Source: a virus. Taken from it: 64,000 nt of DNA. Both the position numbers and the translations under genes were made by a program. The DNA is taken from IMG/VR virus record IMGVR_UViG_3300046092_000062, positions 61,866 through 125,865 of that record, one strand, 5' to 3'. Below the pieces are notes generated by a model. The model was not told the origin of the DNA and did no database searches. It saw only the letters and a list, made by a program, of their open reading frames with translations. How positions within the stretch are numbered: position 1 is the first letter of the stretch; each line of letters opens with the position of its first letter. This document shows, in pieces, positions 1-64,000 of the stretch.

Positions 1-132
1 TATCCGCACGATGACGAGTCGGGACTAAACCAATTGCACGACGTGGACGATTTGATTGCATTAAAATTAAGCAATAATGATTTAGAGAACATCGCTTACA
101 AAAACGCCGAACGAATTTTTCGGTTAGTATAG
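1..132 (+). CDS. 3' end of an upstream gene (C-terminal fragment; ends ...NAERIFRLV, amidohydrolase-like tail)
   Basis: The frame is open from base 1 to a TAG at 130-132, and the C-terminal motif fits the end of amidohydrolase-type genes. Confidence 0.35.
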   Translation, partial: YPHDDESGLNQLHDVDDLIALKLSNNDLENIAYKNAERIFRLV

Positions 133-138
133 AATTGT

Positions 139-212
139 TGGGGATTAGTTAAACGGTATAACTACGGATTTTGATTCCGTCATTAGTGGTTCGATTCCAC
201 TATCCTCTGCCA
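139..212 (+). tRNA. tRNA-Gln(TTG)
   Basis: Cloverleaf folded by hand. The anticodon arm ACGGA-TTTTGAT-TCCGT matches E. coli tRNA-Gln and the T arm is AGTGG-TTCGATT-CCACT. Positions 1 and 72 form a U-U mismatch and the CCA end is encoded. Confidence 0.65.
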
Positions 213-384
213 AAATTTCATATCCTGTACGAACGGCAGCTCTTGCTTTTCAGGATAATCTCGTGTAAAATGTTTAACACAAGAGAAGCTCTTAGCATCG
301 GAATAAGTTCCGTTGCCGAGTTTAAGTAATTCATCGAATCCAGGATTGGGTTTGCTCATACTGTATTTAACACAAGGAAACAAA

Positions 385-888
385 ATGCCCTGGATCCAAA
401 ACGTAGCACGTAGCGATGTCACTAAAGGGTTTCACATCAACCCCGGTGATAACGCTATGTTGATTCAAATCGTTGACTGCGGCAGCGAATTTCCTACTCC
501 CCTTTACAAGTTTAAAGAAGCTCATCAATTTGAGTTTTTAGATGTAGAGGAAAAGGACTACGTTCTTGAAGAAGAAATGAAGTGCAGTCACGAACAAGCC
601 GCAGAGCTAGTTCGTTTGTTGCAACATGCACTAGAGAATCGCATGAACGTTATTGTTCATTGCCATGCTGGTGTTTGCCGCAGCGGTGCAGTATGTGAAG
701 TTGGAGTCATGCTTGGCTTTGATGACACTGAAGCATTTCGTGCTCCTAACTTGCTAGTCAAGCATCGCATGATGAAGCAGCTGGGTTGGACGTATGATGA
801 GAACGAAGAGCCAACGATCAATGGTCAACCATATCAATACAGCGCAGGCGGGATCATTTTACCCCCAAGTCACGAAGGTGATATTTAA
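385..888 (+). CDS. protein-tyrosine / dual-specificity phosphatase (CX5R P-loop HCHAGVCRSG)
   Basis: The P-loop signature sits in ORF 313..888. The start was moved to the ATG at 385, which has an AAGGA ribosome-binding site, because position 313 is a TTG inside the preceding intergenic region. Confidence 0.65.
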   Translation: MPWIQNVARSDVTKGFHINPGDNAMLIQIVDCGSEFPTPLYKFKEAHQFEFLDVEEKDYVLEEEMKCSHEQAAELVRLLQHALENRMNVIVHCHAGVCRSGAVCEVGVMLGFDDTEAFRAPNLLVKHRMMKQLGWTYDENEEPTINGQPYQYSAGGIILPPSHEGDI

Positions 889-1229
889 TGCACAAAATCT
901 ACGTTGATGTTCCGTACGAGTACAACTATGTGTACCGAGTTGATCATGATGAGTCCACTGGTCCAGAAGTGCTAGCAAGGGACTTTGGGGTAAAGTTTGC
1001 GTTTATTTGCAACGCTGCTCAGAGATTCAGCAACCCCGAAGGACTTGGAGCAGTGGGCAATACAGGTGATGCTCACGTGGTATGGCTTGAGTCGGAGAAA
1101 GACGAATTGTTCTTTCTAATCAAGTCCGGATTTACCAAGTTAAATAAAGATGTAGTTGAACTATTCTTGAAAGCAAGATTGGAAGCTATGCGATTAAAAG
1201 AGAGGAATGATTATGAAACGTGTAATTGA
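888..1229 (+). CDS. hypothetical protein
   Basis: ORF track entry. Its ATG overlaps the upstream stop (TAATG). Confidence 0.5.
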   Translation: MHKIYVDVPYEYNYVYRVDHDESTGPEVLARDFGVKFAFICNAAQRFSNPEGLGAVGNTGDAHVVWLESEKDELFFLIKSGFTKLNKDVVELFLKARLEAMRLKERNDYETCN

Positions 1230-1884
1230 GGTCCGTGCCGCAGAAGGTGGCGAAGACAGTAAACTATTTGTAAAAGACTTGGCACAAGCCTACATTAAAT
1301 TTGCACACAGCAAAGGCTGAACTAGCCGCCTGATAAATGAGTATCTTGGCGAAGTTCATATCTTAGTCGAGGGTGCTGATTTATCTGGCTTATACAACGA
1401 GCCAGGTGGACACCGAATACAGCGTGTACCACCAACAGAGCGAAAAGGACGAGTACATACCAGTACTGTTACTGTCGCTGTTGTTGATCCAAGTGTGCCG
1501 ACCACTACCATAAAAGAATCTGATTTGCGGATTGAATGGTACAGCGGAACAGGCGCAGGAGGACAACACCGTAACAAGCACCAAAACAGTGCCCGCGTTA
1601 CGCACATACCTAGTGGCACAGTAGTAACAGCACAGTGTCGCAGTAGGGAAAATAGTTTGGCAGAAGCTATGCAAACTATTCGAGAAAGAGTTGACAAGAT
1701 AACAAAAGACTGTTATAATAACAACTTAGCAAGCAACAGAAAGCAACAAGTTGGTTCAGGGATGCGAGGAGACAAAATTCGCACATACCGCTTTCAGGAC
1801 GATACAGTTAAAGATCACGTAAGTGACAAGACTGCAAGCGTTAAGAAAGTGTTAGCCGGCAACTTTGACTTACTTTGGAATTAA
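1213..1884 (+). CDS. class-I release-factor-like protein (domains 2-4 only; PxT = PPT and GGQ motifs) with an in-frame TGA at 1318..1320
   Basis: An ATG at 1213 has a GAGGAA ribosome-binding site. The reading frame is continuous through to 1884 except for one TGA. The residues after the TGA (GGHRIQRVPPTERKGRVHTS...SGTGAGGQHRNK) align to RF1 domain 3. The TGA sits where RF1 has a conserved Trp (compare ...AEARRWRVEI). Confidence 0.55.
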
Positions 1885-1984
1885 AAAGGAAAATTGACAT
1901 GAAACGTTCAGGTAAACGATAGTGTCATCCTAGACCCCCGTATGGTCCTGGATGGCACGTAAAAGAAAAATATTTACGATCCAT

Positions 1985-2059
1985 CCACAGCAAACTTTGC
2001 TGGCGAAGTACCCGGCTCTTACCCGGACTAACAGAGTTCGATTCTCTGGCTGTGGACCA
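1985..2059 (+). tRNA. tRNA-Lys(CTT) (tentative anticodon)
   Basis: A 7-bp acceptor stem CCACAGC/GCTGTGG, the T arm CAGAG-TTCGATT-CTCTG, anticodon loop CTCTTAC, and an encoded CCA end. The anticodon stem has one mismatch. Confidence 0.5.
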
Positions 2060-2062
2060 TAT

Positions 2063-2137
2063 GGGGGTATAACTTAGCGGCTAAAGTATCTGGCTTTTAA
2101 CCAGAGAACCAGAGTTCGATTCTCTGTGCCCCTACCA
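2063..2137 (+). tRNA. tRNA-Lys(TTT)
   Basis: Acceptor stem GGGGGTA/TGCCCCT, D stem ACTT/AAGT, anticodon arm TCTGG-CTTTTAA-CCAGA, T arm CAGAG-TTCGATT-CTCTG, and an encoded CCA end. Confidence 0.75.
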
Positions 2138-2143
2138 TATCAA

Positions 2144-2256
2144 AGTACGCTAGTGCATTATAGTGAATCAGGTCGCTCCTGTGGAAGCTAAAACTGCATC
2201 AATTGCCCTGGAGGGAAAGGTCGACGGCTGCGGTTCGATTCCGTAGCGTACTTTGA
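2144..2256 (+). ncRNA. tRNA-like, 113-nt element bracketed by a perfect 18-bp inverted repeat; carries a canonical T arm but is too long for a tRNA
   Basis: CCATATCAAAGTACGCTA at 2138-2155 is the exact reverse complement of TAGCGTACTTTGATATGG at 2245-2262. The interior contains TGCGG-TTCGATT-CCGTA. No standard D arm or anticodon arm could be folded. Confidence 0.3.
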
Positions 2257-2269
2257 TATGGTAAGGCAT

Positions 2270-2347
2270 GGAAGTATAGCTCAGTTGGTTTAGAGCATCG
2301 GACTTTTAATCCGAGGGTCCTGGGTTCGAGCCCCAGTGCTTCTACCA
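2270..2347 (+). tRNA. tRNA-Lys(TTT)
   Basis: Acceptor stem GGAAGTA/TGCTTCT (with G-U pairs), D arm GCTCAGTTGGTTTAGAGC, anticodon arm TCGGA-CTTTTAA-TCCGA, T arm CTGGG-TTCGAGC-CCCAG, and an encoded CCA end. Confidence 0.75.
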
Positions 2348-2416
2348 TATGCAAACACATTTTTCTGAACGCCAGTCATTTGCCGTGCAGAGTAGGTCAA
2401 GTGTGTTTACATATGG
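2346..2416 (+). ncRNA. hairpin-bracketed small RNA element (not tRNA-like inside)
   Basis: ATATGCAAACACAT ... GTGTGTTTACATAT form an imperfect 14-bp inverted repeat around about 40 nt. The same bracket reappears at 13012-13112. Confidence 0.3.
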
Positions 2417-2548
2417 TACTAGAAGGAGTAATTAACCTTCGCCATAATCGGGAGTCATGACCCGATGAACTCGTAGTCTTCTAATTGGTTAGGAAAGGCC
2501 CGTTATGGGGCTTAATGTTGGTTCGAGCCCAACCTACAATGAGTTCGC

Positions 2549-2637
2549 ATATATAAACATACTAGTCGGCGACTAAGCGTATTGCACGGTCTCTACGGAG
2601 TGAAAGGGTCAGTGGTTCGATTCCACATAGTGTGTTT
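2549..2637 (+). ncRNA. possible long-variable-arm tRNA (type II) or degenerate tRNA; isotype unresolved
   Basis: The acceptor stem CATACTA/TAGTGTG pairs fully and the T arm is AGTGG-TTCGATT-CCACA. The D arm and anticodon arm could not be folded convincingly. Confidence 0.3.
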
Positions 2638-2992
2638 TTATATGGTGCAAAAGTAATAAAGGGACTTGGGTGCCCAGAGTTTTGAAAACTCACACACTAT
2701 AGTCGGCATGTGTGTCCACCGTGCATTAACCGACGTTTAAATAAAGCTAGGGCAAGCGCCAGTTAACGGTGGAGCCTATATAGAAGTATTCTTGGCATAA
2801 GTCAAAGCGGGAGAAGAAGCCTAGTATCTGCAGATGCGAAAGTTTCAGAGCTTGACTCCTCCTATGCTTGCATTTGAGAGTGCTTCTATATGGTATAGTG
2901 TAATGCGAATGCACGGGATCGCCACATAAGCCTTTGACGAGCGGTGGAACAAGGTTCAGGTGTGGTAGGAACCCACAATGCCATTTAAATTT

Positions 2993-3068
2993 GCCTTTAT
3001 AGCTCAGTTGGTAGAGCAGAGGATTGAAAATCCTTGTGTCACTGGTTCGAATCCGGTTAGAGGCACCA
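2993..3068 (+). tRNA. tRNA-Phe(GAA)
   Basis: The sequence is close to E. coli tRNA-Phe. It has acceptor stem GCCTTTA/TAGAGGC, D arm GCTCAGTTGGTAGAGC, anticodon arm GAGGA-TTGAAAA-TCCTT, T arm CTGGTTCGAATCCGG, and an encoded CCA end. Confidence 0.85.
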
Positions 3069-3083
3069 AATTATAGGAGTAGT

Positions 3084-4307
3084 ATGGCAAAGTTTTCGGA
3101 GAAGTTCTTCTGTCCTGCACCGTGGACAATGTTATACTATCATGCCAACTCTCCTAGTCCGTGCCACATGATTAAAAATTTAGAGATGGAAGCGACCCCA
3201 TCTGAATATTTTAATAGCGAATGGCTTAAGAATATAAAACAAGAAATGCAGCAAGGGATTGTTCCTGCTGCATGTTCTGGTTGTAAAGAGCGTGAGAGTC
3301 ATGGACTAAAAAGCACACGCGGCGCTATTTGGAATTACTATAATGTAGGACCTGAGCCCGAGTACGAAGATCAATGGTTCGCAAACAAGTTTACCGCAGA
3401 CAGCCCAACCGTTCCAAAAAGAATTGAGCTTAGGTTTAGTAATCTATGTAATATGAAATGCAGGATGTGCGACGAAACATCTAGTTCCAGCTTTGCAGCA
3501 GAAAAAATTGAACATAAGATTAAACCAGACAAAAACGGAAGTCATCTTGAGCATAGCGTGATACCCATCACAAAGATAGAAAACAATTCAATTGATGGCC
3601 TCATGGATACTGCCTTTCTAGCGTCAGTTCGAAAGGTATGTTTAACCGGTGGCGAACCATTTTTAATAAAAGAATATTACAGCTATCTAGATTACTTAAT
3701 AGACAACGGTTTTAACAAAACACTAGACGTAGAATTGTTTACAAATTGCAGTGTATATAATCCATTGTTTATTGATCGACTTAGTAAATTTAAAACAGTT
3801 CAAATGGTGATGAGCATCGATGCTGTGGGCAAAGCGGCTGAATATATTCGTAGTGGAACCGATTGGCCTAAAGTGGAAGCCAATGTGCTTCGACTAAATC
3901 AACTAGCAGCTCCATTTAAAATGGAAGTTACAACTGCCATATCTGCATACAGCCTAATGGACTTTGCAGAGACTGCACGATTTCTAATGAGGTTGTACAC
4001 CGAAAACAACACCATTGGCGTAAAATGTTACAACGTAACTTCGCCTCCGGGTATGCACTTTAATAATCTGCCTAAGCCGTTGAGAATACAAGCAATAGAT
4101 CAAATCGACAAGGCAGTAGAGATTCTAACAGCACCAAACTATTTGGTACTAGTTACAGAGTTGTTAAACGTGAAACACGCATTGACTACTTCGTCCCCGG
4201 ATACACCACTGGCATTCTTTGACTATACTAAGAAGTACGACACCATTAGGGGAGAGTCGTTTGCGGAAGTGTTTTTAACATCTCCTGACAGCACAGATTA
4301 CTTGTAA
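3084..4307 (+). CDS. radical SAM enzyme (CNMKCRMC = CX3CX2C) with an N-terminal Cys-rich domain; paralog of 49128..50156
   Basis: ORF 3024..4307 trimmed to the ATG at 3084, which follows an AGGAG ribosome-binding site and lies after tRNA-Phe. The radical-SAM cysteine triad is present. Confidence 0.7.
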   Translation: MAKFSEKFFCPAPWTMLYYHANSPSPCHMIKNLEMEATPSEYFNSEWLKNIKQEMQQGIVPAACSGCKERESHGLKSTRGAIWNYYNVGPEPEYEDQWFANKFTADSPTVPKRIELRFSNLCNMKCRMCDETSSSSFAAEKIEHKIKPDKNGSHLEHSVIPITKIENNSIDGLMDTAFLASVRKVCLTGGEPFLIKEYYSYLDYLIDNGFNKTLDVELFTNCSVYNPLFIDRLSKFKTVQMVMSIDAVGKAAEYIRSGTDWPKVEANVLRLNQLAAPFKMEVTTAISAYSLMDFAETARFLMRLYTENNTIGVKCYNVTSPPGMHFNNLPKPLRIQAIDQIDKAVEILTAPNYLVLVTELLNVKHALTTSSPDTPLAFFDYTKKYDTIRGESFAEVFLTSPDSTDYL

Positions 4308-5296
4308 AGGTTGGCCACATACACAATATGGTCAATGGGGTGGTCTTTCCAATTATACACTGCTGGTAGATGATGTTTAATCTCCATAATTACAAACGCT
4401 TGCAGCAATGAATGGCTTCGTAGAAAATCTGTTAACTTATAGGTTTTTCTAAATTGTTCAATTTCGCTAAACCATTGTAAGTTTTGCTGGGCATCAATGT
4501 ATGTTTGGTGGAATGACTTTGTGTAACTAGTATCAAATGTGCCAGCCCCGATAGAGTTAACAAAATTGTCGAACCAAGTGGGAAATCGATCGCTAACAAT
4601 ATCAGTTAACGAGATCTGGTACAGGTGATCTATTCGGTCTTTGGGTAGTACATAGGTTTGTTCGTTAACTTCATGCCCGTTGTGTTGATTCCGTACACGA
4701 TACCATTCAGAATACCATTCCAGCCCGCCGGATAACTTATCATAGTCGATGCCTCTAAGGAATGGGAAAATTTCGTAATACGATTCAACAAACAAATTCC
4801 GCGCCTCAATAGAGTCTTGACAATTAAAACTATCAAACCCAAACCGACGTTCGACTATTTGATTCGCCTTAAAGAAAACAGGCCATTTGGTGATAGTATT
4901 TAATGATCCGTATTTGCGATCGTCGAGTACATCGTTATCATTGATAATAACAATAACTGGATCGGGATCACTTAATAGTATCGATCGGATAGCCATGTCC
5001 GGTCTTGACACATCAAAAGATGTTGGTATGTCATGACAGTTGAGTAGAAAAACTTTTTTCTCTTTTGGTTGATTGTATGTCATCCAAATTAGATGTTGAT
5101 GAATACTTTGATGAGTTGGTATTCTTGCGTGTAAGTGCGCAGTACCTATTCCTCCAAACATCTCACTAACTTCTTTGTTTACTGGATCATCAACGGTTTG
5201 ACTAGCTGAGTCAATTTCACTTTTGTTGATGCACCAATGTATATAACTACCCGACGACCCCGGCGGGTATAATAGATAAATGTTCTTTGACAGCAT
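4298..5296 (-). CDS. hypothetical protein with P-loop-like YPPGSSGSY motif (paralog family with 6302..7141 and 36984..37766; possibly sulfotransferase-like)
   Basis: Minus-strand ORF 4298..5440 trimmed to the Met at 5296, because its N-terminal extension is antisense to tRNA-Thr. Confidence 0.5.
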   Translation of the reverse strand: MLSKNIYLLYPPGSSGSYIHWCINKSEIDSASQTVDDPVNKEVSEMFGGIGTAHLHARIPTHQSIHQHLIWMTYNQPKEKKVFLLNCHDIPTSFDVSRPDMAIRSILLSDPDPVIVIINDNDVLDDRKYGSLNTITKWPVFFKANQIVERRFGFDSFNCQDSIEARNLFVESYYEIFPFLRGIDYDKLSGGLEWYSEWYRVRNQHNGHEVNEQTYVLPKDRIDHLYQISLTDIVSDRFPTWFDNFVNSIGAGTFDTSYTKSFHQTYIDAQQNLQWFSEIEQFRKTYKLTDFLRSHSLLQAFVIMEIKHHLPAVYNWKDHPIDHIVYVANLYK

Positions 5297-5317
5297 GGAA
5301 TATTTATTGAAATAAAT

Positions 5318-5391
5318 GCTCTTATAGGTAAATGGTATATCGGCGCTGTGGTATAGCGCAGTCCTAAGTTCGATTCTTAGTAGGAGCACCA
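5318..5391 (+). tRNA. tRNA-Thr(GGT)
   Basis: Acceptor stem GCTCTTA/TAGGAGC, D arm GGTA-AATGGTA-TATC, anticodon arm GCGCT-GTGGTAT-AGCGC, T arm CTAAG-TTCGATT-CTTAG, and an encoded CCA end. Confidence 0.7.
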
Positions 5392-5406
5392 CGTGATAAG
5401 TATCTA

Positions 5407-6318
5407 ATGCAACATAATTTTTTACCATGTAAATATCCAATTATTTGTGCCCCGATGAATAGAGTGTCGGACGTTAAGCTAGCACTTGCAGTTCATAGAG
5501 CTGGGTGCTTGCCGAGCCTTGTGGTCCACAATCATGATGAATCTGAATTAGCTAACGATGTGGCTAAGATTGTGAACGAAATGAAAGAGTTCACAGAGCT
5601 GTCGGGATCAAGCGATTTTATACTTGCACTTAGATCAGATTTTTTATTAAAAGATACCAAGCTGCTCCCTGCGATGTTAAAGTACAGGCCTGCGTATGTT
5701 GAATTCTTTGACAATATTGATTGGTCTGACATAAAGGTGGTCAACCTTATTAAGCTGCTTAGAACATACAGAATTAAAATAATCTATAAAATACTTGCAC
5801 CTAGAATATTGGGCAAGTTAGTGGAATTTGTTGACGCTATTGACGTTAAGGGCCCTGATGCCGCTGCCCGTGTGAATACCACAACTACTACTAGTTTAGT
5901 AGATCGGATTAAGCAACTGAAATCCGCTAATCCACATTTGCACATTATTGCATCTGGTGGTATGTCATCGCAACAGGATGTGCAGGCATGTATTGACGCT
6001 GGCGCAAGTGCAGTGGCATTGGGCACAGTATTTGCCATGTCAGAAGAGTCGTCGATTTCAGTTGAGACAAAAATGAAAATGATTGAATCAACATTCTCAC
6101 AAGTTGTGAACATTGGCGAAGCCCAACAAAATGCGTTAGTGTTTACAAACGAAAAAGATGTTGACGGCAACCACACTGTGGGACTAGAACTTGGTATAAA
6201 AAGCCCAGTCGCTGGTCATGTGTTTGTGGGGAAAGCAATTGATTCAATTGACTCAATTAAAACAGTGGAAACAATCGTGTCGGAGCTAACTGGGGTAACT
6301 GATGCAAAAACCCGATGA
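5407..6318 (+). CDS. nitronate monooxygenase / FabK-like FMN-dependent TIM-barrel oxidoreductase
   Basis: Motifs PIICAPM and SDVKLALAV..AG, plus IIASGG...GASAVALGTVF, are typical of the NMO/2-nitropropane dioxygenase family. Confidence 0.6.
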   Translation: MQHNFLPCKYPIICAPMNRVSDVKLALAVHRAGCLPSLVVHNHDESELANDVAKIVNEMKEFTELSGSSDFILALRSDFLLKDTKLLPAMLKYRPAYVEFFDNIDWSDIKVVNLIKLLRTYRIKIIYKILAPRILGKLVEFVDAIDVKGPDAAARVNTTTTTSLVDRIKQLKSANPHLHIIASGGMSSQQDVQACIDAGASAVALGTVFAMSEESSISVETKMKMIESTFSQVVNIGEAQQNALVFTNEKDVDGNHTVGLELGIKSPVAGHVFVGKAIDSIDSIKTVETIVSELTGVTDAKTR

Positions 6319-7141
6319 TGTAACTATTTGTTACTTCGGGGGCAGCGGCGGCTTCTTTTGCTTGTACCTTCTTTTGCTTAGTAACCAATACCAATGCTGC
6401 TTCGAAAATGGGTCAGCTGACGCACACGTAACAAAAGTTACGCAATGGGATATACAGAATGTTTCCAATTGGAAAGATAATGAGATATGGCCTAACAACA
6501 GCAACACCAAAGCAGAGAGTTTCGATGTTAGCAAAGTCTTTTTTCTTTGTAACCCATTGCAATTAACGCAAAAGCCCGGAGTGCAAGATGACGTGCTATC
6601 TAAATGTCCAGGAAAGAAAATTCTATTGTACACAGATTTAGAAACACAATGGCATCTAACAAAAACTAAACGTGCCTACTGGTTTCAAAAAGGACAGCAG
6701 CTAAACGGACAAGGACCAAGTTGGCAGACAGCCGAATATCGTGAAGAACAAGTGCTAATATGGTATAATAACATCAGACAGGATAGCTGGCCTCAAATCT
6801 CCAAGGCAGATGATTTTTACAATCTTCCGCAGGAAATACAGGATATTTGTATAACTGACTATAGCATGTGGGAAGTCCTTGACATTGGCAAATTTGACAA
6901 TGATGACTACCGACCCCGTGGAGTAGAGTTTAGGGGAGACATAGTGTACAAGAAAGTAGTGGACATTATGCCTAAGATGGACATAGTGGTTAAGCTACAA
7001 GATTTGATTAAAACACAAGGCCGTGTGTTGTTCGACCAGCTTGGTATTGAGACAAACAAAGACACGCAAAAGTTCATAATCCAGTACCTGTCGTTGCACA
7101 CAGTCGAGCAGCGGAAATTCCTATTAGGCAAGCACATATAA
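6302..7141 (+). CDS. hypothetical protein, CYFGGSGGFF motif (paralog family X)
   Basis: ORF track entry. The N-terminal glycine-rich loop resembles the motifs in 4298..5296 and 36984..37766. Confidence 0.5.
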   Translation: MQKPDDVTICYFGGSGGFFCLYLLLLSNQYQCCFENGSADAHVTKVTQWDIQNVSNWKDNEIWPNNSNTKAESFDVSKVFFLCNPLQLTQKPGVQDDVLSKCPGKKILLYTDLETQWHLTKTKRAYWFQKGQQLNGQGPSWQTAEYREEQVLIWYNNIRQDSWPQISKADDFYNLPQEIQDICITDYSMWEVLDIGKFDNDDYRPRGVEFRGDIVYKKVVDIMPKMDIVVKLQDLIKTQGRVLFDQLGIETNKDTQKFIIQYLSLHTVEQRKFLLGKHI

Positions 7142-7166
7142 TCAATTTGGCAACCAACTCATAATT

Positions 7167-8375
7167 ATGATTAATTTAAAACTAGGATATTACTCATGCA
7201 ACGGAGTCACGTTCGATTCTAAGATTGCTGCATGTGTGTATTCTGTGCAGCACAATAACGCATTAGTTACGTGGACATTCAACGACCGAGAGTTTAATCA
7301 GCACAACTGGACACAAGAACCTGACCTAACACTGGATCAATTGTATGATATTAGATCAAAGCAGCTAAGAGATCAGTACGACTATGTTATATTGAGCTAC
7401 AGCGGCGGCGCCGACAGTCACAATATCCTAATGAGCTTTATTCGTCAAGGCCTCCATATAGACGAGATTGTGGTAAACACAACTGAGAAAGCTAGTGCAA
7501 GATTCACAGAGTTAGATAAAAACAATCTTGACCCCCGCAATGCAGGAGCAGAGCATGTGTTTCAGACGTTGCCTAGACTACGTGAAATTCAGGGATTGAT
7601 CCCTAAAACAAAGATTAGTGTGTTGGATTTGTCGGATCATCTATTTGAGAGTTTTTCAAAAGCCGATGATGCTAGCTGGGTATTAGAAAAGCGCGAAAGC
7701 CTAAACCCAGCTGGAGTAACACGGTTTAATTATCTGCACTTTGATCAATTGCGCAAACAGTTTGATAAAGATAAAAAAATTGCATTAGTGCTAGGAATCG
7801 AAAAGCCCAGGGTGTTTATTAGACACGGACAGTTGGTACTACGGTTTACAGACCGTGCGGCCAACATTGTTACTGTAGCAGAACACGTTAAAGAATACAC
7901 AAATAGCACAGTAGAATTCTTCTACTGGAGTCCAGATGCAGTGCCAGTGGTTATCAAACAAGCGCACACTATCAAGCGATGGCTTGAGGCTAATCCAGAC
8001 AAACAGCATCTCTGGGACGTTGACACACTAACACCGGAGATGGTGAGACTAGTGCATGAGCGAGTGTACAGACCACTGCTATACACTACGTGGGACAACA
8101 GTTGGTGGCAATCAAACAAAGCAGTTAACGATTGGACAAGCGAGTTTGACCAGTGGTTTAAGGATGGGTACAGTGATACTCGTGCTTACCAAGTGTGGGC
8201 AGAGGGTATTGAGTATGTTCGTGAAATTTTGCATCCTTACATAAACACTACTCATCTTGTTAATGGTCAAGCAGACGGCCTTGACATATTTGTTAAAGAG
8301 TACTTAATTGGACCAGTGAAAAATCTTTGTCCAGAATTAAAGAATAAACTGTATAGGCATTTGCAAAATAAATAA
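7167..8375 (+). CDS. PP-loop superfamily ATP pyrophosphatase (SYSGGADS; PAPS-reductase/CysD-like fold)
   Basis: An SGGxDS PP-loop motif lies near the N-terminus. Confidence 0.6.
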   Translation: MINLKLGYYSCNGVTFDSKIAACVYSVQHNNALVTWTFNDREFNQHNWTQEPDLTLDQLYDIRSKQLRDQYDYVILSYSGGADSHNILMSFIRQGLHIDEIVVNTTEKASARFTELDKNNLDPRNAGAEHVFQTLPRLREIQGLIPKTKISVLDLSDHLFESFSKADDASWVLEKRESLNPAGVTRFNYLHFDQLRKQFDKDKKIALVLGIEKPRVFIRHGQLVLRFTDRAANIVTVAEHVKEYTNSTVEFFYWSPDAVPVVIKQAHTIKRWLEANPDKQHLWDVDTLTPEMVRLVHERVYRPLLYTTWDNSWWQSNKAVNDWTSEFDQWFKDGYSDTRAYQVWAEGIEYVREILHPYINTTHLVNGQADGLDIFVKEYLIGPVKNLCPELKNKLYRHLQNK

Positions 8376-8382
8376 CTAGCGT
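8354..8382 (+). promoter_or_regulatory. sigma70-type promoter TTGCAA-17 bp-TATAAT
   Basis: The -35 and -10 hexamers match consensus with a 17-bp spacer. A small ORF and a tRNA cluster lie downstream. Coordinates are approximate to within about 2 bp. Confidence 0.45.
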
Positions 8383-8408
8383 GTATAATACACAGAAGGG
8401 ACGATGCA

Positions 8409-8543
8409 ATGAAGTCAAGAGAGACAATCGAAAAGGCATACGGCAACGTCCCAAAAGAAATTGGGGTCACAGTTGATGTATTTAACTGGGTCCCGGAGTT
8501 TAGAGGTGTTAAGTATTACTGGATTCGTGCAGTAAGATTTTTC
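8409..8543 (+). CDS. small hypothetical protein (44 aa)
   Basis: An ATG with an AAGGGA ribosome-binding site lies between the promoter and tRNA-Ser. The ORF is below the track's size cutoff. Confidence 0.3.
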
Positions 8544-8548
8544 ACCAG

Positions 8549-8639
8549 GTAAGAATACGGAGTGTGGGCAGGCCGGTAATGCAGCACCCTGCTAAGGTGT
8601 AGACTTGTGATGAGCAGGTCATAGGGTTCGATTCCCTAA
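8549..8639 (+). tRNA. tRNA-Ser(GCT)
   Basis: 91 nt long. Acceptor stem GGAGTGT/ACACTCC, anticodon arm GCACC-CTGCTAA-GGTGT, a long variable arm, T arm TAGGG-TTCGATT-CCCTA, and an encoded CCA end. Confidence 0.7.
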
Positions 8640-8657
8640 CACTCCGCCAGTGATAAG

Positions 8658-8733
8658 TAAGTATAATGCGGATGTAGCTCAGCTGGTAGAGCACAACGTT
8701 GCCAACGTCGAGGTCGTCGGTTCGAACCCGATC
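8658..8733 (+). tRNA. tRNA-Gly(GCC)
   Basis: Close to E. coli tRNA-Gly(GCC). Acceptor stem GCGGATG/CATCCGC, anticodon loop TTGCCAA, T arm GTCGG-TTCGAAC-CCGAT, discriminator U followed by CCA. Confidence 0.8.
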
Positions 8734-8738
8734 ATCCG

Positions 8739-8815
8739 CTCCATAAATGGCTCTCTAGTTCCAATTGGCAGAACATCGGATTCCAAATCCGAGTGTTGGG
8801 GGTTCGAATCCCTCG
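8739..8815 (+). tRNA. tRNA-Trp(CCA), D stem GTTC/GAAC, i.e. a U11-A24 pair
   Basis: Acceptor stem GGCTCTC/GGGGGTC, anticodon arm TCGGA-TTCCAAA-TCCGA, T arm GGGGG-TTCGAAT-CCCTC, discriminator G followed by CCA. Confidence 0.8.
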
Positions 8816-8820
8816 GGGGT

Positions 8821-9280
8821 CGCCAATATAATGAAATCAAAATTCTCCGATTCCCAATTACGCACAATCACGAAAGTGGTTACATACCGCGTGATTATCA
8901 CATGTAGTCACATCATCAATGGGTTTATTGTTAGTGGTAGTCTTGCTCTTGGATTGCAAATTGCAGGCCTAGCAGCAGTAATTAACAGTTTGTTATTTTG
9001 GCTACACGAGCGCATGTGGAATAGGCTACAATGGAAACGTCTCCATTTAAACAGTTCTACGTTCGTAGAAACCAATCCTAGAAGCATCAGTAAGATATTA
9101 ACTTGGCGCATTTTCTCAATGTCTAGTAATTTTCTCATCCCTTACTTGATAACTGGATCATGGGGATCAGCAGCGGCATTCCTTGGGATAGCAGTAATAG
9201 TTAACATGGCTCTATACTATCTACATGAACGAGTGTGGAACATAGTTAAGTGGGGTAAACAGGTCAACGGCCTTTGGTGA
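8821..9280 (+). CDS. small membrane protein with an internal tandem duplication (two LxxLHER(M/V)WN repeats)
   Basis: ORF 8765..9280 trimmed to the ATG at 8821, after tRNA-Trp. The protein has two hydrophobic repeats. Confidence 0.5.
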
Positions 9281-9342
9281 AATGGATATCATATCTGTCT
9301 TCGAAACAGATGGTGGGAGTTCGATCCTCTCAAGGCCGACCA
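9268..9342 (+). tRNA. tRNA-Arg(TCG)
   Basis: Acceptor stem CGGCCTT/AAGGCCG, D stem GTGA/TCAT, anticodon arm TCTGT-CTTCGAA-ACAGA, T arm GGGAG-TTCGATC-CTCTC, and an encoded CCA end. The 5' end overlaps the preceding CDS by 13 nt. Confidence 0.6.
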
Positions 9343-9348
9343 AAATAG

Positions 9349-9377
9349 TTGACTTAGTCAACGGCAGTGTGTATAAT
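9349..9377 (+). promoter_or_regulatory. sigma70-type promoter TTGACT-17 bp-TATAAT, with the palindrome GTTGAC-TTA-GTCAAC overlapping the -35 hexamer
   Basis: Consensus -35 and -10 hexamers, with a 7-bp-arm inverted repeat lying across the -35. Confidence 0.45.
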
Positions 9378-9604
9378 ACAAACTGTTCATAAAAGAGTTA
9401 GCCATGAGCAAGGCAGCTTTCTGTTACCAGTGGTAGGCGTAGTATCAATAATCTTGCAATTAGTGGCCTGTGTTTAAGTATCGGGAACCCCCGAGGCAAC
9501 AAAACGATTTTAAAATTGAGAACCGTTTCGAGCCCACAACGTGTGGTCTAGGTAGGCATTCGCAAGATGCTGCTTGATCTAGATCATGGTTGCCCATCTG
9601 ATCA

Positions 9605-10240
9605 ATGGGGACCAAGTGGTCCGCGGTTGAAAAACAGAATTACATGGCTAACCCTTTTATGAATACATTAACGTTTCAGACCCCGGTACGTATAGTTAAT
9701 AACTGGGATAAAACCACACAAGTAGCAAAGCACTGCATCGATCTAGTAAAGAGTCAATCGGCCAGTATCACTAGGGAATACAAGTACAGCGATTACGGAT
9801 ATCACTATGAACTAGGATCAACTGGCACAGTTAGTCACATCACTAACGGTAGTGCAGAATGGTATTCAGTGACTGGTAAGCTAATAGAATCTACCATGCG
9901 CTTTTTGCCGCTAATGCTAGATGACCTAGCAGACCTTGACCCTACGTTTGCTAGCATTAACTACATGGTGGGCAATGGCGCAGAGCATAGGGATCACGAA
10001 AGTCAGCAAACTGGGTTCAATTATTTTTTTGCTGATTGTGACAGCACTACCTACGCAAGAAACGCAGACATCTGCGAATCCTATCCTAGCGTAAAAGACA
10101 CAGGGTGGATCCTTGATATCCAACAACTACACAGCATCTCAAATACAAACGAACGCATTTGGTTTAACCTTAGATTTGGTAAACCCTTTGCATATTGCAG
10201 AGATTGGTTTGCAGATCATTTGGTATTAACTTATGAATAA
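9605..10240 (+). CDS. hypothetical protein
   Basis: ORF track entry. Confidence 0.5.
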   Translation: MGTKWSAVEKQNYMANPFMNTLTFQTPVRIVNNWDKTTQVAKHCIDLVKSQSASITREYKYSDYGYHYELGSTGTVSHITNGSAEWYSVTGKLIESTMRFLPLMLDDLADLDPTFASINYMVGNGAEHRDHESQQTGFNYFFADCDSTTYARNADICESYPSVKDTGWILDIQQLHSISNTNERIWFNLRFGKPFAYCRDWFADHLVLTYE

Positions 10241-11408
10241 AATTATCTCAATTGAGCCTGCAATCGATCCAGTCAATCGTCCTACATTTTTGTTGGACTG
10301 GGAACTAACAATGAAGTGCAATTTGGATTGCGACTACTGCTCGACTGGCATTGAGTACGGTGGTCACGACAACAGCACAGCACATCCTCCTAAAGACGAA
10401 TGCTTAAAAACCATTGACTTCATGTTTGCTTATGCAGACAAGTACATGCAGCTAAAGCCCAAATGGCAGCGCATGGTGGTTCTCAATGTATACGGCGGCG
10501 AAAGTATATTTCATCCAGACATTGTTGAGATCCTAGAGCAGGTGCGAGCAAGACACACATACGATTGGCCATTGACTGTTACCTGCACAAGTAACGCAGT
10601 GGCTGGTAAGAATCTTTGGGAAAAGGTTGCAAACTTAATTGATGAGTTTACCGTTAGTTTTCACAGCAGTGCATTGCCTAAACAGAGACAGCAAGTACTA
10701 GACAACATACTTTATAATAAGGCTATCGGCAGGCGCCAAAAGGTGGTGTTTGTGATGCACAACGATCCTGTTTTGTGGGATATTAGCCAACAAGCTATTG
10801 AGTTTTGTAAAACACACGATGTTAGGTATGTAGTTAAAGCAAACGACACCCCTACACCTCAGTGGCAGTATAACAAAGAACAGTTTATTTACTTTCAAGA
10901 TTACTACAAGTCACGCACACCAGCTAAGAGTAGGGATGCTCTAACAAAGGCGCTGGATGCAGTGGAAACTGACACAGTTGGCATGGGTAAGGTCGGTCGA
11001 GGTTGTTGTGGTGGCCGAAAGCTATGCACTAACCAAGACCTACAACACCCAACAGCCTTTGTACCACATGCAGATTTCATGGGTTGGAGTTGCAGTGTTA
11101 ACTGGTACTTCTTGTACATTAAACAGATCAATGGCGATGTGTACACAAACAAGGATTGCCGTATGCGCTTTGATGGTACAGTTGGTCCAATTGGTAATTT
11201 GTCAAATGGTAATCTTATACTAGAACAAGTGCAGAAAAACATTGACAACAAAGCCATGCCTGTTATACAATGTGCTAGAACAAGATGTATATGCGGTTAC
11301 TGTGCTCCAAAAGCGCAAGACCCAAAAGATTTTGAAGCTATTATGGATAAACACATAGTTGACAAGCAAGTCAAATTTGTTTATAATAACAGCTTAGATG
11401 ATAAGTAA
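10233..11408 (+). CDS. radical SAM enzyme (CNLDCDYC) with a C-terminal Cys-rich SPASM/twitch-like region
   Basis: The CX3CX2C triad sits near the N-terminus, and several CxxC/CxC clusters lie in the last 150 residues. Confidence 0.7.
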   Translation: MNKIISIEPAIDPVNRPTFLLDWELTMKCNLDCDYCSTGIEYGGHDNSTAHPPKDECLKTIDFMFAYADKYMQLKPKWQRMVVLNVYGGESIFHPDIVEILEQVRARHTYDWPLTVTCTSNAVAGKNLWEKVANLIDEFTVSFHSSALPKQRQQVLDNILYNKAIGRRQKVVFVMHNDPVLWDISQQAIEFCKTHDVRYVVKANDTPTPQWQYNKEQFIYFQDYYKSRTPAKSRDALTKALDAVETDTVGMGKVGRGCCGGRKLCTNQDLQHPTAFVPHADFMGWSCSVNWYFLYIKQINGDVYTNKDCRMRFDGTVGPIGNLSNGNLILEQVQKNIDNKAMPVIQCARTRCICGYCAPKAQDPKDFEAIMDKHIVDKQVKFVYNNSLDDK

Positions 11409-11419
11409 TTTATCACAAT

Positions 11420-11503
11420 GCGTAAGTGGTGGAATGGTATACACTCTGGTCTTAGAAGCCAGCGCCGCGAGGATTGAGAGTTCGAGTCTCTCCTTACGCA
11501 CCA
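11420..11503 (+). tRNA. tRNA-Leu(TAG)
   Basis: 84 nt long. Acceptor stem GCGTAAG/CTTACGC, D stem GTG/CAC, anticodon arm CTGGT-CTTAGAA-GCCAG, a long variable arm, T arm GAGAG-TTCGAGT-CTCTC, and an encoded CCA end. Confidence 0.8.
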
Positions 11504-11533
11504 TTTATTATTTTAAGTTTTTCTAAAAAGTGC

Positions 11534-11562
11534 TTGACACTTAATGAAACTCTTGTTATAAT
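11534..11562 (+). promoter_or_regulatory. sigma70 consensus promoter TTGACA-17 bp-TATAAT (P1 of a tandem pair)
   Basis: Exact consensus hexamers. The spacer contains the AATGAAA motif shared with the other early promoters. Confidence 0.55.
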
Positions 11563-11585
11563 AGATACATGTTAAGAAATTAACA

Positions 11586-11603
11586 AACGTTCTTTAAAAA
11601 TTT
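11586..11603 (+). promoter_or_regulatory. boxA-like antitermination element CGTTCTTTAAAAATTT
   Basis: It resembles the rrn/lambda-nut boxA (GCTCTTTAACAA) and lies about 25 nt downstream of the P1 -10 hexamer. Confidence 0.4.
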
Positions 11604-11899
11604 GTTTTGATGTAAAGTAAGCAGGCGTACCACGCTAATAGGTTGCGTGACTCTTGTCGAAAATTTGGTCCAGATAGAAAGCTGGGAACTCTTGAGTAGT
11701 CTGTAAGCGGCTACTGTGGCGTCTAACACCTATGAGTTAGAAACGATCTGTTCCACGTAGCAATACGCAGGAAGAATGATTGCAATAGAGTAGAGTAACG
11801 CTCTACCGGTTGCATGAGGGTCAACTGAAAGACGCAAGTCTTACCCGTTACCTTGTAACCAGGTAAAAAGAGGCATCAAAATAAATTTCTAAATAACTG

Positions 11900-11928
11900 T
11901 TGACAGCAAATGAAAAGTTTGCTACAAT
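11900..11928 (+). promoter_or_regulatory. sigma70 consensus-like promoter TTGACA-17 bp-TACAAT (P2)
   Basis: The second promoter lies about 370 bp downstream of P1 in the same orientation. Confidence 0.5.
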
Positions 11929-11961
11929 AGCAGCTTAGTTAGACATTGTGCTAACTAACAA

Positions 11962-11976
11962 AGTTCTTTAAAATAG
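11962..11976 (+). promoter_or_regulatory. second boxA-like element AGTTCTTTAAAATAG, followed by the hairpin GTATAAG-AAGTT-CTTATAC
   Basis: The arrangement is the same as after P1, and a boxB-like hairpin sits directly downstream. Confidence 0.4.
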
Positions 11977-12602
11977 ATACGTATAAGAAGTTCTTATACA
12001 CATGCACATAAATGCGTAGGCCACGCAGATATGGTTGGATTCATAGCTTGGGCTATTGCCCAGGTTGGCAGGTTCGAAACCTGTGAGTGTGCAGTTGTAT
12101 AAGAATTTAGGGCAGTTTAATGTCCTGCAAAGAGTATGGTTCGCCCAGCTTGATGCGAAGAATAACTGTGGTGACACAGCCAAAGGAGGTATGCCTACAT
12201 AACTCCGCTAGCAATAGTTCATTTAGACAAGCCTGCTCACTCCTGTGAGGGAGCGTTCACTCAGCGACGGGTGGATGTAACAGTGACGCAAAGTGCATAG
12301 GGAAGAACGTTTGCTTACAAGCCTGAGATTGCATCAAGGGGAACTTGAGTAGATGGAAAGTAACAGGTGGTGCTGACTTCTATGCGAAACCAACTTTGTT
12401 AATTGGTATGAGAAAGGGTAGTGTATTGGTTCGAAGGGTTGCACCTAAGAGCTCGTATGCAGTTTTAGTGGTTGGTGGACGTAGTAATACGAACATTGGT
12501 CGCAAAAGACGACTGAGTAGCTCGCAAGGCAAAAGGTACGTGGTGTGTTGTATTGTGTATTCCAAAAGATTATGCAGCAACTGAGTCAGCACATCGCAGT
12601 AG

Positions 12603-12674
12603 GTTGATATAGTTCATTGGTAGAACATCTGTCTCTTAAACAGAATGCGGTGGGTTCAATTCCCACTATCATTA
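12603..12674 (+). tRNA. tRNA-Lys(CTT) (CCA end not encoded)
   Basis: D arm GTTC-ATTGGTA-GAAC, anticodon arm TCTGT-CTCTTAA-ACAGA, T arm GTGGG-TTCAATT-CCCAC. The acceptor stem GTTGATA/TATCATT has one U-U mismatch. Confidence 0.55.
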
Positions 12675-13359
12675 CAAAACGCAAAGACTGACTCGGTCGT
12701 ATGTGAAAAGCATCTAATACTTGAGCCGCAAGGTAATCAAGTCAGACGTAACTCGCAAGGTGAAATCTGTTTATGCAGGAAGTTTCGTAGCTACTTAGCG
12801 GTGGTGAATGGCTCTAAAGGTCAACGGGATAGAAAGCGTAGAATAGCATACGGCGACAAGACTACTGCCTGTCTTTAAAAACGGCGATGCTGACAGCAGA
12901 CTAGACTACTATGCAAATAGGGTTTAGTGGAAGTCGGAAGAAAGTAGACTCGCAAGGTTTACAATAATGTCCGAGGTGTTGTTAGGTTAGGATGTATTCT
13001 CAGTCCGCCAACTTATATGCAAACACATTAGTAAAAGTCTGTAAAAGGACGAAGCAACTGACTCTGTAATAGGAGCTGTTTGCTCAGTGTGTTTACATAT
13101 AAGTATGCTTTGATGGTTAAAGTTGGATAGGTAGTGGGTAGCTTGTGAAATCATAGTAGCAAGTCCACAGCAACCCAAACGGTAGAAGCAGCTTATTTGA
13201 AAGCACATTTGTTCCTGAAAGATTTTACGGTTTGGATGGTTCAGCAAATGTGTTTCCAAATAAGAATTTGGTGATTGTGTGGAGCTAAGGCGATTCGCTG
13301 GACTATGAAGCACGACGAGAGCGTTGAACTTGAAATAGGTTCAACCACCAGACTAATAT

Positions 13360-13435
13360 GGACGGTTGGCAGAGCGTTTATGCGCCGGATTGCAAACTCG
13401 GTATAAGGTAGGTTAGACTCCTACACCGTCCTCCA
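13360..13435 (+). ncRNA. tRNA-sized element with a perfect acceptor stem GGACGGT/ACCGTCC, discriminator U and CCA, but a non-canonical T loop (TTAGACT) and an unresolved anticodon arm (possibly a 9-nt loop ATTGCAAAC)
   Basis: It is 76 nt long, is preceded by ATATGG as the other tRNAs are, and has T stem GTAGG/CCTAC. Confidence 0.35.
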
Positions 13436-13730
13436 TTTTTGCTAGTTTTTTAAAACTAGTTGTGACGTATGGAGATGAGAGATTGCACCTCTAGTTAGCA
13501 CTTGACACGCTTACTGGAATATTAATCGTGATCCAGTGACCCGAGTCCCCTGGCTTAATTGCCTTGTTTGTTGACTCTCGGAAATATTGGTATCCTCTGC
13601 TTGTTGTATTTTGCTTTAGAAAACAGTTGCCTTGAAAATCAATTATATCTAATGTACATTGCACATTGTCCCGCAATTGACTTGCCATACGTTGCACCCC
13701 TATTAAAATCAAACAGAAAGGAACTCGATT

Positions 13731-14297
13731 ATGAAATTTACACTTCGCAAAGCAAACGCCCTACAAAACACAATCCAGGAACACATCAAGACGATCGACA
13801 TCGCATTGACGGTTTCCCTTAACGAGTTCCAAAGTTCAACTTCGGTGCTTGGTACCGCACGTGAGACATTGGTCCGCAACGATGCCAAGCGCACACAGTT
13901 GACCAAGGCCTTGTACGCAGTCCGTGCAAAGGTTGGTCGCGCCAACACAGAAGCCGGTGTTGCAGATCTGTTGACAGACGCTGCATTCATTGACAAGCGT
14001 TTGGGCTTCTTAAAAGGCCTAACTGAAAGCAAGGTTGTCGAAGAAATCGCAGTCATTGAAGGCAAGCTAGAAAAGCTTCGCGCACAAGACAACAAGAACC
14101 GTGTTTACGGTTACAACGACACAGTTGACACTGGTGTGCTTGAAGCGGACCAGATTGAAGGTTACAAGGCAGAAATGCGTGACCTGAAGAAACAAAAGCA
14201 AAGCATTAATGACAAGGTCCTGGAACTTAACGTTCGCACCGAGATTGAGTTGGATGCAGATACCGTTTCTTTGCTACAGGCAGAGCAACTGGTATAA
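13731..14297 (+). CDS. hypothetical protein (coiled-coil rich)
   Basis: Clean ORF with an AAAGGAA ribosome-binding site. Confidence 0.55.
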   Translation: MKFTLRKANALQNTIQEHIKTIDIALTVSLNEFQSSTSVLGTARETLVRNDAKRTQLTKALYAVRAKVGRANTEAGVADLLTDAAFIDKRLGFLKGLTESKVVEEIAVIEGKLEKLRAQDNKNRVYGYNDTVDTGVLEADQIEGYKAEMRDLKKQKQSINDKVLELNVRTEIELDADTVSLLQAEQLV

Positions 14298-14304
14298 ATA
14301 TTGA

Positions 14305-14379
14305 AGCAGAGTAGAGAAATGGTATCTCACCAGGCTCATAACCTGGAGACAGTTGGTTCGATTCCAGCCTTTGCATCCA
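14305..14379 (+). tRNA. tRNA-Met(CAT) (elongator, initiator or Ile2 type not resolved; positions 1 and 72 form an A-A mismatch)
   Basis: D arm GAGA-AATGGTA-TCTC, anticodon arm CCAGG-CTCATAA-CCTGG, T arm GTTGG-TTCGATT-CCAGC, and an encoded CCA end. Confidence 0.7.
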
Positions 14380-14385
14380 ATACAT

Positions 14386-14460
14386 GCCTTGATAGCTCAG
14401 GGGTAGAGCGTCTCCTTTACACGGAGAGGGTCCGCGGTTCGAAACCGTGTCAAGGTACCA
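14386..14460 (+). tRNA. tRNA-Val(TAC)
   Basis: Acceptor stem GCCTTGA/TCAAGGT, D arm GCTCAGGGGTAGAGC, anticodon arm TCTCC-TTTACAC-GGAGA, T arm CGCGG-TTCGAAA-CCGTG, and an encoded CCA end. Confidence 0.75.
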
Positions 14461-14468
14461 AAGGAAAT

Positions 14469-14542
14469 GCGGGATTAGTTTAATGGTAAAACGAGATCCT
14501 TCCAAGTTCAAGTCAGCGGTTCGATTCCGCTATCCCGCTCCA
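14469..14542 (+). tRNA. tRNA-Gly(TCC)
   Basis: Acceptor stem GCGGGAT/ATCCCGC, D arm GTTT-AATGGTA-AAAC, anticodon loop CTTCCAA, T arm AGCGG-TTCGATT-CCGCT, discriminator U followed by CCA. The anticodon stem is imperfect. Confidence 0.6.
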
Positions 14543-14550
14543 TAACATTA

Positions 14551-14577
14551 CCCCGCCTGGTGCGGGGTTTGCCATTT
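14551..14577 (+). terminator. rho-independent terminator-like hairpin CCCCGC-CTGGT-GCGGGG followed by a T-rich tail
   Basis: A GC-rich stem lies directly after tRNA-Gly. The U tract is short (TTTGCCATTT). Confidence 0.4.
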
Positions 14578-15033
14578 ATGAAAACAAAATATCAACAACT
14601 ATACATGGACTGGGCGCATCGTGCAGCAGAACTAAGTCATGCACGTAGGCTCAAGGTAGGAGCAGTTATTGTCAAGGACGATGTGGTCATTTACGGCTAC
14701 AATGGCATGCCAGCAGGGTGGGATAACAACTGCGAAGAACACCCTAAGATTGTTAACAAACAAACCTATGCCATTGAAGAAGATACAACTAGATTAGTAA
14801 CACGACCTGAGGTATTACATGCTGAATCAAATGCTATTGCAAAACTGGCGAAGTCTCCTAACGTTGGTAACGGGGCTGACTTATTTGTTACTCACAGTCC
14901 TTGTATCCACTGTGCCAAGCTCATTTTTCAGTCAGGTATTCGTCGTGTATTTTATGGTGCAAACTATCGCGATGATGCAGGAGTCCAATTCCTCAGGAGT
15001 TCGGGCATAACAGTTACACAAATTGAAGAATAA
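14578..15033 (+). CDS. dCMP (deoxycytidylate) deaminase
   Basis: The zinc-binding motifs HAESNAI and PCIHCAKLI are present. The GTG start of the track ORF lies inside the terminator hairpin, so the ATG at 14578 was used. Confidence 0.8.
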   Translation: MKTKYQQLYMDWAHRAAELSHARRLKVGAVIVKDDVVIYGYNGMPAGWDNNCEEHPKIVNKQTYAIEEDTTRLVTRPEVLHAESNAIAKLAKSPNVGNGADLFVTHSPCIHCAKLIFQSGIRRVFYGANYRDDAGVQFLRSSGITVTQIEE

Positions 15034-15034
15034 C

Positions 15035-15057
15035 TAGCCCACTTCGGTGGGCTTTTT
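15035..15057 (+). terminator. rho-independent terminator AGCCCAC-TTCG-GTGGGCT followed by T5
   Basis: A GC-rich stem, a tetraloop and a U tract lie immediately after the dCMP deaminase stop. Confidence 0.6.
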
Positions 15058-15058
15058 C

Positions 15059-15087
15059 TTGACTATACTTTCATGCTCTGCTATAAT
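15059..15087 (+). promoter_or_regulatory. sigma70-type promoter TTGACT-17 bp-TATAAT
   Basis: Consensus hexamers sit directly after the terminator. Confidence 0.5.
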
Positions 15088-15118
15088 AGTAGTTCAACTA
15101 ACCCAATGGAATACTTTA

Positions 15119-15280
15119 ATGTTTGAATCAATTGAAATCCGCAAAGCAGCAAACGGCTTTATCCTTATCGTGCATACCGAAGACGAAACAAAAGAATTTG
15201 TGTACGATACTGAACGCAAGCTGATGCGATCACTTAAATCGCAGCTGGGTCAAAAGATCACAGCTGACGACCAAGATTAA
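15119..15280 (+). CDS. small hypothetical protein (53 aa)
   Basis: The first ATG downstream of the promoter, inside track ORF 15047..15280. Confidence 0.35.
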
Positions 15281-16032
15281 TCTCTACGCTCGATATCTTC
15301 TTCAGTGCAGTGTTTGCCGTATTGTATCTCTACAATGCGACAAGGTGCAGTAAACGGATTGTGTAATCGATGCCATCCGTCTTTGGGTATATGGATACTC
15401 ATGTGTTCGCTTAATTGTTGAGCTGGCATATGGTATCCATTTTCCATTTGTTGCTCAGCAACACATTGTCCTTCGCTAACGTGCCAGTATTCTGCACGGT
15501 GCTGATGCCTTTGTAGACTGAGACTTTGTCCTGGATTGATAGTCAACTCCTTGACCTTAGTACCTGGCACATCGTGTAGGACACGATAGTAACCCCATGG
15601 GCGTTCTGTCTTAGGTGCTTTCCATTCTTGTAGAATCCAGCTTGAACTGTTGGCCTTGTTTTCACCACCAACACCAAACACAAACTCTACTCCAGTAACT
15701 GACATTTCGGGGATGTTGTCTCGTGTTCTATCGCCACCATTGGCAAAGATGATTTCATCGTTGGGATATTGTGCTTTAAGCTCTTCCAGTAACTTAATGG
15801 CACTACCATCGCTGTCGTCCCAGTAAGTGGTTTGGGTAACATACTTGATCTTGCTTACAACAGCATATCGTTCGTCCCATGGCATAAATGCTGCACCCTT
15901 TTTGCGTTGTAGCCAAGCGTCACTGTTTAGGCCGACGACCAAGATATCGCCAAGTTGGCTTGCTGCTTTGAGATAGGCAATGTGCCCACTATGGATAGGA
16001 TCAAACCCACCGGTTACGATTACAATTTTCAT
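15277..16032 (-). CDS. bifunctional cytidylyltransferase-like nucleotidyltransferase ([10 protein letters not shown], HxGH) fused to a cupin domain
   Basis: The N-terminal HxGH motif fits the Rossmann-like nucleotidyltransferase family (RfaE-II/TagD-like). The C-terminal third looks like a cupin beta-barrel. Confidence 0.6.
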
Positions 16033-16129
16033 ACAAATATTTATTCGGTGGTCTTGCTCTTGCTTTTAAAACTTGATCCTTGTAAAATAGCTAAAATAAA
16101 TACCTTATCAACTATTATTGGAGAATTAC

Positions 16130-17161
16130 TTGTCAAAGACTGTACTTATTACCGGCGGAGCCGGTTTCATTGCTCACCACGTTATTGAGCGCATCCTAAA
16201 AACTACAGATTGGAATATTGTTAGCTTAGATCGCTTAGACTATTCGGGCAATCTAAACCGTCTACATGACATGATGGAAGAGATTGCGCCAGAACAGCGC
16301 AAACGCCTACGCATTGTATGGCACGATCTCAAAGCAGAGATCAATCCACTGACTACCAGCATGATTGGTGATGTGAACATTGTGCTGCACTTGGCTGCTG
16401 GTTCGCACGTGGATCGTTCTATCGAATTCCCAATGGAGTTTGTAATGGATAACGTTGTAGGCACAACCAATCTCTTGCAGTATGCTCGTACTCTTCCGAA
16501 CCTTGACCGCTTTGTTTACTTCTCGACAGACGAAGTGTTTGGTCCAGCACCCAATGGTGTTAGCTACAAAGAATACGATCGCTACAATAGCACGAACCCT
16601 TATTCAGCAAGTAAGGCAGCAGCAGAAGAAATTTGCGTTGCATTTGAAAACACTTACAAACTTCCTATCGTAGTTACACACACTATGAACGTGTTTGGTG
16701 AACGTCAGCACCCTGAGAAGTTTATCCCAATGGTAATCCAGAAAGCCCGTGATGGCGAAGTGGTAACAGTTCATAGCGATCCAAGCAAGACCATTGCAGG
16801 TTCACGTCACTATATCCATGCTAAGGATGTAGCAGATGGATTGATGTTTATCCTTGAAAATCTCAAAGACTATAAGCACACAGGTGATTACGGTGGTGCC
16901 AAGTGCCCTAAGTTTAACCTTGTTGGTCCAGAAGAAATTGACAACCTTACACTTGCTAAAATGATTGCAGCAGCAGTTGGCAAAGAGTTGGTATACGAAA
17001 TGACAGACTTCCACAGCAGCCGTCCTGGTCACGATCTACGTTATGCGCTCGATGGTGGCTTGCTAGCTGAACTAGGATGGACTCCTAAAATCAAACTTAG
17101 CGAACGTGTTAAGGAAGTGGTTGAATGGACACTAGCTAATAACCGTTGGTTGCGTAAATGA
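16130..17161 (+). CDS. NAD-dependent nucleotide-sugar 4,6-dehydratase/epimerase (SDR family; GGAGFIA and YSASK)
   Basis: A Rossmann GxxGxxG motif and a YxxxK catalytic motif are present. There is no ATG, so the TTG at 16130 after a GGAG ribosome-binding site was chosen; the TTG at 16118 is an alternative. Confidence 0.7.
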   Translation: MSKTVLITGGAGFIAHHVIERILKTTDWNIVSLDRLDYSGNLNRLHDMMEEIAPEQRKRLRIVWHDLKAEINPLTTSMIGDVNIVLHLAAGSHVDRSIEFPMEFVMDNVVGTTNLLQYARTLPNLDRFVYFSTDEVFGPAPNGVSYKEYDRYNSTNPYSASKAAAEEICVAFENTYKLPIVVTHTMNVFGERQHPEKFIPMVIQKARDGEVVTVHSDPSKTIAGSRHYIHAKDVADGLMFILENLKDYKHTGDYGGAKCPKFNLVGPEEIDNLTLAKMIAAAVGKELVYEMTDFHSSRPGHDLRYALDGGLLAELGWTPKIKLSERVKEVVEWTLANNRWLRK

Positions 17162-17868
17162 AACATTGCTTTATTGTAACTAGTGCAGTTAATAGCCGCT
17201 TTGGGGTATATTCCCCAATTGAGCGGCTAGAGCAAACAGTGACTACCGTTGCTAGTATTCGCAAGCATGTGCCGGATGCTAAGATTGTTATTATGGAAGT
17301 GACAGGGGTTCCTGTCACAGCAGAACAGACTGCAATCTTGTCTAGTGTATGCGATGTGTTCTTGGACTTTACAGACGAAGCAGAAGTGCAAAAACTTTAT
17401 CACAGTACAGACAACTGGGATGTGGTAAAGAATGGCACTGAGATCATGTGCTTTGGCCAAGCACTGAAATTGCTTAAAGAAGACGGCGAGTTTGTGGGCA
17501 TCGATCGTATTCACAAGATGTCAGGTCGTTACGTAATTAATGACTTGTTTGATCCTGAGCTATACGAAACTGAAGCAGACAAAATCATTATCGGGCGTAA
17601 GCATAAGAGTCAATTCCCTGTTGAGGTAACGCAGCAGTCTTGGCAATACATGGCACGACTATGGTCATGGCCTATTGCACTACTAGACGAAGTCATTGAG
17701 GTATACGACAACAGTTTCGCACACTTCAACGAACGAGTTACAAATGGAGGCTACACGGACATTGAGCATGTGCTTGCTAAATTCCTTAACCCTGCTCATG
17801 TAGTTGAAGTAGATCAAGTTGGCGTAGAAGGGGCCATTGCACCTAACGGTTCATATATTAAAAACTAA
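17158..17868 (+). CDS. hypothetical protein
   Basis: ORF track entry, in a run of genes with overlapping start and stop codons. Confidence 0.5.
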   Translation: MKHCFIVTSAVNSRFGVYSPIERLEQTVTTVASIRKHVPDAKIVIMEVTGVPVTAEQTAILSSVCDVFLDFTDEAEVQKLYHSTDNWDVVKNGTEIMCFGQALKLLKEDGEFVGIDRIHKMSGRYVINDLFDPELYETEADKIIIGRKHKSQFPVEVTQQSWQYMARLWSWPIALLDEVIEVYDNSFAHFNERVTNGGYTDIEHVLAKFLNPAHVVEVDQVGVEGAIAPNGSYIKN

Positions 17869-18647
17869 TGATAAACAACCACAACTGGAATCAAATCCAG
17901 CAAGACTTTTTACAAGCCAAGCCATTTAATTATGTAGTAATTGACAATTTCTTCACAGACGCGGTCGCTGCACAGCTAGTTGCAGATTTCCCGTCGTACG
18001 ACAACACAGTTTGGAATGCACACTATCACAATGCACTAGAAGATAAGAAAGCATGTAATCGCTGGGATAACTTTCCTGCAACCACATACAAGGCATTTTC
18101 TTATTTGACAGGAGCAACATTTACATCACACATGCAACACCTATTAGGTGATGCCGATCTTGCAGCCGATGTTGGACTGCATGGTGGTGGATGGCACGCT
18201 CACACTAAAGGCGGGAAGAACAACATCCACTTGGATTACAGTATTCATCCCAAATTGGAATTGCAACGCAAGCTCAACATTATCATTTACATCAGTCCTG
18301 AATGGGATACTGCATGGGGCGGCGGCCTAGAGATTTGGGATCACAACGAAGAAACAGGCGGCCCCGGGCAATGTGTGACTACTGTTGAAAATCGTTTTAA
18401 CAGAGCAGTAATTTTTGATACTACACAAAATTCATGGCACGGCCTGCCTAAGGAACTCAACTGCCCAGACGGCAGTGTTCGTCGTAGCCTAGCAGTGTAT
18501 TATGTCACTGATCCAGCAACAAACGCAGATCCACGCGGTAAAGCATTATTTGCACCATACGGCGACCAAGCAAACGATCCAGACGTGATCGAACTAATTA
18601 AAAAACGTAGCAACGTTACAAACGCACCCGGAGTTTACAAAGCATGA
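17868..18647 (+). CDS. 2-oxoglutarate/Fe(II)-dependent oxygenase (HxD...H; PhyH/prolyl-hydroxylase-like)
   Basis: An IHLD motif and a distal NSWHG His are present, with RAVIFD as the putative 2-oxoglutarate-binding arginine. Confidence 0.55.
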   Translation: MINNHNWNQIQQDFLQAKPFNYVVIDNFFTDAVAAQLVADFPSYDNTVWNAHYHNALEDKKACNRWDNFPATTYKAFSYLTGATFTSHMQHLLGDADLAADVGLHGGGWHAHTKGGKNNIHLDYSIHPKLELQRKLNIIIYISPEWDTAWGGGLEIWDHNEETGGPGQCVTTVENRFNRAVIFDTTQNSWHGLPKELNCPDGSVRRSLAVYYVTDPATNADPRGKALFAPYGDQANDPDVIELIKKRSNVTNAPGVYKA

Positions 18648-19366
18648 TTAAATTTTATTTACACGTACCAGAGTTAACTGGTTGGCAATCAGTTCTAGTT
18701 GAGATGCTAGAGAAAATGGACAACAGCGGCCTAATCAATCGCGCAGACGAAATCATCTTCTGCTTAAATGGTGTTAAGAGCAATATGGAAATGTTCCTGT
18801 TGCCCATCCTTAAATCTAATCCTAAATTTACAGCAGTGCAAGTCCATGGCGATGCTACTAAGTGGGAATGGCCTACTATTAACAAAATCAAGCAGGATGC
18901 TGATTCTAGCGAAGATGAGTACACAATTGGTTACGCACACCTTAAAGGGCTCAGCAGAGAAAATGTTGCAGACCAAAAGGCCGCAGATTGGCGCAACTAT
19001 CTAACATACTGGACAATCGAGCAATGGGAAAAATCTCTCGAAGAATTGTCTAAAGGGGTTGAAGTAGTTGGAGTCAACTGGTTGGATCATCCGTTCCCTC
19101 ATTTCTCAGGAAACTTTTGGTGGACAAATAATAACTACATCCGACGCTTGCGTAAACTGTCAGACCCTGCTACAATTGAGTGGGGCAAGGAAAGTTTATA
19201 CTTGCCGGGAGTTAAACTAGATCCGGGTAACTTTAGATTTGAGCATGAGGCATGGATCGGCAGCGGAAAACCTCTGCAAACAAACATGCACTCAAGTCAT
19301 GTTAAAGGAGACCCTAGCTTCCACTACAACAACGAATATCCTTCTTCTAACTACAGAACTGAATAA
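18644..19366 (+). CDS. hypothetical protein
   Basis: ORF track entry. Confidence 0.5.
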   Translation: MIKFYLHVPELTGWQSVLVEMLEKMDNSGLINRADEIIFCLNGVKSNMEMFLLPILKSNPKFTAVQVHGDATKWEWPTINKIKQDADSSEDEYTIGYAHLKGLSRENVADQKAADWRNYLTYWTIEQWEKSLEELSKGVEVVGVNWLDHPFPHFSGNFWWTNNNYIRRLRKLSDPATIEWGKESLYLPGVKLDPGNFRFEHEAWIGSGKPLQTNMHSSHVKGDPSFHYNNEYPSSNYRTE

Positions 19367-20592
19367 TGACATCTTGCAAATCAATTGACGCCTGCCTTGC
19401 TTGTGGTAGCAGCCACTTAACTCTTGAACTAGACTTAGGCAACCAAGCCCTTGCCAATGCTTGTATTTCGGACTTACAAGGTGACGAACTAAAGTTCCCG
19501 TTGGCCGTTAACAGATGCGAGCACTGCAATCATTTGCAATTGACTCACGCAGTTGACCCTGCACTGATTTACACTCACTACCTCTACGTAAGTGGTACAA
19601 GTAAAACAGGGCGTGATCACTTTGAGTGGTTCTCTAAGTTTGCAGTTGAGTACATGGGCAACTATCCAATGACAGTATTGGACATTGGTTGCAACGACGG
19701 TACACAATTAGATTACTTCAAACAGTTGGGATTGAGAACCACTGGTGTTGACCCTGCTGAAAACCTGTACCCGGTTAGCAGCAAGAATCACAATATCTAC
19801 TGTGACTTCTTTAGCTCAACGTTAACTGAACAACTAGCCAAGGACGAAATATTCTTTGACATCATTACAGCGCAGAACAGCTTTGCTCACAATCCGGATC
19901 CACTGACTTACATGAAGAACATCAAGAGATTGATGCGTAATGGTAGCAAGTTCTTTATTCAAACAAGCCAAGCTGACATGGTCGTAAACAACGAGTTTGA
20001 TACTATCTATCACGAGCATGTAAACTTCTACAACATCAACAGCATGAATGAGTTGTGCAAACGTGCTGGATTGTATCTAGAGGATGTGGTCAAGTGCCCT
20101 ATCCATGGCACAAGCTATATCTTTATTGTTAGCAAAGACAAACAACGTCCCGAACACATCAAGAACTTGATTGCAAGCGAAGCTAGTAAAGGACTGCTAA
20201 CAGCAGACACTTACGACCGTTGGGCATTTAATGCCAAAGAGTTAGTAGAGGAATTGGTTGGTAGTGTTGAAGTATACGTAGAAAAGTACGGCTATAGAGC
20301 CATTGGTTATGGCGCGGCAGCTAAAGGCAATACTCTGCTACAGTTTAGTGGACTCAAGCTGGAAGCCATTATTGATGACAATCCTCTGAAGCAAGGTCTG
20401 TACAGCCCTGGTGCAAATATTCCTATTGTGCCAATTGACTATTTGGATCAGTTCGGCGAGGATGATACAATTATCTTCATTCCACTGGCATGGAATTTCT
20501 ACGAAGAGATTCGTACCCGTATTCAACAGAAGCGTAACTATCGCGGTGATCGTTATGTTAAGTATTTCCCTAAAGTAGAGATAGAACAATGA
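19366..20592 (+). CDS. SAM-dependent C-methyltransferase (N-terminal CxxC..CxxC zinc finger followed by methyltransferase motif I LDIGCNDGTQL; NDP-hexose C-methyltransferase-like)
   Basis: The zinc-ribbon-plus-methyltransferase architecture is typical of the TylCIII-type sugar C-methyltransferases. Confidence 0.6.
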   Translation: MTSCKSIDACLACGSSHLTLELDLGNQALANACISDLQGDELKFPLAVNRCEHCNHLQLTHAVDPALIYTHYLYVSGTSKTGRDHFEWFSKFAVEYMGNYPMTVLDIGCNDGTQLDYFKQLGLRTTGVDPAENLYPVSSKNHNIYCDFFSSTLTEQLAKDEIFFDIITAQNSFAHNPDPLTYMKNIKRLMRNGSKFFIQTSQADMVVNNEFDTIYHEHVNFYNINSMNELCKRAGLYLEDVVKCPIHGTSYIFIVSKDKQRPEHIKNLIASEASKGLLTADTYDRWAFNAKELVEELVGSVEVYVEKYGYRAIGYGAAAKGNTLLQFSGLKLEAIIDDNPLKQGLYSPGANIPIVPIDYLDQFGEDDTIIFIPLAWNFYEEIRTRIQQKRNYRGDRYVKYFPKVEIEQ

Positions 20593-21476
20593 AACTAGAA
20601 GTACCAATTGGAATCCTACTTCGACGCCGTGCTGCACTTGGTGATGTGATTATTACCACAGGCGTTGTGCGTGAACTAAAAAACATGTACGGTGACAACT
20701 GTGTAATCGATGTGCATACTGAGTATCCGCAAGTGTTTAAACATAATCCTCATGTGCGTAATGTGATTCACACAGACACCGAAGTTGATGCAGCGGCATA
20801 CGATGTGTTCTATAACTTAGATGACACATACGAGTATAACCCAGATGGGCACTTTGTTGACAATTACTTCTATCGGGTTTTTGGTAACACAAATATGGAC
20901 AAGAGCATGGAATTGTTTATTGGTAATGCGCAAGTCGCAGAAGTTGATAAACTAGTTGCATCAATCAACAGTCCGTTTGTGGTAATTCATATGCGCCGCT
21001 GGCACTGGGAATTGAAAAATATTGCAGTAGAAGTTTGGATAGACGTTATTAACAAAATCCTTGCAGCAGATCCTTCTGTTAAGATTGTGTGTACAGGCGG
21101 CCCAACGGATTATGCACCCGAAGGTAATCCTAGAGTAATTGACGCTAGAGGCCTTGACGCAGGATCAACTTGCTACTTAATGGATAGTGCTAAGTGCTTT
21201 GTGGGCATTGACTCGGCGCCATTTCACATTGCTGGAGCAAGTGAAACTCACATTGTGGCATTACTGAGCCACATGTATCCAGACCGTGTGTTGCCATTCC
21301 GTAATGGAGTGATGGGCGATAACTGCACAGTCATTCAAGCCAGTGTGCCCTGCGTTGGATGCCATGCTAGACAGCAACGCCCAGTTCGACAAATTGTATG
21401 CGAACGCAGCGACTACGCTTGTAATAAGTCATGGGATATTGCTGCAATTGTAGACGCAGTAGTTAAACAATTATGA
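20589..21476 (+). CDS. glycosyltransferase family 9 (heptosyltransferase-like)
   Basis: RRRAALGDVIITTGV matches the GT9 N-terminal motif, and FVGIDSAPFHIAGA matches the GT9 C-terminal motif. Confidence 0.65.
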   Translation: MKLEVPIGILLRRRAALGDVIITTGVVRELKNMYGDNCVIDVHTEYPQVFKHNPHVRNVIHTDTEVDAAAYDVFYNLDDTYEYNPDGHFVDNYFYRVFGNTNMDKSMELFIGNAQVAEVDKLVASINSPFVVIHMRRWHWELKNIAVEVWIDVINKILAADPSVKIVCTGGPTDYAPEGNPRVIDARGLDAGSTCYLMDSAKCFVGIDSAPFHIAGASETHIVALLSHMYPDRVLPFRNGVMGDNCTVIQASVPCVGCHARQQRPVRQIVCERSDYACNKSWDIAAIVDAVVKQL

Positions 21477-21847
21477 TCGTGTCTATTCCAGTAAGCATTG
21501 GGGAATTGTTTGATAAGATAACAATTCTCCAGATCAAAAGTGAGCGTATCAAGGATGCAACTAAGTTGGAAAATGTTAAGACCGAACTGTATCATCTCTA
21601 TGTATCGCTAAATGAATTATCACTGCCCGACGTAGATAGTTATGTGGCTGAACTAAAAGCCATTAATAGCGAACTGTGGGACATTGAAGACTTTAAACGT
21701 GCATGTGAAAAGAAGCAATCGTTTGACGCCGAGTTTATTGAAGCAGCAAGACAAGTATATCTTAAAAACGATAAACGGGCAGCTATTAAGAAAGCAATCA
21801 ACGACATCTGCGGCAGCACTATTACTGAAGAAAAGAGTTATGAGTAA
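21473..21847 (+). CDS. hypothetical protein
   Basis: ORF track entry. Confidence 0.45.
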   Translation: MIVSIPVSIGELFDKITILQIKSERIKDATKLENVKTELYHLYVSLNELSLPDVDSYVAELKAINSELWDIEDFKRACEKKQSFDAEFIEAARQVYLKNDKRAAIKKAINDICGSTITEEKSYE

Positions 21848-22667
21848 AAGCATTACGTTAGTCACTGTAGAAACCATGTACCACAACTTAGCTCGTCGTG
21901 CATTAGAAGAAACACTCAAACACATTGACGTTAAAGAAGTTGTGGTATTCAGTGACAAAGAGATCCTACCTGGTAGCACAACAGTGCTTACCAAGCCCAT
22001 CAAGAGCTTTAGGGACTACAACGAGATTATGCTTAAAAACATGTGGCCGTTTATTGACACTGACCATATCTTGTTTGCACAGTGGGATGCAATGGCATAC
22101 GATGGTACCAAGTGGACTGATCAGTTTCTCGAGTATGATTACATTGGTGCAGTTTGGCCATGGGCACCCGAAGGCCAAAACATGGGCAACGGTGGGTTCT
22201 CTCTACGTTCACGTAAGCTGTTATTGGCTTGTAAAGATCCTGCAATTCAGTTGCATGAAAAACGTAAGTTCATTGAGGAAGACGCAGTCCAGTGCGTTGA
22301 CCATAGGCAGCTCTTAGAGAGCAAGTACGGTATTAAATTTGCGCCAACTGCCTTAGCACAACAGTTTAGTCACGAGATACAAGAAGGCTCATATGAATAC
22401 AAACCAGGATTTGGATTTCACGGACAATGGAATGTGGTTAAGTTAGCTGACTTGGACGTAGTTGATTACTTTATTCCTAGGATGGACTACAAAGGTTGGA
22501 ACATACATAAATGGCATCATTTCTTGTACGAGCTAGGCGAACGAGCAGAAGCGCACTACCATATGCCGTTTGTGATGCAGCAGATTACACAACACAGTCC
22601 TGAGCTGGTGCTCCCGGTAATGGAATGGCTTGCGAGACACAGCGAATTCTGGGCCGCAGCAACGTAA
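21840..22667 (+). CDS. hypothetical protein (possible nucleotide-diphospho-sugar transferase fold)
   Basis: ORF 21684..22667 trimmed to the ATG at 21840, which follows the upstream stop. Confidence 0.45.
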   Translation: MSKSITLVTVETMYHNLARRALEETLKHIDVKEVVVFSDKEILPGSTTVLTKPIKSFRDYNEIMLKNMWPFIDTDHILFAQWDAMAYDGTKWTDQFLEYDYIGAVWPWAPEGQNMGNGGFSLRSRKLLLACKDPAIQLHEKRKFIEEDAVQCVDHRQLLESKYGIKFAPTALAQQFSHEIQEGSYEYKPGFGFHGQWNVVKLADLDVVDYFIPRMDYKGWNIHKWHHFLYELGERAEAHYHMPFVMQQITQHSPELVLPVMEWLARHSEFWAAAT

Positions 22668-22673
22668 TTTTGG

Positions 22674-22702
22674 TTGCCCAATAAAGGCCCTTTTGCTATA
22701 AT
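22674..22702 (+). promoter_or_regulatory. early promoter cassette TTGCCC-17 bp-TATAAT
   Basis: A member of the conserved promoter-leader family. Confidence 0.5.
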
Positions 22703-22732
22703 ACACGTATTGCAGCAAACAGGGCTTTTTCA

Positions 22733-22882
22733 ATGAAGTACACGCTAATCACTAGCAAGGGCAAAGTTTACACTTTCTTCTTGAAATCTGTTGCAGACAC
22801 GTACCAGCAAGCGTATGGCGGTGTTGTTTTTACACAACAAGTATTAGACTCAATTTGCCCAAAAATGGCAGAAGCAGTATAA
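22733..22882 (+). CDS. small hypothetical protein (49 aa)
   Basis: An ATG lies 30 nt after the -10 hexamer, and the ORF ends inside the next promoter. Confidence 0.35.
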   Translation: MKYTLITSKGKVYTFFLKSVADTYQQAYGGVVFTQQVLDSICPKMAEAV

Positions 22883-22883
22883 T
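22855..22883 (+). promoter_or_regulatory. early promoter cassette TTGCCC-17 bp-TATAAT followed by the leader ACATAGCAAGCAAAAAGG
   Basis: A member of the promoter-leader family. Confidence 0.5.
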
Positions 22884-22913
22884 AGATACATAGCAAGCAA
22901 AAAGGAACATACC

Positions 22914-23195
22914 ATGAAGCAAGATTACACTGTGCGCATCTTTAAACTTGATGGTCGTTGTGCCCGTGGCGAACGCCTTGTGTCAACTACAGTATGGGCA
23001 GACCGTACTGAAACTGGTATTAAGCGCGAGTGCCGAGAGCTCGAAGCTATGTGGCCAAAGAGCAAAGGCTATCGTGTAATTTACTATGCTACCATGAAAA
23101 CCGTGAAAAACCTTATGACTGGTAAGGATATTCAAATTAACGCAGACACCCCATGGTGCTGCAACCCTGCTAGCGAAACTTATTGGAGCATGTAA
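22914..23195 (+). CDS. hypothetical protein
   Basis: ORF track entry. It follows the promoter leader. Confidence 0.45.
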   Translation: MKQDYTVRIFKLDGRCARGERLVSTTVWADRTETGIKRECRELEAMWPKSKGYRVIYYATMKTVKNLMTGKDIQINADTPWCCNPASETYWSM

Positions 23196-23201
23196 TTTCG
23201 G

Positions 23202-23230
23202 TTGACCCGAAATGAAATCCATCGTATAAT
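23202..23230 (+). promoter_or_regulatory. early promoter cassette TTGACC-CGAAATGA..-TATAAT
   Basis: A member of the family. Confidence 0.5.
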
Positions 23231-23259
23231 ACATACTTAAACAGCAAAAAGGAAAAAGC

Positions 23260-24288
23260 ATGTCAAACAGTTTTGTTCGTATCCGCAGCGGCGCCTATCG
23301 TACTACTGATGTCTCGGGTCAAACATTCGAGCTTGTAGAACAGTTTAAGACCAGCGCCAAAGGTGGTTATGTGACTGTTAAAAATGGTGGTGCTTTTCCT
23401 GGCTTTCCGGAAGATATCCGTGTTAAGGTTACTGGCCCGTTTGATTACGAGTTTGTGACTGAAGGTGATGCAGGCGTTGCCGCAGTGCAAGCCCATGCAG
23501 AGGTCGTTGTAGAGTCTGATGAGGAAGCAATTGCACGTATCCGTGAGCGCTTTGAAATCTTGCATGAGATGACTAAGGCTGCAACCAACGGCGACATTCG
23601 TGCTATGATTGTTAGCGGCCCTCCTGGTGTGGGTAAGAGCTACGGTGTTGAGCAAGAAATTGAAAAGGCAACACTGCTGGATCAAATTGCAGGCAATCGT
23701 CTCCGTGCAGAAGTTGTTAAGGGTAGTGCTACCCCAATTGGCTTGTACCAAACCCTGTACAAGTACAGTGACGCAAATTGTGTGCTGGTGTTTGATGACT
23801 GTGACGGCATCTTGCTTGATGACGTGTCGCTTAACTTGCTGAAGGGTGCGTTGGACTCAGGCAAGAAGCGTAAGATTTCTTGGTTGAGCGAGTCAAGTGC
23901 TCTGCGCCGCGAAGGCATCCCAGACAGCTTTAACTTTAACGGTAGTGTGATCTTTATCACTAACTTGAAGTTTGACACTATGAAGAGCCAGAAGCTCCGT
24001 GATCACCTTGATGCACTGCAATCACGCTGTCACTACCTGGACTTGACCTTGGACACTATGCGTGACAAGATGCTCCGTATCCGTCAAATCGCAGCAGACG
24101 GCGAGTTGTTTGCAGACTACGAGTTTGATCAGATTGCCCAAGATGAGATCATTGATTTCATGGACGCTAACAAGAACAAGTTGCGTGAAATGAGTTTGCG
24201 TATGGCTCTTAAGATTGCAGACTTGCGCAAGAGCTTTCCAAATAACTGGACTGCAATGGCTCGTACTACTTGCATGAAGCCTAACTAA
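23260..24288 (+). CDS. AAA+ ATPase (Walker A GPPGVGKS)
   Basis: A P-loop motif is present, and a hhhhD Walker B candidate (VLVFDDCD) follows. Confidence 0.6.
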   Translation: MSNSFVRIRSGAYRTTDVSGQTFELVEQFKTSAKGGYVTVKNGGAFPGFPEDIRVKVTGPFDYEFVTEGDAGVAAVQAHAEVVVESDEEAIARIRERFEILHEMTKAATNGDIRAMIVSGPPGVGKSYGVEQEIEKATLLDQIAGNRLRAEVVKGSATPIGLYQTLYKYSDANCVLVFDDCDGILLDDVSLNLLKGALDSGKKRKISWLSESSALRREGIPDSFNFNGSVIFITNLKFDTMKSQKLRDHLDALQSRCHYLDLTLDTMRDKMLRIRQIAADGELFADYEFDQIAQDEIIDFMDANKNKLREMSLRMALKIADLRKSFPNNWTAMARTTCMKPN

Positions 24289-24297
24289 GGAGTTATA

Positions 24298-24396
24298 ATG
24301 AGTAAAGACCTCGGGTGGATTGCAGTCATAGTGTTAGCTATTTGCGGACACCCGGGCTTTGCAGTGTTTTTGGCTTTTCTTTTATTGTTGTCTTAA
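24298..24396 (+). CDS. small membrane peptide (32 aa)
   Basis: An AAGGAG ribosome-binding site precedes the ATG, and the product is hydrophobic. Confidence 0.3.
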   Translation: MSKDLGWIAVIVLAICGHPGFAVFLAFLLLLS

Positions 24397-24404
24397 GGAT
24401 TTTT

Positions 24405-24521
24405 ATGTATCAAATTTGGGATGGTGATTTGTTTTTGTTTAACGTGGAAACAGCAGACGAGGCTCTTGAGCAAAGCGAAGCTGGCTTCACAGTCGAACTA
24501 GAGGCATACTACGGTGCGTAA
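24405..24521 (+). CDS. small hypothetical protein (38 aa)
   Basis: Lies within track ORF 24315..24521. Confidence 0.3.
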   Translation: MYQIWDGDLFLFNVETADEALEQSEAGFTVELEAYYGA

Positions 24522-24673
24522 TCTTGTTATTGCACGTTTACACGAGTGTGCCCACAAAGGCATTATTTTTAACAGTGACGGTGAAGAGTTTCCTGTTGCA
24601 AAATTAGAGCAAATGTCTAATGCAGACTTGCTGGCATTGTTTGAAGACCTAATCGGATTTAACGGATAACAAC

Positions 24674-24829
24674 ATGGATAAATTTGAACAAATTGGAAAG
24701 CTGGCTGAAGCGGCAATTCTTATTCAGGAAGTGATTGCCCATGCACATCCTGATTTCCGTGCAGAACTGCAAACCATAGCCGACGATGTTGCTAACATTG
24801 CCGACGATATTGAATTGGAAGAAGAGTAA
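24674..24829 (+). CDS. small acidic hypothetical protein (51 aa)
   Basis: A below-cutoff ORF in an early small-gene region. Confidence 0.25.
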   Translation: MDKFEQIGKLAEAAILIQEVIAHAHPDFRAELQTIADDVANIADDIELEEE

Positions 24830-24884
24830 CCCCGCAGTGTGCGTAGGGGCAATGTCAATAAGACCCCTCCGATAAGGAATTAAA

Positions 24885-25109
24885 ATGATTTTGTGGGACG
24901 CAGAAACAAGGTTGTATCTCTTTACAGAAAAAGAGTTTGAACAACTGCCCGACGGCATTGAGTTAGAGACAATCGGCGGTAAATTTAAAGTCAAAGGACA
25001 AGACACAATCGATCTCGACACACGTATGGGCTATTTGGCTTTTGGTGTGCGAAATCCATTTGAACACGAACACAAGGACCTGTTCCTCTTGTTCACATTA
25101 GCGGAGTAA
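24885..25109 (+). CDS. hypothetical protein
   Basis: ORF track entry. Confidence 0.4.
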   Translation: MILWDAETRLYLFTEKEFEQLPDGIELETIGGKFKVKGQDTIDLDTRMGYLAFGVRNPFEHEHKDLFLLFTLAE

Positions 25110-25112
25110 ACG

Positions 25113-25559
25113 ATGAAATCATGGGACGTTGATAAAGATGATGCTGAGTGGGGAGGGTTTGAACGTACCCCGCGTCAAACAAAGTTTGAAAAGTTTGCTG
25201 TTGAGGCAATGGAAGAACTTGAAGCAAATGGCATGGCCGATCTCTTGTTGCTCAAGAACGATAAATTGCGTGAGTGGTGGAAGGTGCACAAAGAAGAGGA
25301 AGCCAGGAAACTTGCAGCTCGTCTGGAAAAAGAACGTGTTGCCCGAGTAAGGGAAGAAGCACTGGCCAAACTGTCCACAGAAGAGCGCAAGGTCTTGGGC
25401 ATCTCCACTGGCACTCGCAGAACGCGGAACACAAAGTCGCCCTCTGAGATGTGGCAAGGAGTAATGCACAGCGATGGCAGATTAACTGTAGTCTCTGTAG
25501 ACGATCTTGAGCAACGTTGGAGTGACTATTCTGAAAACGAGGATGATGAATTATCATGA
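25113..25559 (+). CDS. hypothetical protein (charged, coiled-coil)
   Basis: ORF track entry. Confidence 0.5.
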   Translation: MKSWDVDKDDAEWGGFERTPRQTKFEKFAVEAMEELEANGMADLLLLKNDKLREWWKVHKEEEARKLAARLEKERVARVREEALAKLSTEERKVLGISTGTRRTRNTKSPSEMWQGVMHSDGRLTVVSVDDLEQRWSDYSENEDDELS

Positions 25560-25792
25560 GTGAACGAGCAAGAGAATACTTCAAGACATACCCATGTCCA
25601 AATGAGCCTAAATACTTTACAGTATTTGGTTACTTGGTGTCTGTGAATTGGGCCAATGATTGCTGGACGCATATCACAGATCGTGAAAATGAAAAGACTG
25701 ACTACTTGCACTTTGGTAAAGTGCGTAACATGAAGGGCCAGACCATGTATGAAATCGTCATCTGGCGCTTCTTAATGCTGTGGGGCAAATAA
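25556..25792 (+). CDS. hypothetical protein
   Basis: ORF track entry with an overlapping start and stop. Confidence 0.45.
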   Translation: MSERAREYFKTYPCPNEPKYFTVFGYLVSVNWANDCWTHITDRENEKTDYLHFGKVRNMKGQTMYEIVIWRFLMLWGK

Positions 25793-25801
25793 GGAAACAC
25801 T

Positions 25802-26326
25802 ATGAAAACAACTAAACAATGGCTCGAACAAATCAAAGCAGATCCAGTAAAACTCAAGCAGTGGCTTGAACGTCAATACATCGGCGAGTACTTAGCAGCA
25901 GAGCGCATTGCTGATCTTGCGCATGAACAACGTGCTACACGATTTGGTCGAGTGCTGGAAAACATTGCAATTGATGAACTTACACATTCCAAGTGGGTTG
26001 GCAAGTTGCTTACTGATCGCGGCATGACTTTGCCCGAGCCTACAATAAAGGACACACGTTATTGGGAACCAATCCTGAATAACTTGCACACCTTTGAAGA
26101 AATTGCGGGTGCAGGACACCACGCCGAAACCATGCGATTGCGTCGCATCCGTGCATTGGCAGCAGATGAAGAAATTGCACAAGACATTCGCGATGTGTTT
26201 GCAAAGATTCTGCCCGATGAAGAATTCCATGCCAAAGCGTTTGCAGCAATGAGCACAACAGATGCAATTGAAAGCACCCGTGAGCTGCACAACATGGGCC
26301 TGGAAATGCTGGGACTGGAAGTTTAA
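25802..26326 (+). CDS. ferritin-like di-iron carboxylate protein (two ExxH motifs: DELTHSKW and DEEFHAKAF)
   Basis: The spacing of the two ExxH motifs fits a di-iron four-helix bundle. Confidence 0.45.
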   Translation: MKTTKQWLEQIKADPVKLKQWLERQYIGEYLAAERIADLAHEQRATRFGRVLENIAIDELTHSKWVGKLLTDRGMTLPEPTIKDTRYWEPILNNLHTFEEIAGAGHHAETMRLRRIRALAADEEIAQDIRDVFAKILPDEEFHAKAFAAMSTTDAIESTRELHNMGLEMLGLEV

Positions 26327-26356
26327 AAAGTAGTACTAGAGTATTACATATTTTGG

Positions 26357-26385
26357 TTGCTCAGAAATGGTCCTTTTGCTATAAT
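26357..26385 (+). promoter_or_regulatory. early promoter cassette TTGCTC-17 bp-TATAAT followed by the leader ACATAGCAAG
   Basis: A member of the family. Confidence 0.5.
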
Positions 26386-26410
26386 ATACACATAGCAAGA
26401 AGGGCCAGCA

Positions 26411-26698
26411 ATGCGTGTAGAAACCAAAGTTAAAATCATTATTTGGACTGTAACATTAGTTACTACTTTTGTTGTAGGCTTCTTAATGCTGCTAATGATT
26501 AACGAAGCATTTGGCACAGAAACCCCAGTGGGCGAGCCCTATGTAGCTAGTTATAGTTACTGCGCCGTTACTACACACGGTGTTAAGGGTCAAAGCTGGT
26601 GTAGCCAGTACAAAACAGGTCACGAAATGCGCCAAAAAACCCACATAAAAGGCCTGTTTTTTGACGGTACAGGCGATCATTTGGTTGTCCAGAAATGA
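26411..26698 (+). CDS. small membrane/secreted protein
   Basis: ORF track entry with an N-terminal transmembrane segment. Confidence 0.45.
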   Translation: MRVETKVKIIIWTVTLVTTFVVGFLMLLMINEAFGTETPVGEPYVASYSYCAVTTHGVKGQSWCSQYKTGHEMRQKTHIKGLFFDGTGDHLVVQK

Positions 26699-26713
26699 TT
26701 TTGGTTGTATAAT
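26685..26713 (+). promoter_or_regulatory. early promoter cassette TTGTCC-AGAAATGA..-TATAAT followed by the leader ACATAGCAAGCAAA
   Basis: A member of the family. Confidence 0.5.
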
Positions 26714-26746
26714 AACTACATAGCAAGCAAACAACAGGAGCAGAAA

Positions 26747-27172
26747 ATGACAGCAACTACACAACGTGATCCAAAGTGGGACGAGCGCATGGAAGTTCAA
26801 GCACAGCACATTCGCTGGCGCGAACAGTTTTACGGTGTGAAGTTTAACCTGCTCCAAAAGGCTTACGCTCACTTCCGTATGTTCTTTGTCAATAAACACA
26901 CAATCATTGGTGCTAACTGCACATTGGCTGACTACTGCGACAAGTACAAGACAGTTGATGGTCTGCGTGAAGCCATTGGTGACACTCCTAACACTGACAA
27001 GCGCAAAGCATACTTCCATGTTTTGACAGACGCTGGCAAGTTTGCTGCTTGGGCTATCCGTGTACCGTTTTTGTTGGTTGCACTGGCATTTGTCATTGTG
27101 CGCGAAGTGGCTGACTTGTGCGTAACAGGCGTACAAAAAGTGACCCAAATGTTGCCTGGTTCAATCGACTAA
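26747..27172 (+). CDS. hypothetical protein
   Basis: ORF 26705..27172 trimmed to the ATG at 26747, which has an ACAGGAG ribosome-binding site. Position 26705 lies inside the promoter. Confidence 0.5.
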   Translation: MTATTQRDPKWDERMEVQAQHIRWREQFYGVKFNLLQKAYAHFRMFFVNKHTIIGANCTLADYCDKYKTVDGLREAIGDTPNTDKRKAYFHVLTDAGKFAAWAIRVPFLLVALAFVIVREVADLCVTGVQKVTQMLPGSID

Positions 27173-27366
27173 TACAGTAAGTAAAGGAACACTATGCAAG
27201 CCTGTGTAAACGCCCTGATTATATTGAGCCCAATCCTGTTGATGGGATTGGCAATCATTGCTTATAACATCTTTGTTCCAGGTCAAAGCCGTGAAGATCG
27301 AATTGAAGAACAGTGTTCGAGAATTGAAGCCAAGTGGGCTCGTATGGCCAAGGAAGGTAAACTGTA

Positions 27367-27495
27367 ATGTATATCGAAATGACAGCCTTTGCTATTCCAA
27401 CTTTCATTATCACAATTTTCAAAGTGTGTGCAATGATTGTGGGTGTTTGGTTAGCCCTTGCACTGATTGTTGGCATGTTCTATCCTAGCAACTAA
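27367..27495 (+). CDS. small transmembrane peptide (42 aa)
   Basis: A hydrophobic ORF in the intergenic gap, coupled by TAATG to a preceding 41-codon ORF (27242..27367). Confidence 0.3.
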   Translation: MYIEMTAFAIPTFIITIFKVCAMIVGVWLALALIVGMFYPSN

Positions 27496-27504
27496 GGAGT
27501 TGAC

Positions 27505-27774
27505 GTGTTCAAACTTAAAGTTGGTGATGTTTGTAAATTGAATGAAACCATCCCTGGCATTCACAAATGTGATGATTGGAAGACAGGCTTGTATCGTGTG
27601 ACAAACATTTGGGCACTAGGCTGTGTTGGCAAAGATCGAGAAGACCCACGCCGCCAAAGTTATAAGTTTGAGAAAATCAAAAAAGACGGCACAGTTTACA
27701 AAAGTTTCAACAACGGATATCGTTGCCAAGCGTGGGATAAAATGATCGACGAAGGTCGAGTGGAGATTGTATGA
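27505..27774 (+). CDS. hypothetical protein
   Basis: A GTG start with an AAGGAG ribosome-binding site. Confidence 0.45.
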   Translation: MFKLKVGDVCKLNETIPGIHKCDDWKTGLYRVTNIWALGCVGKDREDPRRQSYKFEKIKKDGTVYKSFNNGYRCQAWDKMIDEGRVEIV

Positions 27775-28100
27775 TTACTGCAAAAGAAGCCAAAGAACTG
27801 TATGACCAAAGTGGGCAAGAGGTTGAAGACTTCTTGAAACACAACGTTGAGCAAGCAGTGGTCAAAGCCGCAGAAGGTGGCAAGCGTCAAGTGTTTATCC
27901 ATATGGGTAGTGTGAAACAGTTTGAGTACCTGGATCGTACTATTACACCTTTACAACAGGCAGTAGCAGACAAACTCAAAACATTGGGTTATCGTGCTGA
28001 TATTAAGTTAGACGGTGACAAGTATGTTCCACGAGGTCTAGCAGACGACAACGGCAATGGTCCTACAATTCAAAACTACGGTATTCAGATTAGCTGGTAA
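27771..28100 (+). CDS. hypothetical protein
   Basis: ORF track entry. Confidence 0.45.
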   Translation: MITAKEAKELYDQSGQEVEDFLKHNVEQAVVKAAEGGKRQVFIHMGSVKQFEYLDRTITPLQQAVADKLKTLGYRADIKLDGDKYVPRGLADDNGNGPTIQNYGIQISW

Positions 28101-28109
28101 GGACGCAAA

Positions 28110-28397
28110 ATGGCATTGGACAAAAACATTGCACCGGGCACAGTAATTAAGGTCAAGAGCCTTAAAGGTAAAACTGCGGGCATTTGGGTGGGCGGTTCAA
28201 ATATGAATTCGATCACTCTTTGGGACCCTAATGCTTTAGGTCAGGCTAAATTGGCAACGTCTCAAGTTGGGGACACATTGATTGTAATTAAAAAACCCCG
28301 TAAAGTGTACGGGATCAATGTGTGTCGGGTTGAAACTGCTAATGGCATTCAGGGCGAAGTGTATTGGACAGAACTCCGTTCCAACTGTGAGGTATGA
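28110..28397 (+). CDS. hypothetical protein
   Basis: ORF track entry. Confidence 0.45.
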   Translation: MALDKNIAPGTVIKVKSLKGKTAGIWVGGSNMNSITLWDPNALGQAKLATSQVGDTLIVIKKPRKVYGINVCRVETANGIQGEVYWTELRSNCEV

Positions 28398-28398
28398 A

Positions 28399-29082
28399 AT
28401 GAACGAACTTACGCAAATCCGCAGCATGGCGGAAATGATTATCGAAAAGGTTGACGCATTGGAAGGTGCAACGCCAAAGTCAAAGTTCCAAGTTGGTGAT
28501 CGTGTACGTTCGATTAGCGGACCGTCCTATGGCGCTATTGGAACAGTGGTCACAGTTAGCGGCAATCTTTATTATTGCAAGTTCGACCACGGTGTGTATC
28601 ATCATGGATACAACCACGAAGACGGCCTTATATTGACCAAGTGTGATGCAGAGCCAAAATTCAAAGTCGGTGATTGCGTCCGCCACACTGGCGTGACGGG
28701 TAACAACACGGGCAAAGTCACTGGAATTCATAAGCTCGACGGACATTATCGCTATCGCTATCTTGTTCTGCTTGACAACGGTGAACACACCCATATCATT
28801 GAGCCTCAGCTTGCATTAGTTGAAGCCGATCGTAAATGGCACAGTGGTCCGCCGCCCCATGTTGGATGGTGGAACGCAAGTTATTATGATGGACACAACC
28901 GAAACATGAGTTGGCGTTGGTGGAATGGTGAATACTGGTCACATCTTGTATTTCCCTTTGATTCAATTGTGATGGTTGGTATCAGTTCAGGCGAGTTTGA
29001 TGATTATCAAGATAAAATTCAATGGACCGACTACTGGCCAGAGAACGCTCGTGTGCCACGCATTAACCCAACAAAAGCATGA
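28399..29082 (+). CDS. hypothetical protein with two tandem KOW/SH3-like KF(Q/K)VGDxVR repeats
   Basis: ORF 28318..29082 trimmed to the ATG at 28399 after a GAGG ribosome-binding site. An internal duplication is visible. Confidence 0.5.
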   Translation: MNELTQIRSMAEMIIEKVDALEGATPKSKFQVGDRVRSISGPSYGAIGTVVTVSGNLYYCKFDHGVYHHGYNHEDGLILTKCDAEPKFKVGDCVRHTGVTGNNTGKVTGIHKLDGHYRYRYLVLLDNGEHTHIIEPQLALVEADRKWHSGPPPHVGWWNASYYDGHNRNMSWRWWNGEYWSHLVFPFDSIVMVGISSGEFDDYQDKIQWTDYWPENARVPRINPTKA

Positions 29083-29261
29083 GAGGCCAAACAGCACAAT
29101 ATCGTTGTCGCTCTTGTGGTGGGCTTTTCGTTGCACGAGTTGCTGATAGAAATCGCGGATGGGCAAAGTTCTGTGGTAAGGCTTGCAAACAAATAATGCA
29201 AGAAGAAGCAAAGAAAATTTGGAAGGTACTGAAAAATGGCGGGTTACGAGTTAATTCTTAA
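29079..29261 (+). CDS. zinc-ribbon protein (CRSCGG...CGKAC)
   Basis: ORF track entry with Cys pairs. Confidence 0.4.
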   Translation: MRGQTAQYRCRSCGGLFVARVADRNRGWAKFCGKACKQIMQEEAKKIWKVLKNGGLRVNS

Positions 29262-29598
29262 AGTTAAACGTCTCGAAGATACTCTGCACAAGATGGGTAT
29301 GCGTTGGGGCTACGACAAACACAATGGCCAGTGGGGCGGCAGCGAGTTTGGCGATCGTGTAGCAGTGTACCCACGTGATGAAGAACTGCCGGTTTATGCC
29401 CGTGATGCTATGTTGTTTAGCGGAACCATTGATCAGCTTCAAGTGTGGATTACTGGCATTGAATGGGCCCGCGGCTACGACATGATCAACAAAGTTAGTG
29501 ACGAAAAGAAACGTGCCCGCAAGGAACAAGATCGTCGCAACGAAAACATGATGCGCCGCCTTAAAAACGAAGAAGTCATTGGGAAAGGTCACGCTTGA
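29236..29598 (+). CDS. hypothetical protein
   Basis: ORF track entry. Confidence 0.45.
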   Translation: MAGYELILKVKRLEDTLHKMGMRWGYDKHNGQWGGSEFGDRVAVYPRDEELPVYARDAMLFSGTIDQLQVWITGIEWARGYDMINKVSDEKKRARKEQDRRNENMMRRLKNEEVIGKGHA

Positions 29599-29623
29599 CC
29601 CGAAATGATTTTGGTGTTATAAT
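29595..29623 (+). promoter_or_regulatory. early promoter cassette TTGACC-CGAAATGA..-TATAAT followed by the leader ACATAGCAGCAAAAAGG
   Basis: A member of the family. Confidence 0.5.
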
Positions 29624-29650
29624 AACTACATAGCAGCAAAAAGGTACCCG

Positions 29651-29917
29651 ATGATTAACGAAGCAATGTTCCGCAATCGCAGTCAGTTTAACGAGTTTAC
29701 TATGAGCCTGCGCCGTATGTGCGAAGTTACTGGTCCAACTCGTGTGCAGTTGCGTAATGGGTGCATTACTACTTTAGTATACAAGCCCTCTGATGAAAAA
29801 CGGGACGAAGAAGCTATGTTTCACACCACAAGTTGGTCGTTGGTTTGGTACCCAGATGGGTCCAGCTGCAAAAACGCAGATCTCGACATTGTGCGCATGG
29901 GCATTGACATTCAATGA
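29651..29917 (+). CDS. hypothetical protein
   Basis: ORF track entry. Confidence 0.45.
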   Translation: MINEAMFRNRSQFNEFTMSLRRMCEVTGPTRVQLRNGCITTLVYKPSDEKRDEEAMFHTTSWSLVWYPDGSSCKNADLDIVRMGIDIQ

Positions 29918-29932
29918 AAACGGTGTTATAAT
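29904..29932 (+). promoter_or_regulatory. early promoter cassette TTGACA-TTCAATGAAAA..-TATAAT followed by the leader ACATAGACAGCAACAAAGG
   Basis: A member of the family. It overlaps the 3' end of the preceding CDS. Confidence 0.5.
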
Positions 29933-29961
29933 ATACACATAGACAGCAACAAAGGACATAT

Positions 29962-31092
29962 ATGAAAAAGTTTCTAGCAGCACTCGCGTTTGGTTTGATG
30001 GCAATTGCCGCTCAAGCTGAGGCAACATTTGATCAGATCCAGGGACTGATCCAACAGCAACAATATGCCGCAGCAGCGCAAGGACTGGAAGTGATTATCC
30101 AAAATCACCCCAAGTCAGCTAAAGCATTTTATGCAATGGCACAAGCACAAGCAGGCTTGGGCAATCAAGAAAAAGCACAAAAGGCGCTTAACATTGCAAC
30201 AGGCTTGAACCCTGCACTGGACTTTGCTCCGGCTAGTAGCGTGGCAAGTTTGAAGGAAGCAATTACTCCGCAAACTAAGAAGATTGAGTCAATCGAGGAA
30301 ACGCATTTTTGGCGTAATACAATCATGGCGCTTATCTTGGCTGGCGCAGGTATTTGGGTGTTCATGATGTATATGCGTAAAGAGCAAGAAGCCGAAGCAA
30401 AGGCAGAAGCAGAACGTCAAGCAGAACTGGACCGTATCCGTGAAGAACGTGATGCAAAGCGTAAGCAAGAACACATGGAAATGCTTGCCAAACAAGATGC
30501 AGAACGCAAAGCTGAACTGGCCGCAGAAGCAGCATTGAAAGCACACAAGAATTATGGTCACGAACGTTTCGACCCAGCTAATCCCGACAAGTTGAAAACA
30601 GTCAAGCAGTTCAAAGAAGAAAAACTTGCAGAAGAAATGGTAGCTAAGGCCCGTGCAGAAGCAGCAGAAGCTCGAGCTCGTGCAGATGCCGCAGAAGCAA
30701 GAGGTCGCGGATACTACACTCCAGCTCAAGCTGTTCAGCCAACTCAGACAGTGGTGCATACTAGCTCGGGTAGCAACGACATGCTGACTGGTGTGTTGAT
30801 TGGTAACATGTTGAGCAACAGTGGTCACCACCATGACACTGAGCGCACTGTGATCCGCGAAACTGTGCGTGAAGTTCCTGCTCCTAGCAAGTCTAGCACA
30901 TGGGATGACACTACTATCCGCGAAGAAAAGTCTAGCACATGGGACACACCTGCACCATCACGCAGCTCTAGCTGGGATGACAGTTCAAGCAAGAGTAGCT
31001 CAAGCTGGTCTAGTTCAAGCAGCGACTCTAGCTCAAGCTGGAGCAGCAGCGATAGTTCTAGCAGCAGCGACAGTTCATCAAGCTGGGATTAA
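29962..31092 (+). CDS. secreted/membrane-anchored protein: signal peptide, TPR-like region, one transmembrane segment, a charged coiled coil, and a C-terminal Ser/Asp-rich tail with SSSW repeats
   Basis: The N-terminus is MKKFLAALAFGLMAIAAQA, the hydrophobic segment is ALILAGAGIWVFMMYM, and the C-terminus is SSSWDDSSSKSSSSWSSSSSDSSSSW.... Confidence 0.5.
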   Translation: MKKFLAALAFGLMAIAAQAEATFDQIQGLIQQQQYAAAAQGLEVIIQNHPKSAKAFYAMAQAQAGLGNQEKAQKALNIATGLNPALDFAPASSVASLKEAITPQTKKIESIEETHFWRNTIMALILAGAGIWVFMMYMRKEQEAEAKAEAERQAELDRIREERDAKRKQEHMEMLAKQDAERKAELAAEAALKAHKNYGHERFDPANPDKLKTVKQFKEEKLAEEMVAKARAEAAEARARADAAEARGRGYYTPAQAVQPTQTVVHTSSGSNDMLTGVLIGNMLSNSGHHHDTERTVIRETVREVPAPSKSSTWDDTTIREEKSSTWDTPAPSRSSSWDDSSSKSSSSWSSSSSDSSSSWSSSDSSSSSDSSSSWD

Positions 31093-31094
31093 TT

Positions 31095-31235
31095 ATGTTT
31101 TTTGCTGACCTTTTTATGATTACAATGACGTTTGTAATGTTGATTGGACTGTTCTTCATGTTTGATGAAGTTATCCTTAAAGGTTATTTTGCAACAAAAC
31201 TTCGTAAACGGTTTAACGTAGAGGACTTGAAATGA
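31095..31235 (+). CDS. small transmembrane peptide (46 aa)
   Basis: A hydrophobic ORF joined to the next gene by an ATGA start-stop overlap. Confidence 0.3.
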   Translation: MFFADLFMITMTFVMLIGLFFMFDEVILKGYFATKLRKRFNVEDLK

Positions 31236-31465
31236 CACAAACAATTTACGGACTAACATGCGACTATGGTGATGGCAGTGCTGGTATGCGTTGGTATCGC
31301 AACAAAGCAACAGTTGACGCCAAACTAGATGAAGACAGTCCGGACTGGGATGAGATGATGTATGGCAACGAAGGTACACCTAGCATGGTGCTAACTTTCC
31401 CGGCAGACTTAGATCTCGAGAAGTGTGGATTTAGGTTTGATGATAACGAGGACGATGATTTATGA
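31232..31465 (+). CDS. small acidic protein
   Basis: ORF track entry. Confidence 0.45.
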   Translation: MTQTIYGLTCDYGDGSAGMRWYRNKATVDAKLDEDSPDWDEMMYGNEGTPSMVLTFPADLDLEKCGFRFDDNEDDDL

Positions 31466-31575
31466 TTTTAATCGTAGAGTTTTTAATGGCATGTGGCTTA
31501 GTAGCGATTGTGGGTAGTTTGATCTACGCTGGCTACAAAGCAGGTAAAGCAAGTTCAACAACGGATAAAAAGGAA
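31462..31575 (+). CDS. small transmembrane peptide (37 aa)
   Basis: A hydrophobic ORF with an overlapping start and stop. Confidence 0.3.
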
Positions 31576-31583
31576 TAATCCAA

Positions 31584-32435
31584 ATGTTTTCAATCGTATT
31601 TTTTGCACTCTTGGCATTGGTTGCTGCTGGTGCTATCAGCGTCTTTCTTAATCAGAAAGCACTTGGCACACTAGTAGGTATTGTCATCTTTATCGGTGGC
31701 ATGGCGTTTAGTTCATTCACTGTTATCAGTGCTGGACACACAGGCGTTATTGTTACCCTAGGTGAAGTTAACCCGGTAACACTTACTGAAGGTTGGCACC
31801 TTGTTAATCCGGTGAGCCAAGTTAAAGACGTTAACGTTCAACTTCAGCGCACTCAGCTAGCAGGTGCTAACGCAAGTACCAAAGACTTGCAGGTTGTACA
31901 CACTGACATCGTTGTTCAGTATCGACTACACGCAGACAAAGTGCCGCACATCTACAAAGAGTACGGCTTGAATGTGGATGACAAGGTTCTTGGTCCAGCT
32001 ATTAACGAAGCGTTCAAATCAATCACTGCCAAATACACAAGTGAGGAATTGGTTACTAAGCGACAGATTGTTAGTGACGAAATCCAAACTATGTTGAAGG
32101 GTAAAGTTGCTCCGTTTGACATCGACGTAAGTGGTATTAGTTTGGTTAACTTTGGATTCTCAGCAGAGTACCAAAAGGCCATTGAGCAGAAGGTTATTGC
32201 TACTCAACAAACAGCCAAAGCTGAACAAGACTTGGCTCGTATTAAAGTTGAAGCCGCAAGCCGTATCGCTCAAGCTGAAGGTGAAGCCAAAGCTATTGCT
32301 ATTCAAGCAAGTGCTATCCAAAGCAATGGTGGACAGAACTATGTGCAGTTGCAATGGATTGAGAAATGGAATGGCAAATTGCCAGACACTGTGCTCAATG
32401 GCAACTCTAGTATGATGTTGAACATGGGCAAATAA
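31584..32435 (+). CDS. SPFH/band-7 (stomatin/prohibitin/HflK-like) membrane protein
   Basis: An N-terminal transmembrane segment and the SPFH core (GVIVTLGEV...VQLQRTQ...) are present. A terminator follows. Confidence 0.7.
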   Translation: MFSIVFFALLALVAAGAISVFLNQKALGTLVGIVIFIGGMAFSSFTVISAGHTGVIVTLGEVNPVTLTEGWHLVNPVSQVKDVNVQLQRTQLAGANASTKDLQVVHTDIVVQYRLHADKVPHIYKEYGLNVDDKVLGPAINEAFKSITAKYTSEELVTKRQIVSDEIQTMLKGKVAPFDIDVSGISLVNFGFSAEYQKAIEQKVIATQQTAKAEQDLARIKVEAASRIAQAEGEAKAIAIQASAIQSNGGQNYVQLQWIEKWNGKLPDTVLNGNSSMMLNMGK

Positions 32436-32436
32436 T

Positions 32437-32457
32437 AAAAGGGCTTCGGCCCTTTTT
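32437..32457 (+). terminator. rho-independent terminator AAGGGC-TTCG-GCCCTT followed by T tract
   Basis: A stem, a tetraloop and a U tract lie immediately after the stop. Confidence 0.6.
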
Positions 32458-32468
32458 AGGAGTTTAAA

Positions 32469-32837
32469 ATGAAACGTGTAATTGGAATTTTAGCAGCAGT
32501 ATTGTTAGTGGGTTGTGGTGGACGTACAGACGAGGAAGCCAAAGTCTTACTGTCTGCTCCTGCCGTTAACTTTGTTGGAGTGTACGAAGGCTGTGAAGTC
32601 AAGTACGTGGATCGTGGATACCAAAATAAGAGCTTCTATATTGCCAAGTGTGGCAGTACCACTACAGCTACTCGCAACTACAGCGAGCAGTCGGGCAAGA
32701 CCACAGTGTTTCGCAGCAGCACAGTAATCACACAAGAGCTTGATAAGCTGCAAGCTGAGAAAGCCGCAGCAGAAACAAAAGAACGAGCTCTTGAAAAGTT
32801 AACACCAACTGAACGTGCAGCGTTGGGGATCAAATGA
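32469..32837 (+). CDS. lipoprotein (lipobox LVGC)
   Basis: The N-terminus is MKRVIGILAAVLLVGCGG. Confidence 0.6.
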   Translation: MKRVIGILAAVLLVGCGGRTDEEAKVLLSAPAVNFVGVYEGCEVKYVDRGYQNKSFYIAKCGSTTTATRNYSEQSGKTTVFRSSTVITQELDKLQAEKAAAETKERALEKLTPTERAALGIK

Positions 32838-33088
32838 ACGAACGAATTCGAGAACTTACTAAACAGGCTGGTATTAGTATTCTGTATGAATATGATGGAT
32901 ATGATGGTCACGCCGCAGTAGCCAACTTGAAGGACATTGAAAAGTTTGCCGAGTTGATTGTTCGGGAATGTTTAGATATTGCTAAAAATTGGGAAGACGA
33001 ACTAGAAAATGCCAACATGCTCAGCGAATCAAATGCAGCTGGCATCGTGGCATATCGAATCGCCCGACAATTTGGAGTTGAAGAATGA
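32834..33088 (+). CDS. hypothetical protein
   Basis: ORF track entry. Confidence 0.4.
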   Translation: MNERIRELTKQAGISILYEYDGYDGHAAVANLKDIEKFAELIVRECLDIAKNWEDELENANMLSESNAAGIVAYRIARQFGVEE

Positions 33089-33393
33089 TCTACAAAGAAT
33101 TTTTTCAAGACGCAAAAGTTGCTGTCAAGAACATCTCAGGTTACGCATGGATCGGCATTAAGAGTATTTCCAAGATCATTGGATATGCAATACTGTTTAC
33201 TGTAGTATGTTTCGTTGTTGGCGCTATTGCATTTCAGTTTCCGTGGGTCACTGCTACTGTAGTTGCTATGCTAGCAGCCTGCGCATTATTCTGGATAGAA
33301 CTAGAAACTGTTAGGTTCGTTCGTGAAAAGGAACAGCTTGAACAAGCCTGGCGAGATGAAAAGAACAAGCCAGCGCACGGAGATGTAAAATGA
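33085..33393 (+). CDS. small membrane protein
   Basis: ORF track entry with two transmembrane segments. Confidence 0.45.
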   Translation: MIYKEFFQDAKVAVKNISGYAWIGIKSISKIIGYAILFTVVCFVVGAIAFQFPWVTATVVAMLAACALFWIELETVRFVREKEQLEQAWRDEKNKPAHGDVK

Positions 33394-33590
33394 AGTGGTT
33401 TGGTCGCACTGGCGGATACTACATTTTCTGGACAGGCTTTGTTTACCTTTGGGTGGGCCTGTTAAACATCTATTACAAGTTCTGTCCGGCAGAACTAATT
33501 CAAGTGCTATGGATTGTATCATTGATACTGCCACTAACAGTTAAACCTGTTGCACGGTATTTTAATATGAAACTATTTTGGGAGGAATGA
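33390..33590 (+). CDS. small membrane protein
   Basis: ORF track entry. Confidence 0.4.
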   Translation: MKWFGRTGGYYIFWTGFVYLWVGLLNIYYKFCPAELIQVLWIVSLILPLTVKPVARYFNMKLFWEE

Positions 33591-33591
33591 T

Positions 33592-33750
33592 ATGGACGAT
33601 GATATGAAGTGGTTTATGATCGCTATGATTTTTGTTATGGGATTGCCAATGGCAGGACTTGCATACTCCGACTATCAAAAGAGTCAGTGTAAGCTAGCCG
33701 GCATTGCTGCACACATGCCAACAGACGATATTGCAAAGGTGTGTAAATGA
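33592..33750 (+). CDS. small membrane peptide (52 aa)
   Basis: A below-cutoff ORF with a GGAGG ribosome-binding site. Confidence 0.3.
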   Translation: MDDDMKWFMIAMIFVMGLPMAGLAYSDYQKSQCKLAGIAAHMPTDDIAKVCK

Positions 33751-33917
33751 ATAAGTTTCAACTTTGGTACACACAGTACAGTAGCGAAATCACATGGTTC
33801 ATCATTGGCGTATGTTTGATGTCGTGCATTGCCAATCTCTCGTTGCGTAACTACGGCAACGCAGCACTGGATGCGTTCTTTGTAGTGGTGAACTACATGT
33901 TCTGGAGTCGCCGCTAA
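33747..33917 (+). CDS. small membrane peptide (56 aa)
   Basis: A below-cutoff ORF with an ATGA overlap. Confidence 0.3.
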   Translation: MNKFQLWYTQYSSEITWFIIGVCLMSCIANLSLRNYGNAALDAFFVVVNYMFWSRR

Positions 33918-33918
33918 T

Positions 33919-34215
33919 ATGAGTAACGAAACAGCAAAGTTCTTAAACTCGCGCCGCCGCCACAAGACGGATGTTACCATTGCTAGGCAGTTGCGTATTG
34001 CCAAGCAGAGTTCTACTTATAATCCAAAGTTGGATAAGCAGCCGCACCGTCTGGCTAAACATCGTGCTATGGATTGTGGTAAGCCTGGGTGCTTGATGTG
34101 TGGCAACCCACGCCGCAACGAGTGGCTCAAGAAAGACCGCAGAACTGCACAAGAACGCAGACTAATGCAAGACCTAGACTCTGGTACGCACAGCAGCGAT
34201 ACTGAGCAAGAGTAA
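33919..34215 (+). CDS. small basic protein
   Basis: ORF track entry. A terminator follows. Confidence 0.45.
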   Translation: MSNETAKFLNSRRRHKTDVTIARQLRIAKQSSTYNPKLDKQPHRLAKHRAMDCGKPGCLMCGNPRRNEWLKKDRRTAQERRLMQDLDSGTHSSDTEQE

Positions 34216-34236
34216 AAGCCCCGCAAGGGGCTTTTT
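34215..34236 (+). terminator. rho-independent terminator AGCCCC-GCAA-GGGGCT followed by T5
   Basis: A stem with a GNRA tetraloop and a U tract. Confidence 0.6.
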
Positions 34237-34286
34237 AATGGTTAAACGTACCTCGTAAAAATTATTTGTTCCTGTTACAATGCACT

Positions 34287-35477
34287 ATGAAAAAATACGA
34301 TACAGTTGAAGATTACATTGAAGTTATTTCTGGCTACCGTGACGTTGTTACCGGTAAGCCCAAGAGTTCGTGGATGTTTAGCTTTGATCCGATTATCAAT
34401 CTAGCTAGATATGATGTTAGTGTGCTGACCAGTATGTGCGAAGCTACATACTCAGCCAAGCCTCTAACTGAACGACAAGGCGAACTGGCTTGCAAGATCC
34501 TTCTTAAGTACCAACGGCAACTTGCAGCAAAGGGCGTTGATGTAAGTCCCATTGAGCAGCCGGTGTGGAGAAATAAATTACGTAAGATGGATTACACCAA
34601 GTCCCTTACTATTAGGGATGACACCATTGTTCTGCAATTTCCTTACTCGACAGACTTGATTGAGCGTTTACGGGCTTTCAGGAAAGATAGTCAGGGACGA
34701 TGCGTATTTGACAAAGAAAAGAAGCAATGGCACATTGCCCTGACAGAATATAATCTAAACTACTGCTATGCGTGGGCTGCATCCAATGGCTTTACTGTTG
34801 GCGAAGAAGTCATTGAGTTGAATAACAAGATTGCTCAGGTTGAACAACAGCCATATGCGATTGAGTTGTTTTGCAACGGTACATCTCTAGACATTAGAAA
34901 CTGCCCAGACAGCCTGCGTGAATACATTGAAACTAAACTAGGTGGATTTGCATTTGATAATCTGCTACGTCTAGTAGATGCCTCTAGTGATTTAGGGTAC
35001 ACTATTGATGAAGATCTAAGCCAAGCTGTGATCCAAGAGTGGGGCACAAGATTCCTACGCATTGCAAGCCATCGCGAAGTTAAGATTAACAGTGATGTTG
35101 GCATCGATGAAGATCATTTGTCTAGCGTGTTGGACTATGCAGTAAAGGTTGGACGTTTGCCCGTGGTAATTTATGAGCCCGACTTGAGTATTCGATTGTT
35201 CCAGCGATTAAAGGAATTGTACCCAGACGAACAAATCATTGACGTTGGCAACAGCAAAAGCGTACAAGAACGTATAACACCAGAGACAAAGTTCATATAT
35301 ACAGTTAAGCCCATTAAAGACCTTGAACACATCCCCATGCTTATTAGCACATCGGGAATGATCTTTGGCGGCGACAAACAAACCATGTTACAAAGATCCA
35401 GTAAGGTAGTATATACCGCAGCAGATGTGTATACTAAAGGCAATACTGGAAAGAAAGTTATTAAAATTGCAGGCTAA
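34287..35477 (+). CDS. hypothetical protein (precedes the helicase)
   Basis: ORF 34266..35477 trimmed to the ATG at 34287. Confidence 0.5.
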   Translation: MKKYDTVEDYIEVISGYRDVVTGKPKSSWMFSFDPIINLARYDVSVLTSMCEATYSAKPLTERQGELACKILLKYQRQLAAKGVDVSPIEQPVWRNKLRKMDYTKSLTIRDDTIVLQFPYSTDLIERLRAFRKDSQGRCVFDKEKKQWHIALTEYNLNYCYAWAASNGFTVGEEVIELNNKIAQVEQQPYAIELFCNGTSLDIRNCPDSLREYIETKLGGFAFDNLLRLVDASSDLGYTIDEDLSQAVIQEWGTRFLRIASHREVKINSDVGIDEDHLSSVLDYAVKVGRLPVVIYEPDLSIRLFQRLKELYPDEQIIDVGNSKSVQERITPETKFIYTVKPIKDLEHIPMLISTSGMIFGGDKQTMLQRSSKVVYTAADVYTKGNTGKKVIKIAG

Positions 35478-36993
35478 ATTAATTATCAAAGACGAAGTTA
35501 ACGTAAAGATTGAAGGCGTTGACGTAGGGGTTAGGAAGAAACTTGTAGACAAGTTCAAATACGAAATCCCCGGAGCACGGTATCAGCCTAGCGTTCGCTT
35601 GGGACGATGGGACGGCAAAGTTAGTTACTTTCAATTAGGTGGCAGCAGCTACATTAACCTGTTGCCTGAAATCTTGCCCGTACTAGATGCAGCAGGTTAC
35701 GACATCGAAATTGACGATCGTCGCACATACTCTAATACCATTGTGTTTGACGAGTTTAAAGAAGACACGTTTGCTCACAAGACATGGCCTGTTGGGCATC
35801 CGGCAGCAGGACAGCCTGTTATGTTCCGCGACTATCAAGTTGGTATTATCAACAACTTCTTACAGAACCCGCAGGCATTGCAAGAGATTGCCACAGGCGC
35901 AGGCAAGACAATTATGACTGCGGCGTTGTCGTTGAGTGCCGAGAAGTACGGTAAGAGTGTGGTTATTGTTCCTAACAAGGACTTGGTGCGTCAAACAGAG
36001 CTAGACTACATTAACTTGGGATTAGACGTTGGTGTGTACTTTGGTGATCGCAAGGAAGTTGGACGCACTCATACTATTTGCACATGGCAGAGCTTGAACA
36101 TTCTAATGAAGAACAGTGAAGGCCGCAATGGTGAAGATGAACCGGCTAGCCATCGTTTGTTAAAGGATCCAACAGACTATATCATTGACGATCTCGTTGA
36201 TGGAGTGGCATTAGTTATGGTAGACGAAGTACACATGGCCAAAGCAGATGCGTTAAAGACTTTGTTGACAAGTGTGTTTGCCCATGTGCCTATCCGTTGG
36301 GGACTAACAGGAACAGTGCCTAAAGAAGAATATGCAGCAGTGTCAATCTTCTGTAGCCTTGGTCCGGTAGTTGGTAAGCTAAGTGCAAGTGAATTGCAAG
36401 AAGCCGGACATTTGGCCATGTGCCACGTTAACGTTGTGCAGCTAATTGATCACGTAGAGTATAAAGACTACCAAAGTGAACTAAAGTACTTGACTACTAC
36501 AGCGGCACGTATTGCATACATTGCCAAGCTAGTGGACAAGATTAAAGAGGGCGGTAATACCCTTGTTCTAGTTGACCGCATTGAAACTGGCAAGATGTTG
36601 CAAGTGGAACTGAGTGGATTGTTTAGTTTACTAAGCGACAAGCCAGACGTGATGTTTGTTAACGGATCTACTAAAGCAAAGGATCGGAAAGATGAATATG
36701 ACGATGTTGCAACAGCAACTAACAAGATTATTGTGGCGACTTATGGTGTGGCCGCTGTGGGTATTAATATTCCTAGGATTTTTAATCTGGTTCTTATGGA
36801 GCCCGGAAAGAGCTTTGTGCGGGTTATACAAAGTATTGGGCGAGGCATTAGAAAAGCGGAAGACAAAGACCATGTAGAGATTTGGGATGTGACCAGTACC
36901 TGCAAGTTTTCTAAACGTCACCTAACAGCACGTAAGAAATTCTACAAAGATGCTAACTACCCATTTACAGTAGAGAAGATTGATTGGCAATGA
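35425..36993 (+). CDS. SF2 DEAD/DEAH-box-type DNA helicase (Walker A TGAGKT; motif II DEVH; motif VI QSIGRGIR)
   Basis: The helicase motifs occur in canonical order. Confidence 0.7.
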   Translation: MCILKAILERKLLKLQAKLIIKDEVNVKIEGVDVGVRKKLVDKFKYEIPGARYQPSVRLGRWDGKVSYFQLGGSSYINLLPEILPVLDAAGYDIEIDDRRTYSNTIVFDEFKEDTFAHKTWPVGHPAAGQPVMFRDYQVGIINNFLQNPQALQEIATGAGKTIMTAALSLSAEKYGKSVVIVPNKDLVRQTELDYINLGLDVGVYFGDRKEVGRTHTICTWQSLNILMKNSEGRNGEDEPASHRLLKDPTDYIIDDLVDGVALVMVDEVHMAKADALKTLLTSVFAHVPIRWGLTGTVPKEEYAAVSIFCSLGPVVGKLSASELQEAGHLAMCHVNVVQLIDHVEYKDYQSELKYLTTTAARIAYIAKLVDKIKEGGNTLVLVDRIETGKMLQVELSGLFSLLSDKPDVMFVNGSTKAKDRKDEYDDVATATNKIIVATYGVAAVGINIPRIFNLVLMEPGKSFVRVIQSIGRGIRKAEDKDHVEIWDVTSTCKFSKRHLTARKKFYKDANYPFTVEKIDWQ

Positions 36994-37766
36994 AGGGAGT
37001 GATCCTTTACTTTCCGTGGGGTGCTGCTGGTAATCTTGTTCGTAACATAATTACCATTGACCCGCGCTTTGACTTCTTTGATGACAAGGAGTTTAGAGAT
37101 TCTTACCCTACAGCTACAGACAGGTACAACTGGTTATTGGAATATTATCAACGACTAATGGCTCCTGCTTTGTGGCTACAGCGTGAGTGGAGTATTCGGC
37201 AAAAGCTGCACACCTGCTATTACACTAACAATCGAATACAGTTCTGGAACCCTGACGCATTAGTTGCATACGACTGTCATGGCCAAGAGCATGAAATCGA
37301 CGAGATCCTGTCTAACCAACAACTGCGGTGTTATGACCGACATCGTATTGCTACCGGCGAACGAGATGAACAACTTAGTACATGGCACTTGCAAGACTGC
37401 AACCATGTTTTTCTCTTGCCCAGCAACACTAAGCTGATAGCTGAAATATATAACAGCAAAAATCCATCGCTAAACCAACTAAACGGTAGCCTGCAGGAGA
37501 AACAAACAGCGGCATTGGTTGCCATAAACGCCATGTCTAATCGTCTCAGTAGTCTAGTAGATCCACTAATCACTAACGGCAGCAAGGTAAACATTTACAC
37601 AGCAGACACGCTATACACTGCAAACGGATACGATATTATCAATGACATAGTGACAAATTTACATTTAGAAGTCACGTTACACCAGATTAAGACATTGCAC
37701 TCAATATGGTTGCAAAGTACTAAAGAAGTGTACTATAATTATTTTAACAGAGAGCTTACCACATGA
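36984..37766 (+). CDS. hypothetical protein, YFPWGAAGN motif (paralog family X)
   Basis: ORF track entry. Confidence 0.5.
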   Translation: MAMKGVILYFPWGAAGNLVRNIITIDPRFDFFDDKEFRDSYPTATDRYNWLLEYYQRLMAPALWLQREWSIRQKLHTCYYTNNRIQFWNPDALVAYDCHGQEHEIDEILSNQQLRCYDRHRIATGERDEQLSTWHLQDCNHVFLLPSNTKLIAEIYNSKNPSLNQLNGSLQEKQTAALVAINAMSNRLSSLVDPLITNGSKVNIYTADTLYTANGYDIINDIVTNLHLEVTLHQIKTLHSIWLQSTKEVYYNYFNRELTT

Positions 37767-38266
37767 GAATATTAACGCTGGATAATACAGCATACGACCT
37801 TAACGAAATTCCCGATGAAGTTGAGGACTTGCGATTCGCAGTACTTGATAACAGCGATAACAAGAACCCCGATTACTTTTACATTCCCTTAATCTTTTTG
37901 GAATCATTTAATAGTCCTGCATTAGTGCTAAAAATTGGAGACAGCGTTATTAAGATGCCAGTTGATTGGCAACTGCTAATCGGAGAACCAGATCTAGGCG
38001 ATCTTGAAGTAGTTCCATTAACAAGCATTAACGACAGAGGCTTCAGTGTATTCTGCTTTAATCCACTAAGCAGCTTCAAGCCAGAATTTAAACCAGTTGA
38101 GATTGTAGACATTTATCAAGATGTTAAATGGTACTTTCCTAAACTCAAACCTGGGCAGATGCTAGCAGTGCCGCTTGAGTCGGGAACAGAGAAACCCCTA
38201 TGCGCCTACTTTGTAAAAGACATTAGTCGTCAAAGTGAGGTCGTTGATTACAGTAAGTGTTGGTAA
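37763..38266 (+). CDS. hypothetical protein
   Basis: ORF track entry. Confidence 0.45.
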   Translation: MRILTLDNTAYDLNEIPDEVEDLRFAVLDNSDNKNPDYFYIPLIFLESFNSPALVLKIGDSVIKMPVDWQLLIGEPDLGDLEVVPLTSINDRGFSVFCFNPLSSFKPEFKPVEIVDIYQDVKWYFPKLKPGQMLAVPLESGTEKPLCAYFVKDISRQSEVVDYSKCW

Positions 38267-38267
38267 T

Positions 38268-38417
38268 ATGGGCAATTACACAGAACCACAAATTTTTGAA
38301 ACCATTAATAGACTCGCTAGAATCTATTTGGAGAGCTACCCAGACGACAAGGAAGGACTGGAACGTTTCTTGCGCTGGGCACATCTACAATACGGATACA
38401 AGTATGGGACAGCTTAA
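38268..38417 (+). CDS. small hypothetical protein
   Basis: The ATG inside track ORF 38235..38417 that follows the upstream stop. Confidence 0.35.
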   Translation: MGNYTEPQIFETINRLARIYLESYPDDKEGLERFLRWAHLQYGYKYGTA

Positions 38418-38679
38418 ACCTGGTGCCACTTACATTTACGAAAGCCCGGATGGTGGCCAAACAACCTATGCTAGAGAAGTTGGTACCAATGAGCGTGTGA
38501 TGATTGGGCAAAGTTACTCAGCCAGTAGCAAATGGGATCAAATCCAAGAGGATAAACTATGGGGTAATATTCGTCGCAAGGCAAAGAGTCATCCCGGTTT
38601 ACAAGAAGAGCTAGATCGTGTTATAATGTTCTATAAACTACTTGAAGACAACGACGAAGTTATGTGGCATCCTGTATGA
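38404..38679 (+). CDS. hypothetical protein
   Basis: The ATG inside track ORF 38257..38679. Confidence 0.4.
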   Translation: MGQLKPGATYIYESPDGGQTTYAREVGTNERVMIGQSYSASSKWDQIQEDKLWGNIRRKAKSHPGLQEELDRVIMFYKLLEDNDEVMWHPV

Positions 38680-38873
38680 TAAAATATCAATACCATTATA
38701 TATCCAGCCTTATTAGAGATTCAGATTCCATTGGTTCATGGATAAACACCACCGCTGAGTTAAATGAGCTTGGTGCAGAGGGGTGGGATGTTGTTACTAT
38801 AACACCTGATTCCTCTAATGTGGTTGGATCGTTTTTAAACATAGTACTCCGGAGACCCTATATAGATGAGTGA
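38664..38873 (+). CDS. hypothetical protein
   Basis: ORF track entry. Confidence 0.35.
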   Translation: MASCMIKYQYHYISSLIRDSDSIGSWINTTAELNELGAEGWDVVTITPDSSNVVGSFLNIVLRRPYIDE

Positions 38874-39333
38874 TAAACTAAACATCGCAAATGAGATGGC
38901 ACAGTTTGATAACAAGAACCGTGACTTCTACGATAGCCTAAGCGAAGAAGAAAAGAAAAAGTTTAGCCCATTCCTAATGATTCGTTGGGGTGCTACAGTA
39001 GAAGGCAGCGCAGACATGCAGGCCTATTACTTAATGAGCCTAAACGAAAAGTTAAATAAACAGTTCTTCGACGTAAGCACAAGTGAGCACAAAAAGCTAC
39101 AGTGGTTGTTGGCCACTACAGTTAGTCCAGGATTGGGCAAACAGTATCACAAGTGGTTGGCAGGTAAGAAGAAAGAAAGTAACAACAAAGCAGTTAAGTT
39201 TCTTAGAGGAATTTACCCGCACTTGAAAGAAGATGAAATTGAGCTACTCGGACGACTTAACAGTAAAGACGATCTTAAACGACTGGCTAAAGAGCACGGA
39301 TGGGATGACAAGCGAATCAAAGCAGACCTATAA
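38866..39333 (+). CDS. hypothetical protein
   Basis: ORF track entry. Confidence 0.45.
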   Translation: MSDKLNIANEMAQFDNKNRDFYDSLSEEEKKKFSPFLMIRWGATVEGSADMQAYYLMSLNEKLNKQFFDVSTSEHKKLQWLLATTVSPGLGKQYHKWLAGKKKESNNKAVKFLRGIYPHLKEDEIELLGRLNSKDDLKRLAKEHGWDDKRIKADL

Positions 39334-40006
39334 GTGTCAGTATTGTAGCAAATCATTTGCTAAGGAATCTACTCTAGCAAGTCATGCCTGCGAACAAAAG
39401 CGCAGAGCACAGCAACAAAACGAAACTGGCGTACAGTTGGGCTTTAAAGCATACCTGCGATTTTATCAAACAACACAAGGTGCAGGCAAGATCAAAACAT
39501 ACGAAGACTTTGCTGGTAGTCCATACTACACAGCATTTGTTAAGTTTGGCAGACACCTTGTGGGCATACGTGCAGTTAACCCACTGGTATTCATCGACTG
39601 GTTACTTAAAAACAATAAGAAGTTAGACTACTGGACCAAGGATGCGTTTTACGCAGAGTGGTTAGCAGAGTACATGAAAAAAGAAAACCCGCAAGACGCA
39701 TTAGAGCGGGCACTAAAGGAAATGACAAGTTATGCAGAGGATCATCCAGAACTTAAAAACGGGTATAGAGACTATTTCAGATACGCTAATGGTAATAGGA
39801 TCTGTCATCATATTAGCACCGGTCGTATTAGTCCTTGGGTTGTCTTTAATTGTGAGAGCGGGGTTGCCTTTCTTGATACGTTATCTAATGAACAAGTGGA
39901 AATAATTTTGCCTGCTATTGATCCTGATTACTGGCAGAAGAAGTTTAGAGATTATCCAGAAGACGTAACGTGGGTTAAATCAATTATGGAAGCAGCGGGA
40001 CTATGA
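39305..40006 (+). CDS. hypothetical protein with a C2H2-like zinc finger (CQYCSKSF...HAC)
   Basis: ORF 39233..40006 trimmed to the ATG at 39305. Confidence 0.45.
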   Translation: MTSESKQTYKCQYCSKSFAKESTLASHACEQKRRAQQQNETGVQLGFKAYLRFYQTTQGAGKIKTYEDFAGSPYYTAFVKFGRHLVGIRAVNPLVFIDWLLKNNKKLDYWTKDAFYAEWLAEYMKKENPQDALERALKEMTSYAEDHPELKNGYRDYFRYANGNRICHHISTGRISPWVVFNCESGVAFLDTLSNEQVEIILPAIDPDYWQKKFRDYPEDVTWVKSIMEAAGL

Positions 40007-40593
40007 TTTTCAAAAGTGACGTAGACATTGACTTTGGCGATCGTAATAGAGCGCTGGCATTGCTAAAGCACACGCCAGCAGCCATTATTCGTGACGGTAA
40101 GTTGATCAAGCACAATACGGGCATCTATGTAACTGATGTACCTGAGGATCCATTCATGTGCGTTGCAGGCATTGATCACAAAGCGGCAGAGGATCGCGGC
40201 TATGCCAAGCTGGACTTTCTGAATGTTTCTTTATATACGCAGATAAAGAATGAGCAGCATTTGCAAGAACTGCTAGCCATTGAGCCAGACTGGGCAGCGT
40301 TATATGATCCAGAGTTTTGTGCTAAGTTGATTCACATTGGCGCACATTACGATACACTGATTAAGATGCCAGAAGCGGTGAATACTATTCCACGTATGGC
40401 TATGTTTCTAGCATTGATTCGCCCTGCTAAAAGGCATTTGATTGGGAAAACTTGGAAGGAAGTTGCTGCTACAGTTTGGGACAAACCTGAAGACGACAGC
40501 TACTTCTTTAAGAAAAGCCACGCAGTTGCTTACGCACATCTTGTGGTTGTAAACATGAACCTTCTATCCCAAGCGTCTAACGAGGGTAATTGA
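40003..40593 (+). CDS. hypothetical protein
   Basis: ORF track entry. Confidence 0.45.
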   Translation: MIFKSDVDIDFGDRNRALALLKHTPAAIIRDGKLIKHNTGIYVTDVPEDPFMCVAGIDHKAAEDRGYAKLDFLNVSLYTQIKNEQHLQELLAIEPDWAALYDPEFCAKLIHIGAHYDTLIKMPEAVNTIPRMAMFLALIRPAKRHLIGKTWKEVAATVWDKPEDDSYFFKKSHAVAYAHLVVVNMNLLSQASNEGN

Positions 40594-40935
40594 TCGGCGC
40601 TTTGAGCGTTTGCTAGCCATCTCTTTAAGGCTAGTTTGTGGACCTACTTTGATTTCCACGTCTTTACTGTTCATAGTCTTAACGCATGGCTTGAACACAA
40701 CCCAATCAGCTTTAAGAAACACGTTGATTGGGATTAATCTATTGCTTTCCCACCACCATTGCTCGCCTAGTTCTAGAAACTTGGCCTTTTGTTCCGGCGT
40801 CTTCAAGCTACCAAAGTCGTAGATCGTAGTGATCTGCTCGTCTGCGTTTTGGACAATCCCGATATAATCATTCCCACCGTACACTAGATACGTTATAAAG
40901 GGATATTGTTCTAATAGCTGTTGTATTTGTTCCAC
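40564..40935 (-). CDS. hypothetical protein (minus-strand insert)
   Basis: ORF track entry on the opposite strand, inside a plus-strand gene array. Confidence 0.4.
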   Translation of the reverse strand: MEQIQQLLEQYPFITYLVYGGNDYIGIVQNADEQITTIYDFGSLKTPEQKAKFLELGEQWWWESNRLIPINVFLKADWVVFKPCVKTMNSKDVEIKVGPQTSLKEMASKRSKRRSITLVRRLG

Positions 40936-40970
40936 CGTGTTTCGCTAAATATGTTAAAGATAATCTGAAA

Positions 40971-41465
40971 ATGCAGACTACCAAAATATATTTATATGAT
41001 AACACGGTGACGGTTCAAATAATGGACCCCACCATCTTCACCACAAGGAACAGACCTGTGTACAGTCGCCCTATTAAAGTCTATCAAGGTATAGACAACC
41101 CAATCCAAGTTTTAGTAAAGAACCAGGACCAGAAAGCTGCAAACATTGCAGGCTATGCAGTCCAAGCTGATATCCAAGACCCAACTAACCAAGTGACGGT
41201 TAGCAGCTATGCTGTCACATTCTCTAATGTGTCGTTGGGACAAGGTACATTTACTATTGACAAAAATACTGTTAGCAGCTTAGAGCAACGTTTCTACAAG
41301 TTAACCTTTAAAACAATTAAAACAAGTGACAATTCAGAGACACCTGCGTATGTAGATGACAACTACGGCGCACCACTAGACCTGCAAGTGCTACCTGCAT
41401 ATTATTCAGTAACTGAGCCTAGCCCAACTGTTGATAATAGTGTAATTGATGGCGGAGATATTTAA
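40971..41465 (+). CDS. hypothetical structural protein
   Basis: ORF track entry immediately upstream of the fiber genes. Confidence 0.45.
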   Translation: MQTTKIYLYDNTVTVQIMDPTIFTTRNRPVYSRPIKVYQGIDNPIQVLVKNQDQKAANIAGYAVQADIQDPTNQVTVSSYAVTFSNVSLGQGTFTIDKNTVSSLEQRFYKLTFKTIKTSDNSETPAYVDDNYGAPLDLQVLPAYYSVTEPSPTVDNSVIDGGDI

Positions 41466-42952
41466 TGACTATAGCAAATGTAAATGTAAGACAAATCTTA
41501 CTTAAAAAGGGCAACACTGCTCGAAGCCAAAACTACACCGGTGCAATTGGTGAAATTACCCTAGATACAGATTTAAACAGTATCAGAGTACACAATGGCG
41601 TTACAGCAGGCGGCGTTAATATACTTGCGACTCAAGCGCAAATCAACGCTCTAACATCTAGTATTAGTACTATCACTGGATTAGATGCCAACTTAGTTGC
41701 GAACATTAGCTCGTTGCTAGCCAATGCAGCAAGTCAACAGACCACGATCAATTCTTTACTTGCCAACGCAGCAAGCCAACAAACACAGATTGCTAATATT
41801 ACCACCGGTACTGCAACCTTTGGAAACTTGTTACCAAGTGCTAACGTAACATACAGTTTAGGTAGCCCGACACAGCAGTGGAAAGACTTGTACGTTAGCA
41901 GCAACACTATCTACATTGCTGGTATCCCGTTGCGAGTAGACACCAATGGAAATTTAACCATTAACGGCAACAGTGTAAGCGGTGGTCCGAGTGGAACGGT
42001 ATTGCCGCCGGACGCAAATGGCGTGCTAACTAACCTCAATGGGGGACTGGCGTGGGGCGATCCTAATAGACTTGGCTATAACGACACCTTAATCTATATG
42101 TCGGGGTATGATTCTAATCTTATTTTCCAGCGTGGACAAACACGCTACGGTGAAATTAAAGCAGGTCCGGAATTCTTTGGACTAGAAAACAGCGGCGAAA
42201 TTACCATTAACACCGGCGCCACATGGTCCTTTGCACAGGATGGTACATTAACATTCCCTGACAATCTCACAGTTGTTGACAGCGTTATTGGTCGTCGACT
42301 AGAAGAAGTTAACGGCGAAGCAGTGGATGCAGTAGGATCAAAGTTGACATTTACTGATACTGATGTACAAATGGAGGCATACGCCGATCCAGACGGACTT
42401 AACAACATAGCTCATGCTCGCTTGTTTGCTAATGCTACCTCAGCAATTATGGAAGCATCGATTGAAGACGTCGCTGGCGTAACTTTTGGACGAATAACAG
42501 TAGCTGGTGGTGGCATAGACATGTCACTAAGTGATGGTGTACTCGACAATTCGTGGGACTTTGCTTTAGATGGGACTACATTATTACCCAATGGTGGTCG
42601 AGTAGTTTTTGGTGCGCAAAACGGCGATTCGTACATCCAAGCAGGGCAAGGCTTCCACATCAGTAGCCGCGAAGGCATTAGTCTTGAAGCAGTGGATGCA
42701 ACAGATCCAGAGAATCCAGTTACACAAGGATGGTACTTTAGTCCAGATAGCAGAATAACATTCCCTGATGGTACAAAGCAAGGTACTGCATACGTCCACA
42801 ATAATGTCAACTTAGATGGCGGAGGAGCTAGCACAGTGTACGAAGTAGAAACAGCATACGCAGATGGCGGCTTTGCTAGCATTAGAAGTTTTAGTGAAAC
42901 GTTTGATGGCAACGAAGGCAACAATTACATATTAGATGGTGGTAGAGCATAA
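41465..42952 (+). CDS. tail-fiber-like structural protein (internal SLLANAASQQT(T/Q)I duplication)
   Basis: A Gly/Ser/Thr/Asn-rich beta-structure-like composition, in a run of ATGA-linked fiber genes. Confidence 0.5.
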   Translation: MTIANVNVRQILLKKGNTARSQNYTGAIGEITLDTDLNSIRVHNGVTAGGVNILATQAQINALTSSISTITGLDANLVANISSLLANAASQQTTINSLLANAASQQTQIANITTGTATFGNLLPSANVTYSLGSPTQQWKDLYVSSNTIYIAGIPLRVDTNGNLTINGNSVSGGPSGTVLPPDANGVLTNLNGGLAWGDPNRLGYNDTLIYMSGYDSNLIFQRGQTRYGEIKAGPEFFGLENSGEITINTGATWSFAQDGTLTFPDNLTVVDSVIGRRLEEVNGEAVDAVGSKLTFTDTDVQMEAYADPDGLNNIAHARLFANATSAIMEASIEDVAGVTFGRITVAGGGIDMSLSDGVLDNSWDFALDGTTLLPNGGRVVFGAQNGDSYIQAGQGFHISSREGISLEAVDATDPENPVTQGWYFSPDSRITFPDGTKQGTAYVHNNVNLDGGGASTVYEVETAYADGGFASIRSFSETFDGNEGNNYILDGGRA

Positions 42953-43950
42953 TGGCAAATAGAATACAACTACGCAGAGATACAGCAGCTAACTGGGCTA
43001 GCGTTAACCCTGTATTAGCAGATGGCGAGCCCGGCTTAGAGTGGGACACAAACAAGATCAAATACGGCGATGGCATTACTAGCTGGGACGGATTGAGCTA
43101 TGCTGGCAACGAGGTCACTTACGGTAACGTGCAAGTTGCAGAATACCTTACTCAATTTGATGGTACCATTAACTTTACATCTAGTCCAGCTGGTATCAGT
43201 GGAGCTGGTATTATCAGCACAGAAAGCCTGATTGCGTCGACTGCAACACTAACTTCGATTGAAAATGAAGTATCACAGGTGGGCACACAAATCACCGGAA
43301 TTGAAGCATGGGCCGGCGCTGGCGCAGATAACGGCTTTGTATGGATTGGATCTAATCCCAATTTTGATTCGTTGTTTAACATCGGCGATAGCATTGTTGG
43401 TTGGAGTTTTTACCCAGAGGGATCTCCGGAGGCAGCAGTAACTATTACAGAATACAACCCACCACTTGGTGCTCCTGCCTTGCGCTTTTCTGGAAGTCCT
43501 GGTTCGGCACCGTATGTAGCACAAAGTCCAGATTATTCGTCTGTACAAAATCCAGTGACAGTAACCGTTGACACTAATAACTGGGTGTTTAATGCAGATG
43601 GATCACTAACATTGCCAGCAACGTCTGCTAACGTGAGCATTGATGCTACTACTAACATTGTGTCCTTGGGCACTAACGATACTATCACATTCAGTGGGTT
43701 TAGTGGAGAAATCCTAGTTAACGACTTGTATGATGGTTACATGTACAAATATCTAGTGGGTAGCGGCAGCGTTTGGTTAATGGGCAGTACAAACACCAAT
43801 TGGACTCCGGCAAATACTGCGCCAGGAAACAGCGTAACAGTTGCTGGTTATACGTCAATTGCATTTACTACCGGCGCATACATATTCACTAACTTGGCAG
43901 AAGAACGATCATACAGCTTTTATGCCGTTAAGACCAGAAACGGTGCTTAA
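42952..43950 (+). CDS. tail fiber / receptor-binding protein with a conserved N-terminal anchor (MANRIQLRRDTAANW..NPVLADGEPGLEWDTNKIKYGDG)
   Basis: The N-terminal 50 residues are shared with 43983..45425 and 62422..63993. Confidence 0.6.
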   Translation: MANRIQLRRDTAANWASVNPVLADGEPGLEWDTNKIKYGDGITSWDGLSYAGNEVTYGNVQVAEYLTQFDGTINFTSSPAGISGAGIISTESLIASTATLTSIENEVSQVGTQITGIEAWAGAGADNGFVWIGSNPNFDSLFNIGDSIVGWSFYPEGSPEAAVTITEYNPPLGAPALRFSGSPGSAPYVAQSPDYSSVQNPVTVTVDTNNWVFNADGSLTLPATSANVSIDATTNIVSLGTNDTITFSGFSGEILVNDLYDGYMYKYLVGSGSVWLMGSTNTNWTPANTAPGNSVTVAGYTSIAFTTGAYIFTNLAEERSYSFYAVKTRNGA

Positions 43951-43982
43951 CAATAAATATAACATAACAAGGATTTTAGAAA

Positions 43983-45425
43983 ATGGCCTCAAAGATACAA
44001 ATTAGACGAGACACAGCGGATAACTGGACTAACACAAACCCAGTTTTAGCTCAAGGTGAGCCGGGATTAGAAACAGACACACGTAAGATCAAGTACGGCG
44101 ACGGCAACTCCTATTGGGTTGACTTATCGTATTCGGCTGCTGGTGTTGACATCGGCAACGATGGACAAATCACTATCGGCGAAGGTGCAGGTGCCGATGG
44201 TACAGGAACAAATGCAATCGCAATCGGTACAGACGCTGGTGTAAACCAACAGTATGTAGCTATTGCTATCGGTCATGCTGCGGGTAACAATAACCAAGGC
44301 GGCCAAGCTATTGCTATCGGTCGTAGTGCAGGTAACAATAACCAAGACATGAACGCGATTGCTATCGGTCGATATGCTGGTAATCAAGACCAACAAGAAG
44401 AAACTATTGCTATCGGTCGTTATGCTGGTAGAACAAACCAACGTTTCCACGCTATTGCCATTGGCGCACAAGCTGGCGAATCTGACCAGTACTGGGACGC
44501 TATTGCCATTGGTCGCAGTGCAGGTAACAACGGACAAGATCATCAAACTATTGCTATCGGACAACGTGCTGGACAAGACTACCAAGCGAGTCAAGCCATT
44601 GCTATTGGTGCATACGCAGGCAATGACACCCAAGGACAGAACTCTATTGCGATTGGTGCTTATGCAGGGCAGAACAGCCAATACAATAACAGCATTGTGA
44701 TTAACGCCACTGGCAGCTTACTAGACAGCGACGATACTGGTACGTTTATTGTTAAGCCAGTTCGTAGCACGGCCGATATGACTGGCTTTACCCCAATGGG
44801 ATACAATGCAGATACTGGCGAAATTGCTGCCAGTGCCCAGGGTACTATTTTAGCGACTAACACAGTTAGTGGCGGCGAAGGTACTATAATTGGCCGCGCA
44901 ACTGCAATTAGCTGGAACCCAACTAGCGGGTCCAACCTAACTCCTGGTACGTATGATTTTACATTGGAATTCAATGGCGGCCTGTTTTTACGTGCAGACA
45001 TATCGGAGTCTGGAGACATTGCGCTTAGTATTCTTGACGGCGGATACGGGCATACTGTTACAAATAACACTGTAATTAATGGTACAACAATCGGTGGATC
45101 TAGTCCAGCAAATGATGTAACCGTTACTATCGACGCAGTAACTGATATTTCAGATTACACTGCATTAGATTTAACCAAATCTATTAACAAGTTGAACGAC
45201 GGCTACTATACACTAGCAGACGGCACAGAAGGTCAAATTATGTATTTGGCATCACTTAGCAGCATTACTAACCCATCTAGTGTACGAGTAACGGTGGCCA
45301 ATGGTCGCGGTAACGGCAGTTCATGGCAAGACGGTTGGCTATTTCCGTTTAACGGCAGCGGAGTATGCACACTGCTATTTACAGATGGTTCATGGCAGAT
45401 CGTTAGCGGCGGAATCTGGGATTAA
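43983..45425 (+). CDS. tail fiber / receptor-binding protein with the same N-terminal anchor and about 11 tandem 15-aa (AIAIGxxAGxxxQ) repeats
   Basis: The N-terminus is MASKIQIRRDTADNW...GEPGLETDTRKIKYGDG, and the repeats are obvious in the translation. Confidence 0.6.
   Translation: MASKIQIRRDTADNWTNTNPVLAQGEPGLETDTRKIKYGDGNSYWVDLSYSAAGVDIGNDGQITIGEGAGADGTGTNAIAIGTDAGVNQQYVAIAIGHAAGNNNQGGQAIAIGRSAGNNNQDMNAIAIGRYAGNQDQQEETIAIGRYAGRTNQRFHAIAIGAQAGESDQYWDAIAIGRSAGNNGQDHQTIAIGQRAGQDYQASQAIAIGAYAGNDTQGQNSIAIGAYAGQNSQYNNSIVINATGSLLDSDDTGTFIVKPVRSTADMTGFTPMGYNADTGEIAASAQGTILATNTVSGGEGTIIGRATAISWNPTSGSNLTPGTYDFTLEFNGGLFLRADISESGDIALSILDGGYGHTVTNNTVINGTTIGGSSPANDVTVTIDAVTDISDYTALDLTKSINKLNDGYYTLADGTEGQIMYLASLSSITNPSSVRVTVANGRGNGSSWQDGWLFPFNGSGVCTLLFTDGSWQIVSGGIWD
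44211..44700 (+). repeat. about 11 tandem 45-bp coding repeats (ATTGCTATCGGTCG...GCTGGTAA...)
   Basis: Direct repeats are visible in the DNA and as the AIAIG(R/A)xAG motif in the protein. Confidence 0.7.
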
Positions 45426-45437
45426 AGGATAAACAAA

Positions 45438-45635
45438 ATGACACAATACAACATCACAGCAACTTCTGCTAAAAAAGAAATCACAGTTAGTAACACTGAC
45501 TCTAAGTTTGCAAGTCCAGCAGAATTTGAAACACAAGAGCTTGCACAAGCTCAAGCAGACAAATACGCAAACCACCTAAACCATGACGACTATGAGGGTG
45601 CATGGGATTGGACCGGACAAGCCACAGCGGTTTAA
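45438..45635 (+). CDS. small hypothetical protein
   Basis: ORF track entry. Confidence 0.4.
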   Translation: MTQYNITATSAKKEITVSNTDSKFASPAEFETQELAQAQADKYANHLNHDDYEGAWDWTGQATAV

Positions 45636-45681
45636 CTACCAAATAATTTGAGTTTGCTTTGCATATAGTATAAAATACTAT

Positions 45682-46644
45682 ATGATTAAAGTTTTTGACT
45701 CAGCGATCGACGATACAACAGCCATTGAATTATGGAACAAGTATCGTCGATTTCGTTTTAGCTACTACTGGGCAGGTAATGTCAAGTCTTCCTTGAACCA
45801 CTGGCATCACGGCATTGCCGACGGTGGCCTCAATGGAGTGGATGATGTTTCACATAAGTTTTATAATAAGCCAGGGTATGAATTGGAGTCCCGTGTATGG
45901 GACGTTATCAAGCGTGACATTATTACTGAGCCCTGCAAGCTACTACGTTGTTATGTAAATGCCTACACCTTTGGTACAGAGGGTGCAATGCACACTGACA
46001 GCAATAGAGAAGGTGAATTCACTGTCATGCTCTATCTCAACCGAGAATGGCAAATGAACTGGGCAGGAGAAACAGTTATCCTTGACGCAGAAGGTAAAGA
46101 TATCCAGCAGTCAGTGATACCGAGATTTAGGCGCATTGTGAAATTTCCCTGCAACCAATTACATGCAGCCAGACCCGTTAGTAAGACTTGCAATGAGCTG
46201 AGGGAAGTGTTAGTATACAAGATACGTTTAGATTCTGCACCAGATATCATTGAAGCAAAATACACAGCCTTGCTTAATCAAATTGGTGCAGACAAAACGC
46301 AGCACTCTAAAGGCACACTAAAAAGCCATTTAATGGGCACGTATCAAATACTGCAAAACAAAAAGCAAAACATTGATGTATGCCTAGCAGGATTGTTCCA
46401 CAGTGTATATGGCACCAGTATCTTTACATACTCGAGTACATCCGATAGAGATGCAGTAAGAGCAGTGATTGGGGAAACTGCTGAACGTCTTGTGTGGTTG
46501 TTTTGTAACCTAGATCGGCCTACATGCTGGTCAGTGCAGGGTAATGTCTTGCCCACAAAAGACGGCAGCACTATTACGGTTAGTGATGTAGAGCGAGAGC
46601 AGTTGGCGCAAATTGAAGCAGCTAACTTAGAAGATCAACGATAA
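45682..46644 (+). CDS. 2-oxoglutarate/Fe(II) oxygenase superfamily (HTDSN...LHAARPV) with a C-terminal extension
   Basis: The HxD...H arrangement is PhyH-like. Confidence 0.5.
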   Translation: MIKVFDSAIDDTTAIELWNKYRRFRFSYYWAGNVKSSLNHWHHGIADGGLNGVDDVSHKFYNKPGYELESRVWDVIKRDIITEPCKLLRCYVNAYTFGTEGAMHTDSNREGEFTVMLYLNREWQMNWAGETVILDAEGKDIQQSVIPRFRRIVKFPCNQLHAARPVSKTCNELREVLVYKIRLDSAPDIIEAKYTALLNQIGADKTQHSKGTLKSHLMGTYQILQNKKQNIDVCLAGLFHSVYGTSIFTYSSTSDRDAVRAVIGETAERLVWLFCNLDRPTCWSVQGNVLPTKDGSTITVSDVEREQLAQIEAANLEDQR

Positions 46645-47702
46645 TGTTTAATACAATCCAAGACGCAGTGCGTCAAATACTTCCTGCTAAAAAGAAAACC
46701 AGTTCTAACGGGTGGATCAGTTTCAATGGCGTGTGTTGTACGCATAATGGCGAAAGCGCAGACACACGGGGCAGGGGCGGTCTTGTGATGAACGCAGATG
46801 GTGGTACAAGCTATCACTGCTTTAACTGTGGATTCAAAGCCAACTACACACCGGGTCGTCACTTAAACTATAAATTCCGTAAGCTATTAAGCTGGCTTGG
46901 TGCAAGCGAGAACGAAGTAAAGCGTTTGGTCATTGACGCACTTCGAGTTAAAGATCTAGTCGCACCCGAGACTATTAAAGAAGAGCGAGAAGAAGTTTCG
47001 TTTAAGGCGCGAGCACTACCAGAGGATGCAGTGAGTTTTAAGGAGTGGGAGACATTCCTGCGCTTACAAGACGACGACGAGCCCGTGCATCCACAATTTG
47101 CCAGCGCATTTAACTACATTTACAATCGTAAGATTGATTACAGTAGGTACGATTTTTACACCACAGAGAACGAAGCATACAATTTGCACAAACGTGTGAT
47201 TGTTCCCTTTAAGTGGAAAGGACAGATAATTGGATACACAGCAAGAACATGGGACAACAACGTCAAGCCCAAATACCACAACCACCATGAGCCTAATTTC
47301 GTCTTTAATATGGATGAGCAGCTGGATACTAGCAAGTTTGTTCTTGTCATGGAAGGTCCGTTTGATGCGATGTCTGTTGACGGTGTTGCTATTCTGGGCT
47401 CCGAATGTAATGAGACTCAAGCAGACATTATCGAATCTCTTGGTCGTGAAGTTATTGTAGTTCCAGACTTTGACATTAAAGAAGTTAAGGGCAAGATGGT
47501 ATGGGCTGGAGAAAAGTTAGTAGACCAGGCAATTGAATATGGCTGGTCTGTTAGTTTCCCAGTCTGGCGAGAACTGGTTAAAGACACTGCAAATGCAGTT
47601 GAATCATACGGTAAGCTATTTACTATGAAGAGTATCTTAGAGGGCAAGCAAACGAGCAGATTAAAGATTGAGCTTATGAAGCGCCGCATATATAATAGCT
47701 AA
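46644..47702 (+). CDS. DNA primase (T7 gp4-type zinc ribbon CTHNG...CFNC plus a TOPRIM domain)
   Basis: A zinc-binding domain sits at the N-terminus, followed by an EGxxD TOPRIM motif (MEGPFDAMS). Confidence 0.7.
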   Translation: MFNTIQDAVRQILPAKKKTSSNGWISFNGVCCTHNGESADTRGRGGLVMNADGGTSYHCFNCGFKANYTPGRHLNYKFRKLLSWLGASENEVKRLVIDALRVKDLVAPETIKEEREEVSFKARALPEDAVSFKEWETFLRLQDDDEPVHPQFASAFNYIYNRKIDYSRYDFYTTENEAYNLHKRVIVPFKWKGQIIGYTARTWDNNVKPKYHNHHEPNFVFNMDEQLDTSKFVLVMEGPFDAMSVDGVAILGSECNETQADIIESLGREVIVVPDFDIKEVKGKMVWAGEKLVDQAIEYGWSVSFPVWRELVKDTANAVESYGKLFTMKSILEGKQTSRLKIELMKRRIYNS

Positions 47703-47714
47703 CAGGAAAATTAC

Positions 47715-49154
47715 ATGGCAACAAAAGAATACAGTACCGACTTACAAAAGCTATTTTTAGAGATGATGTTACAGGATGCACAAAGTTATGTGCGTGTGGC
47801 TAACATTTACAATCCCGAAAACTTTGATCGCAGCATTAGATCCGCAGCGGAATTTATTAAGACACACAGTAATGACTTTAAAACATTACCAGGCTACGAT
47901 CAAATCAAAGCAGTTACAGGCGTAGAGCTAAAAGCAATTCCCGATGTAGGTGAAGGGCATACTGAATGGTTCTTAACTGAGTTTGAAAACTTTACCAAGC
48001 GACAAGAGCTAGAACGTGCGATCCTTAAGGCAGCGGACATGTTAGAAGCTGGCGACTTTGATCCGGTAGAGAAGCTGATCAAGGATGCAGTGCAGATCAG
48101 TTTGCAAAAAGACATGGGTACAGATTACTTTGCTGACCCAGCAGGTCGTATTAACAAATATTACAACAGCGGCGGACAAGTAAGTACTGGATGGCCGCAA
48201 CTGGATCGACTGCTATACGGCGGGTTCTCGCGTGGTGAACTAAACATCTTTGCAGGTGGATCTGGTTCTGGTAAGTCATTGGTTATGATGAACATTGCAC
48301 TCAGCTGGTTGCAAGCAGGACTAAGTGGTGTGTATGTTACGCTGGAATTGAGCGAAGAACTTACATCATTGCGTACTGATGCTATGCTAACTGGCATGGG
48401 CACAAAAGACATCCGCAAGGACATTGATACCACAACGCTTAAAGTTAAGCTGGTTAGCAAAAAGTCTGGGCAGTATCGCATCAAGGCATTGCCAGCGCAG
48501 AGCAACGTTAACGACATTCGTGCTTACCTAAAGGAAGTGCAATTACAAACAGGCATCAAAGTTGACTTTGTGATGGTTGACTACCTTGACTTGGTTATGC
48601 CTGTGTCAGTTAAAGTTAACCCTAACGACCAGTTTATTAAAGACAAGTATGTAGCAGAAGAGTTGCGTAACTTGGCAAAGGAACTAGGTATCTTGTTAGT
48701 TACAGCAAGTCAGTTGAACCGCAGTGCCGTTGAAGAAGTTGAATTTGATCACAGTCACATTGCTGGCGGTATCTCTAAGATTAACACTGCTGACAACGTG
48801 TTTGGTATTTTTACTAGTCGTGCTATGAAGGAACGCGGCAAGTATCAAATCCAGTGTATGAAGTCGCGTAGTTCTACTGGTGTGGGACAAAAGATTGATC
48901 TCGAATACAACATCGAAACCATGCGTATTACAGATCCGGGCATCGATGAAAGCAGTGGCAATGGTGGTCCACCTAGACTTGCTGGCATTATGAATCAGAT
49001 CAAGAACAAGCCAGCGGCGTCCGATGATGAAGGGCCGTCGTCATTTGAACGTGCAACTGGAACGCCTGCGTGGGAACAAGGTCCTAAAGTCACAGGCGAA
49101 GTGCAAAGCAATAAGCTAAAGCAGATGCTAGCCGGGCTTAAGAAGGGTGAATAA
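47715..49154 (+). CDS. DnaB-family replicative DNA helicase (Walker A GGSGSGKS)
   Basis: A RecA-like core with Walker A and Walker B motifs. The layout is similar to the T7 gp4 helicase domain. Confidence 0.75.
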   Translation: MATKEYSTDLQKLFLEMMLQDAQSYVRVANIYNPENFDRSIRSAAEFIKTHSNDFKTLPGYDQIKAVTGVELKAIPDVGEGHTEWFLTEFENFTKRQELERAILKAADMLEAGDFDPVEKLIKDAVQISLQKDMGTDYFADPAGRINKYYNSGGQVSTGWPQLDRLLYGGFSRGELNIFAGGSGSGKSLVMMNIALSWLQAGLSGVYVTLELSEELTSLRTDAMLTGMGTKDIRKDIDTTTLKVKLVSKKSGQYRIKALPAQSNVNDIRAYLKEVQLQTGIKVDFVMVDYLDLVMPVSVKVNPNDQFIKDKYVAEELRNLAKELGILLVTASQLNRSAVEEVEFDHSHIAGGISKINTADNVFGIFTSRAMKERGKYQIQCMKSRSSTGVGQKIDLEYNIETMRITDPGIDESSGNGGPPRLAGIMNQIKNKPAASDDEGPSSFERATGTPAWEQGPKVTGEVQSNKLKQMLAGLKKGE

Positions 49155-50156
49155 GTCGGGCAAGTAATCTGCAATGGAGATATTCTTTAGCAGATCTTGT
49201 GTTAAAATTTCGTCAGAAAATCGCCGGAAATCGAGATCGTCTTGATCTCGATGTTCTCTAAATAATTTATTGGGATTAGATTTTTTAACATGCTCTGGTA
49301 AACAATTTAAATTAAAATATGTAGGAGATGAAACAAGATTGTGATTGTAGGACAAACCGGCATCGCGAAACCAGCCAACTGTAGCTGAGTGTTGTAGTAT
49401 GTTAAGATTGCTTATAGTGTAGCTAACAGTTAATTGGATTCCGAGGTCGCGGTATTGTTGTAAATTTAACAGTAACCGATCCCACGTTAATGGATACCGT
49501 ATGTACTCAAATGTCGGTCCAATTCCATCTATGCTCACACAAAAATTCAGTCTACTAAACTTGGATAATATTGCAAGTTGTTCTCTATTCAAATGAATTG
49601 ACCCATTGGTTACTAGCGATACAAAGCATGAGGTATTACCGGAATCGATTAATCTTTGTAACACATCAAAATTCTTTTTCTCATATAGAGGCTCGCCTCC
49701 TACAAAAGACAACATTTTTAGATTTTTAAAATCAATGTTATTAATTTGACTATCATTGATTTTAATCATTTTTTCTCCGGTATTTTTGAGACTTGCCCAC
49801 TTTGAACTTGAATGTTCGTTACAGGTAACGCAGGTTGAGTTGCAGAGATTAGATGTGTATAATTTAACTATCTGTTCAGAGAACACACCATTGGCACAAT
49901 CATCTTTAACAAACCTTATATCTTTATTGGCATAAAAATCATATGATGTGTTTTTTATCTGCCTGTCGCTTTGGATTTGTTGATCTTCTAACACCCAACA
50001 TTTACTACATTCAACAGGTCGTTGGTTCTTTAACATTTCCTGTTGTATGGTCTTTATACTTCTATTAGACCTTGCCATTAAACAACATGGGGTATCAAAT
50101 TTGTTTTTACTGTATTCTGCACCGTAAAACGGCATTACGCAAAAGGTATCATTCAT
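49128..50156 (-). CDS. radical SAM enzyme (CNSTCVTC) with an N-terminal Cys-rich domain; paralog of 3084..4307
   Basis: A CX3CX2C triad is present, and the N-terminal architecture (FCVMPFY...PCC...CSKC) matches the other paralog. Confidence 0.65.
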   Translation of the reverse strand: MNDTFCVMPFYGAEYSKNKFDTPCCLMARSNRSIKTIQQEMLKNQRPVECSKCWVLEDQQIQSDRQIKNTSYDFYANKDIRFVKDDCANGVFSEQIVKLYTSNLCNSTCVTCNEHSSSKWASLKNTGEKMIKINDSQINNIDFKNLKMLSFVGGEPLYEKKNFDVLQRLIDSGNTSCFVSLVTNGSIHLNREQLAILSKFSRLNFCVSIDGIGPTFEYIRYPLTWDRLLLNLQQYRDLGIQLTVSYTISNLNILQHSATVGWFRDAGLSYNHNLVSSPTYFNLNCLPEHVKKSNPNKLFREHRDQDDLDFRRFSDEILTQDLLKNISIADYLPDLFTLLKPG

Positions 50157-50214
50157 ACAATATTTAACGGGAAGTAACCTAATCTAAAAATATGTTAACA
50201 CTAAATATACTAAA

Positions 50215-50478
50215 TTGGAGCAAATCTTGCAAAAACGTACTCGTAGTATCCTAGACGAACTTGCTAGTATCGGCGCACAAAAGGACAAGGAAAGCCTTAT
50301 TGAAAGCCGTGCTAATAATGTGATCGCTAGTGCTATCAATTTAGTAAACTATATCAAGGAAAATTATGATGCCGAGACATCTGCTGAACTTGAGCGTAGG
50401 CTTCTAAACAGTATCCGTTCGCAGGATCCACAAAAATTCACACGTGGTGTACGGAGACTAAGAAACAATGAGAATTAA
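50215..50478 (+). CDS. hypothetical protein
   Basis: ORF track entry. Confidence 0.4.
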   Translation: MEQILQKRTRSILDELASIGAQKDKESLIESRANNVIASAINLVNYIKENYDAETSAELERRLLNSIRSQDPQKFTRGVRRLRNNEN

Positions 50479-52870
50479 CAGCATCCTATCGGAAAATGTA
50501 AAAGCGAAGCAAAGATTAATTGAAGATCCAGACTACAAGAAATTGTATAATCTTGGTCGTTTGCTTAAAGAAGCAGACCTAACACAAGATCAAGTTAAAC
50601 AAGCATTTCAGCGTGTAGCTGATGGCGCAGCAGCAGGTGCAAACACAGAATTCTCTACAGACGACCAAGCAAGCAACCGTACCCTATTAGGTAAAGGCGT
50701 TGACGTTGCTGGTAAAGTATCTTCTGCATTTAAAGACGTTGGTAACTGGATTGGTAATTCTGGACCAGTTGCCGGCCTAGATGCAATGATTGACCAAGCG
50801 CAAAAAGAAATTATGTCAGCAGCAGGCGGTGATGCAGGCAAAGTACAACAGGCGCTTGATTGGTATCGTGAATTAAGTAAAGTACCGGGCATGGCTCTTG
50901 CCATTAAAGCAATCATTGTTGGTCTTGCAGGTCTAGCAGGATCGGGTCTTGGTCCAGTTGGTATTGCAGCAGGCTTGACATTTGCTAACAAAATGTTGCA
51001 AGGTAACAAATTCTCTAGCGCAGTTGGCAGCGCATTAGCAACGGGCGGGACTGTTGCAGCTATGCACGTGGCAAAAGACTTATTAGCTGATGCACCAGAT
51101 GCAGCAACTACAGAGCCGGATGCAGCAGCCGAGCCAGAAGCAAGCCAAGATTTACAATTACCTGACGCTGATGCAGAAATGAACGCACAAGCAGACGTAG
51201 ATGCAGCACAGCAATGGCTTGATGCAGATGAAGCAGGTAAAACCGCAATCGAGCAAGCTACCGGAATGCCAGCAGCACAGTTACAAGATATTGCAGTTGG
51301 CAATAGCCTACAACCAACTGGTGCCGGCAGTGTAGACATGGGCGGAGTTGATGCAGGCGAAGTAATTCAACACACTGTAACAAAAGGTGAGACACTGAGT
51401 CAGATTGCCAAAGCCAATGGTGTATCAGTAGAAGAATTACAAGCTGCTAACCCAGAGATCACCGATGTACACAAGATTGCAGTGGGACAAAATATCAATA
51501 TCCCAGCAGAGACTGGTAGTAATGTTTATGCCAACGGGGTTGGCGCAGGTGGACCAACTGCATCTAGCACAATGCCGCAAGCACAAGCAGACGAATTAAG
51601 TGGACGAGCATCCAACATAAGCGCAGCACAGCAAGCCGCAGAGCCAGCAGCCGCGCCAGTTGCAGAACCGTCTACAGATTTTGCACAGCAAGCCCGCAAC
51701 CAAGTTGAATTAAACAAAATGGTGCAGGACAAAGTAGATACAGATTACGCAAATCAACAAGGTGCTCAAGGAAACTACGTACCAACTGGTAATGCCTATA
51801 TTGACCGTTTAAACAGAGCCGCAGCAAACGGTATCCGTTTGCGTGAAAGCTATATTGATCGTGACATGACTATCCGTATGTGGGTCTTGCGCGAAGGTAT
51901 GGGCAAACCACGCGGCGGAGTACAGATTACAGAATCTGGTCGTAAAGCTATTTTCCGTGCAATCGCTAAAGCAAGTTTAAACGAAGGTGCATTGGATAAG
52001 CTAAAGTCGTTTAACCAACAAGCTGGTGCAGCAATTGGTAAAGCAACAGCACCACTAAAGCGTATTGCCGCAGCAGGTGCAGACGCAGCAACTAACAATA
52101 TCACTTACGATAAGCTAGACATGAACTGGCGCCGTGGTGCAAAGCTAGCAGGTGCCCCAACAGTAAACAGTGAAGACCTAGTTAAGTTCCTAAGAGACCA
52201 AGGGGTCAAGGATAACTTAATTAACAGCGTATTTGCTGACATGAATATCCCGCTTGACAAATCGTCACAGGCTGCAAACGCCACAAAGGGCGGATTCTTA
52301 TCTAGTTTGCTAAAAGGTGCAGGCGCACAGCAAGCAGGTCAAGCAGTTGACTCTTACAATGCAGCAAGCACTGGCGGAGCAAAAGCACCACCTGCAGATG
52401 CATCTAAGACAGCAGGCGCAGCGATGAACAATCTACGTTCGCAATATGCCGCAGCACAACAGCCAGCAGCCACACCTGCTCCGGCAGCAACAGCGCAAGC
52501 TACACCTGCTCCTACTGCAACGGCATCAAAGCCAACACCAGTTACTGGATCAACTGGATTTGATTATGCGTCAGCAGCTAAGATGGCCGGAATTAAGCCA
52601 GCAGCTCCTAAAGCAGCACCAAACTTTGGTCAGCAAATGGGCGGATATGGTAAGACTACAACTACTGTAAACACAACTCCTACAGTAGCTAAGCCAGTAG
52701 CAGCAGCACAGCCAAAGCAACCTAAGGTTGTATCAGGTGGTGCAACTCCTGCCGAAGTAGACGCTTACAACAAGAAAGTGCAAGCCGCAGCAGCAGCACA
52801 ACCAGCAATGGCTGAAAGCAAAATTGACATCGCCGAAACACTATGGCGTAAAATGAAGAGAATCAAATGA
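50468..52870 (+). CDS. large Ala/Gln-rich virion-associated protein with a LysM peptidoglycan-binding domain
   Basis: The LysM motif is TVTKGETLSQIAKANGVSVEELQAANPEI...NINIP. The 800-aa protein has long low-complexity stretches. Confidence 0.55.
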   Translation: MRINSILSENVKAKQRLIEDPDYKKLYNLGRLLKEADLTQDQVKQAFQRVADGAAAGANTEFSTDDQASNRTLLGKGVDVAGKVSSAFKDVGNWIGNSGPVAGLDAMIDQAQKEIMSAAGGDAGKVQQALDWYRELSKVPGMALAIKAIIVGLAGLAGSGLGPVGIAAGLTFANKMLQGNKFSSAVGSALATGGTVAAMHVAKDLLADAPDAATTEPDAAAEPEASQDLQLPDADAEMNAQADVDAAQQWLDADEAGKTAIEQATGMPAAQLQDIAVGNSLQPTGAGSVDMGGVDAGEVIQHTVTKGETLSQIAKANGVSVEELQAANPEITDVHKIAVGQNINIPAETGSNVYANGVGAGGPTASSTMPQAQADELSGRASNISAAQQAAEPAAAPVAEPSTDFAQQARNQVELNKMVQDKVDTDYANQQGAQGNYVPTGNAYIDRLNRAAANGIRLRESYIDRDMTIRMWVLREGMGKPRGGVQITESGRKAIFRAIAKASLNEGALDKLKSFNQQAGAAIGKATAPLKRIAAAGADAATNNITYDKLDMNWRRGAKLAGAPTVNSEDLVKFLRDQGVKDNLINSVFADMNIPLDKSSQAANATKGGFLSSLLKGAGAQQAGQAVDSYNAASTGGAKAPPADASKTAGAAMNNLRSQYAAAQQPAATPAPAATAQATPAPTATASKPTPVTGSTGFDYASAAKMAGIKPAAPKAAPNFGQQMGGYGKTTTTVNTTPTVAKPVAAAQPKQPKVVSGGATPAEVDAYNKKVQAAAAAQPAMAESKIDIAETLWRKMKRIK

Positions 52871-53625
52871 TGTATTTGTACGAAGGTGGAAACATTTTTG
52901 GGGATGGCGACATTCCTAAGGAAGCAGTGCAGGGCATTATTGCCCACGTACAAGCAGACTTACCAACTGGGCTAAAGGCCATTGCCGACATTGGATCGGC
53001 AGGTTTTAAAGTATCAGCAGGTGACATGGACTTGTTTTTAGATGCAGAGACTGTAATGAAGAAGTTTGGTGCAGCGGATGAGAAGGCAGCTAAAGTAGCT
53101 CTAGCAGAGTTTATGATGGCCAAAGGTTACAAGGCCAAAATCTCAGGTCGCAACGTGCATATTGAAGTTCCTTACAAAACTGAAGCCGGCAACCGTGCAG
53201 CACAAGTTGACTTAATGGTTATACCAGATGCTACCCGTGTAGCAGATTGGCACCAGCATGGCCCACGCGGCAGTTACGAAGACCCTAAGTTCAAAGCAGC
53301 ACAAATCTTTATTTTGTTGAACAGCATTGGTAAGCATCTTGGGTTTAAAGTAGATGCGTTTGCTGGCAACGTATTGCGCAGAGACAATAACGAAGTGGTA
53401 GCAAACAATAGAGATGCTGCCGCAAAAGTTTTGCTTAACCCTAAGGCAAAAGCAGCAGATTTAAACAGTGTGGGCACTATTATGGCTGCACTAAAGAACG
53501 ACCCAGACCGCGAAGGTAAACTAGCACAAGCTAGACAGGACCAAGCCAAGGGATTATTAACATTACCCGAAGACGTTGCTCCTGGTACAGCAACGTGGTT
53601 TAGAAACATATCAAGCCAATTATGA
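52867..53625 (+). CDS. Pol-beta-superfamily nucleotidyltransferase (GSAGFKVSAGDMDLFL, compare Pol beta GSFRRGAESSGDMDVLL)
   Basis: A minimal nucleotidyltransferase hG[GS]x9-13DhD signature is present. Confidence 0.55.
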   Translation: MMYLYEGGNIFGDGDIPKEAVQGIIAHVQADLPTGLKAIADIGSAGFKVSAGDMDLFLDAETVMKKFGAADEKAAKVALAEFMMAKGYKAKISGRNVHIEVPYKTEAGNRAAQVDLMVIPDATRVADWHQHGPRGSYEDPKFKAAQIFILLNSIGKHLGFKVDAFAGNVLRRDNNEVVANNRDAAAKVLLNPKAKAADLNSVGTIMAALKNDPDREGKLAQARQDQAKGLLTLPEDVAPGTATWFRNISSQL

Positions 53626-54638
53626 AAATTTTTGAAATTCTAAGAGAAGGTGGTTGGGACACTACCTTAACACAAAACACAGTTCTACATCCTAGAATCG
53701 TCGCTCCTGCATTGGCAGTAGTTGACAAGTTTGTTATGGACTTTAACCGCTGGCTAGAGCCTAAGGGATTGGGTCCTGTACGCAGAGGCCGCCCTACAGG
53801 TAGTAGCGCACATCACGAAGCAGACGCAGCAGAACAACCAGACAAAGTCTACGGAGACATTGACTTGCAAATGATTGGCCCTGAGTTTGAAGGTGCAACA
53901 TTTGCACAGTTTACAGGCAACTGGAACAAGCTAGCAGATCAGTTTGTTAAAGAAGGTCATGCTCCTTATGTGGACACAAGCGAAAGCAAACCTGGTCACC
54001 CTATTTTCCAAATTGGCGCAAACGATTACGTACAGATTGACTTTATGTGGCATCCTGAGCGTTTAGAGCAATGGGGTGCAGCCCGTGTTACTCCTGAGCG
54101 CGGCGTTAAGGGTTTGCTAACTGGCAACATGTTTAGTGTGCTAGGCGAGCTATTGGACATCAGTATCCAACATGCAGGTGTGCAGCTAAAGGTTATTGAC
54201 AATCAGCACGTTCCGTTTAGTAAACAAAAAGGCACACAAGTTGTTACTATTACAACTAACCCCAGCACCTACATCCTGGATCTCTTTAACTACGAAGCCC
54301 AGCAACAAGGCGTGCAACCACGCATTGACCCTTTGCTAAAACAATTTCCAGGCAACGACTTAAACGATGTTAAAATCTCTAAACTAGTTAACGGCGTTAA
54401 AGGCTTTGCCCGTAGCGCAGAAGCCAGTGGCATGATGGGGCAAGGCGATTTTGCTAACTTTTCTAGCGCACAGGATTTTATACAGCAGTTCTGGCAACGT
54501 TACGAAGAAAAGGCCATGATCGATATCGCAGGCAAAAAGCGTGACAAGGCACAAACACCTGATGCTATTGCTAGGGCAGAACAAGACAGACAAAAGATCC
54601 AACAGGGTCTTGACATGGTTAGAGGACTATTCGCATAA
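53622..54638 (+). CDS. nucleotidyltransferase-fold paralog (TGSSAHHEADAAEQPDKVYGDIDL)
   Basis: A GS...DxD signature is present with a longer spacer. The N-terminus resembles those of its neighbours. Confidence 0.4.
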   Translation: MKIFEILREGGWDTTLTQNTVLHPRIVAPALAVVDKFVMDFNRWLEPKGLGPVRRGRPTGSSAHHEADAAEQPDKVYGDIDLQMIGPEFEGATFAQFTGNWNKLADQFVKEGHAPYVDTSESKPGHPIFQIGANDYVQIDFMWHPERLEQWGAARVTPERGVKGLLTGNMFSVLGELLDISIQHAGVQLKVIDNQHVPFSKQKGTQVVTITTNPSTYILDLFNYEAQQQGVQPRIDPLLKQFPGNDLNDVKISKLVNGVKGFARSAEASGMMGQGDFANFSSAQDFIQQFWQRYEEKAMIDIAGKKRDKAQTPDAIARAEQDRQKIQQGLDMVRGLFA

Positions 54639-55756
54639 TGAAATTCAGCTTTATTAACATGCTGACTGAAGCAGCAGATCCACGTATTCCCCACCCAGAG
54701 GATGCTATCTTTGGACCCAATGGTAGTGCAGATGCTGCACAAGCTCTTGCGGGACTTAGAGGTGCTATTGCCCAAGCTGGTAATATGAGTATTAAATGGG
54801 ACGGTGGTATTGCATTGTGGTTTGGCCGTAACGAACAAGGACAGTTGGTAGTGACTGACAAGTACATGCCAGACAAAGGTGTGCTAGCAACTAGCCCCGA
54901 GCAATGGCGTGAATACGATTTACAAAAGAAGTCGGGAACAACTCGTGATGACTTGTATGCAAAGCTAGCACAAATGTGGCCTGCATTAGATAAAGCAGTT
55001 GTTGGTCCAGGATGGTTCTTCGGCGACCTAATGTACAGCGAACCATTGACTCCTATCCATGGACGCTTTGTGTTTAAGGGCCCAACAGTTGAGTACCGTG
55101 TTCCTATTGAAAGCGAACTAGGACATTTAATTAACAGATCTATTGCGGGCATTGTTGTACACGTACAGTCGGATTCCCCCGGCGGTACAAAAACACCTTG
55201 GAACGGCAACGGTTTGCGTAATATTCCAGGCGGTGTGGCTATTATTAACCCTACTTTAGGCATTAAATTTAGCCTCAAGGAGCCTGTGCAGCTTTCTAAA
55301 GCAGCAGATGCGGCAATTAAAAAGTGGGGCCCAACTGTAGACCAATTCCTTGCTACACAGTCTGGAACAGCAAAAGCTCTGCTACAGCAATTCTTTAACA
55401 AGCGTATTACTAACCAGCCCGAAGGCAGGGATCTTGTTGAGTTCTTGAAAGCAAAAGCTAGCGGAAAGCAGTTTCAAATCCTAGTAGGCGATCAGGAAAC
55501 TCCTGGTGCGTTGTATGCACAAAATGCAGAAGGTGGCCTAGATGAAAGTCCGGGATACACAGGGCTTAAAGCAATATGGAACGCAATCTATGCGTTTAAA
55601 GTTAACCTAAGTCAACAGCTTGAAACTCAAGTTAAGGGACTAGAACAGTTTAGTGGTGGCCAACCCGGCGGCGAAGGATTTGTATTTCCGAGCCCAAATG
55701 GCCTGGTTAAAATTGTAAATCGTGGGCAGTTCGGCGCAGCGCATTTTAACAAGTAA
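54638..55756 (+). CDS. paralog of the two preceding proteins (degenerate nucleotidyltransferase motif; KWDGG)
   Basis: The N-terminal similarity to 52867..53625 is clear (AIFGPNGSADAAQALAGLRGAIAQA against NIFGDGDIPKEAVQGIIAHVQA). Confidence 0.4.
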   Translation: MKFSFINMLTEAADPRIPHPEDAIFGPNGSADAAQALAGLRGAIAQAGNMSIKWDGGIALWFGRNEQGQLVVTDKYMPDKGVLATSPEQWREYDLQKKSGTTRDDLYAKLAQMWPALDKAVVGPGWFFGDLMYSEPLTPIHGRFVFKGPTVEYRVPIESELGHLINRSIAGIVVHVQSDSPGGTKTPWNGNGLRNIPGGVAIINPTLGIKFSLKEPVQLSKAADAAIKKWGPTVDQFLATQSGTAKALLQQFFNKRITNQPEGRDLVEFLKAKASGKQFQILVGDQETPGALYAQNAEGGLDESPGYTGLKAIWNAIYAFKVNLSQQLETQVKGLEQFSGGQPGGEGFVFPSPNGLVKIVNRGQFGAAHFNK

Positions 55757-55780
55757 ATAGCCAGTCTTTTTCTCAAAGAG

Positions 55781-55796
55781 ATAAATATTTACATGA
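55781..55796 (+). promoter_or_regulatory. late-promoter-like motif ATAAATATTTACATGA
   Basis: A near-identical 16-mer recurs at 56805..56820. It resembles the T4 late consensus TATAAATA. Its embedded ATG opens a 15-codon upstream ORF that ends on the start of the next gene. Confidence 0.35.
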
Positions 55797-55830
55797 GGCG
55801 TATAGCCCATTCATTAAAAGGAAATTTAAA

Positions 55831-56229
55831 ATGGCATTAGGACAAGTAAAAGTAAACGGCAAAGCAGCCGCAGGTGCATTCCAAGGTTACCAACCATTGG
55901 TTATTAAAATCGCTGACAGCCAATCTGGCTTCACAGCTACAACAGGTGGTACAAGTCAATCTGCACCATTGGTTGAAGGTGGTTACGACCAAGGTATCCG
56001 TGCAGTAGAAACATTGGGTTCTATCGTATGGGCTGGCGCTCAAACTAACGCATCTTTGTGCGTTATCGTTGACGGTGCTACATTCAACGCAGGCGCAGGT
56101 GCAACAACATCTGGTGCTTACGGTGCTTTGAAGGATGCAGTTGCATCTGCAACAGGCATGGGTGCTGGTAACTTGACAGTTACTACATCTAGCGTGTTGA
56201 ACGGCGCTGGTACATTCACATTCGCTTAA
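55831..56229 (+). CDS. small Gly/Ala/Thr-rich abundant structural-type protein (paralog of 56310..56753)
   Basis: It has its own terminator and the late motif upstream. The N-termini of the two paralogs are MALGQVKVNGK and MASGALKVNGD. Confidence 0.5.
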   Translation: MALGQVKVNGKAAAGAFQGYQPLVIKIADSQSGFTATTGGTSQSAPLVEGGYDQGIRAVETLGSIVWAGAQTNASLCVIVDGATFNAGAGATTSGAYGALKDAVASATGMGAGNLTVTTSSVLNGAGTFTFA

Positions 56230-56248
56230 TATTTTAAGCAGTGAAAAC

Positions 56249-56273
56249 AAAAAGGCTCTTAGGAGCCTTTTTT
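56249..56273 (+). terminator. rho-independent terminator AGGCTC-TTA-GGAGCCT followed by T6
   Basis: A perfect stem followed by a U tract. Confidence 0.65.
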
Positions 56274-56309
56274 AATGGCTAACTAAATATAGTATATTGG
56301 AGATATAAC

Positions 56310-56753
56310 ATGGCCTCAGGCGCATTAAAAGTAAACGGCGATGCAACCGCAGTAGTTGCAACAGATATTGATGGTAACACAGACGGCTCGGCCCGCACTG
56401 CCACTGGCATCATTGCACCAGGTATGAGTGGCCGCATCACTGCATATAAGATCACAGGTGTTGGCGGATATGCTGCAAGCAACTTAACTCTTGAAAGCGG
56501 CATTAACCGCACAACAGGTAACGTTGGGTTAGTATCACAGATGCTTGGGGTTATTCAGCAACGTAACACAGTTGTAGCATACCAAGTCGAAAGCGGCAGT
56601 AATCAACTAAGTGCATTAGTAGAACACAGTGCATGGACTGACGCAGAATTGCAAGCATACATTCGTGCAAACATTACACAACTTGGTGTATACGGTAACA
56701 GCACAGTGTCTAGCGTATCAGTTGCTAGCACAGGCGGCTTGAAGTTAGCATAA
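56310..56753 (+). CDS. small Gly/Ala/Thr-rich structural-type protein (paralog)
   Basis: ORF track entry. A terminator follows. Confidence 0.5.
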   Translation: MASGALKVNGDATAVVATDIDGNTDGSARTATGIIAPGMSGRITAYKITGVGGYAASNLTLESGINRTTGNVGLVSQMLGVIQQRNTVVAYQVESGSNQLSALVEHSAWTDAELQAYIRANITQLGVYGNSTVSSVSVASTGGLKLA

Positions 56754-56773
56754 GAGTTAACACTTAACAACAG

Positions 56774-56797
56774 AGGCAGTTTTATACTGCCTTTTTT
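56774..56797 (+). terminator. rho-independent terminator GGCAG-TTTTATA-CTGCC followed by T6
   Basis: A stem followed by a U tract. Confidence 0.55.
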
Positions 56798-56804
56798 GTT
56801 GGAC

Positions 56805-56820
56805 ATAAATATCTACATGA
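56805..56820 (+). promoter_or_regulatory. late-promoter-like motif ATAAATATCTACATGA
   Basis: The second copy of the 16-mer. Its ATG is the start of the next CDS. Confidence 0.35.
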
Positions 56821-57263
56821 ACCGAGAACTACAGTTTTATACAGGATACACACTAGTGGACATTACTGCCACTGGTGTAACCCGATATAGACCTGAGCAA
56901 GAGTTTGAAAGAAATCAGCAACGTAACTGGGAAACGGTATTGCAGACAATGGGTCTTAGAACCCAGCCTCTCATGATCAACGGACCGATATGCACAGAAA
57001 GTAACCTAGCAGATGGATGGAACTTTGGAGAATATTACCGAGGACGCCATAAGATCTGGGTTTGGACCTTTGCAATCGAGCACCAAGACGTTTTCCTAGT
57101 GGGAGATAATCCACAAGGTGGCTTAGAAACTGACTTTGAACAAATTCCTGTCGTAACCGGATTGGCAGAAACAGCTCGTTTTATGTTGCCTATCTTTTAT
57201 CCGCATGGCGCGATAAAAAATGTGTACTTTAAAAACCTGGCAATAGACTTAAATAATATTTAA
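56817..57263 (+). CDS. hypothetical protein
   Basis: ORF 56796..57263 (TTG start) trimmed to the ATG at 56817. Confidence 0.45.
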   Translation: MNRELQFYTGYTLVDITATGVTRYRPEQEFERNQQRNWETVLQTMGLRTQPLMINGPICTESNLADGWNFGEYYRGRHKIWVWTFAIEHQDVFLVGDNPQGGLETDFEQIPVVTGLAETARFMLPIFYPHGAIKNVYFKNLAIDLNNI

Positions 57264-57353
57264 TGCTACGGCACACACAGGCACTCTTTTATGGCACACA
57301 TTTTGGCACACTCAACAGCATTGTTATCTGAATAACAAATAAGGAATATCGCA

Positions 57354-57611
57354 ATGGCGACGGAAATTGAAAAAGAGAATCTTGAAGCGCACGTAGAATT
57401 ATGTGCTGAAAGGTATAAGAATTTGGACACTAAGCTAAACAGTCTTGATGAAAGAATGAGTCGCGTTGAGGATTTAATCGTGAGTATTAAAGAATCGCTT
57501 GCCGCTGCTCCCGATGCATCAAACAAAACAATTATCACTATTGGTACAGCAATCATCGGCGTGTTGATCTCCGGTTTTGTTGTTGTGCTAGTTAACTTTG
57601 TCAACAAATGA
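57354..57611 (+). CDS. small coiled-coil protein with a C-terminal transmembrane segment
   Basis: ORF track entry. The last 25 residues are hydrophobic. Confidence 0.45.
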   Translation: MATEIEKENLEAHVELCAERYKNLDTKLNSLDERMSRVEDLIVSIKESLAAAPDASNKTIITIGTAIIGVLISGFVVVLVNFVNK

Positions 57612-57820
57612 AAATTGTTGAACTATTAAACCACATTAGATTGTCCATCACAAACGAAGAAGCGGATGTGTTGGGCAAATTTAATGAACACGAAATAATT
57701 AAACGGGCCGACCTGAACGAGCGCGAAATTCACATTGCAAATCAATTAGTCAACAAAGATGTATTGTTGAGAAAGAATCAAGATGGCCAAATCACGTACA
57801 AGAAAAAATCCCATAACTAA
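57608..57820 (+). CDS. hypothetical protein
   Basis: ORF track entry. Confidence 0.4.
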   Translation: MKIVELLNHIRLSITNEEADVLGKFNEHEIIKRADLNEREIHIANQLVNKDVLLRKNQDGQITYKKKSHN

Positions 57821-58310
57821 TGGGCAAGTAGTCGAGGCAATGGTAGCAGTAGATTTAGCTGCACAATATGTCAAAACCTGGACTAAAAATGAAACTCAAA
57901 AACTAATAAAAAGCGAACCCTTGATCATCCCCACTAAGGATGGATGGCAAGTTGGTAAGCACTCTATAAAACAGTCAGCAGGTGTTTGGCAACTATTCAA
58001 CGACTTCACTGAGTTGATGGCCACATTCACTTGCAAACAATCTGCTGTGACGTACTCGTTGCTATATCAAACTGGCCGCTTGAAGCAAGCACAGAATTTA
58101 TACCGAAACGATACGACACTAAGTAAGTTAACACAGGATAAAATCTATTACGTACACAACAGAAATCGAGCAATTAAGCGCGATGATATGTTTACAGTTG
58201 ACGTATTAGATGCTAGAATAACAGATAATAGTATCATGTTAGATCTAGCTAAAATAGATCTTGAAAAAACTTTAAATCAGGCTAAATATCTAAAAGGTAT
58301 CTGGGAATAA
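57783..58310 (+). CDS. hypothetical protein
   Basis: ORF track entry. Confidence 0.4.
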   Translation: MAKSRTRKNPITNGQVVEAMVAVDLAAQYVKTWTKNETQKLIKSEPLIIPTKDGWQVGKHSIKQSAGVWQLFNDFTELMATFTCKQSAVTYSLLYQTGRLKQAQNLYRNDTTLSKLTQDKIYYVHNRNRAIKRDDMFTVDVLDARITDNSIMLDLAKIDLEKTLNQAKYLKGIWE

Positions 58311-58315
58311 CCACT

Positions 58316-58999
58316 ATGAGATTAAACGAAATGGGCGCTAAGCCAACCGCAAAACAAATGAACAAAGTCATGGAAAGCCGCTTTGGTTTCCAAGTTGACT
58401 ATGCAAACTTAACCTTCAAGAAGGCTTACACGATGGCAACTGCTATCAGCGAAAGCCTAAACAAGATTAAGAGTACACACGGCGTTCACACTGCTGAAAA
58501 GAATCCATCTTACATGGAAATGCTTATGGTACGTGAAAGCCTACACAGCTGGATGCGTGACAACAAACAACAGTTGATCAACGAAAGCGAAATGGCCAAG
58601 TCTGAAGCTATCTTAGCTGCAAAAGACATGGTTGATAGCATCCAAGACATGTTGGAAAAAATCAGCAAAATGCAGAACGAACAGTTACCTGCATTGTTAG
58701 ACACAATCCGTGACCAAATTGGCATTGAAAAAGCCGACGGCTTTAAGAGCGCAGTTAGCCCATTGCTAGGCAATTTGGCACAAACACTACAACAAGGTCG
58801 CGAAACTGCTGATTCAGCAGCACGTGGCTTAGCCGGCGAAGACATGGGCCAAGATATGGGCATGGGCGGAGCAGACTTAGGTCCAAGCATGGGCGGTGGT
58901 CTTGACGGCGAAATGAGTGATATGGACCAAGGCGCTGACTTTGGTGCCAGCGATGCAGCAACAGGCGGTACAGCCGACTTAGGCAGAGAAGTACGCTAA
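58316..58999 (+). CDS. hypothetical protein with a Gly/Asp/Met-rich C-terminus
   Basis: ORF track entry. Confidence 0.45.
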   Translation: MRLNEMGAKPTAKQMNKVMESRFGFQVDYANLTFKKAYTMATAISESLNKIKSTHGVHTAEKNPSYMEMLMVRESLHSWMRDNKQQLINESEMAKSEAILAAKDMVDSIQDMLEKISKMQNEQLPALLDTIRDQIGIEKADGFKSAVSPLLGNLAQTLQQGRETADSAARGLAGEDMGQDMGMGGADLGPSMGGGLDGEMSDMDQGADFGASDAATGGTADLGREVR

Positions 59000-59421
59000 T
59001 GCGATTCGCAGAAATTATTGTTGAAGACAGCGGCATAGGCGCAATGATCGAAGACGAGGCAGAAACTCGTGGAGATAGCGTCTTAGCCACAGCTCTTGAA
59101 GAATTACGCAATCGTGCTCATGGGCATTCAGTCCCTAAGGTACGTGTTGACAGCTTAGTTAATCTAGTTAAGCGTTTACCAGGCGGTGAATCGTTTAACG
59201 CAGATGCACTAGAATCTGCACGTAAGAGCAACGACACAATCAAAAACTTAATCACAGATATTAAAGACGACGAAAACGGCGTTAAGTACGTTTACTTGGC
59301 TACATTTAGTGATGACGGTTTCGGTGATGAATCGACTCCTGGTGCAGAAGACGGAGCACAAACTGCTCCTGAGAAAACTGTTAGCAGTATGGCTAACAGG
59401 GCACTAGGAAACCGTGGCTAA
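58999..59421 (+). CDS. hypothetical acidic protein
   Basis: ORF track entry. Confidence 0.4.
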   Translation: MRFAEIIVEDSGIGAMIEDEAETRGDSVLATALEELRNRAHGHSVPKVRVDSLVNLVKRLPGGESFNADALESARKSNDTIKNLITDIKDDENGVKYVYLATFSDDGFGDESTPGAEDGAQTAPEKTVSSMANRALGNRG

Positions 59422-59451
59422 ATCTGTTATAGTTGTCCATAAAGGACTTAT

Positions 59452-59844
59452 ATGGCATATTCAGACAAGGTAATTGATCACTATGAGAACCCACGTAATG
59501 TGGGTTCTTTTGCGAGTGAGGACAGCGATGTTGGCACTGGTATGGTTGGCGCACCCGCTTGTGGTGACGTAATGAAATTACAAATAAAGGTAGACTCGAA
59601 TGGAATTATCACCGATGCACGTTTTAAGACTTATGGTTGCGGGAGTGCTATTGCAAGCAGCTCATTGGTTACTGAGTGGGTTAAAGGAAAAAGTCTGTCC
59701 GAAGCAGCAAGCATCACAAACAGTGAGATCGCAGGCGAGCTAGCTCTACCACCAGTTAAAATCCATTGTAGCATCTTAGCTGAGGATGCAATCAAAGCAG
59801 CAATTGAAAATTATCGAGCAAAGAATGATTCTAGTTTACAGTGA
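59452..59844 (+). CDS. iscU: IscU/NifU-type Fe-S cluster assembly scaffold
   Basis: The sequence is almost colinear with E. coli IscU as recalled (MAYS(D/E)KVIDHYENPRNVGSF...GAPACGDVMKLQIKV...FKTYGCGSAIASSSLVTEWVKGKSL...LPPVKIHCSILAEDAIKAAI), including the three cluster-ligand Cys residues. Confidence 0.85.
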   Translation: MAYSDKVIDHYENPRNVGSFASEDSDVGTGMVGAPACGDVMKLQIKVDSNGIITDARFKTYGCGSAIASSSLVTEWVKGKSLSEAASITNSEIAGELALPPVKIHCSILAEDAIKAAIENYRAKNDSSLQ

Positions 59845-60910
59845 TAGTCAGATTATTGACTTAGAGTGGCTTCCAAAAATACAGTTCAACCGCCCATACA
59901 CAATTTGTCACAGCATCGACGAATACGAAGCAGCACAAGTTGACACCAAGATAGCATTTACTACACACCGACTACACTGTGACTTTGATACAGCCTACGT
60001 TGGATTTGAAGATAAGATAAACCGTTTAAGTTACATTAGTGATTTAGTTTTCACCTTTGAAAGCGAATTGCACAACTTCCATTGGCAAATTTGGGACCAA
60101 TGCCATCACGACAATGTCTACTGGATGTTGCCAGGCGCAGTAAACGACAGAGATGACATTAACAGTCACATTCTATGCTGGGGCGACTGGTTTAAAACAA
60201 CAGCAAATATCTATAAAGCATTGCCAGACAAAGTAATGCACATCAACTACTCTGCTACCAAGCCCAAGTACTTTGATGCCTTACTAGGCAGTCCTAAGCC
60301 ACACAGAGACTTTGTGTTTAAAGCAGTTAACGATAACAAGTTAAATGACAAAGTTGTAATGACGTATGGCGGTGACTGGAAAGAAGGCGAGTTCTATGCT
60401 AAGGATTACTTTATTTGGGAAGAAGGAACTACACCAATTGGTCAAACCATTGGCACTGCTGACTGGGCAGACTATTGCGGGCAACGTGTACACCTAAGTC
60501 AGATCATTCCTATCAAGACATTCAACGAAACAGCATACAGTATCATTGCAGAAACTGACTTTGATAATACACTAAGCTGCTTCACTGAGAAAACGGCCAA
60601 GCCAATGATTGGTCGTAGACTGTTTATTGCGTTCACCGGTTACAAGTTTATGCACAATCTACGTGCATTGGGCTTCAAAACATTTGATGGAGTAATTGAC
60701 GAGTCTTATGACTTGATTAAAGACGATAACGAGCGTTATACTGCCGCATTTGAGCAGGTTAAGTGGCTTTGTGAGCAGGATCAAGATGTTATCTATGCCA
60801 AGATCAAGCCTATTGTTGAACATAACTTTCAACTGCTAATGACACGGGATTGGACAGCATGGCCAGCATCCCGTATCACTGAGGTAATTAACTCAACAAT
60901 CGTTGGTTAA
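59825..60910 (+). CDS. hypothetical protein
   Basis: ORF 59786..60910 trimmed to the ATG at 59825. Confidence 0.45.
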   Translation: MILVYSDSQIIDLEWLPKIQFNRPYTICHSIDEYEAAQVDTKIAFTTHRLHCDFDTAYVGFEDKINRLSYISDLVFTFESELHNFHWQIWDQCHHDNVYWMLPGAVNDRDDINSHILCWGDWFKTTANIYKALPDKVMHINYSATKPKYFDALLGSPKPHRDFVFKAVNDNKLNDKVVMTYGGDWKEGEFYAKDYFIWEEGTTPIGQTIGTADWADYCGQRVHLSQIIPIKTFNETAYSIIAETDFDNTLSCFTEKTAKPMIGRRLFIAFTGYKFMHNLRALGFKTFDGVIDESYDLIKDDNERYTAAFEQVKWLCEQDQDVIYAKIKPIVEHNFQLLMTRDWTAWPASRITEVINSTIVG

Positions 60911-61640
60911 CAATTCCGGCCCAGGCAGCATGTGCAGCAGGGCCTGGATGAAACTTGTCATCCATAAAACTTCCCATACTCTTAGCTAATTCGTAGACCC
61001 CGTCTTTGGCGTCGTTTGTAAAGATCCAGTTATCAAACTTGATTTCACGCAACAGGTGCTGAACTTCAGGGAACCCTGTAACACCAAAGTCACCATTGGG
61101 GCTGATATTCTTACCATCAGTCCAGTAGTTTACGTAACTCATAAACTTGTATTTGATGCCCTTGCTCTCTAAGAAGCTTTGTAGCTTGACCATCTCCATC
61201 AAGTTGATCATTGCTAAACTCAATTCACTGGATACCTTGTACTGCTCATAGAACATCTTGTGCGCAACAGGATTCTTGTACCATGTGCCCATCTGCCCAC
61301 CGCTAAAGATGTACCCTAGCTTCTGGTTATCCATCCTGCGATAAAACCCATAGCTGTCGTATAAGGCATTCCAGTCTGGATCAGTAACGTCGGTTAGGAA
61401 ATCTAGTCTGCTTACACCACTCCACATAACCAAGACTTGGTCATACGCACCGGGATTCTCTAAGACCTTGTGTATAACGCTGTCTGCGATGTATTGGTTA
61501 CCAGCCGCTGCTTCTGCAATGGTAGTAATCTCTAGTTCTGGATTGATTTCGTTTAGGTAACGGGGCCAACACGTATTGAGTCCGCCCGGTGTCTCGGGCC
61601 ATTGGGTAAAGCTACACCCACTTATAAGTAATTTCATCAA
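60888..61640 (-). CDS. hypothetical protein (minus strand; LISGCSFT N-terminal motif, possibly SGNH-like)
   Basis: ORF track entry. Confidence 0.4.
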   Translation of the reverse strand: MMKLLISGCSFTQWPETPGGLNTCWPRYLNEINPELEITTIAEAAAGNQYIADSVIHKVLENPGAYDQVLVMWSGVSRLDFLTDVTDPDWNALYDSYGFYRRMDNQKLGYIFSGGQMGTWYKNPVAHKMFYEQYKVSSELSLAMINLMEMVKLQSFLESKGIKYKFMSYVNYWTDGKNISPNGDFGVTGFPEVQHLLREIKFDNWIFTNDAKDGVYELAKSMGSFMDDKFHPGPAAHAAWAGIVNQRLLS

Positions 61641-61648
61641 AATATTTA

Positions 61649-61677
61649 TTGACTATGAGGGCACCAGTTGCTATAAT
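61649..61677 (+). promoter_or_regulatory. sigma70-type promoter TTGACT-17 bp-TATAAT, 7 nt upstream of the ATG at 61684 (near-leaderless)
   Basis: Consensus hexamers lie in the divergent intergenic region. Confidence 0.45.
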
Positions 61678-61683
61678 TACAAT

Positions 61684-62394
61684 ATGTTAACATCACCATA
61701 TGAATATTCACCATTAAGCAGAGAAACACTAGAAGGCAAACGTCACTATTGTTTACCCGACGGCAGCAAAGTACCCTCTGTTACCACTATCCTAGACCGT
61801 ACCAAGAGCGAGGAAAAGAAAGCAGTCCTTGCTAACTGGAAAAAGCGGGTAGGCGAGCAGCAAGCACAAAAGATTGTGACAGAAGCTGCTAACCGCGGCA
61901 CACGTATGCACAGTTACCTAGAGCAGTACATCTTAACAGGTGACATGAAGGAACTGCCCTCTAATCCCTTTGCACAACCCAGCTGGTTTATGGCAGCAGA
62001 AGTTATCCTACAAGGACTACAACACGTAGACGAGTTTTGGGGCACAGAAGTTCCACTTTATTATAGTGGGTTATATGCAGGTACCACTGACTGCATTGGC
62101 GTATGGAAGGGCAAGCCTGCTATCCTTGACTTTAAGCAAACTAACAAGCCCAAGAAACGTGAGTGGATTGATGATTACTTTATTCAGCTAGCAGCATACG
62201 CCGCAGCACACAATCACACTCACGGCACAGAAATCAACACTGGCGTTATTTTAATGGCTCAACAGCCAACTACATTGCCCAATGGCGAACTAGACAAGCC
62301 GGTTTATACCGAATATGTAATCGAAGGCGATGAGTTTGCACATTGGGACAAAGAGTGGATGAAACGTGTAGAGATGTATTACCTGTCTAGCTAA
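61684..62394 (+). CDS. PD-(D/E)XK-superfamily nuclease (lambda-exonuclease/YqaJ-like; ILDFKQT motif)
   Basis: ORF 61576..62394 trimmed to the ATG at 61684. A D...(D/E)xK arrangement is present. Confidence 0.5.
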   Translation: MLTSPYEYSPLSRETLEGKRHYCLPDGSKVPSVTTILDRTKSEEKKAVLANWKKRVGEQQAQKIVTEAANRGTRMHSYLEQYILTGDMKELPSNPFAQPSWFMAAEVILQGLQHVDEFWGTEVPLYYSGLYAGTTDCIGVWKGKPAILDFKQTNKPKKREWIDDYFIQLAAYAAAHNHTHGTEINTGVILMAQQPTTLPNGELDKPVYTEYVIEGDEFAHWDKEWMKRVEMYYLSS

Positions 62395-62421
62395 ATACAC
62401 AATAGTTAGAGGATTAGCACA

Positions 62422-63993
62422 ATGGCTGTCGTACAGATTTCACGCATTCAGGCACGTAGAGGCCTACAACAAGATTTACCAGCACTAGCAAGCGCAGAGT
62501 TTGCATGGAGTGTTGATACACGTAAGTTATACATCGGTAACGGCACGTTAGCCGAAGGCGCCCCTACTGAAGGGGCAACGGAGATTTTAACTCAGTATAC
62601 CGACTTTGCAGCAGTATTAAAGAATTACACGTTTAAAGGCAATGCTGGCGGATATACTGCACAGACTACTACAAGCCCGCTAAATCCTATCGTACGAACA
62701 ATTCAAGACAAACTTGACGATATTGTTAGTATCAAAGACTTTGGCGCAGTAGGCGATGGCGTAGCAGACGACACCGCAGCAATTAATCGTGCAATCCAAC
62801 AAATTTACTTGACTACACGATTGACAAATTATCCTCAAGTGCGTAGAACAATCTTCTTCCCTGCAGGTACCTACAACGTAACTGGAGAAACTATTTTAAT
62901 TCCGCCATATGCTCGTTTAATCGGGGACGGAATCGAAAGTACAATCATTAAACAAACAGACGGTACACAAACTTCCTTATTCCAGTTTACTGATAGCATG
63001 TACCAGACTGGCGCATCGCTAGGACAAAACAGTGCAACCCTGCCTGGTTACATCACAATCGAAAACATGACATTAGCAACAACTAGTGATCGTGATGTTG
63101 TTGCCATTGACAGCGCAGAACATGTGACATTCTTTGGCGTTGAGTTCTTGGGTAGCCTAAGCAGTCCGACTACTGCTGGTAGTCAAGCATACGCAGGCGT
63201 AAAAATCAATTCCTTTGCAGCGACTACTAAGAATATCAATTTTTGGTCGTGCAAATTTAAGAACACACGTTACGCAGCATTAAGCGATGACGCTAGCAGC
63301 GACGTGAGAATGAACGGGTGTTTATTTGTTGGCTTGTACAAAGGTCTAAAGCTAGGCCAGAACAGTGCAAGCGTTGCAACCACTCCAAGCAACTACAAAA
63401 TTCTAAACAGCATTTTTGCCAGTGTTGCAAACAATGCAATTGACTGCTATGCAAACGTCACTGGCGTACTAAGCAGCGGCAATCACTTCCTTGACGTCGG
63501 TAACAACTTTGCAGGTTCCGGATCTCCTGTGGCATCAATTATTTCGTTTGTGGCAAACGGTAACACCAGTGCCAACGATATGTTTGATCGCCCCGATGCT
63601 GACAACGTAACAGTTCCTCGATTGAGTTTTAACAATGCTAAAAACATTGCAATTCAGGCCAACGTTGGTCTAACAGTTGGTACATATACTATCGGCACTA
63701 GCGGATATGCAGTACTAGCAGACAATACACCAGCCTTTACACAATCAAACATTAACTTAGTCAACGGGTGTACACTAACATACTCAATGACTAGAGGTAC
63801 AGGTAAGCGTTTTGGTACGTTATTCTTTTCAAACGATGGCACCACTGGAGCAAACTTCATTGAGACTGCAACACAAACTGGTTCAAACATTGGAGTTACT
63901 ATCAGTGCAAGTAACGCTAACGTAATCACATATACAACAACTTCTACTGGCTCACCTGCCATCGTTAAATACAACATCAACTACTTCAGTTAA
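62422..63993 (+). CDS. tailspike with the conserved N-terminal anchor and a pectate-lyase-type right-handed beta-helix (DFGAVGDGVADDTAAINRAIQ)
   Basis: The N-terminus MAVVQISRIQARRGLQQDL..W.VDTRKLYIGNG matches the anchor of the other receptor-binding proteins. The pectate-lyase-3 signature is present. Confidence 0.6.
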   Translation: MAVVQISRIQARRGLQQDLPALASAEFAWSVDTRKLYIGNGTLAEGAPTEGATEILTQYTDFAAVLKNYTFKGNAGGYTAQTTTSPLNPIVRTIQDKLDDIVSIKDFGAVGDGVADDTAAINRAIQQIYLTTRLTNYPQVRRTIFFPAGTYNVTGETILIPPYARLIGDGIESTIIKQTDGTQTSLFQFTDSMYQTGASLGQNSATLPGYITIENMTLATTSDRDVVAIDSAEHVTFFGVEFLGSLSSPTTAGSQAYAGVKINSFAATTKNINFWSCKFKNTRYAALSDDASSDVRMNGCLFVGLYKGLKLGQNSASVATTPSNYKILNSIFASVANNAIDCYANVTGVLSSGNHFLDVGNNFAGSGSPVASIISFVANGNTSANDMFDRPDADNVTVPRLSFNNAKNIAIQANVGLTVGTYTIGTSGYAVLADNTPAFTQSNINLVNGCTLTYSMTRGTGKRFGTLFFSNDGTTGANFIETATQTGSNIGVTISASNANVITYTTTSTGSPAIVKYNINYFS

Positions 63994-64000
63994 TTTATGT

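Follow-up and report, generated by a model that had tools for sequence, protein, structure and literature searches.

The interval 3084-22667 of the window (the whole 64,000-nucleotide stretch of DNA analysed) is probably a composite of two separately inherited units, a reading to which we give a probability of about 0.6. Unit A (3084-11408) comprises enzymes encoded within a tRNA array, and Unit B (15277-22667) is a sugar operon. The source is an uncultured aquatic jumbo myovirus with a genome of ~320 kb. The sequence-only reading had taken the interval for a 20-kb island interleaved with tRNAs, encoding a single pathway around three radical SAM enzymes. It had missed that the first two thirds are a tRNA array with intercalated open reading frames and no contiguous island, and the single pathway was not upheld, since the gene sets lie apart in the window and their distributions are largely non-overlapping. 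Most of its family calls survived profile searches, the exceptions being the number of radical SAM genes, a proposed P-loop paralogy and a borderline GT9 assignment.

Enzymes intercalated in the tRNA array

The array (139-14542) contains 16 tRNA genes found with ARAGORN and Rfam, all on the plus strand, and intercalated protein genes mostly separated from the tRNAs by gaps of 2-18 nt. The first gene of Unit A, rSAM1 (3084-4307, plus strand), starts 15 nt 3' of tRNA-Phe and encodes a radical SAM enzyme with an N-terminal twitch domain, matching Pfam PF04055 (35.2 bits, cut-off 29.5) and NCBIfam NF033640 'N-terminal twitch rSAM' (277.7 bits, cut-off 170). Its CX3CX2C motif reads CNMKCRMC. Convergent with it is a gene for a 333-aa protein with a Gly-rich PPGSSGS motif (4298-5299, minus strand), which has no match in Pfam, PHROG or NCBIfam and has a 74% identical orthologue at the equivalent position in contig L010. 

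An NMO/FabK-like FMN TIM-barrel protein is encoded at 5407-6318 (plus), starting 15 nt 3' of tRNA-Thr; its matches to Pfam NMO (62.1 bits, residues 155-233 only) and TIGR03151 FabK (E 1e-15) are partial. Between this gene and the PP-loop gene lies 6302-7141 (plus), encoding a 279-aa protein with a GGSGG motif, without family matches in Pfam, PHROG or NCBIfam and with homologues (82% identity) confined to sister genomes. This protein and the 333-aa protein had been paired as a P-loop paralog family, which is not borne out by BLASTP (E 0.62) or by any family match for either. The PP-loop enzyme itself (7167-8375, plus) carries an SGGADS motif and resembles the C-terminal adenylating domain of AsnB/beta-lactam synthetase; it has neither a glutaminase domain nor a conserved Cys. 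The earlier calls of an NMO/FabK-type flavoenzyme and a PP-loop ATPase thus stand. Further along, a small DUF2061 membrane protein with TM segments (8828-9280, plus; Pfam PF09834, 103 bits) is sandwiched between tRNA-Trp and tRNA-Arg. 

The last two Unit A genes overlap by 8 nt and are conserved as a pair in L010 and L081. One (9605-10240, plus) encodes a 211-aa protein with an invariant H128-x-D130...H176 pattern and no family or PDB match (Pfam, NCBIfam, PDB). The other, rSAM2 (10233-11408, plus), ends 11 nt 5' of tRNA-Leu and encodes a radical SAM enzyme with a CX3CX2C motif (CNLDCDYC) and a Cys-rich, SPASM-like C-terminal region with eight invariant Cys. Its Pfam score of 27.9 bits is slightly below the cut-off, its NCBIfam matches are limited to the radical SAM core, and tblastn against cultured phages gave no match. 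In L010, a compact block of the 333-aa, NMO, PP-loop, 211-aa and rSAM2 genes is found with matching flanking tRNAs at 53-74% identity. 

Pfam scans of all large open reading frames found only these two radical SAM genes in the interval. The third is the second copy already noted elsewhere in the window, an N-twitch paralogue at 49128-50156 (minus; NF033640, 208.3 bits) that is 26% identical to rSAM1 (E 6e-21). An IscU-type Fe-S scaffold, also correctly recognised earlier, is encoded at 59452-59844 (plus; GAPACGDVM and LPPVKIHCS motifs). Unit A would then be a set of accessory enzymes whose genes lie within the tRNA array and are probably co-transcribed with it; the phage IscU would serve these enzymes. 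Its PP-loop member is predicted to form an amide or amidine in an ATP-dependent, AsnB-like reaction, and its enzymes would not be steps of the Unit B pathway. 

The array also includes an RF-1-domain (ArfB-like) protein and a full-length GOLLD RNA (12540-13006, plus; Rfam RF02032, 198.8 bits, gathering score 150), which the sequence-only reading had missed. A tRNA-Lys(ctt) is embedded in this RNA at 12603-12675, and the RNA is kept in sister genome L054 (3429-3894); it belongs to no enzyme pathway. Phosphatases, an HNH endonuclease, dCMP deaminase and solute-binding proteins also recur alongside such tRNA arrays.

The sugar operon

Unit B is separated from Unit A by eight tRNAs, the GOLLD RNA, perfect-consensus promoters and a terminator, a bidirectional terminator-like hairpin (15036-15053) identified by terminator scan 3' of a dCMP deaminase gene (14560-15033, plus; Pfam PF00383, 82 bits). 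The gene order of Rpb6-like protein, dCMP deaminase and sugar cassette is retained in L078. The earlier proposal of a modified-sugar pathway holds for 15277-22667, where genes for a methyl-branched deoxysugar and transferases are found; it was not borne out for the radical SAM, NMO and PP-loop genes. The core of the unit is an eight-gene operon (16118-22667), one co-directional plus-strand block in which every junction overlaps by 1-8 nt and the terminator scan found no plus-strand terminator.

Divergent from the operon is a nucleotidyltransferase-cupin fusion gene (15277-16032, minus), called a cytidylyltransferase-cupin fusion earlier and confirmed as such a fusion by PF01467 and PF01050. 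It combines an HldE domain II/TagD-like domain (NCBIfam rfaE_dom_II, E 5e-18) with a type II PMI cupin (GMP_PMI, E 9e-21) and matches PHROG 7878. This protein may activate a hexose or heptose 1-phosphate; it is of the HldE-II/TagD class and not the RmlA class, so its nucleotide and sugar are guesses. The first operon gene (16118-17161) encodes an RmlB-type NDP-sugar 4,6-dehydratase, in agreement with the earlier call of a dehydratase/epimerase. It matches PDB 1g1a (E 8e-48) and carries the STDEV and YSASK motifs; its TIGR01181 score is 242.9 bits, under the cut-off of 365, and it is 66-68% identical to cyanomyovirus genes annotated 'nucleotide-sugar epimerase'. From its family and catalytic motifs, it is expected to convert an NDP-sugar to the NDP-4-keto-6-deoxy sugar, the substrate being presumed. 

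The next gene (17158-17868) encodes a nucleotide-sugar-binding protein of GT-A fold, more probably a glycosyltransferase than a sugar-1-P nucleotidyltransferase; this fold had gone unnoticed in the sequence-only reading. It is followed by a 2OG-Fe(II) oxygenase of the prolyl 4-hydroxylase family (17868-18647), as previously proposed, with PF13640 at 56.5 bits and H121-L-D plus a distal His. A 240-aa protein (18644-19366) has no match in Pfam, PHROG, NCBIfam or PDB, and its weak homologues adjoin C-methyltransferase genes in L059 and L061. 

The zinc-finger C-methyltransferase (19366-20592) was likewise upheld as an NDP-hexose 3-C-methyltransferase of TylC3/TcaB9/KijD1 type (PF08421, PF13489, PF08484), with full-length matches to PDB 4rv9 (E 9e-60) and 3ndi (E 5e-48) and an N-terminal Cys4 zinc domain (CLAC...CEHC). 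Its family and full architecture suggest that it adds a SAM-dependent methyl branch at C-3. The heptosyltransferase-like GT-B protein (20589-21476) is less clear: its orthologues carry the PF01075 annotation, but its own match is borderline (22.2 bits, cut-off 22, ~45 residues only), and TIGR02201 (E 8e-10) covers 30 residues. The operon ends with DUF6165 (21473-21847; PF19662, 45.6 bits), a 47% identical homologue of which adjoins the epimerase gene in Synechococcus phage S-SRM01, and DUF5672 (21840-22667; PF18922, 65.8 bits), whose ATG at 21840 gives an 8-nt overlap with the DUF6165 gene.

The GT-A-fold, GT9-like and probably DUF5672 proteins may then act in the cytoplasm to attach the sugar, or sugars, to an acceptor, the roles of the last two being weak or purely nominal assignments. 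No 4-ketoreductase or epimerase was identifiable in the window's operon; relatives have extra SDRs there. The 64-kb window has no gene for a lipid-carrier transferase, flippase, polymerase or ligase, or for any polytopic membrane protein. Phage (virion) proteins would be the most likely acceptor, at somewhat short of even odds, with the inner-leaflet LPS core of the host a close second. Virion proteins are favoured because no flippase, polymerase or lipid-carrier transferase lies nearby and a P4H-type protein hydroxylase is found inside the operon.

Distribution of the two gene sets and alternative readings

Ocean contigs L056 and L076-L079 share the dehydratase/GT-A/C-methyltransferase/GT9 cassette, down to its gene overlaps, and there extra SDRs, a GT17-like gene and an FkbM methyltransferase accompany it; in L076-L079 the cassette is minimal and has no 2OG oxygenase. 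The dehydratase and methyltransferase genes are also neighbours in L058, L059 and L062-L064. Unit A genes are absent from all 14 non-sister C-methyltransferase loci. None of the 80 N-twitch radical SAM loci has the C-methyltransferase or GT9 gene, and among PP-loop lineages only the sister genomes and L036/L037 do. The sugar cassette spreads separately from the radical SAM/PP-loop genes. Members of the PP-loop family are enriched next to tRNA arrays and tmRNA genes, even in lineages as distant as 28% identity: 15 of 30 lineages have at least three tRNAs within 10 kb, compared with none of the 14 control loci (Fisher p 0.0013), whose source phages may have no tRNA arrays whatever. An NMO gene is found in the PP-loop neighbourhood at 17 of 52 loci, mostly as the immediate neighbour, and DUF2061 at 7.

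That the radical SAM, NMO and PP-loop amidotransferase enzymes tailor the nucleotide sugar of Unit B, for instance oxidising it to a uronate, amidating it or rearranging it by radical chemistry, so that the whole 20 kb is one pathway, is unlikely. Unit A homologues do occur among sugar-nucleotide genes in two or three distant lineages. L047 has a tight co-directional string of two N-twitch radical SAM genes, an SDR epimerase, an FkbM methyltransferase, a PP-loop gene (29% identity) and a nucleotidyltransferase-cupin gene (57%); L043 has adjacent UDP-glucose/GDP-mannose-dehydrogenase-like, NMO, PP-loop and cupin fusion genes; and L033 has a PP-loop paralogue and the cupin fusion in one string, close to a class I glutamine amidotransferase gene. 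With only 29-31% identity, these PP-loop homologues may represent a separate subfamily, whereas those more than 50% identical neighbour NMO, TctC-like, DUF2061 or fatty-acid desaturase genes, not sugar genes. The separate distributions and the elements lying between the units also argue against one pathway. A slimmer chance still is given to Unit A being a modification set for phage tRNA (or other RNA) expressed with the array, in which the PP-loop enzyme, having no Cys, would act on a base in the manner of TilS to give an amidine or amide, and the radical SAM enzymes and flavoprotein would perform further base chemistry. The 2-18 nt spacing, the rSAM1 orthologues with tRNAs 10-50 nt away on either side in phage arrays of differing composition, the PP-loop enrichment, the ArfB-like protein in the array and a sub-threshold match of fusion protein P0496 to the TilS-type PP-loop family PF01171 (E 0.0055) are consistent with it. 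Against it, no significant Pfam or NCBIfam match to TilS, MiaB, TYW1, Dus or QueC/E was found, and tRNA genes are missing from the surroundings of half of the PP-loop lineages and of most distant N-twitch radical SAM loci. Many unrelated accessory genes share the site, and the tRNA association could reflect a mere accessory-gene hotspot.

For Unit B, remodelling of the host surface (LPS core or O-antigen) that blocks superinfection or grazing is possible but doubtful. It is the usual proposal for homologous cyanophage 'LPS' clusters (PMC9602691). Characterised GT9 enzymes act mostly on lipid A-core, the motif here fits heptosyltransferase III/RfaQ, and the nucleotidyltransferase domain best matches heptose-1-P adenylyltransferase. 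The GT9 match, however, spans only 30-45 residues, and GT9-related enzymes, the autotransporter heptosyltransferases, also glycosylate proteins. The absence from the window of lipid-carrier transferase, flippase, polymerase and ligase genes weighs against this role. The GT-A family has no relative among 185,579 bacterial species genomes, which argues that it was not recently acquired from a host LPS locus. Glycosylation of DNA is a strategy known from phages, and a dCMP deaminase gene adjoins the operon with its several glycosyltransferase-like proteins; hypermodification of phage DNA by a sugar or other adduct on a base is nevertheless very improbable. The 64 kb of the ~320-kb genome has no hydroxymethylase, DpdA, 5-hmdU kinase or T4-type DNA glucosyltransferase homologue, substrates of the C-methyltransferase family are NDP-4-keto sugars, and the assembled contigs show no signs of sequencing trouble.

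Relation to known phage systems

The sequence-only reading knew of no phage pathway with this gene combination. Among cultured phages this is so: the sugar cassette recurs in ocean phage contigs and was found in no cultured phage. As a general kind, however, sugar or 'LPS' clusters have already been described in large marine phages (PMC9602691, PMC3037559). Marine T4-like viral genomes likewise combine IscU with several radical SAM genes (PMC5332604). Unit B adds a gene combination to the known marine-phage glycan clusters, and Unit A represents an abundant, uncharacterised, phage-only enzyme set.

The sugar operon and its proposed product

The interval 3084-22667, which the sequence-only reading had taken for a single sugar pathway around three radical SAM enzymes, holds two units. 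Unit B (15277-22667), a nucleotidyltransferase-cupin gene on the minus strand together with a sugar operon, is a conserved cassette, and to that extent the proposal stood. Its coherence was overstated, since Unit A (3084-11408), a set of enzymes intercalated in a tRNA array, travels apart from the sugar cassette and follows tRNA arrays.

The families, motifs, operon structure and conservation of Unit B were observed directly. Eight plus-strand genes (16118-22667) form the operon, with junction overlaps of 1, 4 or 8 nt. Runs against Pfam, NCBIfam, PHROG and PDB upheld the earlier family calls for the radical SAM proteins, cupin fusion, dehydratase, 2OG oxygenase and C-methyltransferase, and left the GT9 call borderline. 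The minus-strand gene (15277-16032) encodes a nucleotidyltransferase fused to a type II PMI cupin, both domains scoring above cut-off (PF01467, 50.7 bits vs 21; PF01050, 83.4 bits vs 23.6); the nucleotidyltransferase domain belongs to the HxGH-motif class and carries the motif [10 protein letters not shown]. The protein encoded at 16118-17161 has STDEV and YSASK motifs and matches RmlB structures in the PDB with E values to 8e-48; it scored 242.9 bits against TIGR01181, below the cut-off of 365.1, and on sequence grounds its placement in the RmlB-type 4,6-dehydratase class is supported. The 2OG oxygenase of the operon is of the PF13640 kind. The protein encoded at 19366-20592, a predicted NDP-hexose 3-C-methyltransferase, contains PF08421, SAM methyltransferase and PF08484 domains, all above their cut-offs, in the full TylC3/TcaB9 architecture, along with a CxxC...CxxC motif, and aligns with PDB entry 4rv9 over residues 4-385 (E 9e-60).

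The GT9-like protein (20589-21476) scored 22.2 bits, where the cut-off is 22, in a match confined to residues 195-239, and matched TIGR02201 over 30 residues; its orthologues are annotated PF01075. The closest structural neighbours of the putative GT-A protein (17158-17868) include protein-glycosylating enzymes and viral capsid-glycan transferases. Its family counts about 970 proteins, and no relative turned up when 185,579 bacterial and archaeal species genomes were scanned by motif. PDB sequence searches with the GT-A profile and with 18644-19366 gave nothing usable.

Unit B would make a nucleotide-activated 3-C-methyl-6-deoxy hexose (or 6-deoxyheptose), which soluble transferases would then pass to an acceptor; the sugar, its nucleotide, the final reduction step and the acceptor are what we infer from the genes. 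A reductase for that final step is not evident in the window. Phage proteins rank first as acceptor, at about 40%, the host LPS core is a tentative second, and DNA comes last as a most improbable choice. This ranking was adopted because the 64-kb window encodes no polytopic membrane protein, the operon includes a 2OG oxygenase of protein-hydroxylase type, and the GT-A protein has the structural neighbours described. DNA hypermodification was set aside because hydroxymethylase, DpdA and DNA-glucosyltransferase genes are absent from the window.

Elsewhere in the window, the plus-strand stretch 41465-46644 encodes a run of three fibre-like proteins (41465-45425), each with an Mtd_N domain at its N terminus; two of them are 64% identical over their first 59 residues. 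The run ends with a second 2OG oxygenase, which is fused to DUF6817, and a further Mtd_N protein, the fourth, with a pectate-lyase-like domain, starts at 62422.

Enzymes within the tRNA array

ORF listing, ARAGORN and Rfam placed 16 tRNA genes on the plus strand between 139 and 14542, with protein genes intercalated, and most intercalated gene ends lie only a few nucleotides from a tRNA. The gene for rSAM1, an N-terminal-twitch radical SAM protein (3084-4307, plus), lies 15 nt after tRNA-Phe, and Ploop1 (4298-5299, minus) lies 18 nt from tRNA-Thr. Ploop1 had been assigned to a P-loop paralog family; the two proteins concerned are unrelated when compared directly by BLASTP. The NMO-like gene (5407-6318, plus), 15 nt after tRNA-Thr, is followed by 6302-7141 and then by the PP-loop gene (7167-8375, plus), which stands 183 nt from tRNA-Ser. 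A DUF2061 gene (8828-9280, plus) begins 2 nt after tRNA-Trp and overlaps tRNA-Arg by 13 nt; 262 nt after tRNA-Arg comes 9605-10240 (plus), followed by the gene for the SPASM-like radical SAM protein rSAM2 (10233-11408, plus), 11 nt from tRNA-Leu.

A 2-kb gap in the middle of the array, left unannotated by the sequence-only reading, is filled in part by a full-length GOLLD RNA (12540-13006, plus; Rfam RF02032) with an embedded tRNA-Lys(ctt). Its score with the Rfam covariance model was 198.8 bits (gathering score 150) over model positions 1-416, and the copy in a sister genome (L054, 3429-3894) scored 196.1 bits. The ORFs 12345-12584, 12645-12878 and 12987-13313 (minus) overlap this RNA and are therefore spurious. 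Two 12/12 sigma-70 consensus promoters (TTGACA-17-TATAAT; 11359-11387 and 11534-11562, plus) flank tRNA-Leu upstream of the GOLLD region; the promoter scan overall was not above shuffled expectation (49 sites vs 42.8 +/- 6.9). The array also contains genes for a dual-specificity phosphatase-like protein (313-888, plus) and an RF-1-domain protein (ArfB/peptidyl-tRNA-hydrolase-like, 76 bits; 1495-1884, plus). A dCMP deaminase gene (14560-15033, plus) is followed by a bidirectional terminator-like hairpin (15036-15053) and a small ORF.

For Unit A, we commit only to predicted classes of chemistry, namely radical SAM, flavin redox and ATP-dependent C-N bond formation. With a CNMKCRMC motif, 35.2 bits to PF04055 (cut-off 29.5) and 277.7 bits to NF033640 (cut-off 170), rSAM1 is a clear member of the latter 'N-terminal twitch' family. 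Its paralogue at 49128-50156 has a CNSTCVTC motif and 208.3 bits to NF033640, with PF04055 at 29.0, slightly below cut-off. rSAM2 combines CNLDCDYC with eight invariant C-terminal cysteines; it scored 27.9 bits to PF04055, again under 29.5, and the Pfam search gave no SPASM (PF13186) match. The interval thus contains two CX3CX2C proteins instead of the three proposed, the third being the paralogue. The proposal of a second radical SAM copy and an IscU elsewhere in the window was borne out (49128-50156 and 59452-59844). Viperin-like, QueE-like and RiPP-maturase NCBIfam matches of the radical SAM proteins fell far below cut-offs, covered the radical SAM core only and were rejected. rSAM2 showed no similarity to a 450-aa protein of L047, a distant phage locus. 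The protein encoded at 9605-10240, to which rSAM2 is translationally coupled, carries an HxD...H triad that is invariant and showed no similarity to the c91 proteins found downstream of PP-loop genes in distant loci. Downstream of the operon lie genes for a rubrerythrin-like protein (25802-26326, plus), which may relate to protection of Fe-S enzymes, and an SPFH/Band-7 protein (31584-32435, plus).

The NMO/FabK call was upheld as a partial TIM-barrel profile match. The NMO-like protein scored 62 bits to PF03060, above cut-off but over residues 155-233 only, and 57.9 bits to FabK TIGR03151, where the cut-off is 453. NMO/FabK enzymes carry a catalytic His in a G-x-E-A-G-G-H loop, and here the loop reads GPDAAAR, without His.

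The PP-loop protein has the SGGxDS motif of PP-loop ATP pyrophosphatases on a Rossmann-like alpha/beta fold. It resembles asparagine synthetase at the fold level only: Pfam and NCBIfam gave no match, PF00733 included, and PDB sequence searches with the family profile, as with 9605-10240, returned nothing usable. HMM comparison with Pfam, NCBIfam and PDB profiles likewise gave no membership in the C-terminal domains of AsnB, beta-lactam synthetase or carbapenam synthetase, or in the N-acetyl-sugar amidotransferases. It differs from AsnB-type and N-acetyl-sugar amidotransferases in having a unique 70-residue N-terminal domain, in being phage-restricted and in lacking an Ntn glutaminase domain. 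Two PP-loop fusion proteins (P0377 and P0496) held no informative additional Pfam domain.

Distribution of the two units

Loci fetched with the methyltransferase and contigs encoding the GT-A family were used to follow the cassette. On many ocean metagenome contigs, overlapping genes encode the dehydratase (346 aa), GT-A protein (240 aa), C-methyltransferase (405-408 aa) and GT9-like protein (296 aa), accompanied by one or two further SDRs, a GT17-like gene and an FkbM methyltransferase. One such locus (L078) has an Rpb6-like gene and a dCMP deaminase gene upstream of the cassette, as does the window. In the window the string is enlarged: the 2OG oxygenase and 18644-19366 interrupt it, and DUF6165 and DUF5672 extend it. 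In a set of 50,697 deposited phage genomes, close relatives were seen for the dehydratase alone (66-68% identity, in cyanomyoviruses, annotated 'nucleotide-sugar epimerase'); the best methyltransferase matches are 24-30% identical, in uncultured megaphages and one Synechococcus phage, and the 3-C-methyltransferase cassette was found in no cultured phage. Megablast of the 20 kb against the same records gave tRNA-sized matches only, tblastn of rSAM2 gave nothing, and a search of cultured phages with the Unit A proteins joined end to end gave nothing beyond weak radical SAM and TIM-barrel matches. The whole arrangement is kept in two IMG/VR contigs (354 kb and 240 kb) at about 90-99% protein identity. 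The PP-loop protein (P0001) and the rSAM1 homologue (P0121, 100% identical over 93% of the query) each lie on a 320,767-bp JGI metagenome contig. The source of the window is an uncultured jumbo myovirus, whose primase-helicase shares about 40% identity with the Agrobacterium phage Atu_ph07 and Pseudomonas phage PA5oct enzymes.

The PP-loop family of Unit A comprises 1629 clusters at 50% identity and, among predicted viral structures, occurs in uncultured Caudovirales only. The 185,579 bacterial and archaeal species genomes scanned yielded a single relative, on a 23-kb contig (NZ_JBBAKG010000090.1) of a Haliscomenobacter sp. MAG that bears 28 tRNAs, a tmRNA and two PP-loop paralogues and is probably a phage contig mis-binned into the MAG. 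Dereplication at 80% identity left 30 PP-loop lineages, of which 15 had at least three tRNA genes within 10 kb, against 0 of 14 methyltransferase loci (Fisher p 0.0013), controls that perhaps come from phages lacking tRNA arrays; in 10 of the 30 a tRNA lay 2 kb away or less. Orthologues of rSAM1 (44-79% identity) are flanked 10-50 nt on either side by tRNAs of differing identity (Trp/Lys, Ala/Thr, Leu/Gly, Phe/Leu), and a 25-30% identical group is likewise flanked (Gly/Val). Of 52 loci, 17 had the NMO-like gene near the PP-loop gene, mostly as its immediate neighbour, and one related contig (L010) retains the compact block Ploop1 (minus), tRNA-Thr, NMO-like, PP-loop, 9605-10240, rSAM2, tRNA-Leu at 53-74% identity.

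Several further features were seen on the related contigs. N-twitch radical SAM genes stand as single ORFs, at a distance of 10-50 nt on each side, between tRNA genes that vary by lineage (L082-L085, L097, L098, L100, L074), which looks like tRNA-punctuated expression or repeated insertion. tmRNA genes lie by large tRNA arrays on contigs with PP-loop relatives (L041 8250-8617, L044 8778-9183, L051 6425-6825, L080 2244-2649), with the tags ANDEKFALAA, ANDDVYSLAA and ANDEQFALAA. Homologues of TctC/Bug-family solute-binding proteins, a periplasmic-type carboxylate-binding kind, are encoded directly beside PP-loop genes in many lineages, at times in three copies (L071 11182-17091; L072 11160-12038; L033 5889-6842 and 14397-15311), and co-occur with fatty-acid desaturase and hydroxylase genes. 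At least three more divergent PP-loop-like families (SGGIDS, SSGLDS, SGGSES) and second main-family copies also adjoin the PP-loop gene (L033 8775-9926; L009 4742-5665; L006 14886-15803; L080 13324-14532); one of the extra proteins gave a weak QueC match (23.2 bits). In L089, ARAGORN reported a tRNA-Pyl, amber-suppressor-like in its CTA anticodon, some 1.8 kb upstream of a radical SAM gene at 10001, and tRNAs with 4-base anticodon loops occur in L089 and L040 (2777-2850); suppressor or frameshift tRNAs in these related phages are possible.

That Units A and B form one pathway is unlikely, although three loci place PP-loop relatives in sugar contexts. One tight string in L047 brings a PP-loop homologue (29% identity) together with a pair of N-twitch radical SAM genes, genes for an SDR epimerase and an FkbM methyltransferase, and the nucleotidyltransferase-cupin also found in the window (57% identity); in L043, the PP-loop gene has for neighbours a UDP-glucose/GDP-mannose-dehydrogenase-like gene, an NMO gene and the cupin fusion; and L033 has a PP-loop paralogue and the cupin fusion in one string, with a class I glutamine amidotransferase nearby. 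From these contexts one may reasonably guess that this PP-loop subfamily amidates a sugar carboxylate at the expense of ATP. The wider pathway, however, is opposed by two absences: Unit A genes are missing from all 14 non-sister methyltransferase loci, and methyltransferase and GT9 genes from all 80 loci retrieved by the N-twitch radical SAM profile.

The placement of the radical SAM, PP-loop and NMO-like genes also bears on a doubtful, still less likely proposal, that they constitute a phage tRNA (or structured-RNA) modification system co-transcribed with a 30-tRNA array and the GOLLD RNA; if true, the PP-loop family would be a new class of RNA base-amidating enzymes. The tRNA region also gathers phosphatases, HNH endonucleases, the dCMP deaminase and solute-binding proteins, and may simply be an accessory-gene hotspot. 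The preference of the very abundant, phage-restricted PP-loop family, and of the N-twitch radical SAM family, for tRNA arrays offers a testable lead to the function of these two large families.

Comparison with known systems

Marine T4-like environmental viral genomes that encode IscU/ATC likewise combine a phage IscU with several radical SAM genes per genome (Nishimura et al. 2017, PMC5332604); functions were not assigned there and placement inside tRNA arrays was not noted. The window phage belongs to another viral lineage.

Large T4-like cyanophages carry sugar clusters with dTDP-glucose dehydratase, GDP-mannose enzymes, type II PMI cupins, many 2OG oxygenases and several glycosyltransferases, for which a role in cell-surface modification has been proposed (PMC9602691). 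In the 'LPS / cell-wall modification' clusters of S-SM2, S-SCSM1, P-SSM2, S-SSM7 and S-SRM01, the dehydratase, annotated 'nucleotide-sugar epimerase / dTDP-glucose 4,6-dehydratase', is 66-68% identical to that of the window, and the S-SRM01 cluster also has DUF6165 and homologues of both unknown proteins. These clusters differ in lacking the 3-C-methyltransferase cassette, whereas the window has its PMI cupin fused to an HldE-II-like nucleotidyltransferase and comes from a jumbo virus distantly related to Atu_ph07/PA5oct, not from a cyanomyovirus.

With TylC3 (mycarose), TcaB9 (tetronitrose) and KijD1 (kijanose), the window shares a three-domain methyltransferase with a Cys4 zinc site, and with the actinomycete antibiotic pathways to C-3-methyl-branched deoxysugars a preceding RmlB-type 4,6-dehydratase, which supplies the 4-keto substrate. 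Unlike those pathways, its operon lacks genes for a 2,3-dehydratase, an aminotransferase and a dedicated ketoreductase, its activating enzyme is not RmlA-like, and its setting is a phage with its own transferases instead of a natural-product cluster.

Like chloroviruses (PBCV-1 A064R) and mimiviruses (R699, L230), the virus encodes sugar-nucleotide enzymes and putative soluble GT-A transferases; as with Mimivirus L230, a hydroxylase adjoins the transferases. Both comparison groups are giant viruses of eukaryotes in which capsid or fibril glycans have been demonstrated. The window encodes none of the collagen-like repeats that would mark a hydroxylation/glycosylation substrate, and it shows no sequence-level homology to their machineries.

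A phage-made methyl-branched deoxysugar, if true, would be a new viral glycan building block, and the acceptor of the cassette, once found, would tell virion decoration from host disguise. The locus does not amount to a new category of system: sugar/'LPS' genes of proposed role have already been described in large marine and freshwater phages, and to these the window adds a compact, reconstitutable cassette that occurs widely in ocean viromes and in no cultured phage. Newly seen are two large phage-only enzyme families placed in tRNA arrays.

Follow-up and report, generated by a model that had tools for sequence, protein, structure and literature searches.

A shortened RF1-type release factor gene of an uncultured jumbo phage is interrupted at codon 36 by an in-frame UGA that is retained in every distinct relative and is followed, after 7 nt, by a hairpin with compensatory base changes. 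The reading that best accounts for this arrangement, to which we give a probability of about 0.55, is programmed UGA-to-Trp readthrough by tRNA-Trp(CCA) in competition with the host RF2, where the phage-encoded tRNA-Trp probably contributes but is not a dedicated suppressor. The analysis covers a stretch of 64,000 nucleotides (positions 61,866 to 125,865 of IMG/VR record IMGVR_UViG_3300046092_000062), called the window below. It followed a sequence-only reading that had singled out the U11-A24 pair of the phage tRNA-Trp as the mark of the Hirsh UGA suppressor. The stronger finding is the release factor gene with its conserved UGA; A24 in one phage tRNA alone is ordinary.

A release factor gene with a conserved in-frame UGA

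1213..1884, + strand: RF1-type release factor gene without domain 1, 223 codons, with one in-frame TGA
1318..1320, + strand: in-frame TGA at codon 36, proposed readthrough site, from its conservation in relatives

The product of 1213-1884 contains the Pfam PCRF and RF-1 domains, and the GGQ motif is kept in the translation. Among solved structures its closest matches are to RF1, at 1e-42 compared with 1e-23 for RF2, and the NCBIfam models give 197.7 bits for RF1 and 121 bits for RF2. The RF1 score lies below the equivalog cut-off of 400, and the match spans positions 107-334 of the 347 in the profile; since it starts only at position 107, the protein is an RF1 that has no domain 1. Its recognition motif is PPT, which is of the PxT type and not of the SPF type. 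The ATG start is kept in 73 of 74 relatives, and another canonical start in the same frame comes only 59 codons further downstream. The first 35 residues, ahead of the UGA, hold a GG(E/D) helix tip that aligns with that of RF1 and that we take to be required for stop recognition. No cultured relative was found with megablast, which matched only a tRNA-Leu, or with tblastn using the release factor, which gave at most 41% identity, and a literature search returned nothing on a UGA-interrupted phage RF1.

The single in-frame UGA that had been reported at 1318 is real, the TGA occupying 1318-1320. Two scans of IMG/VR yielded 124 release factor loci with 107 distinct gene sequences; some of the loci lie on contigs that measure 220-524 kb. 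At codon 36, 107/107 distinct relatives have TGA and none has TGG, TAA or TAG, and the TGA is kept down to about 31% identity across the first 90 residues. The codons that flank the TGA vary synonymously, and purifying selection acts on the protein both upstream and downstream of it. The remaining Trp codons, one to three in each gene, are TGG. The TGA aligns with Trp in T. maritima RF1 and with Phe in T. thermophilus RF1, and the reading frame is unchanged across it, unlike in a prfB-type +1 shift. Database proteins with Trp at position 36 were set aside, as they are code-4 gene calls on short contigs in which the DNA reads TGA.

Of the 107 sequences, 69 have A directly 3' of the UGA, 29 have G and 9 have C; U never occurs there. 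In bacteria U after the stop is the strongest termination context, and a purine favours suppression. Where Leu directly follows the stop it is encoded by CUY in 9/9 cases, while UUR makes up 32% of the Leu codons in those genes. The composition suggests that the UGA sits in a weak termination context. A stop that is one transition away from TGG and has never reverted must be selected as a stop, which points to a regulatory gate and not to a tolerated defect.

A hairpin downstream of the UGA

1328..1389, + strand: RNA hairpin within the coding sequence, from folding energy and covariation, with the 5' arm starting 8 nt after the UGA

The hairpin alone has a folding energy of -25.6 kcal/mol. In a 101-nt context the z-score is -2.93 for the window, and the mean over 94 relatives is -2.2. 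Covariation was counted on an ungapped alignment of 86 sequences, and it was found that 20 of 25 pairs have changes on both sides. Compensatory cells number 131, against 57 +/- 9 in shuffled alignments (0/500 shuffles), and controls in which the register was slid fall below the true register, though the +1 slide is fairly high. Alignment pair 25:70, for instance, is AU in 40 sequences, GU in 23, GC in 20 and unpaired in 2. Conservation lies at the base of the stem, with a variable apex, and synonymous variation is sharply lower in codons +1 to +24 than in codons +28 to +53.

RNAalifold on its own predicted no consensus structure, and an Rfam search of 1280-1430 at a permissive threshold (to E = 10) returned no SECIS element and just a chance miRNA match. 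A short local hairpin, CGCC...GGCG, was rejected, its covariation being below that of the long one. With a 7-nt spacer and the UGA in the A site, the base of the hairpin would be at the mRNA entrance, presumably the usual layout of a recoding stimulator. The putative hairpin is thus consistent with a conserved 3' stimulatory structure at a recoding-type distance.

The phage tRNA-Trp and its hinge

8749..8825, + strand: tRNA-Trp(CCA) gene, from ARAGORN and the Rfam tRNA model, with anticodon at 8783-8785, G73 and an encoded CCA end
8668-8743: tRNA-Gly(GCC), adjoining the tRNA-Trp(CCA) gene

The tRNA-Trp(CCA) gene had been placed at 8739-8815; the gene exists, and its true span lies 10 nt to the right. 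The first bases of 8739-8815 are part of the tRNA-Gly(GCC) gene. The Rfam tRNA model covers 8749-8822 and scores 51 bits there, its gathering score being 29. The fold itself held when checked with ARAGORN, which returned the cloverleaf, the D stem GUUC/GAAC and the U11-A24 pair. The acceptor stem in this cloverleaf is GGCUCUC/GGGGGUC, in which three pairs are G.U and the first is G1-C72. The D stem consists of G10-C25, U11-A24, U12-A23 and C13-G22, U11 being position 8759 and A24 position 8773, and closes a D loop of 9 nt. U8, A9 and A26 are present, and the variable loop is GUGUU. The anticodon stem has 5 bp with the top pair U27-A43 intact and the anticodon loop is UUCCAAA; a 4-bp anticodon stem, in which 27:43 is unpaired, is therefore absent from this tRNA. 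The main identity elements for TrpRS are the CCA anticodon and the G73 discriminator, and the window tRNA-Trp has both, with a G before its encoded CCA end.

Within its first 14.5 kb the window has 16 tRNA genes by ARAGORN, and genes for tRNA-Cys(GCA), tRNA-Arg(UCG) and tRNA-Gly(UCC) lie in the window. The tRNA-Trp belongs to the near-complete tRNA set that this uncultured jumbo phage encodes, and its gene lies 7.4 kb from the RF1-like gene. Roughly 30 other tRNAs are carried by the phage.

To compare the hinge region, the trpT gene of E. coli K-12 was read directly from NC_000913.3. Its D stem is GUUC/GAGC, giving U11.G24, so that the earlier attribution of G24 to E. coli tRNA-Trp is borne out. 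Equating G24A with the Hirsh UGA suppressor was likewise correct; the mutation lets tRNA-Trp(CCA) read UGA by way of the tRNA hinge region (PMC11805395; PMC13092985). The hinge of the window tRNA-Trp (positions 8-13, 22-26 and 44-48) is identical to that of E. coli trpT save for G24A, the identity extending over U8, A9, the eight D-stem bases other than position 24, A26 and the five variable-loop bases. Among about 215 unique sampled tRNA-Trp this exact combination occurs only in the window phage and its 97% relatives. The relative L036 has a D-arm of the same type, but with G24.

The likeness to the Hirsh suppressor (E. coli trpT G24A, su9) thus comprises a kept CCA anticodon, U11-A24 and the same base at every hinge position. 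The two differ in that su9 is a laboratory mutant while the window gene is a natural phage gene, and in that the window tRNA-Trp has an acceptor stem with three G.U pairs and G1-C72, another anticodon stem, U at position 32 and one extra C in the D loop. Overall identity to E. coli trpT is about 74%, by our own estimate from the alignment. The Hirsh effect was measured as a change from U.G to U-A within the E. coli tRNA body, from which the acceptor and anticodon stems differ here. Judged from its hinge, the window tRNA-Trp probably reads UGA better than wild-type tRNA-Trp of the E. coli type and adds to the decoding pool, if A24 acts in this tRNA body as it does in that of E. coli. It is a plausible helper in UGA readthrough and not a proven key, neither dedicated to suppression nor indispensable for it.

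U11-A24 in phage and cellular tRNA-Trp

Sampling of tRNA-Trp in IMG/VR viral contigs and bulk metagenome contigs was done with the pattern CTCCAAA, a gap of 13-15 nt and GTTCRANTC. The sequences were folded with ARAGORN, positions 11:24, 9 and 27:43 were read, and unique sequences with a standard cloverleaf were counted. The counts rest on the matches listed, the pattern fixes C32 and the T loop, and the sequences are mutually related.

Viral contigs: U11-A24 in 74/94 tRNA-Trp (79%) among the matches listed; non-Trp tRNAs of the same loci, 35%
Release-factor-carrying family: U11-A24 in 18/22 tRNA-Trp (82%) among the matches listed; non-Trp tRNAs of the same loci, 42%
Bulk metagenomes: U11-A24 in 22/86 tRNA-Trp (26%; C-G 63%, U.G 1%) among the matches listed; non-Trp tRNAs, 21%

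An alternative filter gave 73/95 for the viral sample, and inclusion of the second viral scan gave 24/30 (80%) for the family. Phage and metagenome tRNA-Trp differ (odds ratio 8-10, p about 1e-10), though this sequence-level odds ratio overstates independence as the sequences are related; after single-linkage clustering at 85% the contrast shrinks to 43/57 against 12/20. Phage tRNA-Trp nevertheless differ as a class from cellular ones, and a general drift of phage tRNAs towards U-A explains only part of the difference. Within phages no enrichment in the release-factor-carrying family was detected (24/30 against 58/78 in other phages, p = 0.62).

By itself, U11-A24 is the ordinary majority state of phage tRNA-Trp. 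A24 being the default, its presence in the window need not reflect selection for UGA reading. As a distinguishing mark of a suppressor, the role in which it had been put forward, A24 fails: about 79% of sampled phage tRNA-Trp carry it, and the family does not exceed other phages.

Decoding of the UGA

The 73 ORFs of the window end with TGA in 26 cases, TAA in 45 and TAG in 2. TGA is therefore a normal stop here, which implies a standard code and a host that has RF2. Genome-wide recoding of TGA (code 4) was rejected on the same count, the window being densely coding in the standard code. No support was found for further candidate readthrough sites in the window, 26411-27172 among them. The distance to a backup stop has a median of 8 codons after TGA-ended genes and 14 after TAA-ended genes, both from few genes.

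ARAGORN called 1419 tRNA genes in the 124 family loci, 46 of them tRNA-Trp. No tRNA(UCA) was present among them or in the window, and no tRNA-Sec among the 1419; one clade of the family carries a tRNA(CUA). With no tRNA(UCA) nearby, a tRNA-Trp with the CCA anticodon is the natural decoder of the UGA, and near-cognate tRNA-Trp(CCA), whether of the host, the phage or both, is the expected one. The earlier nomination of the phage tRNA-Trp as that decoder stands only in part. The lack of a tRNA(UCA), the aromatic site and the constancy of the UGA (107/107) favour it, whereas several relatives keep the UGA with G24 tRNAs. Within 10 kb on each side, L036 has a tRNA-Trp with U11.G24, and L061, L071, L415, L429 and L430 have one with C11-G24; the flanks of L036, L415 and L430 lack a further tRNA-Trp that has A24 or a 27:43 mismatch, and L415 has C9 instead. 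Since these relatives keep the UGA beside G24 tRNA-Trp, A24 is not required, though additional copies may lie farther away than these 10 kb. In L002, a 97% relative, another tRNA-Trp(CCA) lies 6.5 kb upstream of the release factor gene and likewise carries A24; the corresponding position is beyond the left edge of the window.

Other features linked to UGA reading were also counted. A 4-bp anticodon stem raises UGA readthrough about 2.5-fold in E. coli, where an extra wild-type G24 tRNA-Trp brings no rise (PMC13092985). The 27:43 mismatch that gives such a stem is found in 12/30 family tRNA-Trp; other phages have it in 14/78 (p = 0.02) and metagenomes in 9/86 (p = 7e-4). C9 occurs in 2/30 of the family. 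At least one of A24, C9 and the 27:43 mismatch is present in 27/30 family tRNA-Trp against 26/86 from bulk metagenomes, and in about 83% of sampled phage tRNA-Trp against about 30% of cellular ones. The phage tRNA-Trp(CCA) class may thus consist of natural UGA-leaky variants, which have U11-A24, C9 or a 4-bp anticodon stem. A literature search returned nothing on D-arm or anticodon-stem features of phage tRNA-Trp. Four cultured phages were read at the same positions:

Salmonella jumbo phage SPLA1a: 11:24 C-G, 27:43 C.A mismatch
Klebsiella phage Roth39: 11:24 U-A, 27:43 C.U mismatch
Caulobacter phage CcrBL1: 11:24 C-G, 27:43 paired
Mycobacterium phage Norbert: 11:24 C-G, 27:43 paired

As anecdotal cases, they fit with phage tRNA-Trp being UGA-permissive in hosts that have an E. 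coli-type trpT, the two phages of enterobacteria, SPLA1a and Roth39, being those that show such a feature.

Host assignment

An enterobacterial host had been proposed from the near-identity of the phage IscU. The iscU gene, at 59452-59844, has 79.5% protein and 69.7% DNA identity to that of E. coli, and genome matches of 78-86% come from Burkholderiales, other betaproteobacteria and several gammaproteobacterial orders, with a Burkholderiales genome bin at the top. As the matches are spread over beta- and gammaproteobacteria, the enterobacterial call does not follow, and IscU was dropped as a host marker, since it narrows the host no further than beta- or gammaproteobacteria. The likeness of the tRNA hinge to that of E. 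coli hints, independently though weakly, at a gammaproteobacterial donor. A24 may already be present in the tRNA-Trp of the host itself; among the matches listed, 74% of bulk-metagenome tRNA-Trp are without it.

Alternative explanations

The rivals to programmed readthrough differ in what they make of the UGA and of the phage tRNA. If the TGA were a functionless defect, from pseudogene formation or an assembly error, the presence of a stop codon would be explained and nothing further; its recurrence in 107/107 distinct sequences from many independent metagenomes, never as TGG, and the purifying selection on the protein on both sides make this probability negligible. It is also very improbable that the UGA is used for something other than Trp, whether as a genuine stop dividing the gene in two, as a selenocysteine codon for which the hairpin serves as SECIS element, or as a codon read by a near-cognate Cys, Arg or Gly tRNA. 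A hairpin shortly after the UGA is the layout of bacterial SECIS elements too, and the window has tRNA-Cys(GCA), tRNA-Arg(UCG) and tRNA-Gly(UCC) genes to draw on. Selenocysteine is made unlikely by the lack of a tRNA-Sec in any locus, the lack of an Rfam SECIS match at E = 10 and the form of the hairpin, conserved at its base and variable at its apex. The homologous residues are Trp or Phe and not Cys, and bacteria misread UGA mainly by tRNA-Trp. The 35 N-terminal residues, which carry the GG(E/D) tip, and the 59 codons that pass before another in-frame start also count against a use other than Trp. The Phe at the aligned position in T. thermophilus RF1 counts against programmed Trp insertion itself.

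The remaining two alternatives concern the source of the decoding tRNA. The phage tRNA-Trp may have no part in the readthrough and decode UGG only, the host tRNA-Trp and the mRNA context and hairpin being sufficient, as the coat gene of phage Q-beta, whose UGA is read by host tRNA-Trp, would suggest by precedent. U11-A24 is common in phages, reaching 35-42% even in their non-Trp tRNAs against 21% in metagenomes, and the context and hairpin are kept even where the nearby tRNA-Trp has no A24. This possibility is the most serious of the four and still improbable: the hinge matches that of an experimentally proven suppressor, a UGA-permissive feature is found in 27/30 family tRNA-Trp against 26/86 in the metagenomes, and 27:43 mismatches are enriched (12/30 against 14/78, p = 0.02). 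Somewhat less probable again is the opposite extreme, a dedicated opal suppressor of the Hirsh type whose A24 evolved for the UGA of the release factor gene in an enterobacterial host with G24. It would draw on a hinge that matches the Hirsh mutant exactly, a match unique in the sample of about 215 tRNA-Trp, on the G24 of E. coli trpT, on a conserved UGA at a Trp/aromatic position, and on the failure of an extra wild-type G24 tRNA-Trp to have an effect in E. coli, which implies that features of the tRNA matter (PMC13092985). Against such a role, A24 is no commoner in release-factor-carrying phages (p = 0.62), relatives hold the UGA beside G24 tRNAs, the tRNA-Trp is just part of a full set (46/1419) and unlinked in position to the release factor gene, and the enterobacterial host is unsupported. 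A strong suppressor would, moreover, act at the TGA stops of other phage genes too, 36% of which end in this codon.

Proposed mechanism

In the programmed readthrough that we favour, the ribosome would reach the UGA at codon 36 of the RF1-like gene, where termination would be carried out by the host RF2 only. The hairpin 8 nt downstream and the non-U base after the stop would weaken termination, and tRNA-Trp(CCA) would insert Trp through a C34-A mismatch, giving the full-length RF1-like protein. With UGA termination by RF2 only, the output of the RF1-like protein would be expected to rise when RF2 is low relative to UGA-reading tRNA-Trp. More tentatively, the arrangement could be a termination-balancing circuit of jumbo phages, in which a mini-RF1 that reads UAA and UAG is gated by the UGA and the hairpin. 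Such a gate would sense host RF2 against the UGA-permissive tRNA-Trp supplied by the phage.

Comparison with known systems

In the coat gene of Q-beta a leaky UGA is read as Trp by host tRNA-Trp to give protein A1. The proposed site is similar in that a phage product needs tRNA-Trp(CCA) at a UGA in a standard-code host, often with a purine following, and different in lying in a translation-factor gene, in having a conserved hairpin downstream and in belonging to a phage with a tRNA-Trp of its own. Autoregulation of prfB (RF2) likewise involves a release factor gene with an in-frame UGA and a yield set by RF2 activity, and works by a +1 frameshift with an upstream Shine-Dalgarno-like element. 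The window gene keeps the frame, is RF1-type and has a hairpin as its putative stimulator. As it encodes an RF1-type factor and not RF2, any regulation would be across factors and not on itself.

Stop-codon readthrough in eukaryotic viruses, such as that in gag-pol of murine leukaemia virus, can have a 3' stimulatory structure, and the likeness lies in a leaky stop with a stable RNA structure about 8 nt later. The window case is bacterial, has a hairpin instead of a pseudoknot and would be UGA-to-Trp. Programmed UGA readthrough aided by an RNA structure is familiar from eukaryotic viruses; to our knowledge it is hardly documented in bacteria and phages, and we know of no described bacterial or phage example of stop readthrough with a 3' stimulatory structure.

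Bacillus subtilis naturally has an A24 tRNA-Trp, which has been linked to leaky UGA. It shares with the window tRNA-Trp the wild-type CCA anticodon, U11-A24 and a setting in which UGA still serves as a stop, the window gene differing in being phage-encoded. [quoted passage not shown] Such a stem is found in 12/30 of the phage family and in SPLA1a and Roth39, while the window tRNA-Trp is without it. The Jade phages are TGA-recoded and have RF1, TrpRS and tRNA(UCA) (bioRxiv 10.1101/2021.08.26.457843), thus combining a phage-encoded RF1 with UGA-to-Trp decoding. In those phages many genes are recoded, the suppressor is of the UCA type and RF1 is uninterrupted in the standard code, whereas in the window phage only the release factor gene is interrupted, TGA ends 26/73 ORFs and there is no tRNA(UCA).

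Significance

The proposed readthrough site lies inside a release factor gene, a gene class already known from prfB for self-regulation through an in-frame UGA. If the proposal is true, it would provide a natural, sequence-defined readthrough signal in bacteria, and phages would be tuning the termination machinery of their hosts by a self-contained sensor. Phage tRNA-Trp are perhaps systematically biased to UGA-reading forms, which would bear on why phages carry tRNAs; such a bias, if true, would also bear on how the recoding of UGA to Trp begins.

Tryptophan tRNAs of phages and of bulk metagenomes

Two tRNA-Trp features linked to UGA reading, the D-stem pair U11-A24 and the 27:43 mismatch that leaves a four-pair anticodon stem, were compared between tRNA-Trp genes sampled from viral contigs (L083-L202) and from bulk metagenomes (L289-L408), all folded with ARAGORN. 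Among the matches listed, U11-A24 was found in 79% of the phage genes vs 26% of the metagenomic ones, and the 27:43 mismatch in 21% vs 10%. In non-Trp tRNAs, again among the matches listed, U11-A24 occurred in 35% of phage and 21% of metagenomic genes, a far smaller shift than that seen for tRNA-Trp.

The acceptor stem of the window tRNA-Trp(CCA) (8749-8755 with 8815-8821) contains three G.U pairs, at 2:71, 4:69 and 6:67; the pattern NNCUCUC/GGGGGNN, with G.U at 4:69 and 6:67, is common to many tRNA-Trp of the family. A second, distinct tRNA-Trp(CCA) is present at 3519-3595 of L002, a locus of the same phage type whose RF gene is 97% identical, at a position that falls past the left edge of the window. 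This second tRNA has A1-U72, only Watson-Crick acceptor pairs and C32, and it too carries U11-A24. Two tRNA-Trp genes were also found in L080 and L429, two further loci of related phages with the RF1-like gene.

Stop codons and gene content of the window

Almost no window ORF ends in TAG (2 of 73). Of the 26 ORFs that end in TGA, 20 have TAA or TAG as the first in-frame stop beyond it, and the next in-frame stop lies a median of 8 codons past TGA vs 14 past TAA.

Other features of the window
313-888, +, dual-specificity or tyrosine-phosphatase-like protein (Pfam)
3024-4307 and 10233-11408, +, two radical-SAM proteins
5407-6318, +, NMO/IMPDH-like oxidoreductase
12540-13006, +, full-length GOLLD RNA (Rfam RF02032, 198.8 bits vs gathering score of 150)
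41465-42952, 43983-45425 and 62422-63993, +, three proteins with Mtd_N (major tropism determinant N-terminal) at their start
59452-59844, +, phage-encoded IscU iron-sulfur scaffold, 79.5% identical to E. coli IscU

The GOLLD RNA lies within the phage tRNA region and contains an embedded tRNA-Lys(CUU) at 12603-12675, one of four tRNA-Lys genes in the 64-kb window (two CUU, two UUU); the others lie at 1985-2347, where the gene at 1985-2059 was called by ARAGORN only, with no Rfam call. The radical-SAM and NMO/IMPDH-like genes are interspersed among the tRNA genes, and their products may act in the modification of tRNAs or nucleotides.

The phosphatase-like gene precedes the RF1-like gene by two ORFs; most of its Pfam matches are below the gathering score, and only Tc-R-P scores above its cut-off. 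IscU reaches up to 86% identity with the IscU of a Burkholderiales genome bin. The three Mtd_N proteins probably serve as tail fibres or depolymerases; in one of them Mtd_N is accompanied by a pectate-lyase-like domain.

Suppressor-like tRNAs in distant relatives

In a more distant clade, CUA-anticodon tRNA genes resembling amber suppressors were found in six loci (L411, L413, L414, L415, L416 and L417), 4-8 kb downstream of the RF1-like genes; L414 has a UUA-anticodon tRNA in addition. CUA-anticodon tRNAs alongside an RF1-type factor, which is expected to read UAG, make an odd pairing.

Follow-up and report, generated by a model that had tools for sequence, protein, structure and literature searches.

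The 2.2 kb region at coordinates 11504-13730 of the window (the whole 64 kb stretch of viral DNA that was analysed) is non-coding and structured along its whole length, and its main product, encoded at 12108-13006, is a GOLLD RNA. The source is an uncultured jumbo phage carrying a non-coding RNA operon in which a known RNA family lies under a known signal, a promoter followed by a short hairpin and a boxA. This leader cassette recurs before tRNA arrays in many environmental phages. A first-pass annotation of the sequence had put the arrangement forward as apparently undescribed for phage tRNA or non-coding RNA loci; its main product is in fact a known phage RNA class, and it is the context that is absent from the searched literature. 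The interpretation that we favour, with somewhat more confidence than doubt, is that of a phage non-coding RNA operon built around GOLLD, whose boxA leaders would recruit Nus factors and bring about antitermination and RNA processing.

A non-coding region encoding GOLLD RNA

11420-11503, + strand, tRNA-Leu (TAG), adjoining the unit on its upstream side
12108-12539, + strand, variable 5' domain of GOLLD (16-sequence alignment)
12540-13006, + strand, conserved 3' domain of GOLLD (full RF02032 model)
12603-12675, + strand, tRNA-Lys (CTT), nested in the GOLLD linker (tRNA detection)

The 3' domain matches Rfam family RF02032 over the entire model (positions 1-416 of 416) with 198.8 bits against a gathering score of 150 (E 1e-54), and in an alignment of 16 phage contigs 66 of the 123 predicted pairs of the 5' domain are compensatory. 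The Rfam scan and the covariance analysis with related phages had both been proposed in the first-pass annotation, in which the main product was an anonymous RNA, a reading that gives way to membership of a described family. GOLLD RNA is reportedly due to Weinberg et al. 2009. It is present in all nine of the relatives scanned, and also in phages Phosso and Magneto.

The longest ORF on either strand of the region is 108 aa, in agreement with the earlier statement that none exceeds 110 codons, and six tested ORFs inside or overlapping the region have no matches in PHROGs. A protein-coding reading is ruled out by the size of the ORFs (≤108 aa), the confinement of indels to loops and the compensatory pairs throughout. 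The components listed in the first-pass annotation (a tRNA, a tRNA-like element, bracket stems and GNRA-loop hairpins) are all present, and the window as a whole contains 16 tRNAs.

The closest relatives of the phage are IMG/VR viral contigs of 240-374 kb, and the relatives of the region have 77-80% overall identity, with the flanks of boxA diverged. When the region was compared with GenBank phages by blastn, the only matches were to Phosso and phiCbK-like phages, and these were confined to tRNAs and the core of GOLLD; blastn of the leader gave matches at chance level only, and a tblastn search for close cultured relatives using an 800-aa protein gave no match. The host search across genome contigs returned a single 48%-identical match in a Haliscomenobacter MAG, which is uninformative. 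We note that related contigs contain permuted tmRNAs, which hint at, and do not prove, a host with a two-piece tmRNA.

Promoters and boxA leaders

11359-11387, + strand, consensus sigma-70 promoter TTGACA-17-TATAAT before tRNA-Leu, without boxA (sequence pattern)
11534-11562, + strand, promoter P1, TTGACA-17-TATAAT with a TG-extended -10 (sequence pattern)
11570-11585, + strand, 5'-terminal leader hairpin 1, TGTTAA-GAAA-TTAACA (fold; loop GAAA, GCAA or GAGA among relatives)
11589-11599, + strand, boxA copy 1, GTTCTTTAAAA, perfect match to GYTCTTTAANA
11900-11928, + strand, promoter P2, TTGACA-17-TACAAT with a TG-extended -10 (sequence pattern)
11935-11958, + strand, 5'-terminal leader hairpin 2, TTAGTTAG...CTAACTAA (fold; stem sequence differs among relatives)
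11963-11973, + strand, boxA copy 2, GTTCTTTAAAA, perfect match to GYTCTTTAANA
15036-15053, + strand, first intrinsic-terminator-like site downstream of P1 and P2, the likely end of the unit

The two consensus promoters annotated about 370 bp apart are present at 11534 and 11900, a separation of 366 bp. Sites within one mismatch of the promoter pattern number 12 in the window, all on the + strand, where 1.1 are expected; the transcription starts at P1 and P2 are predicted rather than mapped. Downstream of P1 is a ~330-nt RNA (unit 1), and downstream of P2 a tRNA-like leader element followed by GOLLD. In the window P1 and P2 are thus not simply tandem promoters of a single product, as had been supposed. 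The related contig L165 has two promoter cassettes only ~105 bp apart, like rrn P1/P2. No terminator-like site was found on the + strand between 11504 and 15035, and the unit is likely to end at 15036-15053.

Both boxA copies are exact matches to GYTCTTTAANA, the experimentally derived functional boxA consensus (PMC5725501), which is gamma-proteobacterial, matches E. coli and may not be that of the host. They start 26 nt (copy 1) and 34 nt (copy 2) after the predicted -10 hexamers on the sense strand, within the 25-35 nt given in the first-pass annotation. The small hairpins had been placed downstream of boxA and in fact lie between it and the -10, the order of elements being -10, ~7 nt, hairpin, 3-4 nt, boxA and AUUU. 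Following boxA 1 is a loosely GU-rich UUUGUUUUGAUGU, with nothing comparable after boxA 2; there is no clear boxC, and the sequences that link boxA to tRNAs are rich in A/U and varied. The promoter-hairpin-boxA arrangement is kept in all close relatives and in most of the distant ones. The boxA 11-mer is invariant among relatives, whereas the preceding hairpin stem and the spacer differ, with compensatory substitutions, and covariation in the leader hairpins is visible in the seed alignment.

The exact GTTCTTTAAAA sequence occurs in the 64 kb only at these two sites. A third match to GYTCTTTAANA, at 50025, has no promoter, and the total of three compares with 0.55 expected and is reached or exceeded in two of 100 shuffles, which is weak when taken alone. 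This leaves room for the view that the two motifs reflect chance or a trivial local duplication and that the region is just GOLLD and tRNAs with ordinary promoters, a view to which the functioning of GOLLD without boxA elsewhere also lends something. Only 14 nt are common to the two leaders, which argues against a recent duplication; the motif is kept in relatives at 77-80% identity despite diverged flanks, and is at least 15-fold enriched in IMG/VR over a scrambled control (below). We regard chance or duplication as largely refuted by the comparative data and scarcely credible.

Structured RNAs flanking GOLLD

11569-11900, + strand, unit 1, a lineage-restricted ~330-nt multi-hairpin RNA (fold and compensatory pairs)
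11981-12108, + strand, leader module, palindrome GTATAAGAAGTTCTTATAC and a long bracket stem enclosing a tRNA-like element (fold, relatives)
12003-12092, + strand, tRNA-like element, class-II-like with a TTCGAAA T-loop, inside the bracket stem
13011-13104, + strand, conserved 3' bracket hairpin immediately 3' of GOLLD (stem)
13105-13359, + strand, structured, hypervariable spacer that includes another bracket hairpin (13192-13264); other sequence in relatives
13360-13435, + strand, tRNA-Cys (GCA) (tRNA detection)
13442-13459, + strand, small A/U-rich covarying hairpin after tRNA-Cys (covariation, helix 1)
13465-13692, + strand, conserved RNA element of strongly covarying structure, preceding the gene for the 188-aa protein
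13731-14297, + strand, gene for a conserved 188-aa protein

Unit 1 has a predicted MFE of -95.5 kcal/mol (z -4.75), and 7 of its 106 predicted pairs are compensatory, compared with 2.3 in shuffles. Approximately ten close variants were recovered by nhmmer over the loci, one IMG/VR scan and a metagenome scan, of which two diverge in the 3' tail and have 11 nt inserted in one hairpin; an 18-mer match in a giant-virus MAG (L072) and 20-mer matches in sample Ga0307510 are unrelated to unit 1. The RNA is closed by a 23 bp helix (11589-11613 with 11874-11898) with boxA inside its 5' strand, and in L165, which has no unit 1 core, the leader strand pairs directly with the trailer strand. The predicted pairing of boxA with the trailer in unit 1, and more so in L165, would compete with NusB/NusE binding. 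An alternative that we consider unlikely, and still of some weight, is that the 11-mer is not a Nus site and is an RNA structural or processing element, either a strand of a leader-trailer helix or an A/U-rich context signal for RNase E, III or P that sets where the tRNA or non-coding RNA downstream begins. Its place in the 5' strand of the unit 1 helix and the direct pairing of the L165 strands accord with such a role, yet a pairing element should covary, and the closing helix has no sequence variation among the relatives.

The leader module between boxA 2 and GOLLD begins with a perfect 19 bp palindrome (11981-11999) that adjoins boxA 2. The element at 12003-12092 has no match to the Rfam tRNA model even at E≤5, is matched by ARAGORN only at a relaxed threshold and has inconsistent anticodons among its orthologues, and it is thus described as tRNA-like and not as a tRNA. 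The module is missing in L064, and in L165 it heads a tRNA array, not GOLLD. Three similar bracket stems are present (11988-12008/12088-12108, 13011-13027/13088-13104 and 13192-13211/13245-13264), and the 3' bracket hairpin has compensatory changes in its arms in five related contigs (L001, L055, L060, L062 and L066). A leader-trailer helix enclosing GOLLD was rejected, the local bracket hairpins being far more stable than cross-pairing of their arms.

Downstream of tRNA-Cys, the element at 13465-13692 contains 57 pairs (96.5% paired), of which 19 are compensatory, compared with 8.3 in shuffles (0 of 500) and 3-7 in slid controls. It is a candidate cis-regulatory leader of the 188-aa gene, which is probably co-transcribed with the RNA unit; no positionally conserved promoter was found before the gene among relatives, and a sigma-70 promoter within the element was dismissed, its -35-like TTGCCA belonging to a conserved helix and its spacer length not being conserved. 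The 188-aa protein was also considered as a partner of GOLLD and rejected, the protein that follows GOLLD and tRNA-Cys in Magneto not being homologous. Unit 1, the spacer at 13105-13359 and the 13465-13692 element each have no match among Rfam families at E≤5, and unit 1 and the 13465-13692 element are two unclassified structured RNAs and candidate new families.

The leader cassette in environmental phages

A promoter followed by boxA occurs in at least 120 IMG/VR contigs compared with eight for a composition-matched scramble, an enrichment of at least 15-fold, and these are not near-identical copies, there being 104 distinct spacers between -10 and boxA. The large majority of distinct leaders (76 of 84) fold into a hairpin, mostly with GAAA or GCAA loops, and leader MFE is -5.1 kcal/mol against -1.4 kcal/mol for shuffles (p 2.5e-14). 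Among the matches listed, 87 of 125 cassettes (70%) have a same-strand tRNA within 500 nt downstream. At least six further cassettes precede GOLLD. About 20 of the 125 matches listed precede ORFs, ruling out a cassette exclusive to non-coding RNA. Of the consensus promoters without boxA, 44% also precede tRNAs, and many tRNA promoters of the same phages have no boxA.

The first tRNA lies at one of two narrowly spread distances from boxA, 14-19 nt or 4-7 nt, the longer range accounting for 44 of 54 distinct linkers of ≤24 nt; this spacing, and the A/U-rich flanks of the motif, are what a structural or processing element would also produce. Against it, the 11-mer is invariant whatever lies downstream (unit 1, the GOLLD leader, diverse tRNAs or ORFs) and has no complementary partner in most of these contexts, and it would have to be by coincidence that the motif matches the NusB/E consensus exactly and lies in an rrn-like layout.

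The motif lies always near strong promoters, and the palindrome GTATAAGAAGTTCTTATAC beside boxA 2 looks operator-like, so that a DNA-level operator or promoter-proximal site, at which a phage or host transcription factor times the non-coding RNA genes, merits consideration. The distance from -10 to boxA is variable (7-39 nt) and, across the IMG/VR leaders, bimodal (6-13 or 24-34 nt), unlike that of a fixed-phase DNA element, and the motif is non-palindromic and strand-specific, 33 of its 38 matches falling on the gene strand; both properties fit an RNA-level signal. In L061 the palindrome is interrupted by an inserted GNRA hairpin and its arms have changed compensatorily, as suits an RNA and not an operator. 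We judge a DNA site to be improbable.

Not every GOLLD has a boxA. None is present in L064, where a promoter directly precedes the GOLLD core, in Caulobacter phage Magneto or in Sinorhizobium phage Phosso, and L065 has a degenerate motif with one base deleted together with a separate boxA-less promoter. boxA is therefore dispensable for GOLLD, which counts against the Nus interpretation that we prefer.

A proposed mechanism and its implications

A plausible scenario for a Nus-dependent operon is that transcripts from P1 and P2, two host-type sigma-70 promoters, would each begin with a short hairpin and then the canonical boxA GUUCUUUAAAA. As happens in rRNA operons, the nascent boxA would recruit the Nus factors of the host, NusB-NusE(S10) among them, and RNA polymerase would be turned into a fast, termination-resistant and RNA-chaperoning complex. 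Such a complex could transcribe ~3.5 kb, almost entirely untranslated, up to the first intrinsic terminator at 15036-15053, giving a predicted transcript with unit 1, GOLLD, the spacer, tRNA-Cys, the structured leader, the 188-aa gene, three more tRNAs and a dCMP deaminase gene. Mature RNAs may then be released by RNase P/Z/III-type processing at the long bracket stems, at the tRNA-like element and at the nested tRNA. Nus binding, antitermination or chaperoning, and processing are each inferred here from sequence. The RNA of the region is G-rich, C-poor (GC skew +0.13) and highly structured and would be a poor Rho substrate, which weighs against the antitermination component.

More broadly, and more tentatively, since we hold it slightly less likely to be right than wrong, a large group of environmental and often jumbo phages may express their tRNA arrays, GOLLD and other structured RNAs from behind an rrn-type leader made up of a 5' GNRA hairpin and a canonical boxA. 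The Nus factors of the host, perhaps joined by a phage factor that reads the hairpin, would form an rrnTAC-like machine that protects kilobases of untranslated RNA and helps the 900-nt GOLLD to fold into its nanocage while it is being transcribed, and unit 1 and the 13465-13692 element would be two further undescribed RNA classes.

Few natural RNAs of solved structure are as large as GOLLD, and the searched literature contains nothing on how it is transcribed. If its gene lies behind an rrn-type boxA leader, its biogenesis would be open to the Nus-factor tools of E. coli, because the motif matches the gamma-proteobacterial consensus. Phage tRNA arrays and ornate RNAs would then join rRNA, CRISPR arrays and the early operons of lambdoid phages within the scope of Nus antitermination. 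Searching for the cassette is also a simple way to mark out non-coding RNA operons in phages, and the cassette itself is a ready-made part for the expression of long untranslated RNAs.

Comparison with known systems

The lambda boxB loop adopts a GNRA-like fold, and lambdoid nut sites share with the cassette a phage-encoded boxA adjoining a hairpin, often with a GNRA-type loop. The likeness to nut sites drawn in the first-pass annotation does not extend to the order of the elements: the hairpin precedes boxA here, as in rrn, whereas boxA precedes boxB in nut. The boxA here is also of the full rrn-type consensus, the lambda version being weaker, and the cassette drives mainly RNA genes.

GOLLD is described as having a ~420-nt 5' domain and a linker sometimes containing a tRNA, as being located in phage tRNA islands, and as forming a 14-mer nanocage by cryo-EM (Kretsch et al. 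2025, PMC12286853). The RNA described here conforms in its full-length 3'-domain model match, covarying ~430-nt 5' domain, linker tRNA and position in a phage tRNA island. It differs in that this clade adds the promoter-hairpin-boxA leader, the tRNA-like 5' module and the 3' bracket hairpin, none of which is mentioned in the GOLLD literature searched; the GOLLD RNAs of Magneto and Phosso, unlike that of the window, are without boxA.

Canonical boxA sequences in the leaders of long untranslated transcripts outside rRNA operons have precedents in CRISPR arrays, which boxA shields from Rho (Stringer et al. 2020, PMC7665894), and upstream of suhB (Baniulyte et al. 2017, PMC5725501), and the same consensus was used for detection. 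Those examples are chromosomal and experimentally validated, whereas the present ones are phage-borne and putative and are coupled to a 5' hairpin.

The closest correspondence is with E. coli rrn operons, and at the sequence level the rrn-like leader proposed in the first-pass annotation holds, with a consensus boxA and the element order of the rrnG P2 leader (-10, hairpin, 3-4 nt, boxA, AUUU; GCTCTTTAACAATTTA in rrnG P2 and GTTCTTTAAAAATTTG here). Strong tandem sigma-70 promoters and a long untranslated structured product with embedded tRNAs are likewise common to both. The differences are that the products here are GOLLD, a ~330-nt RNA and tRNAs and not rRNA, that an RNA gene separates the promoters, which lie 366 bp from each other (~105 bp in L165), that boxC is not clearly recognised, and that boxA lies inside the predicted leader-trailer helix. 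rRNA operons themselves combine boxA with a leader-trailer helix (PMC10250234), as does unit 1.

Tandem promoters and boxA leaders

The region at 11504-13730 had been described in the first-pass annotation as an rrn-like transcription unit, and all of the sequence features listed there were found on re-analysis. Both consensus promoters are present (P1 and P2, at 11534-11562 and 11900-11928), and each is followed by the boxA-like sequence claimed for it, an 11-mer lying 26 and 34 nt beyond the respective -10 hexamers. The reported absence of an ORF above 110 codons also stands, the longest on either strand being 108 aa, and six ORFs tested, lying inside the region or reaching into it, have no match among phage protein families.

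Features of the region (window coordinates, strand, description)
11534-11562, +, P1: TTGACA-17-TATAAT, TG-extended -10
11569-11900, +, unit 1, multi-hairpin RNA: MFE -95.5 kcal/mol, z -4.75
11570-11585, +, leader hairpin 1, between P1 -10 and boxA 1
11589, +, boxA 1, GTTCTTTAAAA
11900-11928, +, P2: TTGACA-17-TACAAT, TG-extended -10
11935-11958, +, leader hairpin 2, between P2 -10 and boxA 2
11963, +, boxA 2, GTTCTTTAAAA
12003-12092, +, tRNA-like element, between boxA 2 and GOLLD
12108-12539, +, GOLLD 5' half, from an alignment across 16 viral contigs
12603-12675, +, tRNA-Lys(CTT), nested inside GOLLD
13011-13104, +, 3' bracket hairpin, immediately 3' of GOLLD
13465-13692, +, structured RNA element, directly upstream of the 188-aa gene
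13731-14297, +, conserved gene for a 188-aa protein

P1 and P2 belong to a genome-wide set of host-type promoters, with 12 sites in the window within one mismatch of TTGACA-17-TAYAAT, all on the + strand (1.1 expected), and the phage appears to lean heavily on host sigma-70 RNA polymerase. The 11-mer occurs exactly twice in the 64-kb window and is unchanged in relatives with only 77-80% identity over the block, and there is very little likelihood that its two copies arose by chance. It perfectly matches GYTCTTTAANA, a consensus drawn from boxA elements that function in E. coli (PMC5725501), which may not be that of the host. In relatives the stem of the preceding hairpin comes in seven or more sequence versions, with a loop of GAAA, GCAA or GAGA. 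A role for the 11-mer as a DNA operator is improbable. A third consensus match (GTTCTTTAACA, 50025-50035, +) lies opposite a minus-strand ORF with no nearby promoter, and is probably fortuitous.

GOLLD and the surrounding structured RNAs

The structured non-coding RNA of the first-pass annotation is present, but its main product had gone unrecognised: an Rfam scan gives a full-length match to GOLLD (RF02032) at 12540-13006, with 198.8 bits where the gathering score is 150. The RF02032 model spans only the conserved 3' half of GOLLD, which comprises a ~420-nt 5' region, a 3' region and a disordered linker sometimes containing a tRNA, is phage-encoded near tRNA islands, and assembles as a 14-mer nanocage (PMC12286853). 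The window has 16 tRNA genes in total. In the 5' half, 66 of the 123 predicted pairs show compensatory changes, and in one relative, L064, a promoter stands immediately before the position equivalent to 12108. All nine relatives scanned carry GOLLD with a nested tRNA, as do Sinorhizobium phage Phosso and Caulobacter phage Magneto. Magneto (L079 2526-3331, phiCbK-like) shares with the window's clade the order GOLLD (nested tRNA-Lys CTT), tRNA-Cys, small protein gene, although the proteins encoded downstream show no homology to one another; the GenBank record of Magneto carries no annotation for GOLLD.

The tRNA-like element has a D-arm, a long variable arm and a TTCGAAA T-loop; it is undetected by the Rfam tRNA model, and ARAGORN calls tRNAs there in some relatives with inconsistent anticodons. 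It is enclosed by a bracket stem (11988-12008/12088-12108), one of several similar long stems in the region, which covaries in L069, L065 and L061. The 3' bracket hairpin is retained in six relatives with compensatory arm changes, and the remaining spacer up to tRNA-Cys is structured though hypervariable. A further conserved structured module follows this hairpin in L055 (~7404-7520), L066 (~7314-7430) and L060 (~7350-7470), and is missing from the window.

Unit 1, the RNA behind P1, is found in about 10 close variants only and has no family match in the Rfam scan. Among its 106 predicted pairs 7 are compensatory; shuffles give 2.3 and slid controls 0-2. In the predicted 23-bp closing helix the 5' strand is formed by boxA and the A/U-rich bases that follow it; since this helix is invariant, support for it is purely thermodynamic.

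The element at 13465-13692 is kept in all relatives, even one in which the 188-aa protein shares 57% identity with that of the window. Its 57 pairs are 96.5% paired and 19 of them are compensatory; shuffles give 8.3 +/- 1.6 (0/500) and slid controls 3-7. This strong covariation, together with the absence of a family match in the Rfam scan, marks it as a candidate for a new sRNA or cis-regulatory RNA. In front of the gene at 13731 there is no promoter conserved in position. The 188-aa protein, which lacks a Pfam domain, is very abundant and conserved, with 1115 metagenome clusters at 90% identity, nearly all exactly 188 aa long and 65-94% identical to the window's copy.

A modular and widespread cassette

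The leader cassette (promoter, 5' hairpin and boxA) is modular. It precedes tRNAs in L062 and L008, and in L061 GOLLD is fused to a unit-1-type leader. L165 (3225-3470 and 3602-3678) has its P1-type and P2-type cassettes just ~105 bp from each other and lacks the unit-1 core; there the P2 leader and tRNA-like element head an array of some 19 tRNAs rather than GOLLD, and the first of these has the suppressor-like anticodon TTA. At this locus three consensus promoters stand in tandem within ~250 bp, two of them with hairpin and boxA.

Scanning IMG/VR with TTGACA-N16-18-TAYAAT-N5-35-GTTCTTTAAMA returned at least 120 stretches, compared with 8 for a composition-matched scrambled 11-mer. Among the matches listed, 87 of 125 have a tRNA on the same strand no more than 500 nt away, and the first tRNA often starts 14-19 nt past the motif, as in 44 of the 54 distinct linkers no longer than 24 nt. 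GOLLD lies downstream in at least six more of these 125, and ORFs with ribosome-binding sites in about 20. At the same loci, again among the matches listed, 70% of consensus promoters with boxA precede tRNAs, compared with 44% of those without. Hairpins form in 76 of the 84 distinct listed leaders with at least 18 nt between -10 and boxA (MFE -5.1 compared with -1.4 kcal/mol for shuffles, p 2.5e-14), with mostly GAAA or GCAA loops.

In nine loci (L127, L156, L167, L175, L177, L179, L182, L193 and L198) a promoter-hairpin-GTTCTTTAACA leader is followed within ~18 nt by a ribosome-binding site and a conserved small ORF of 82-87 aa starting MNT.NRVWIELD, where the locus is long enough; judged by sequence, boxA would here serve in an mRNA leader. 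L085 (6941-7138) and L117 (13185-13378) carry group I intron matches (RF00028, above the Rfam threshold) just before their tRNA arrays; a boxA cassette and a ~200-aa ORF lie some 700 nt upstream of these matches. The related viral contigs L062 (9437-9948) and L086 (8496-8776) encode tmRNA in the permuted two-piece (alpha-type) form, as does Magneto (1698-2017) beside its GOLLD gene; this may hint at the lineage of the host.

A plausible mechanism and its relation to rRNA operons

The scenario we favour, with some reservation, is that boxA, once transcribed, brings in host NusB-S10 with its partners in the manner of rrn operons, and that the resulting elongation complex would resist termination and chaperone a transcript of ~3.5 kb, almost wholly untranslated. 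The first intrinsic-terminator-like site downstream of P1 on the + strand is at 15036-15053. The nested tRNA, tRNA-like element and bracket stems are plausible processing points. There are precedents in boxA ahead of CRISPR arrays (PMC7665894) and in rrn boxA with a leader-trailer helix (PMC10250234). Against this mechanism, GOLLD has no boxA in front of it, or only a degenerate one, in L064, L065, Magneto and Phosso, no clear boxC was found, and the RNA is G-rich and structured and therefore a poor Rho substrate. A further objection is the predicted base-pairing of boxA with the trailer, both in unit 1 and in L165; that the 11-mer is instead an RNA pairing or processing signal is unlikely, though the strongest of the alternatives.

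GOLLD, its nested tRNA and the tRNA-island setting are already known, as are boxA and rrn-type leaders. In the literature searched, no paper connects boxA with GOLLD or with phage tRNA arrays, and what is new is this combination and its breadth. Unit 1 and the element at 13465-13692 are likewise new, as two structured RNAs so far unclassified. The E. coli rrnG leader, read directly, runs from the P2 -10 through a hairpin (GCCGCT...AGCGGC) and ACT to GCTCTTTAACA ATTTATCAG, and the phage leader keeps the same order, with a hairpin, AAC or CAAA, and then GTTCTTTAAAA ATTTG.
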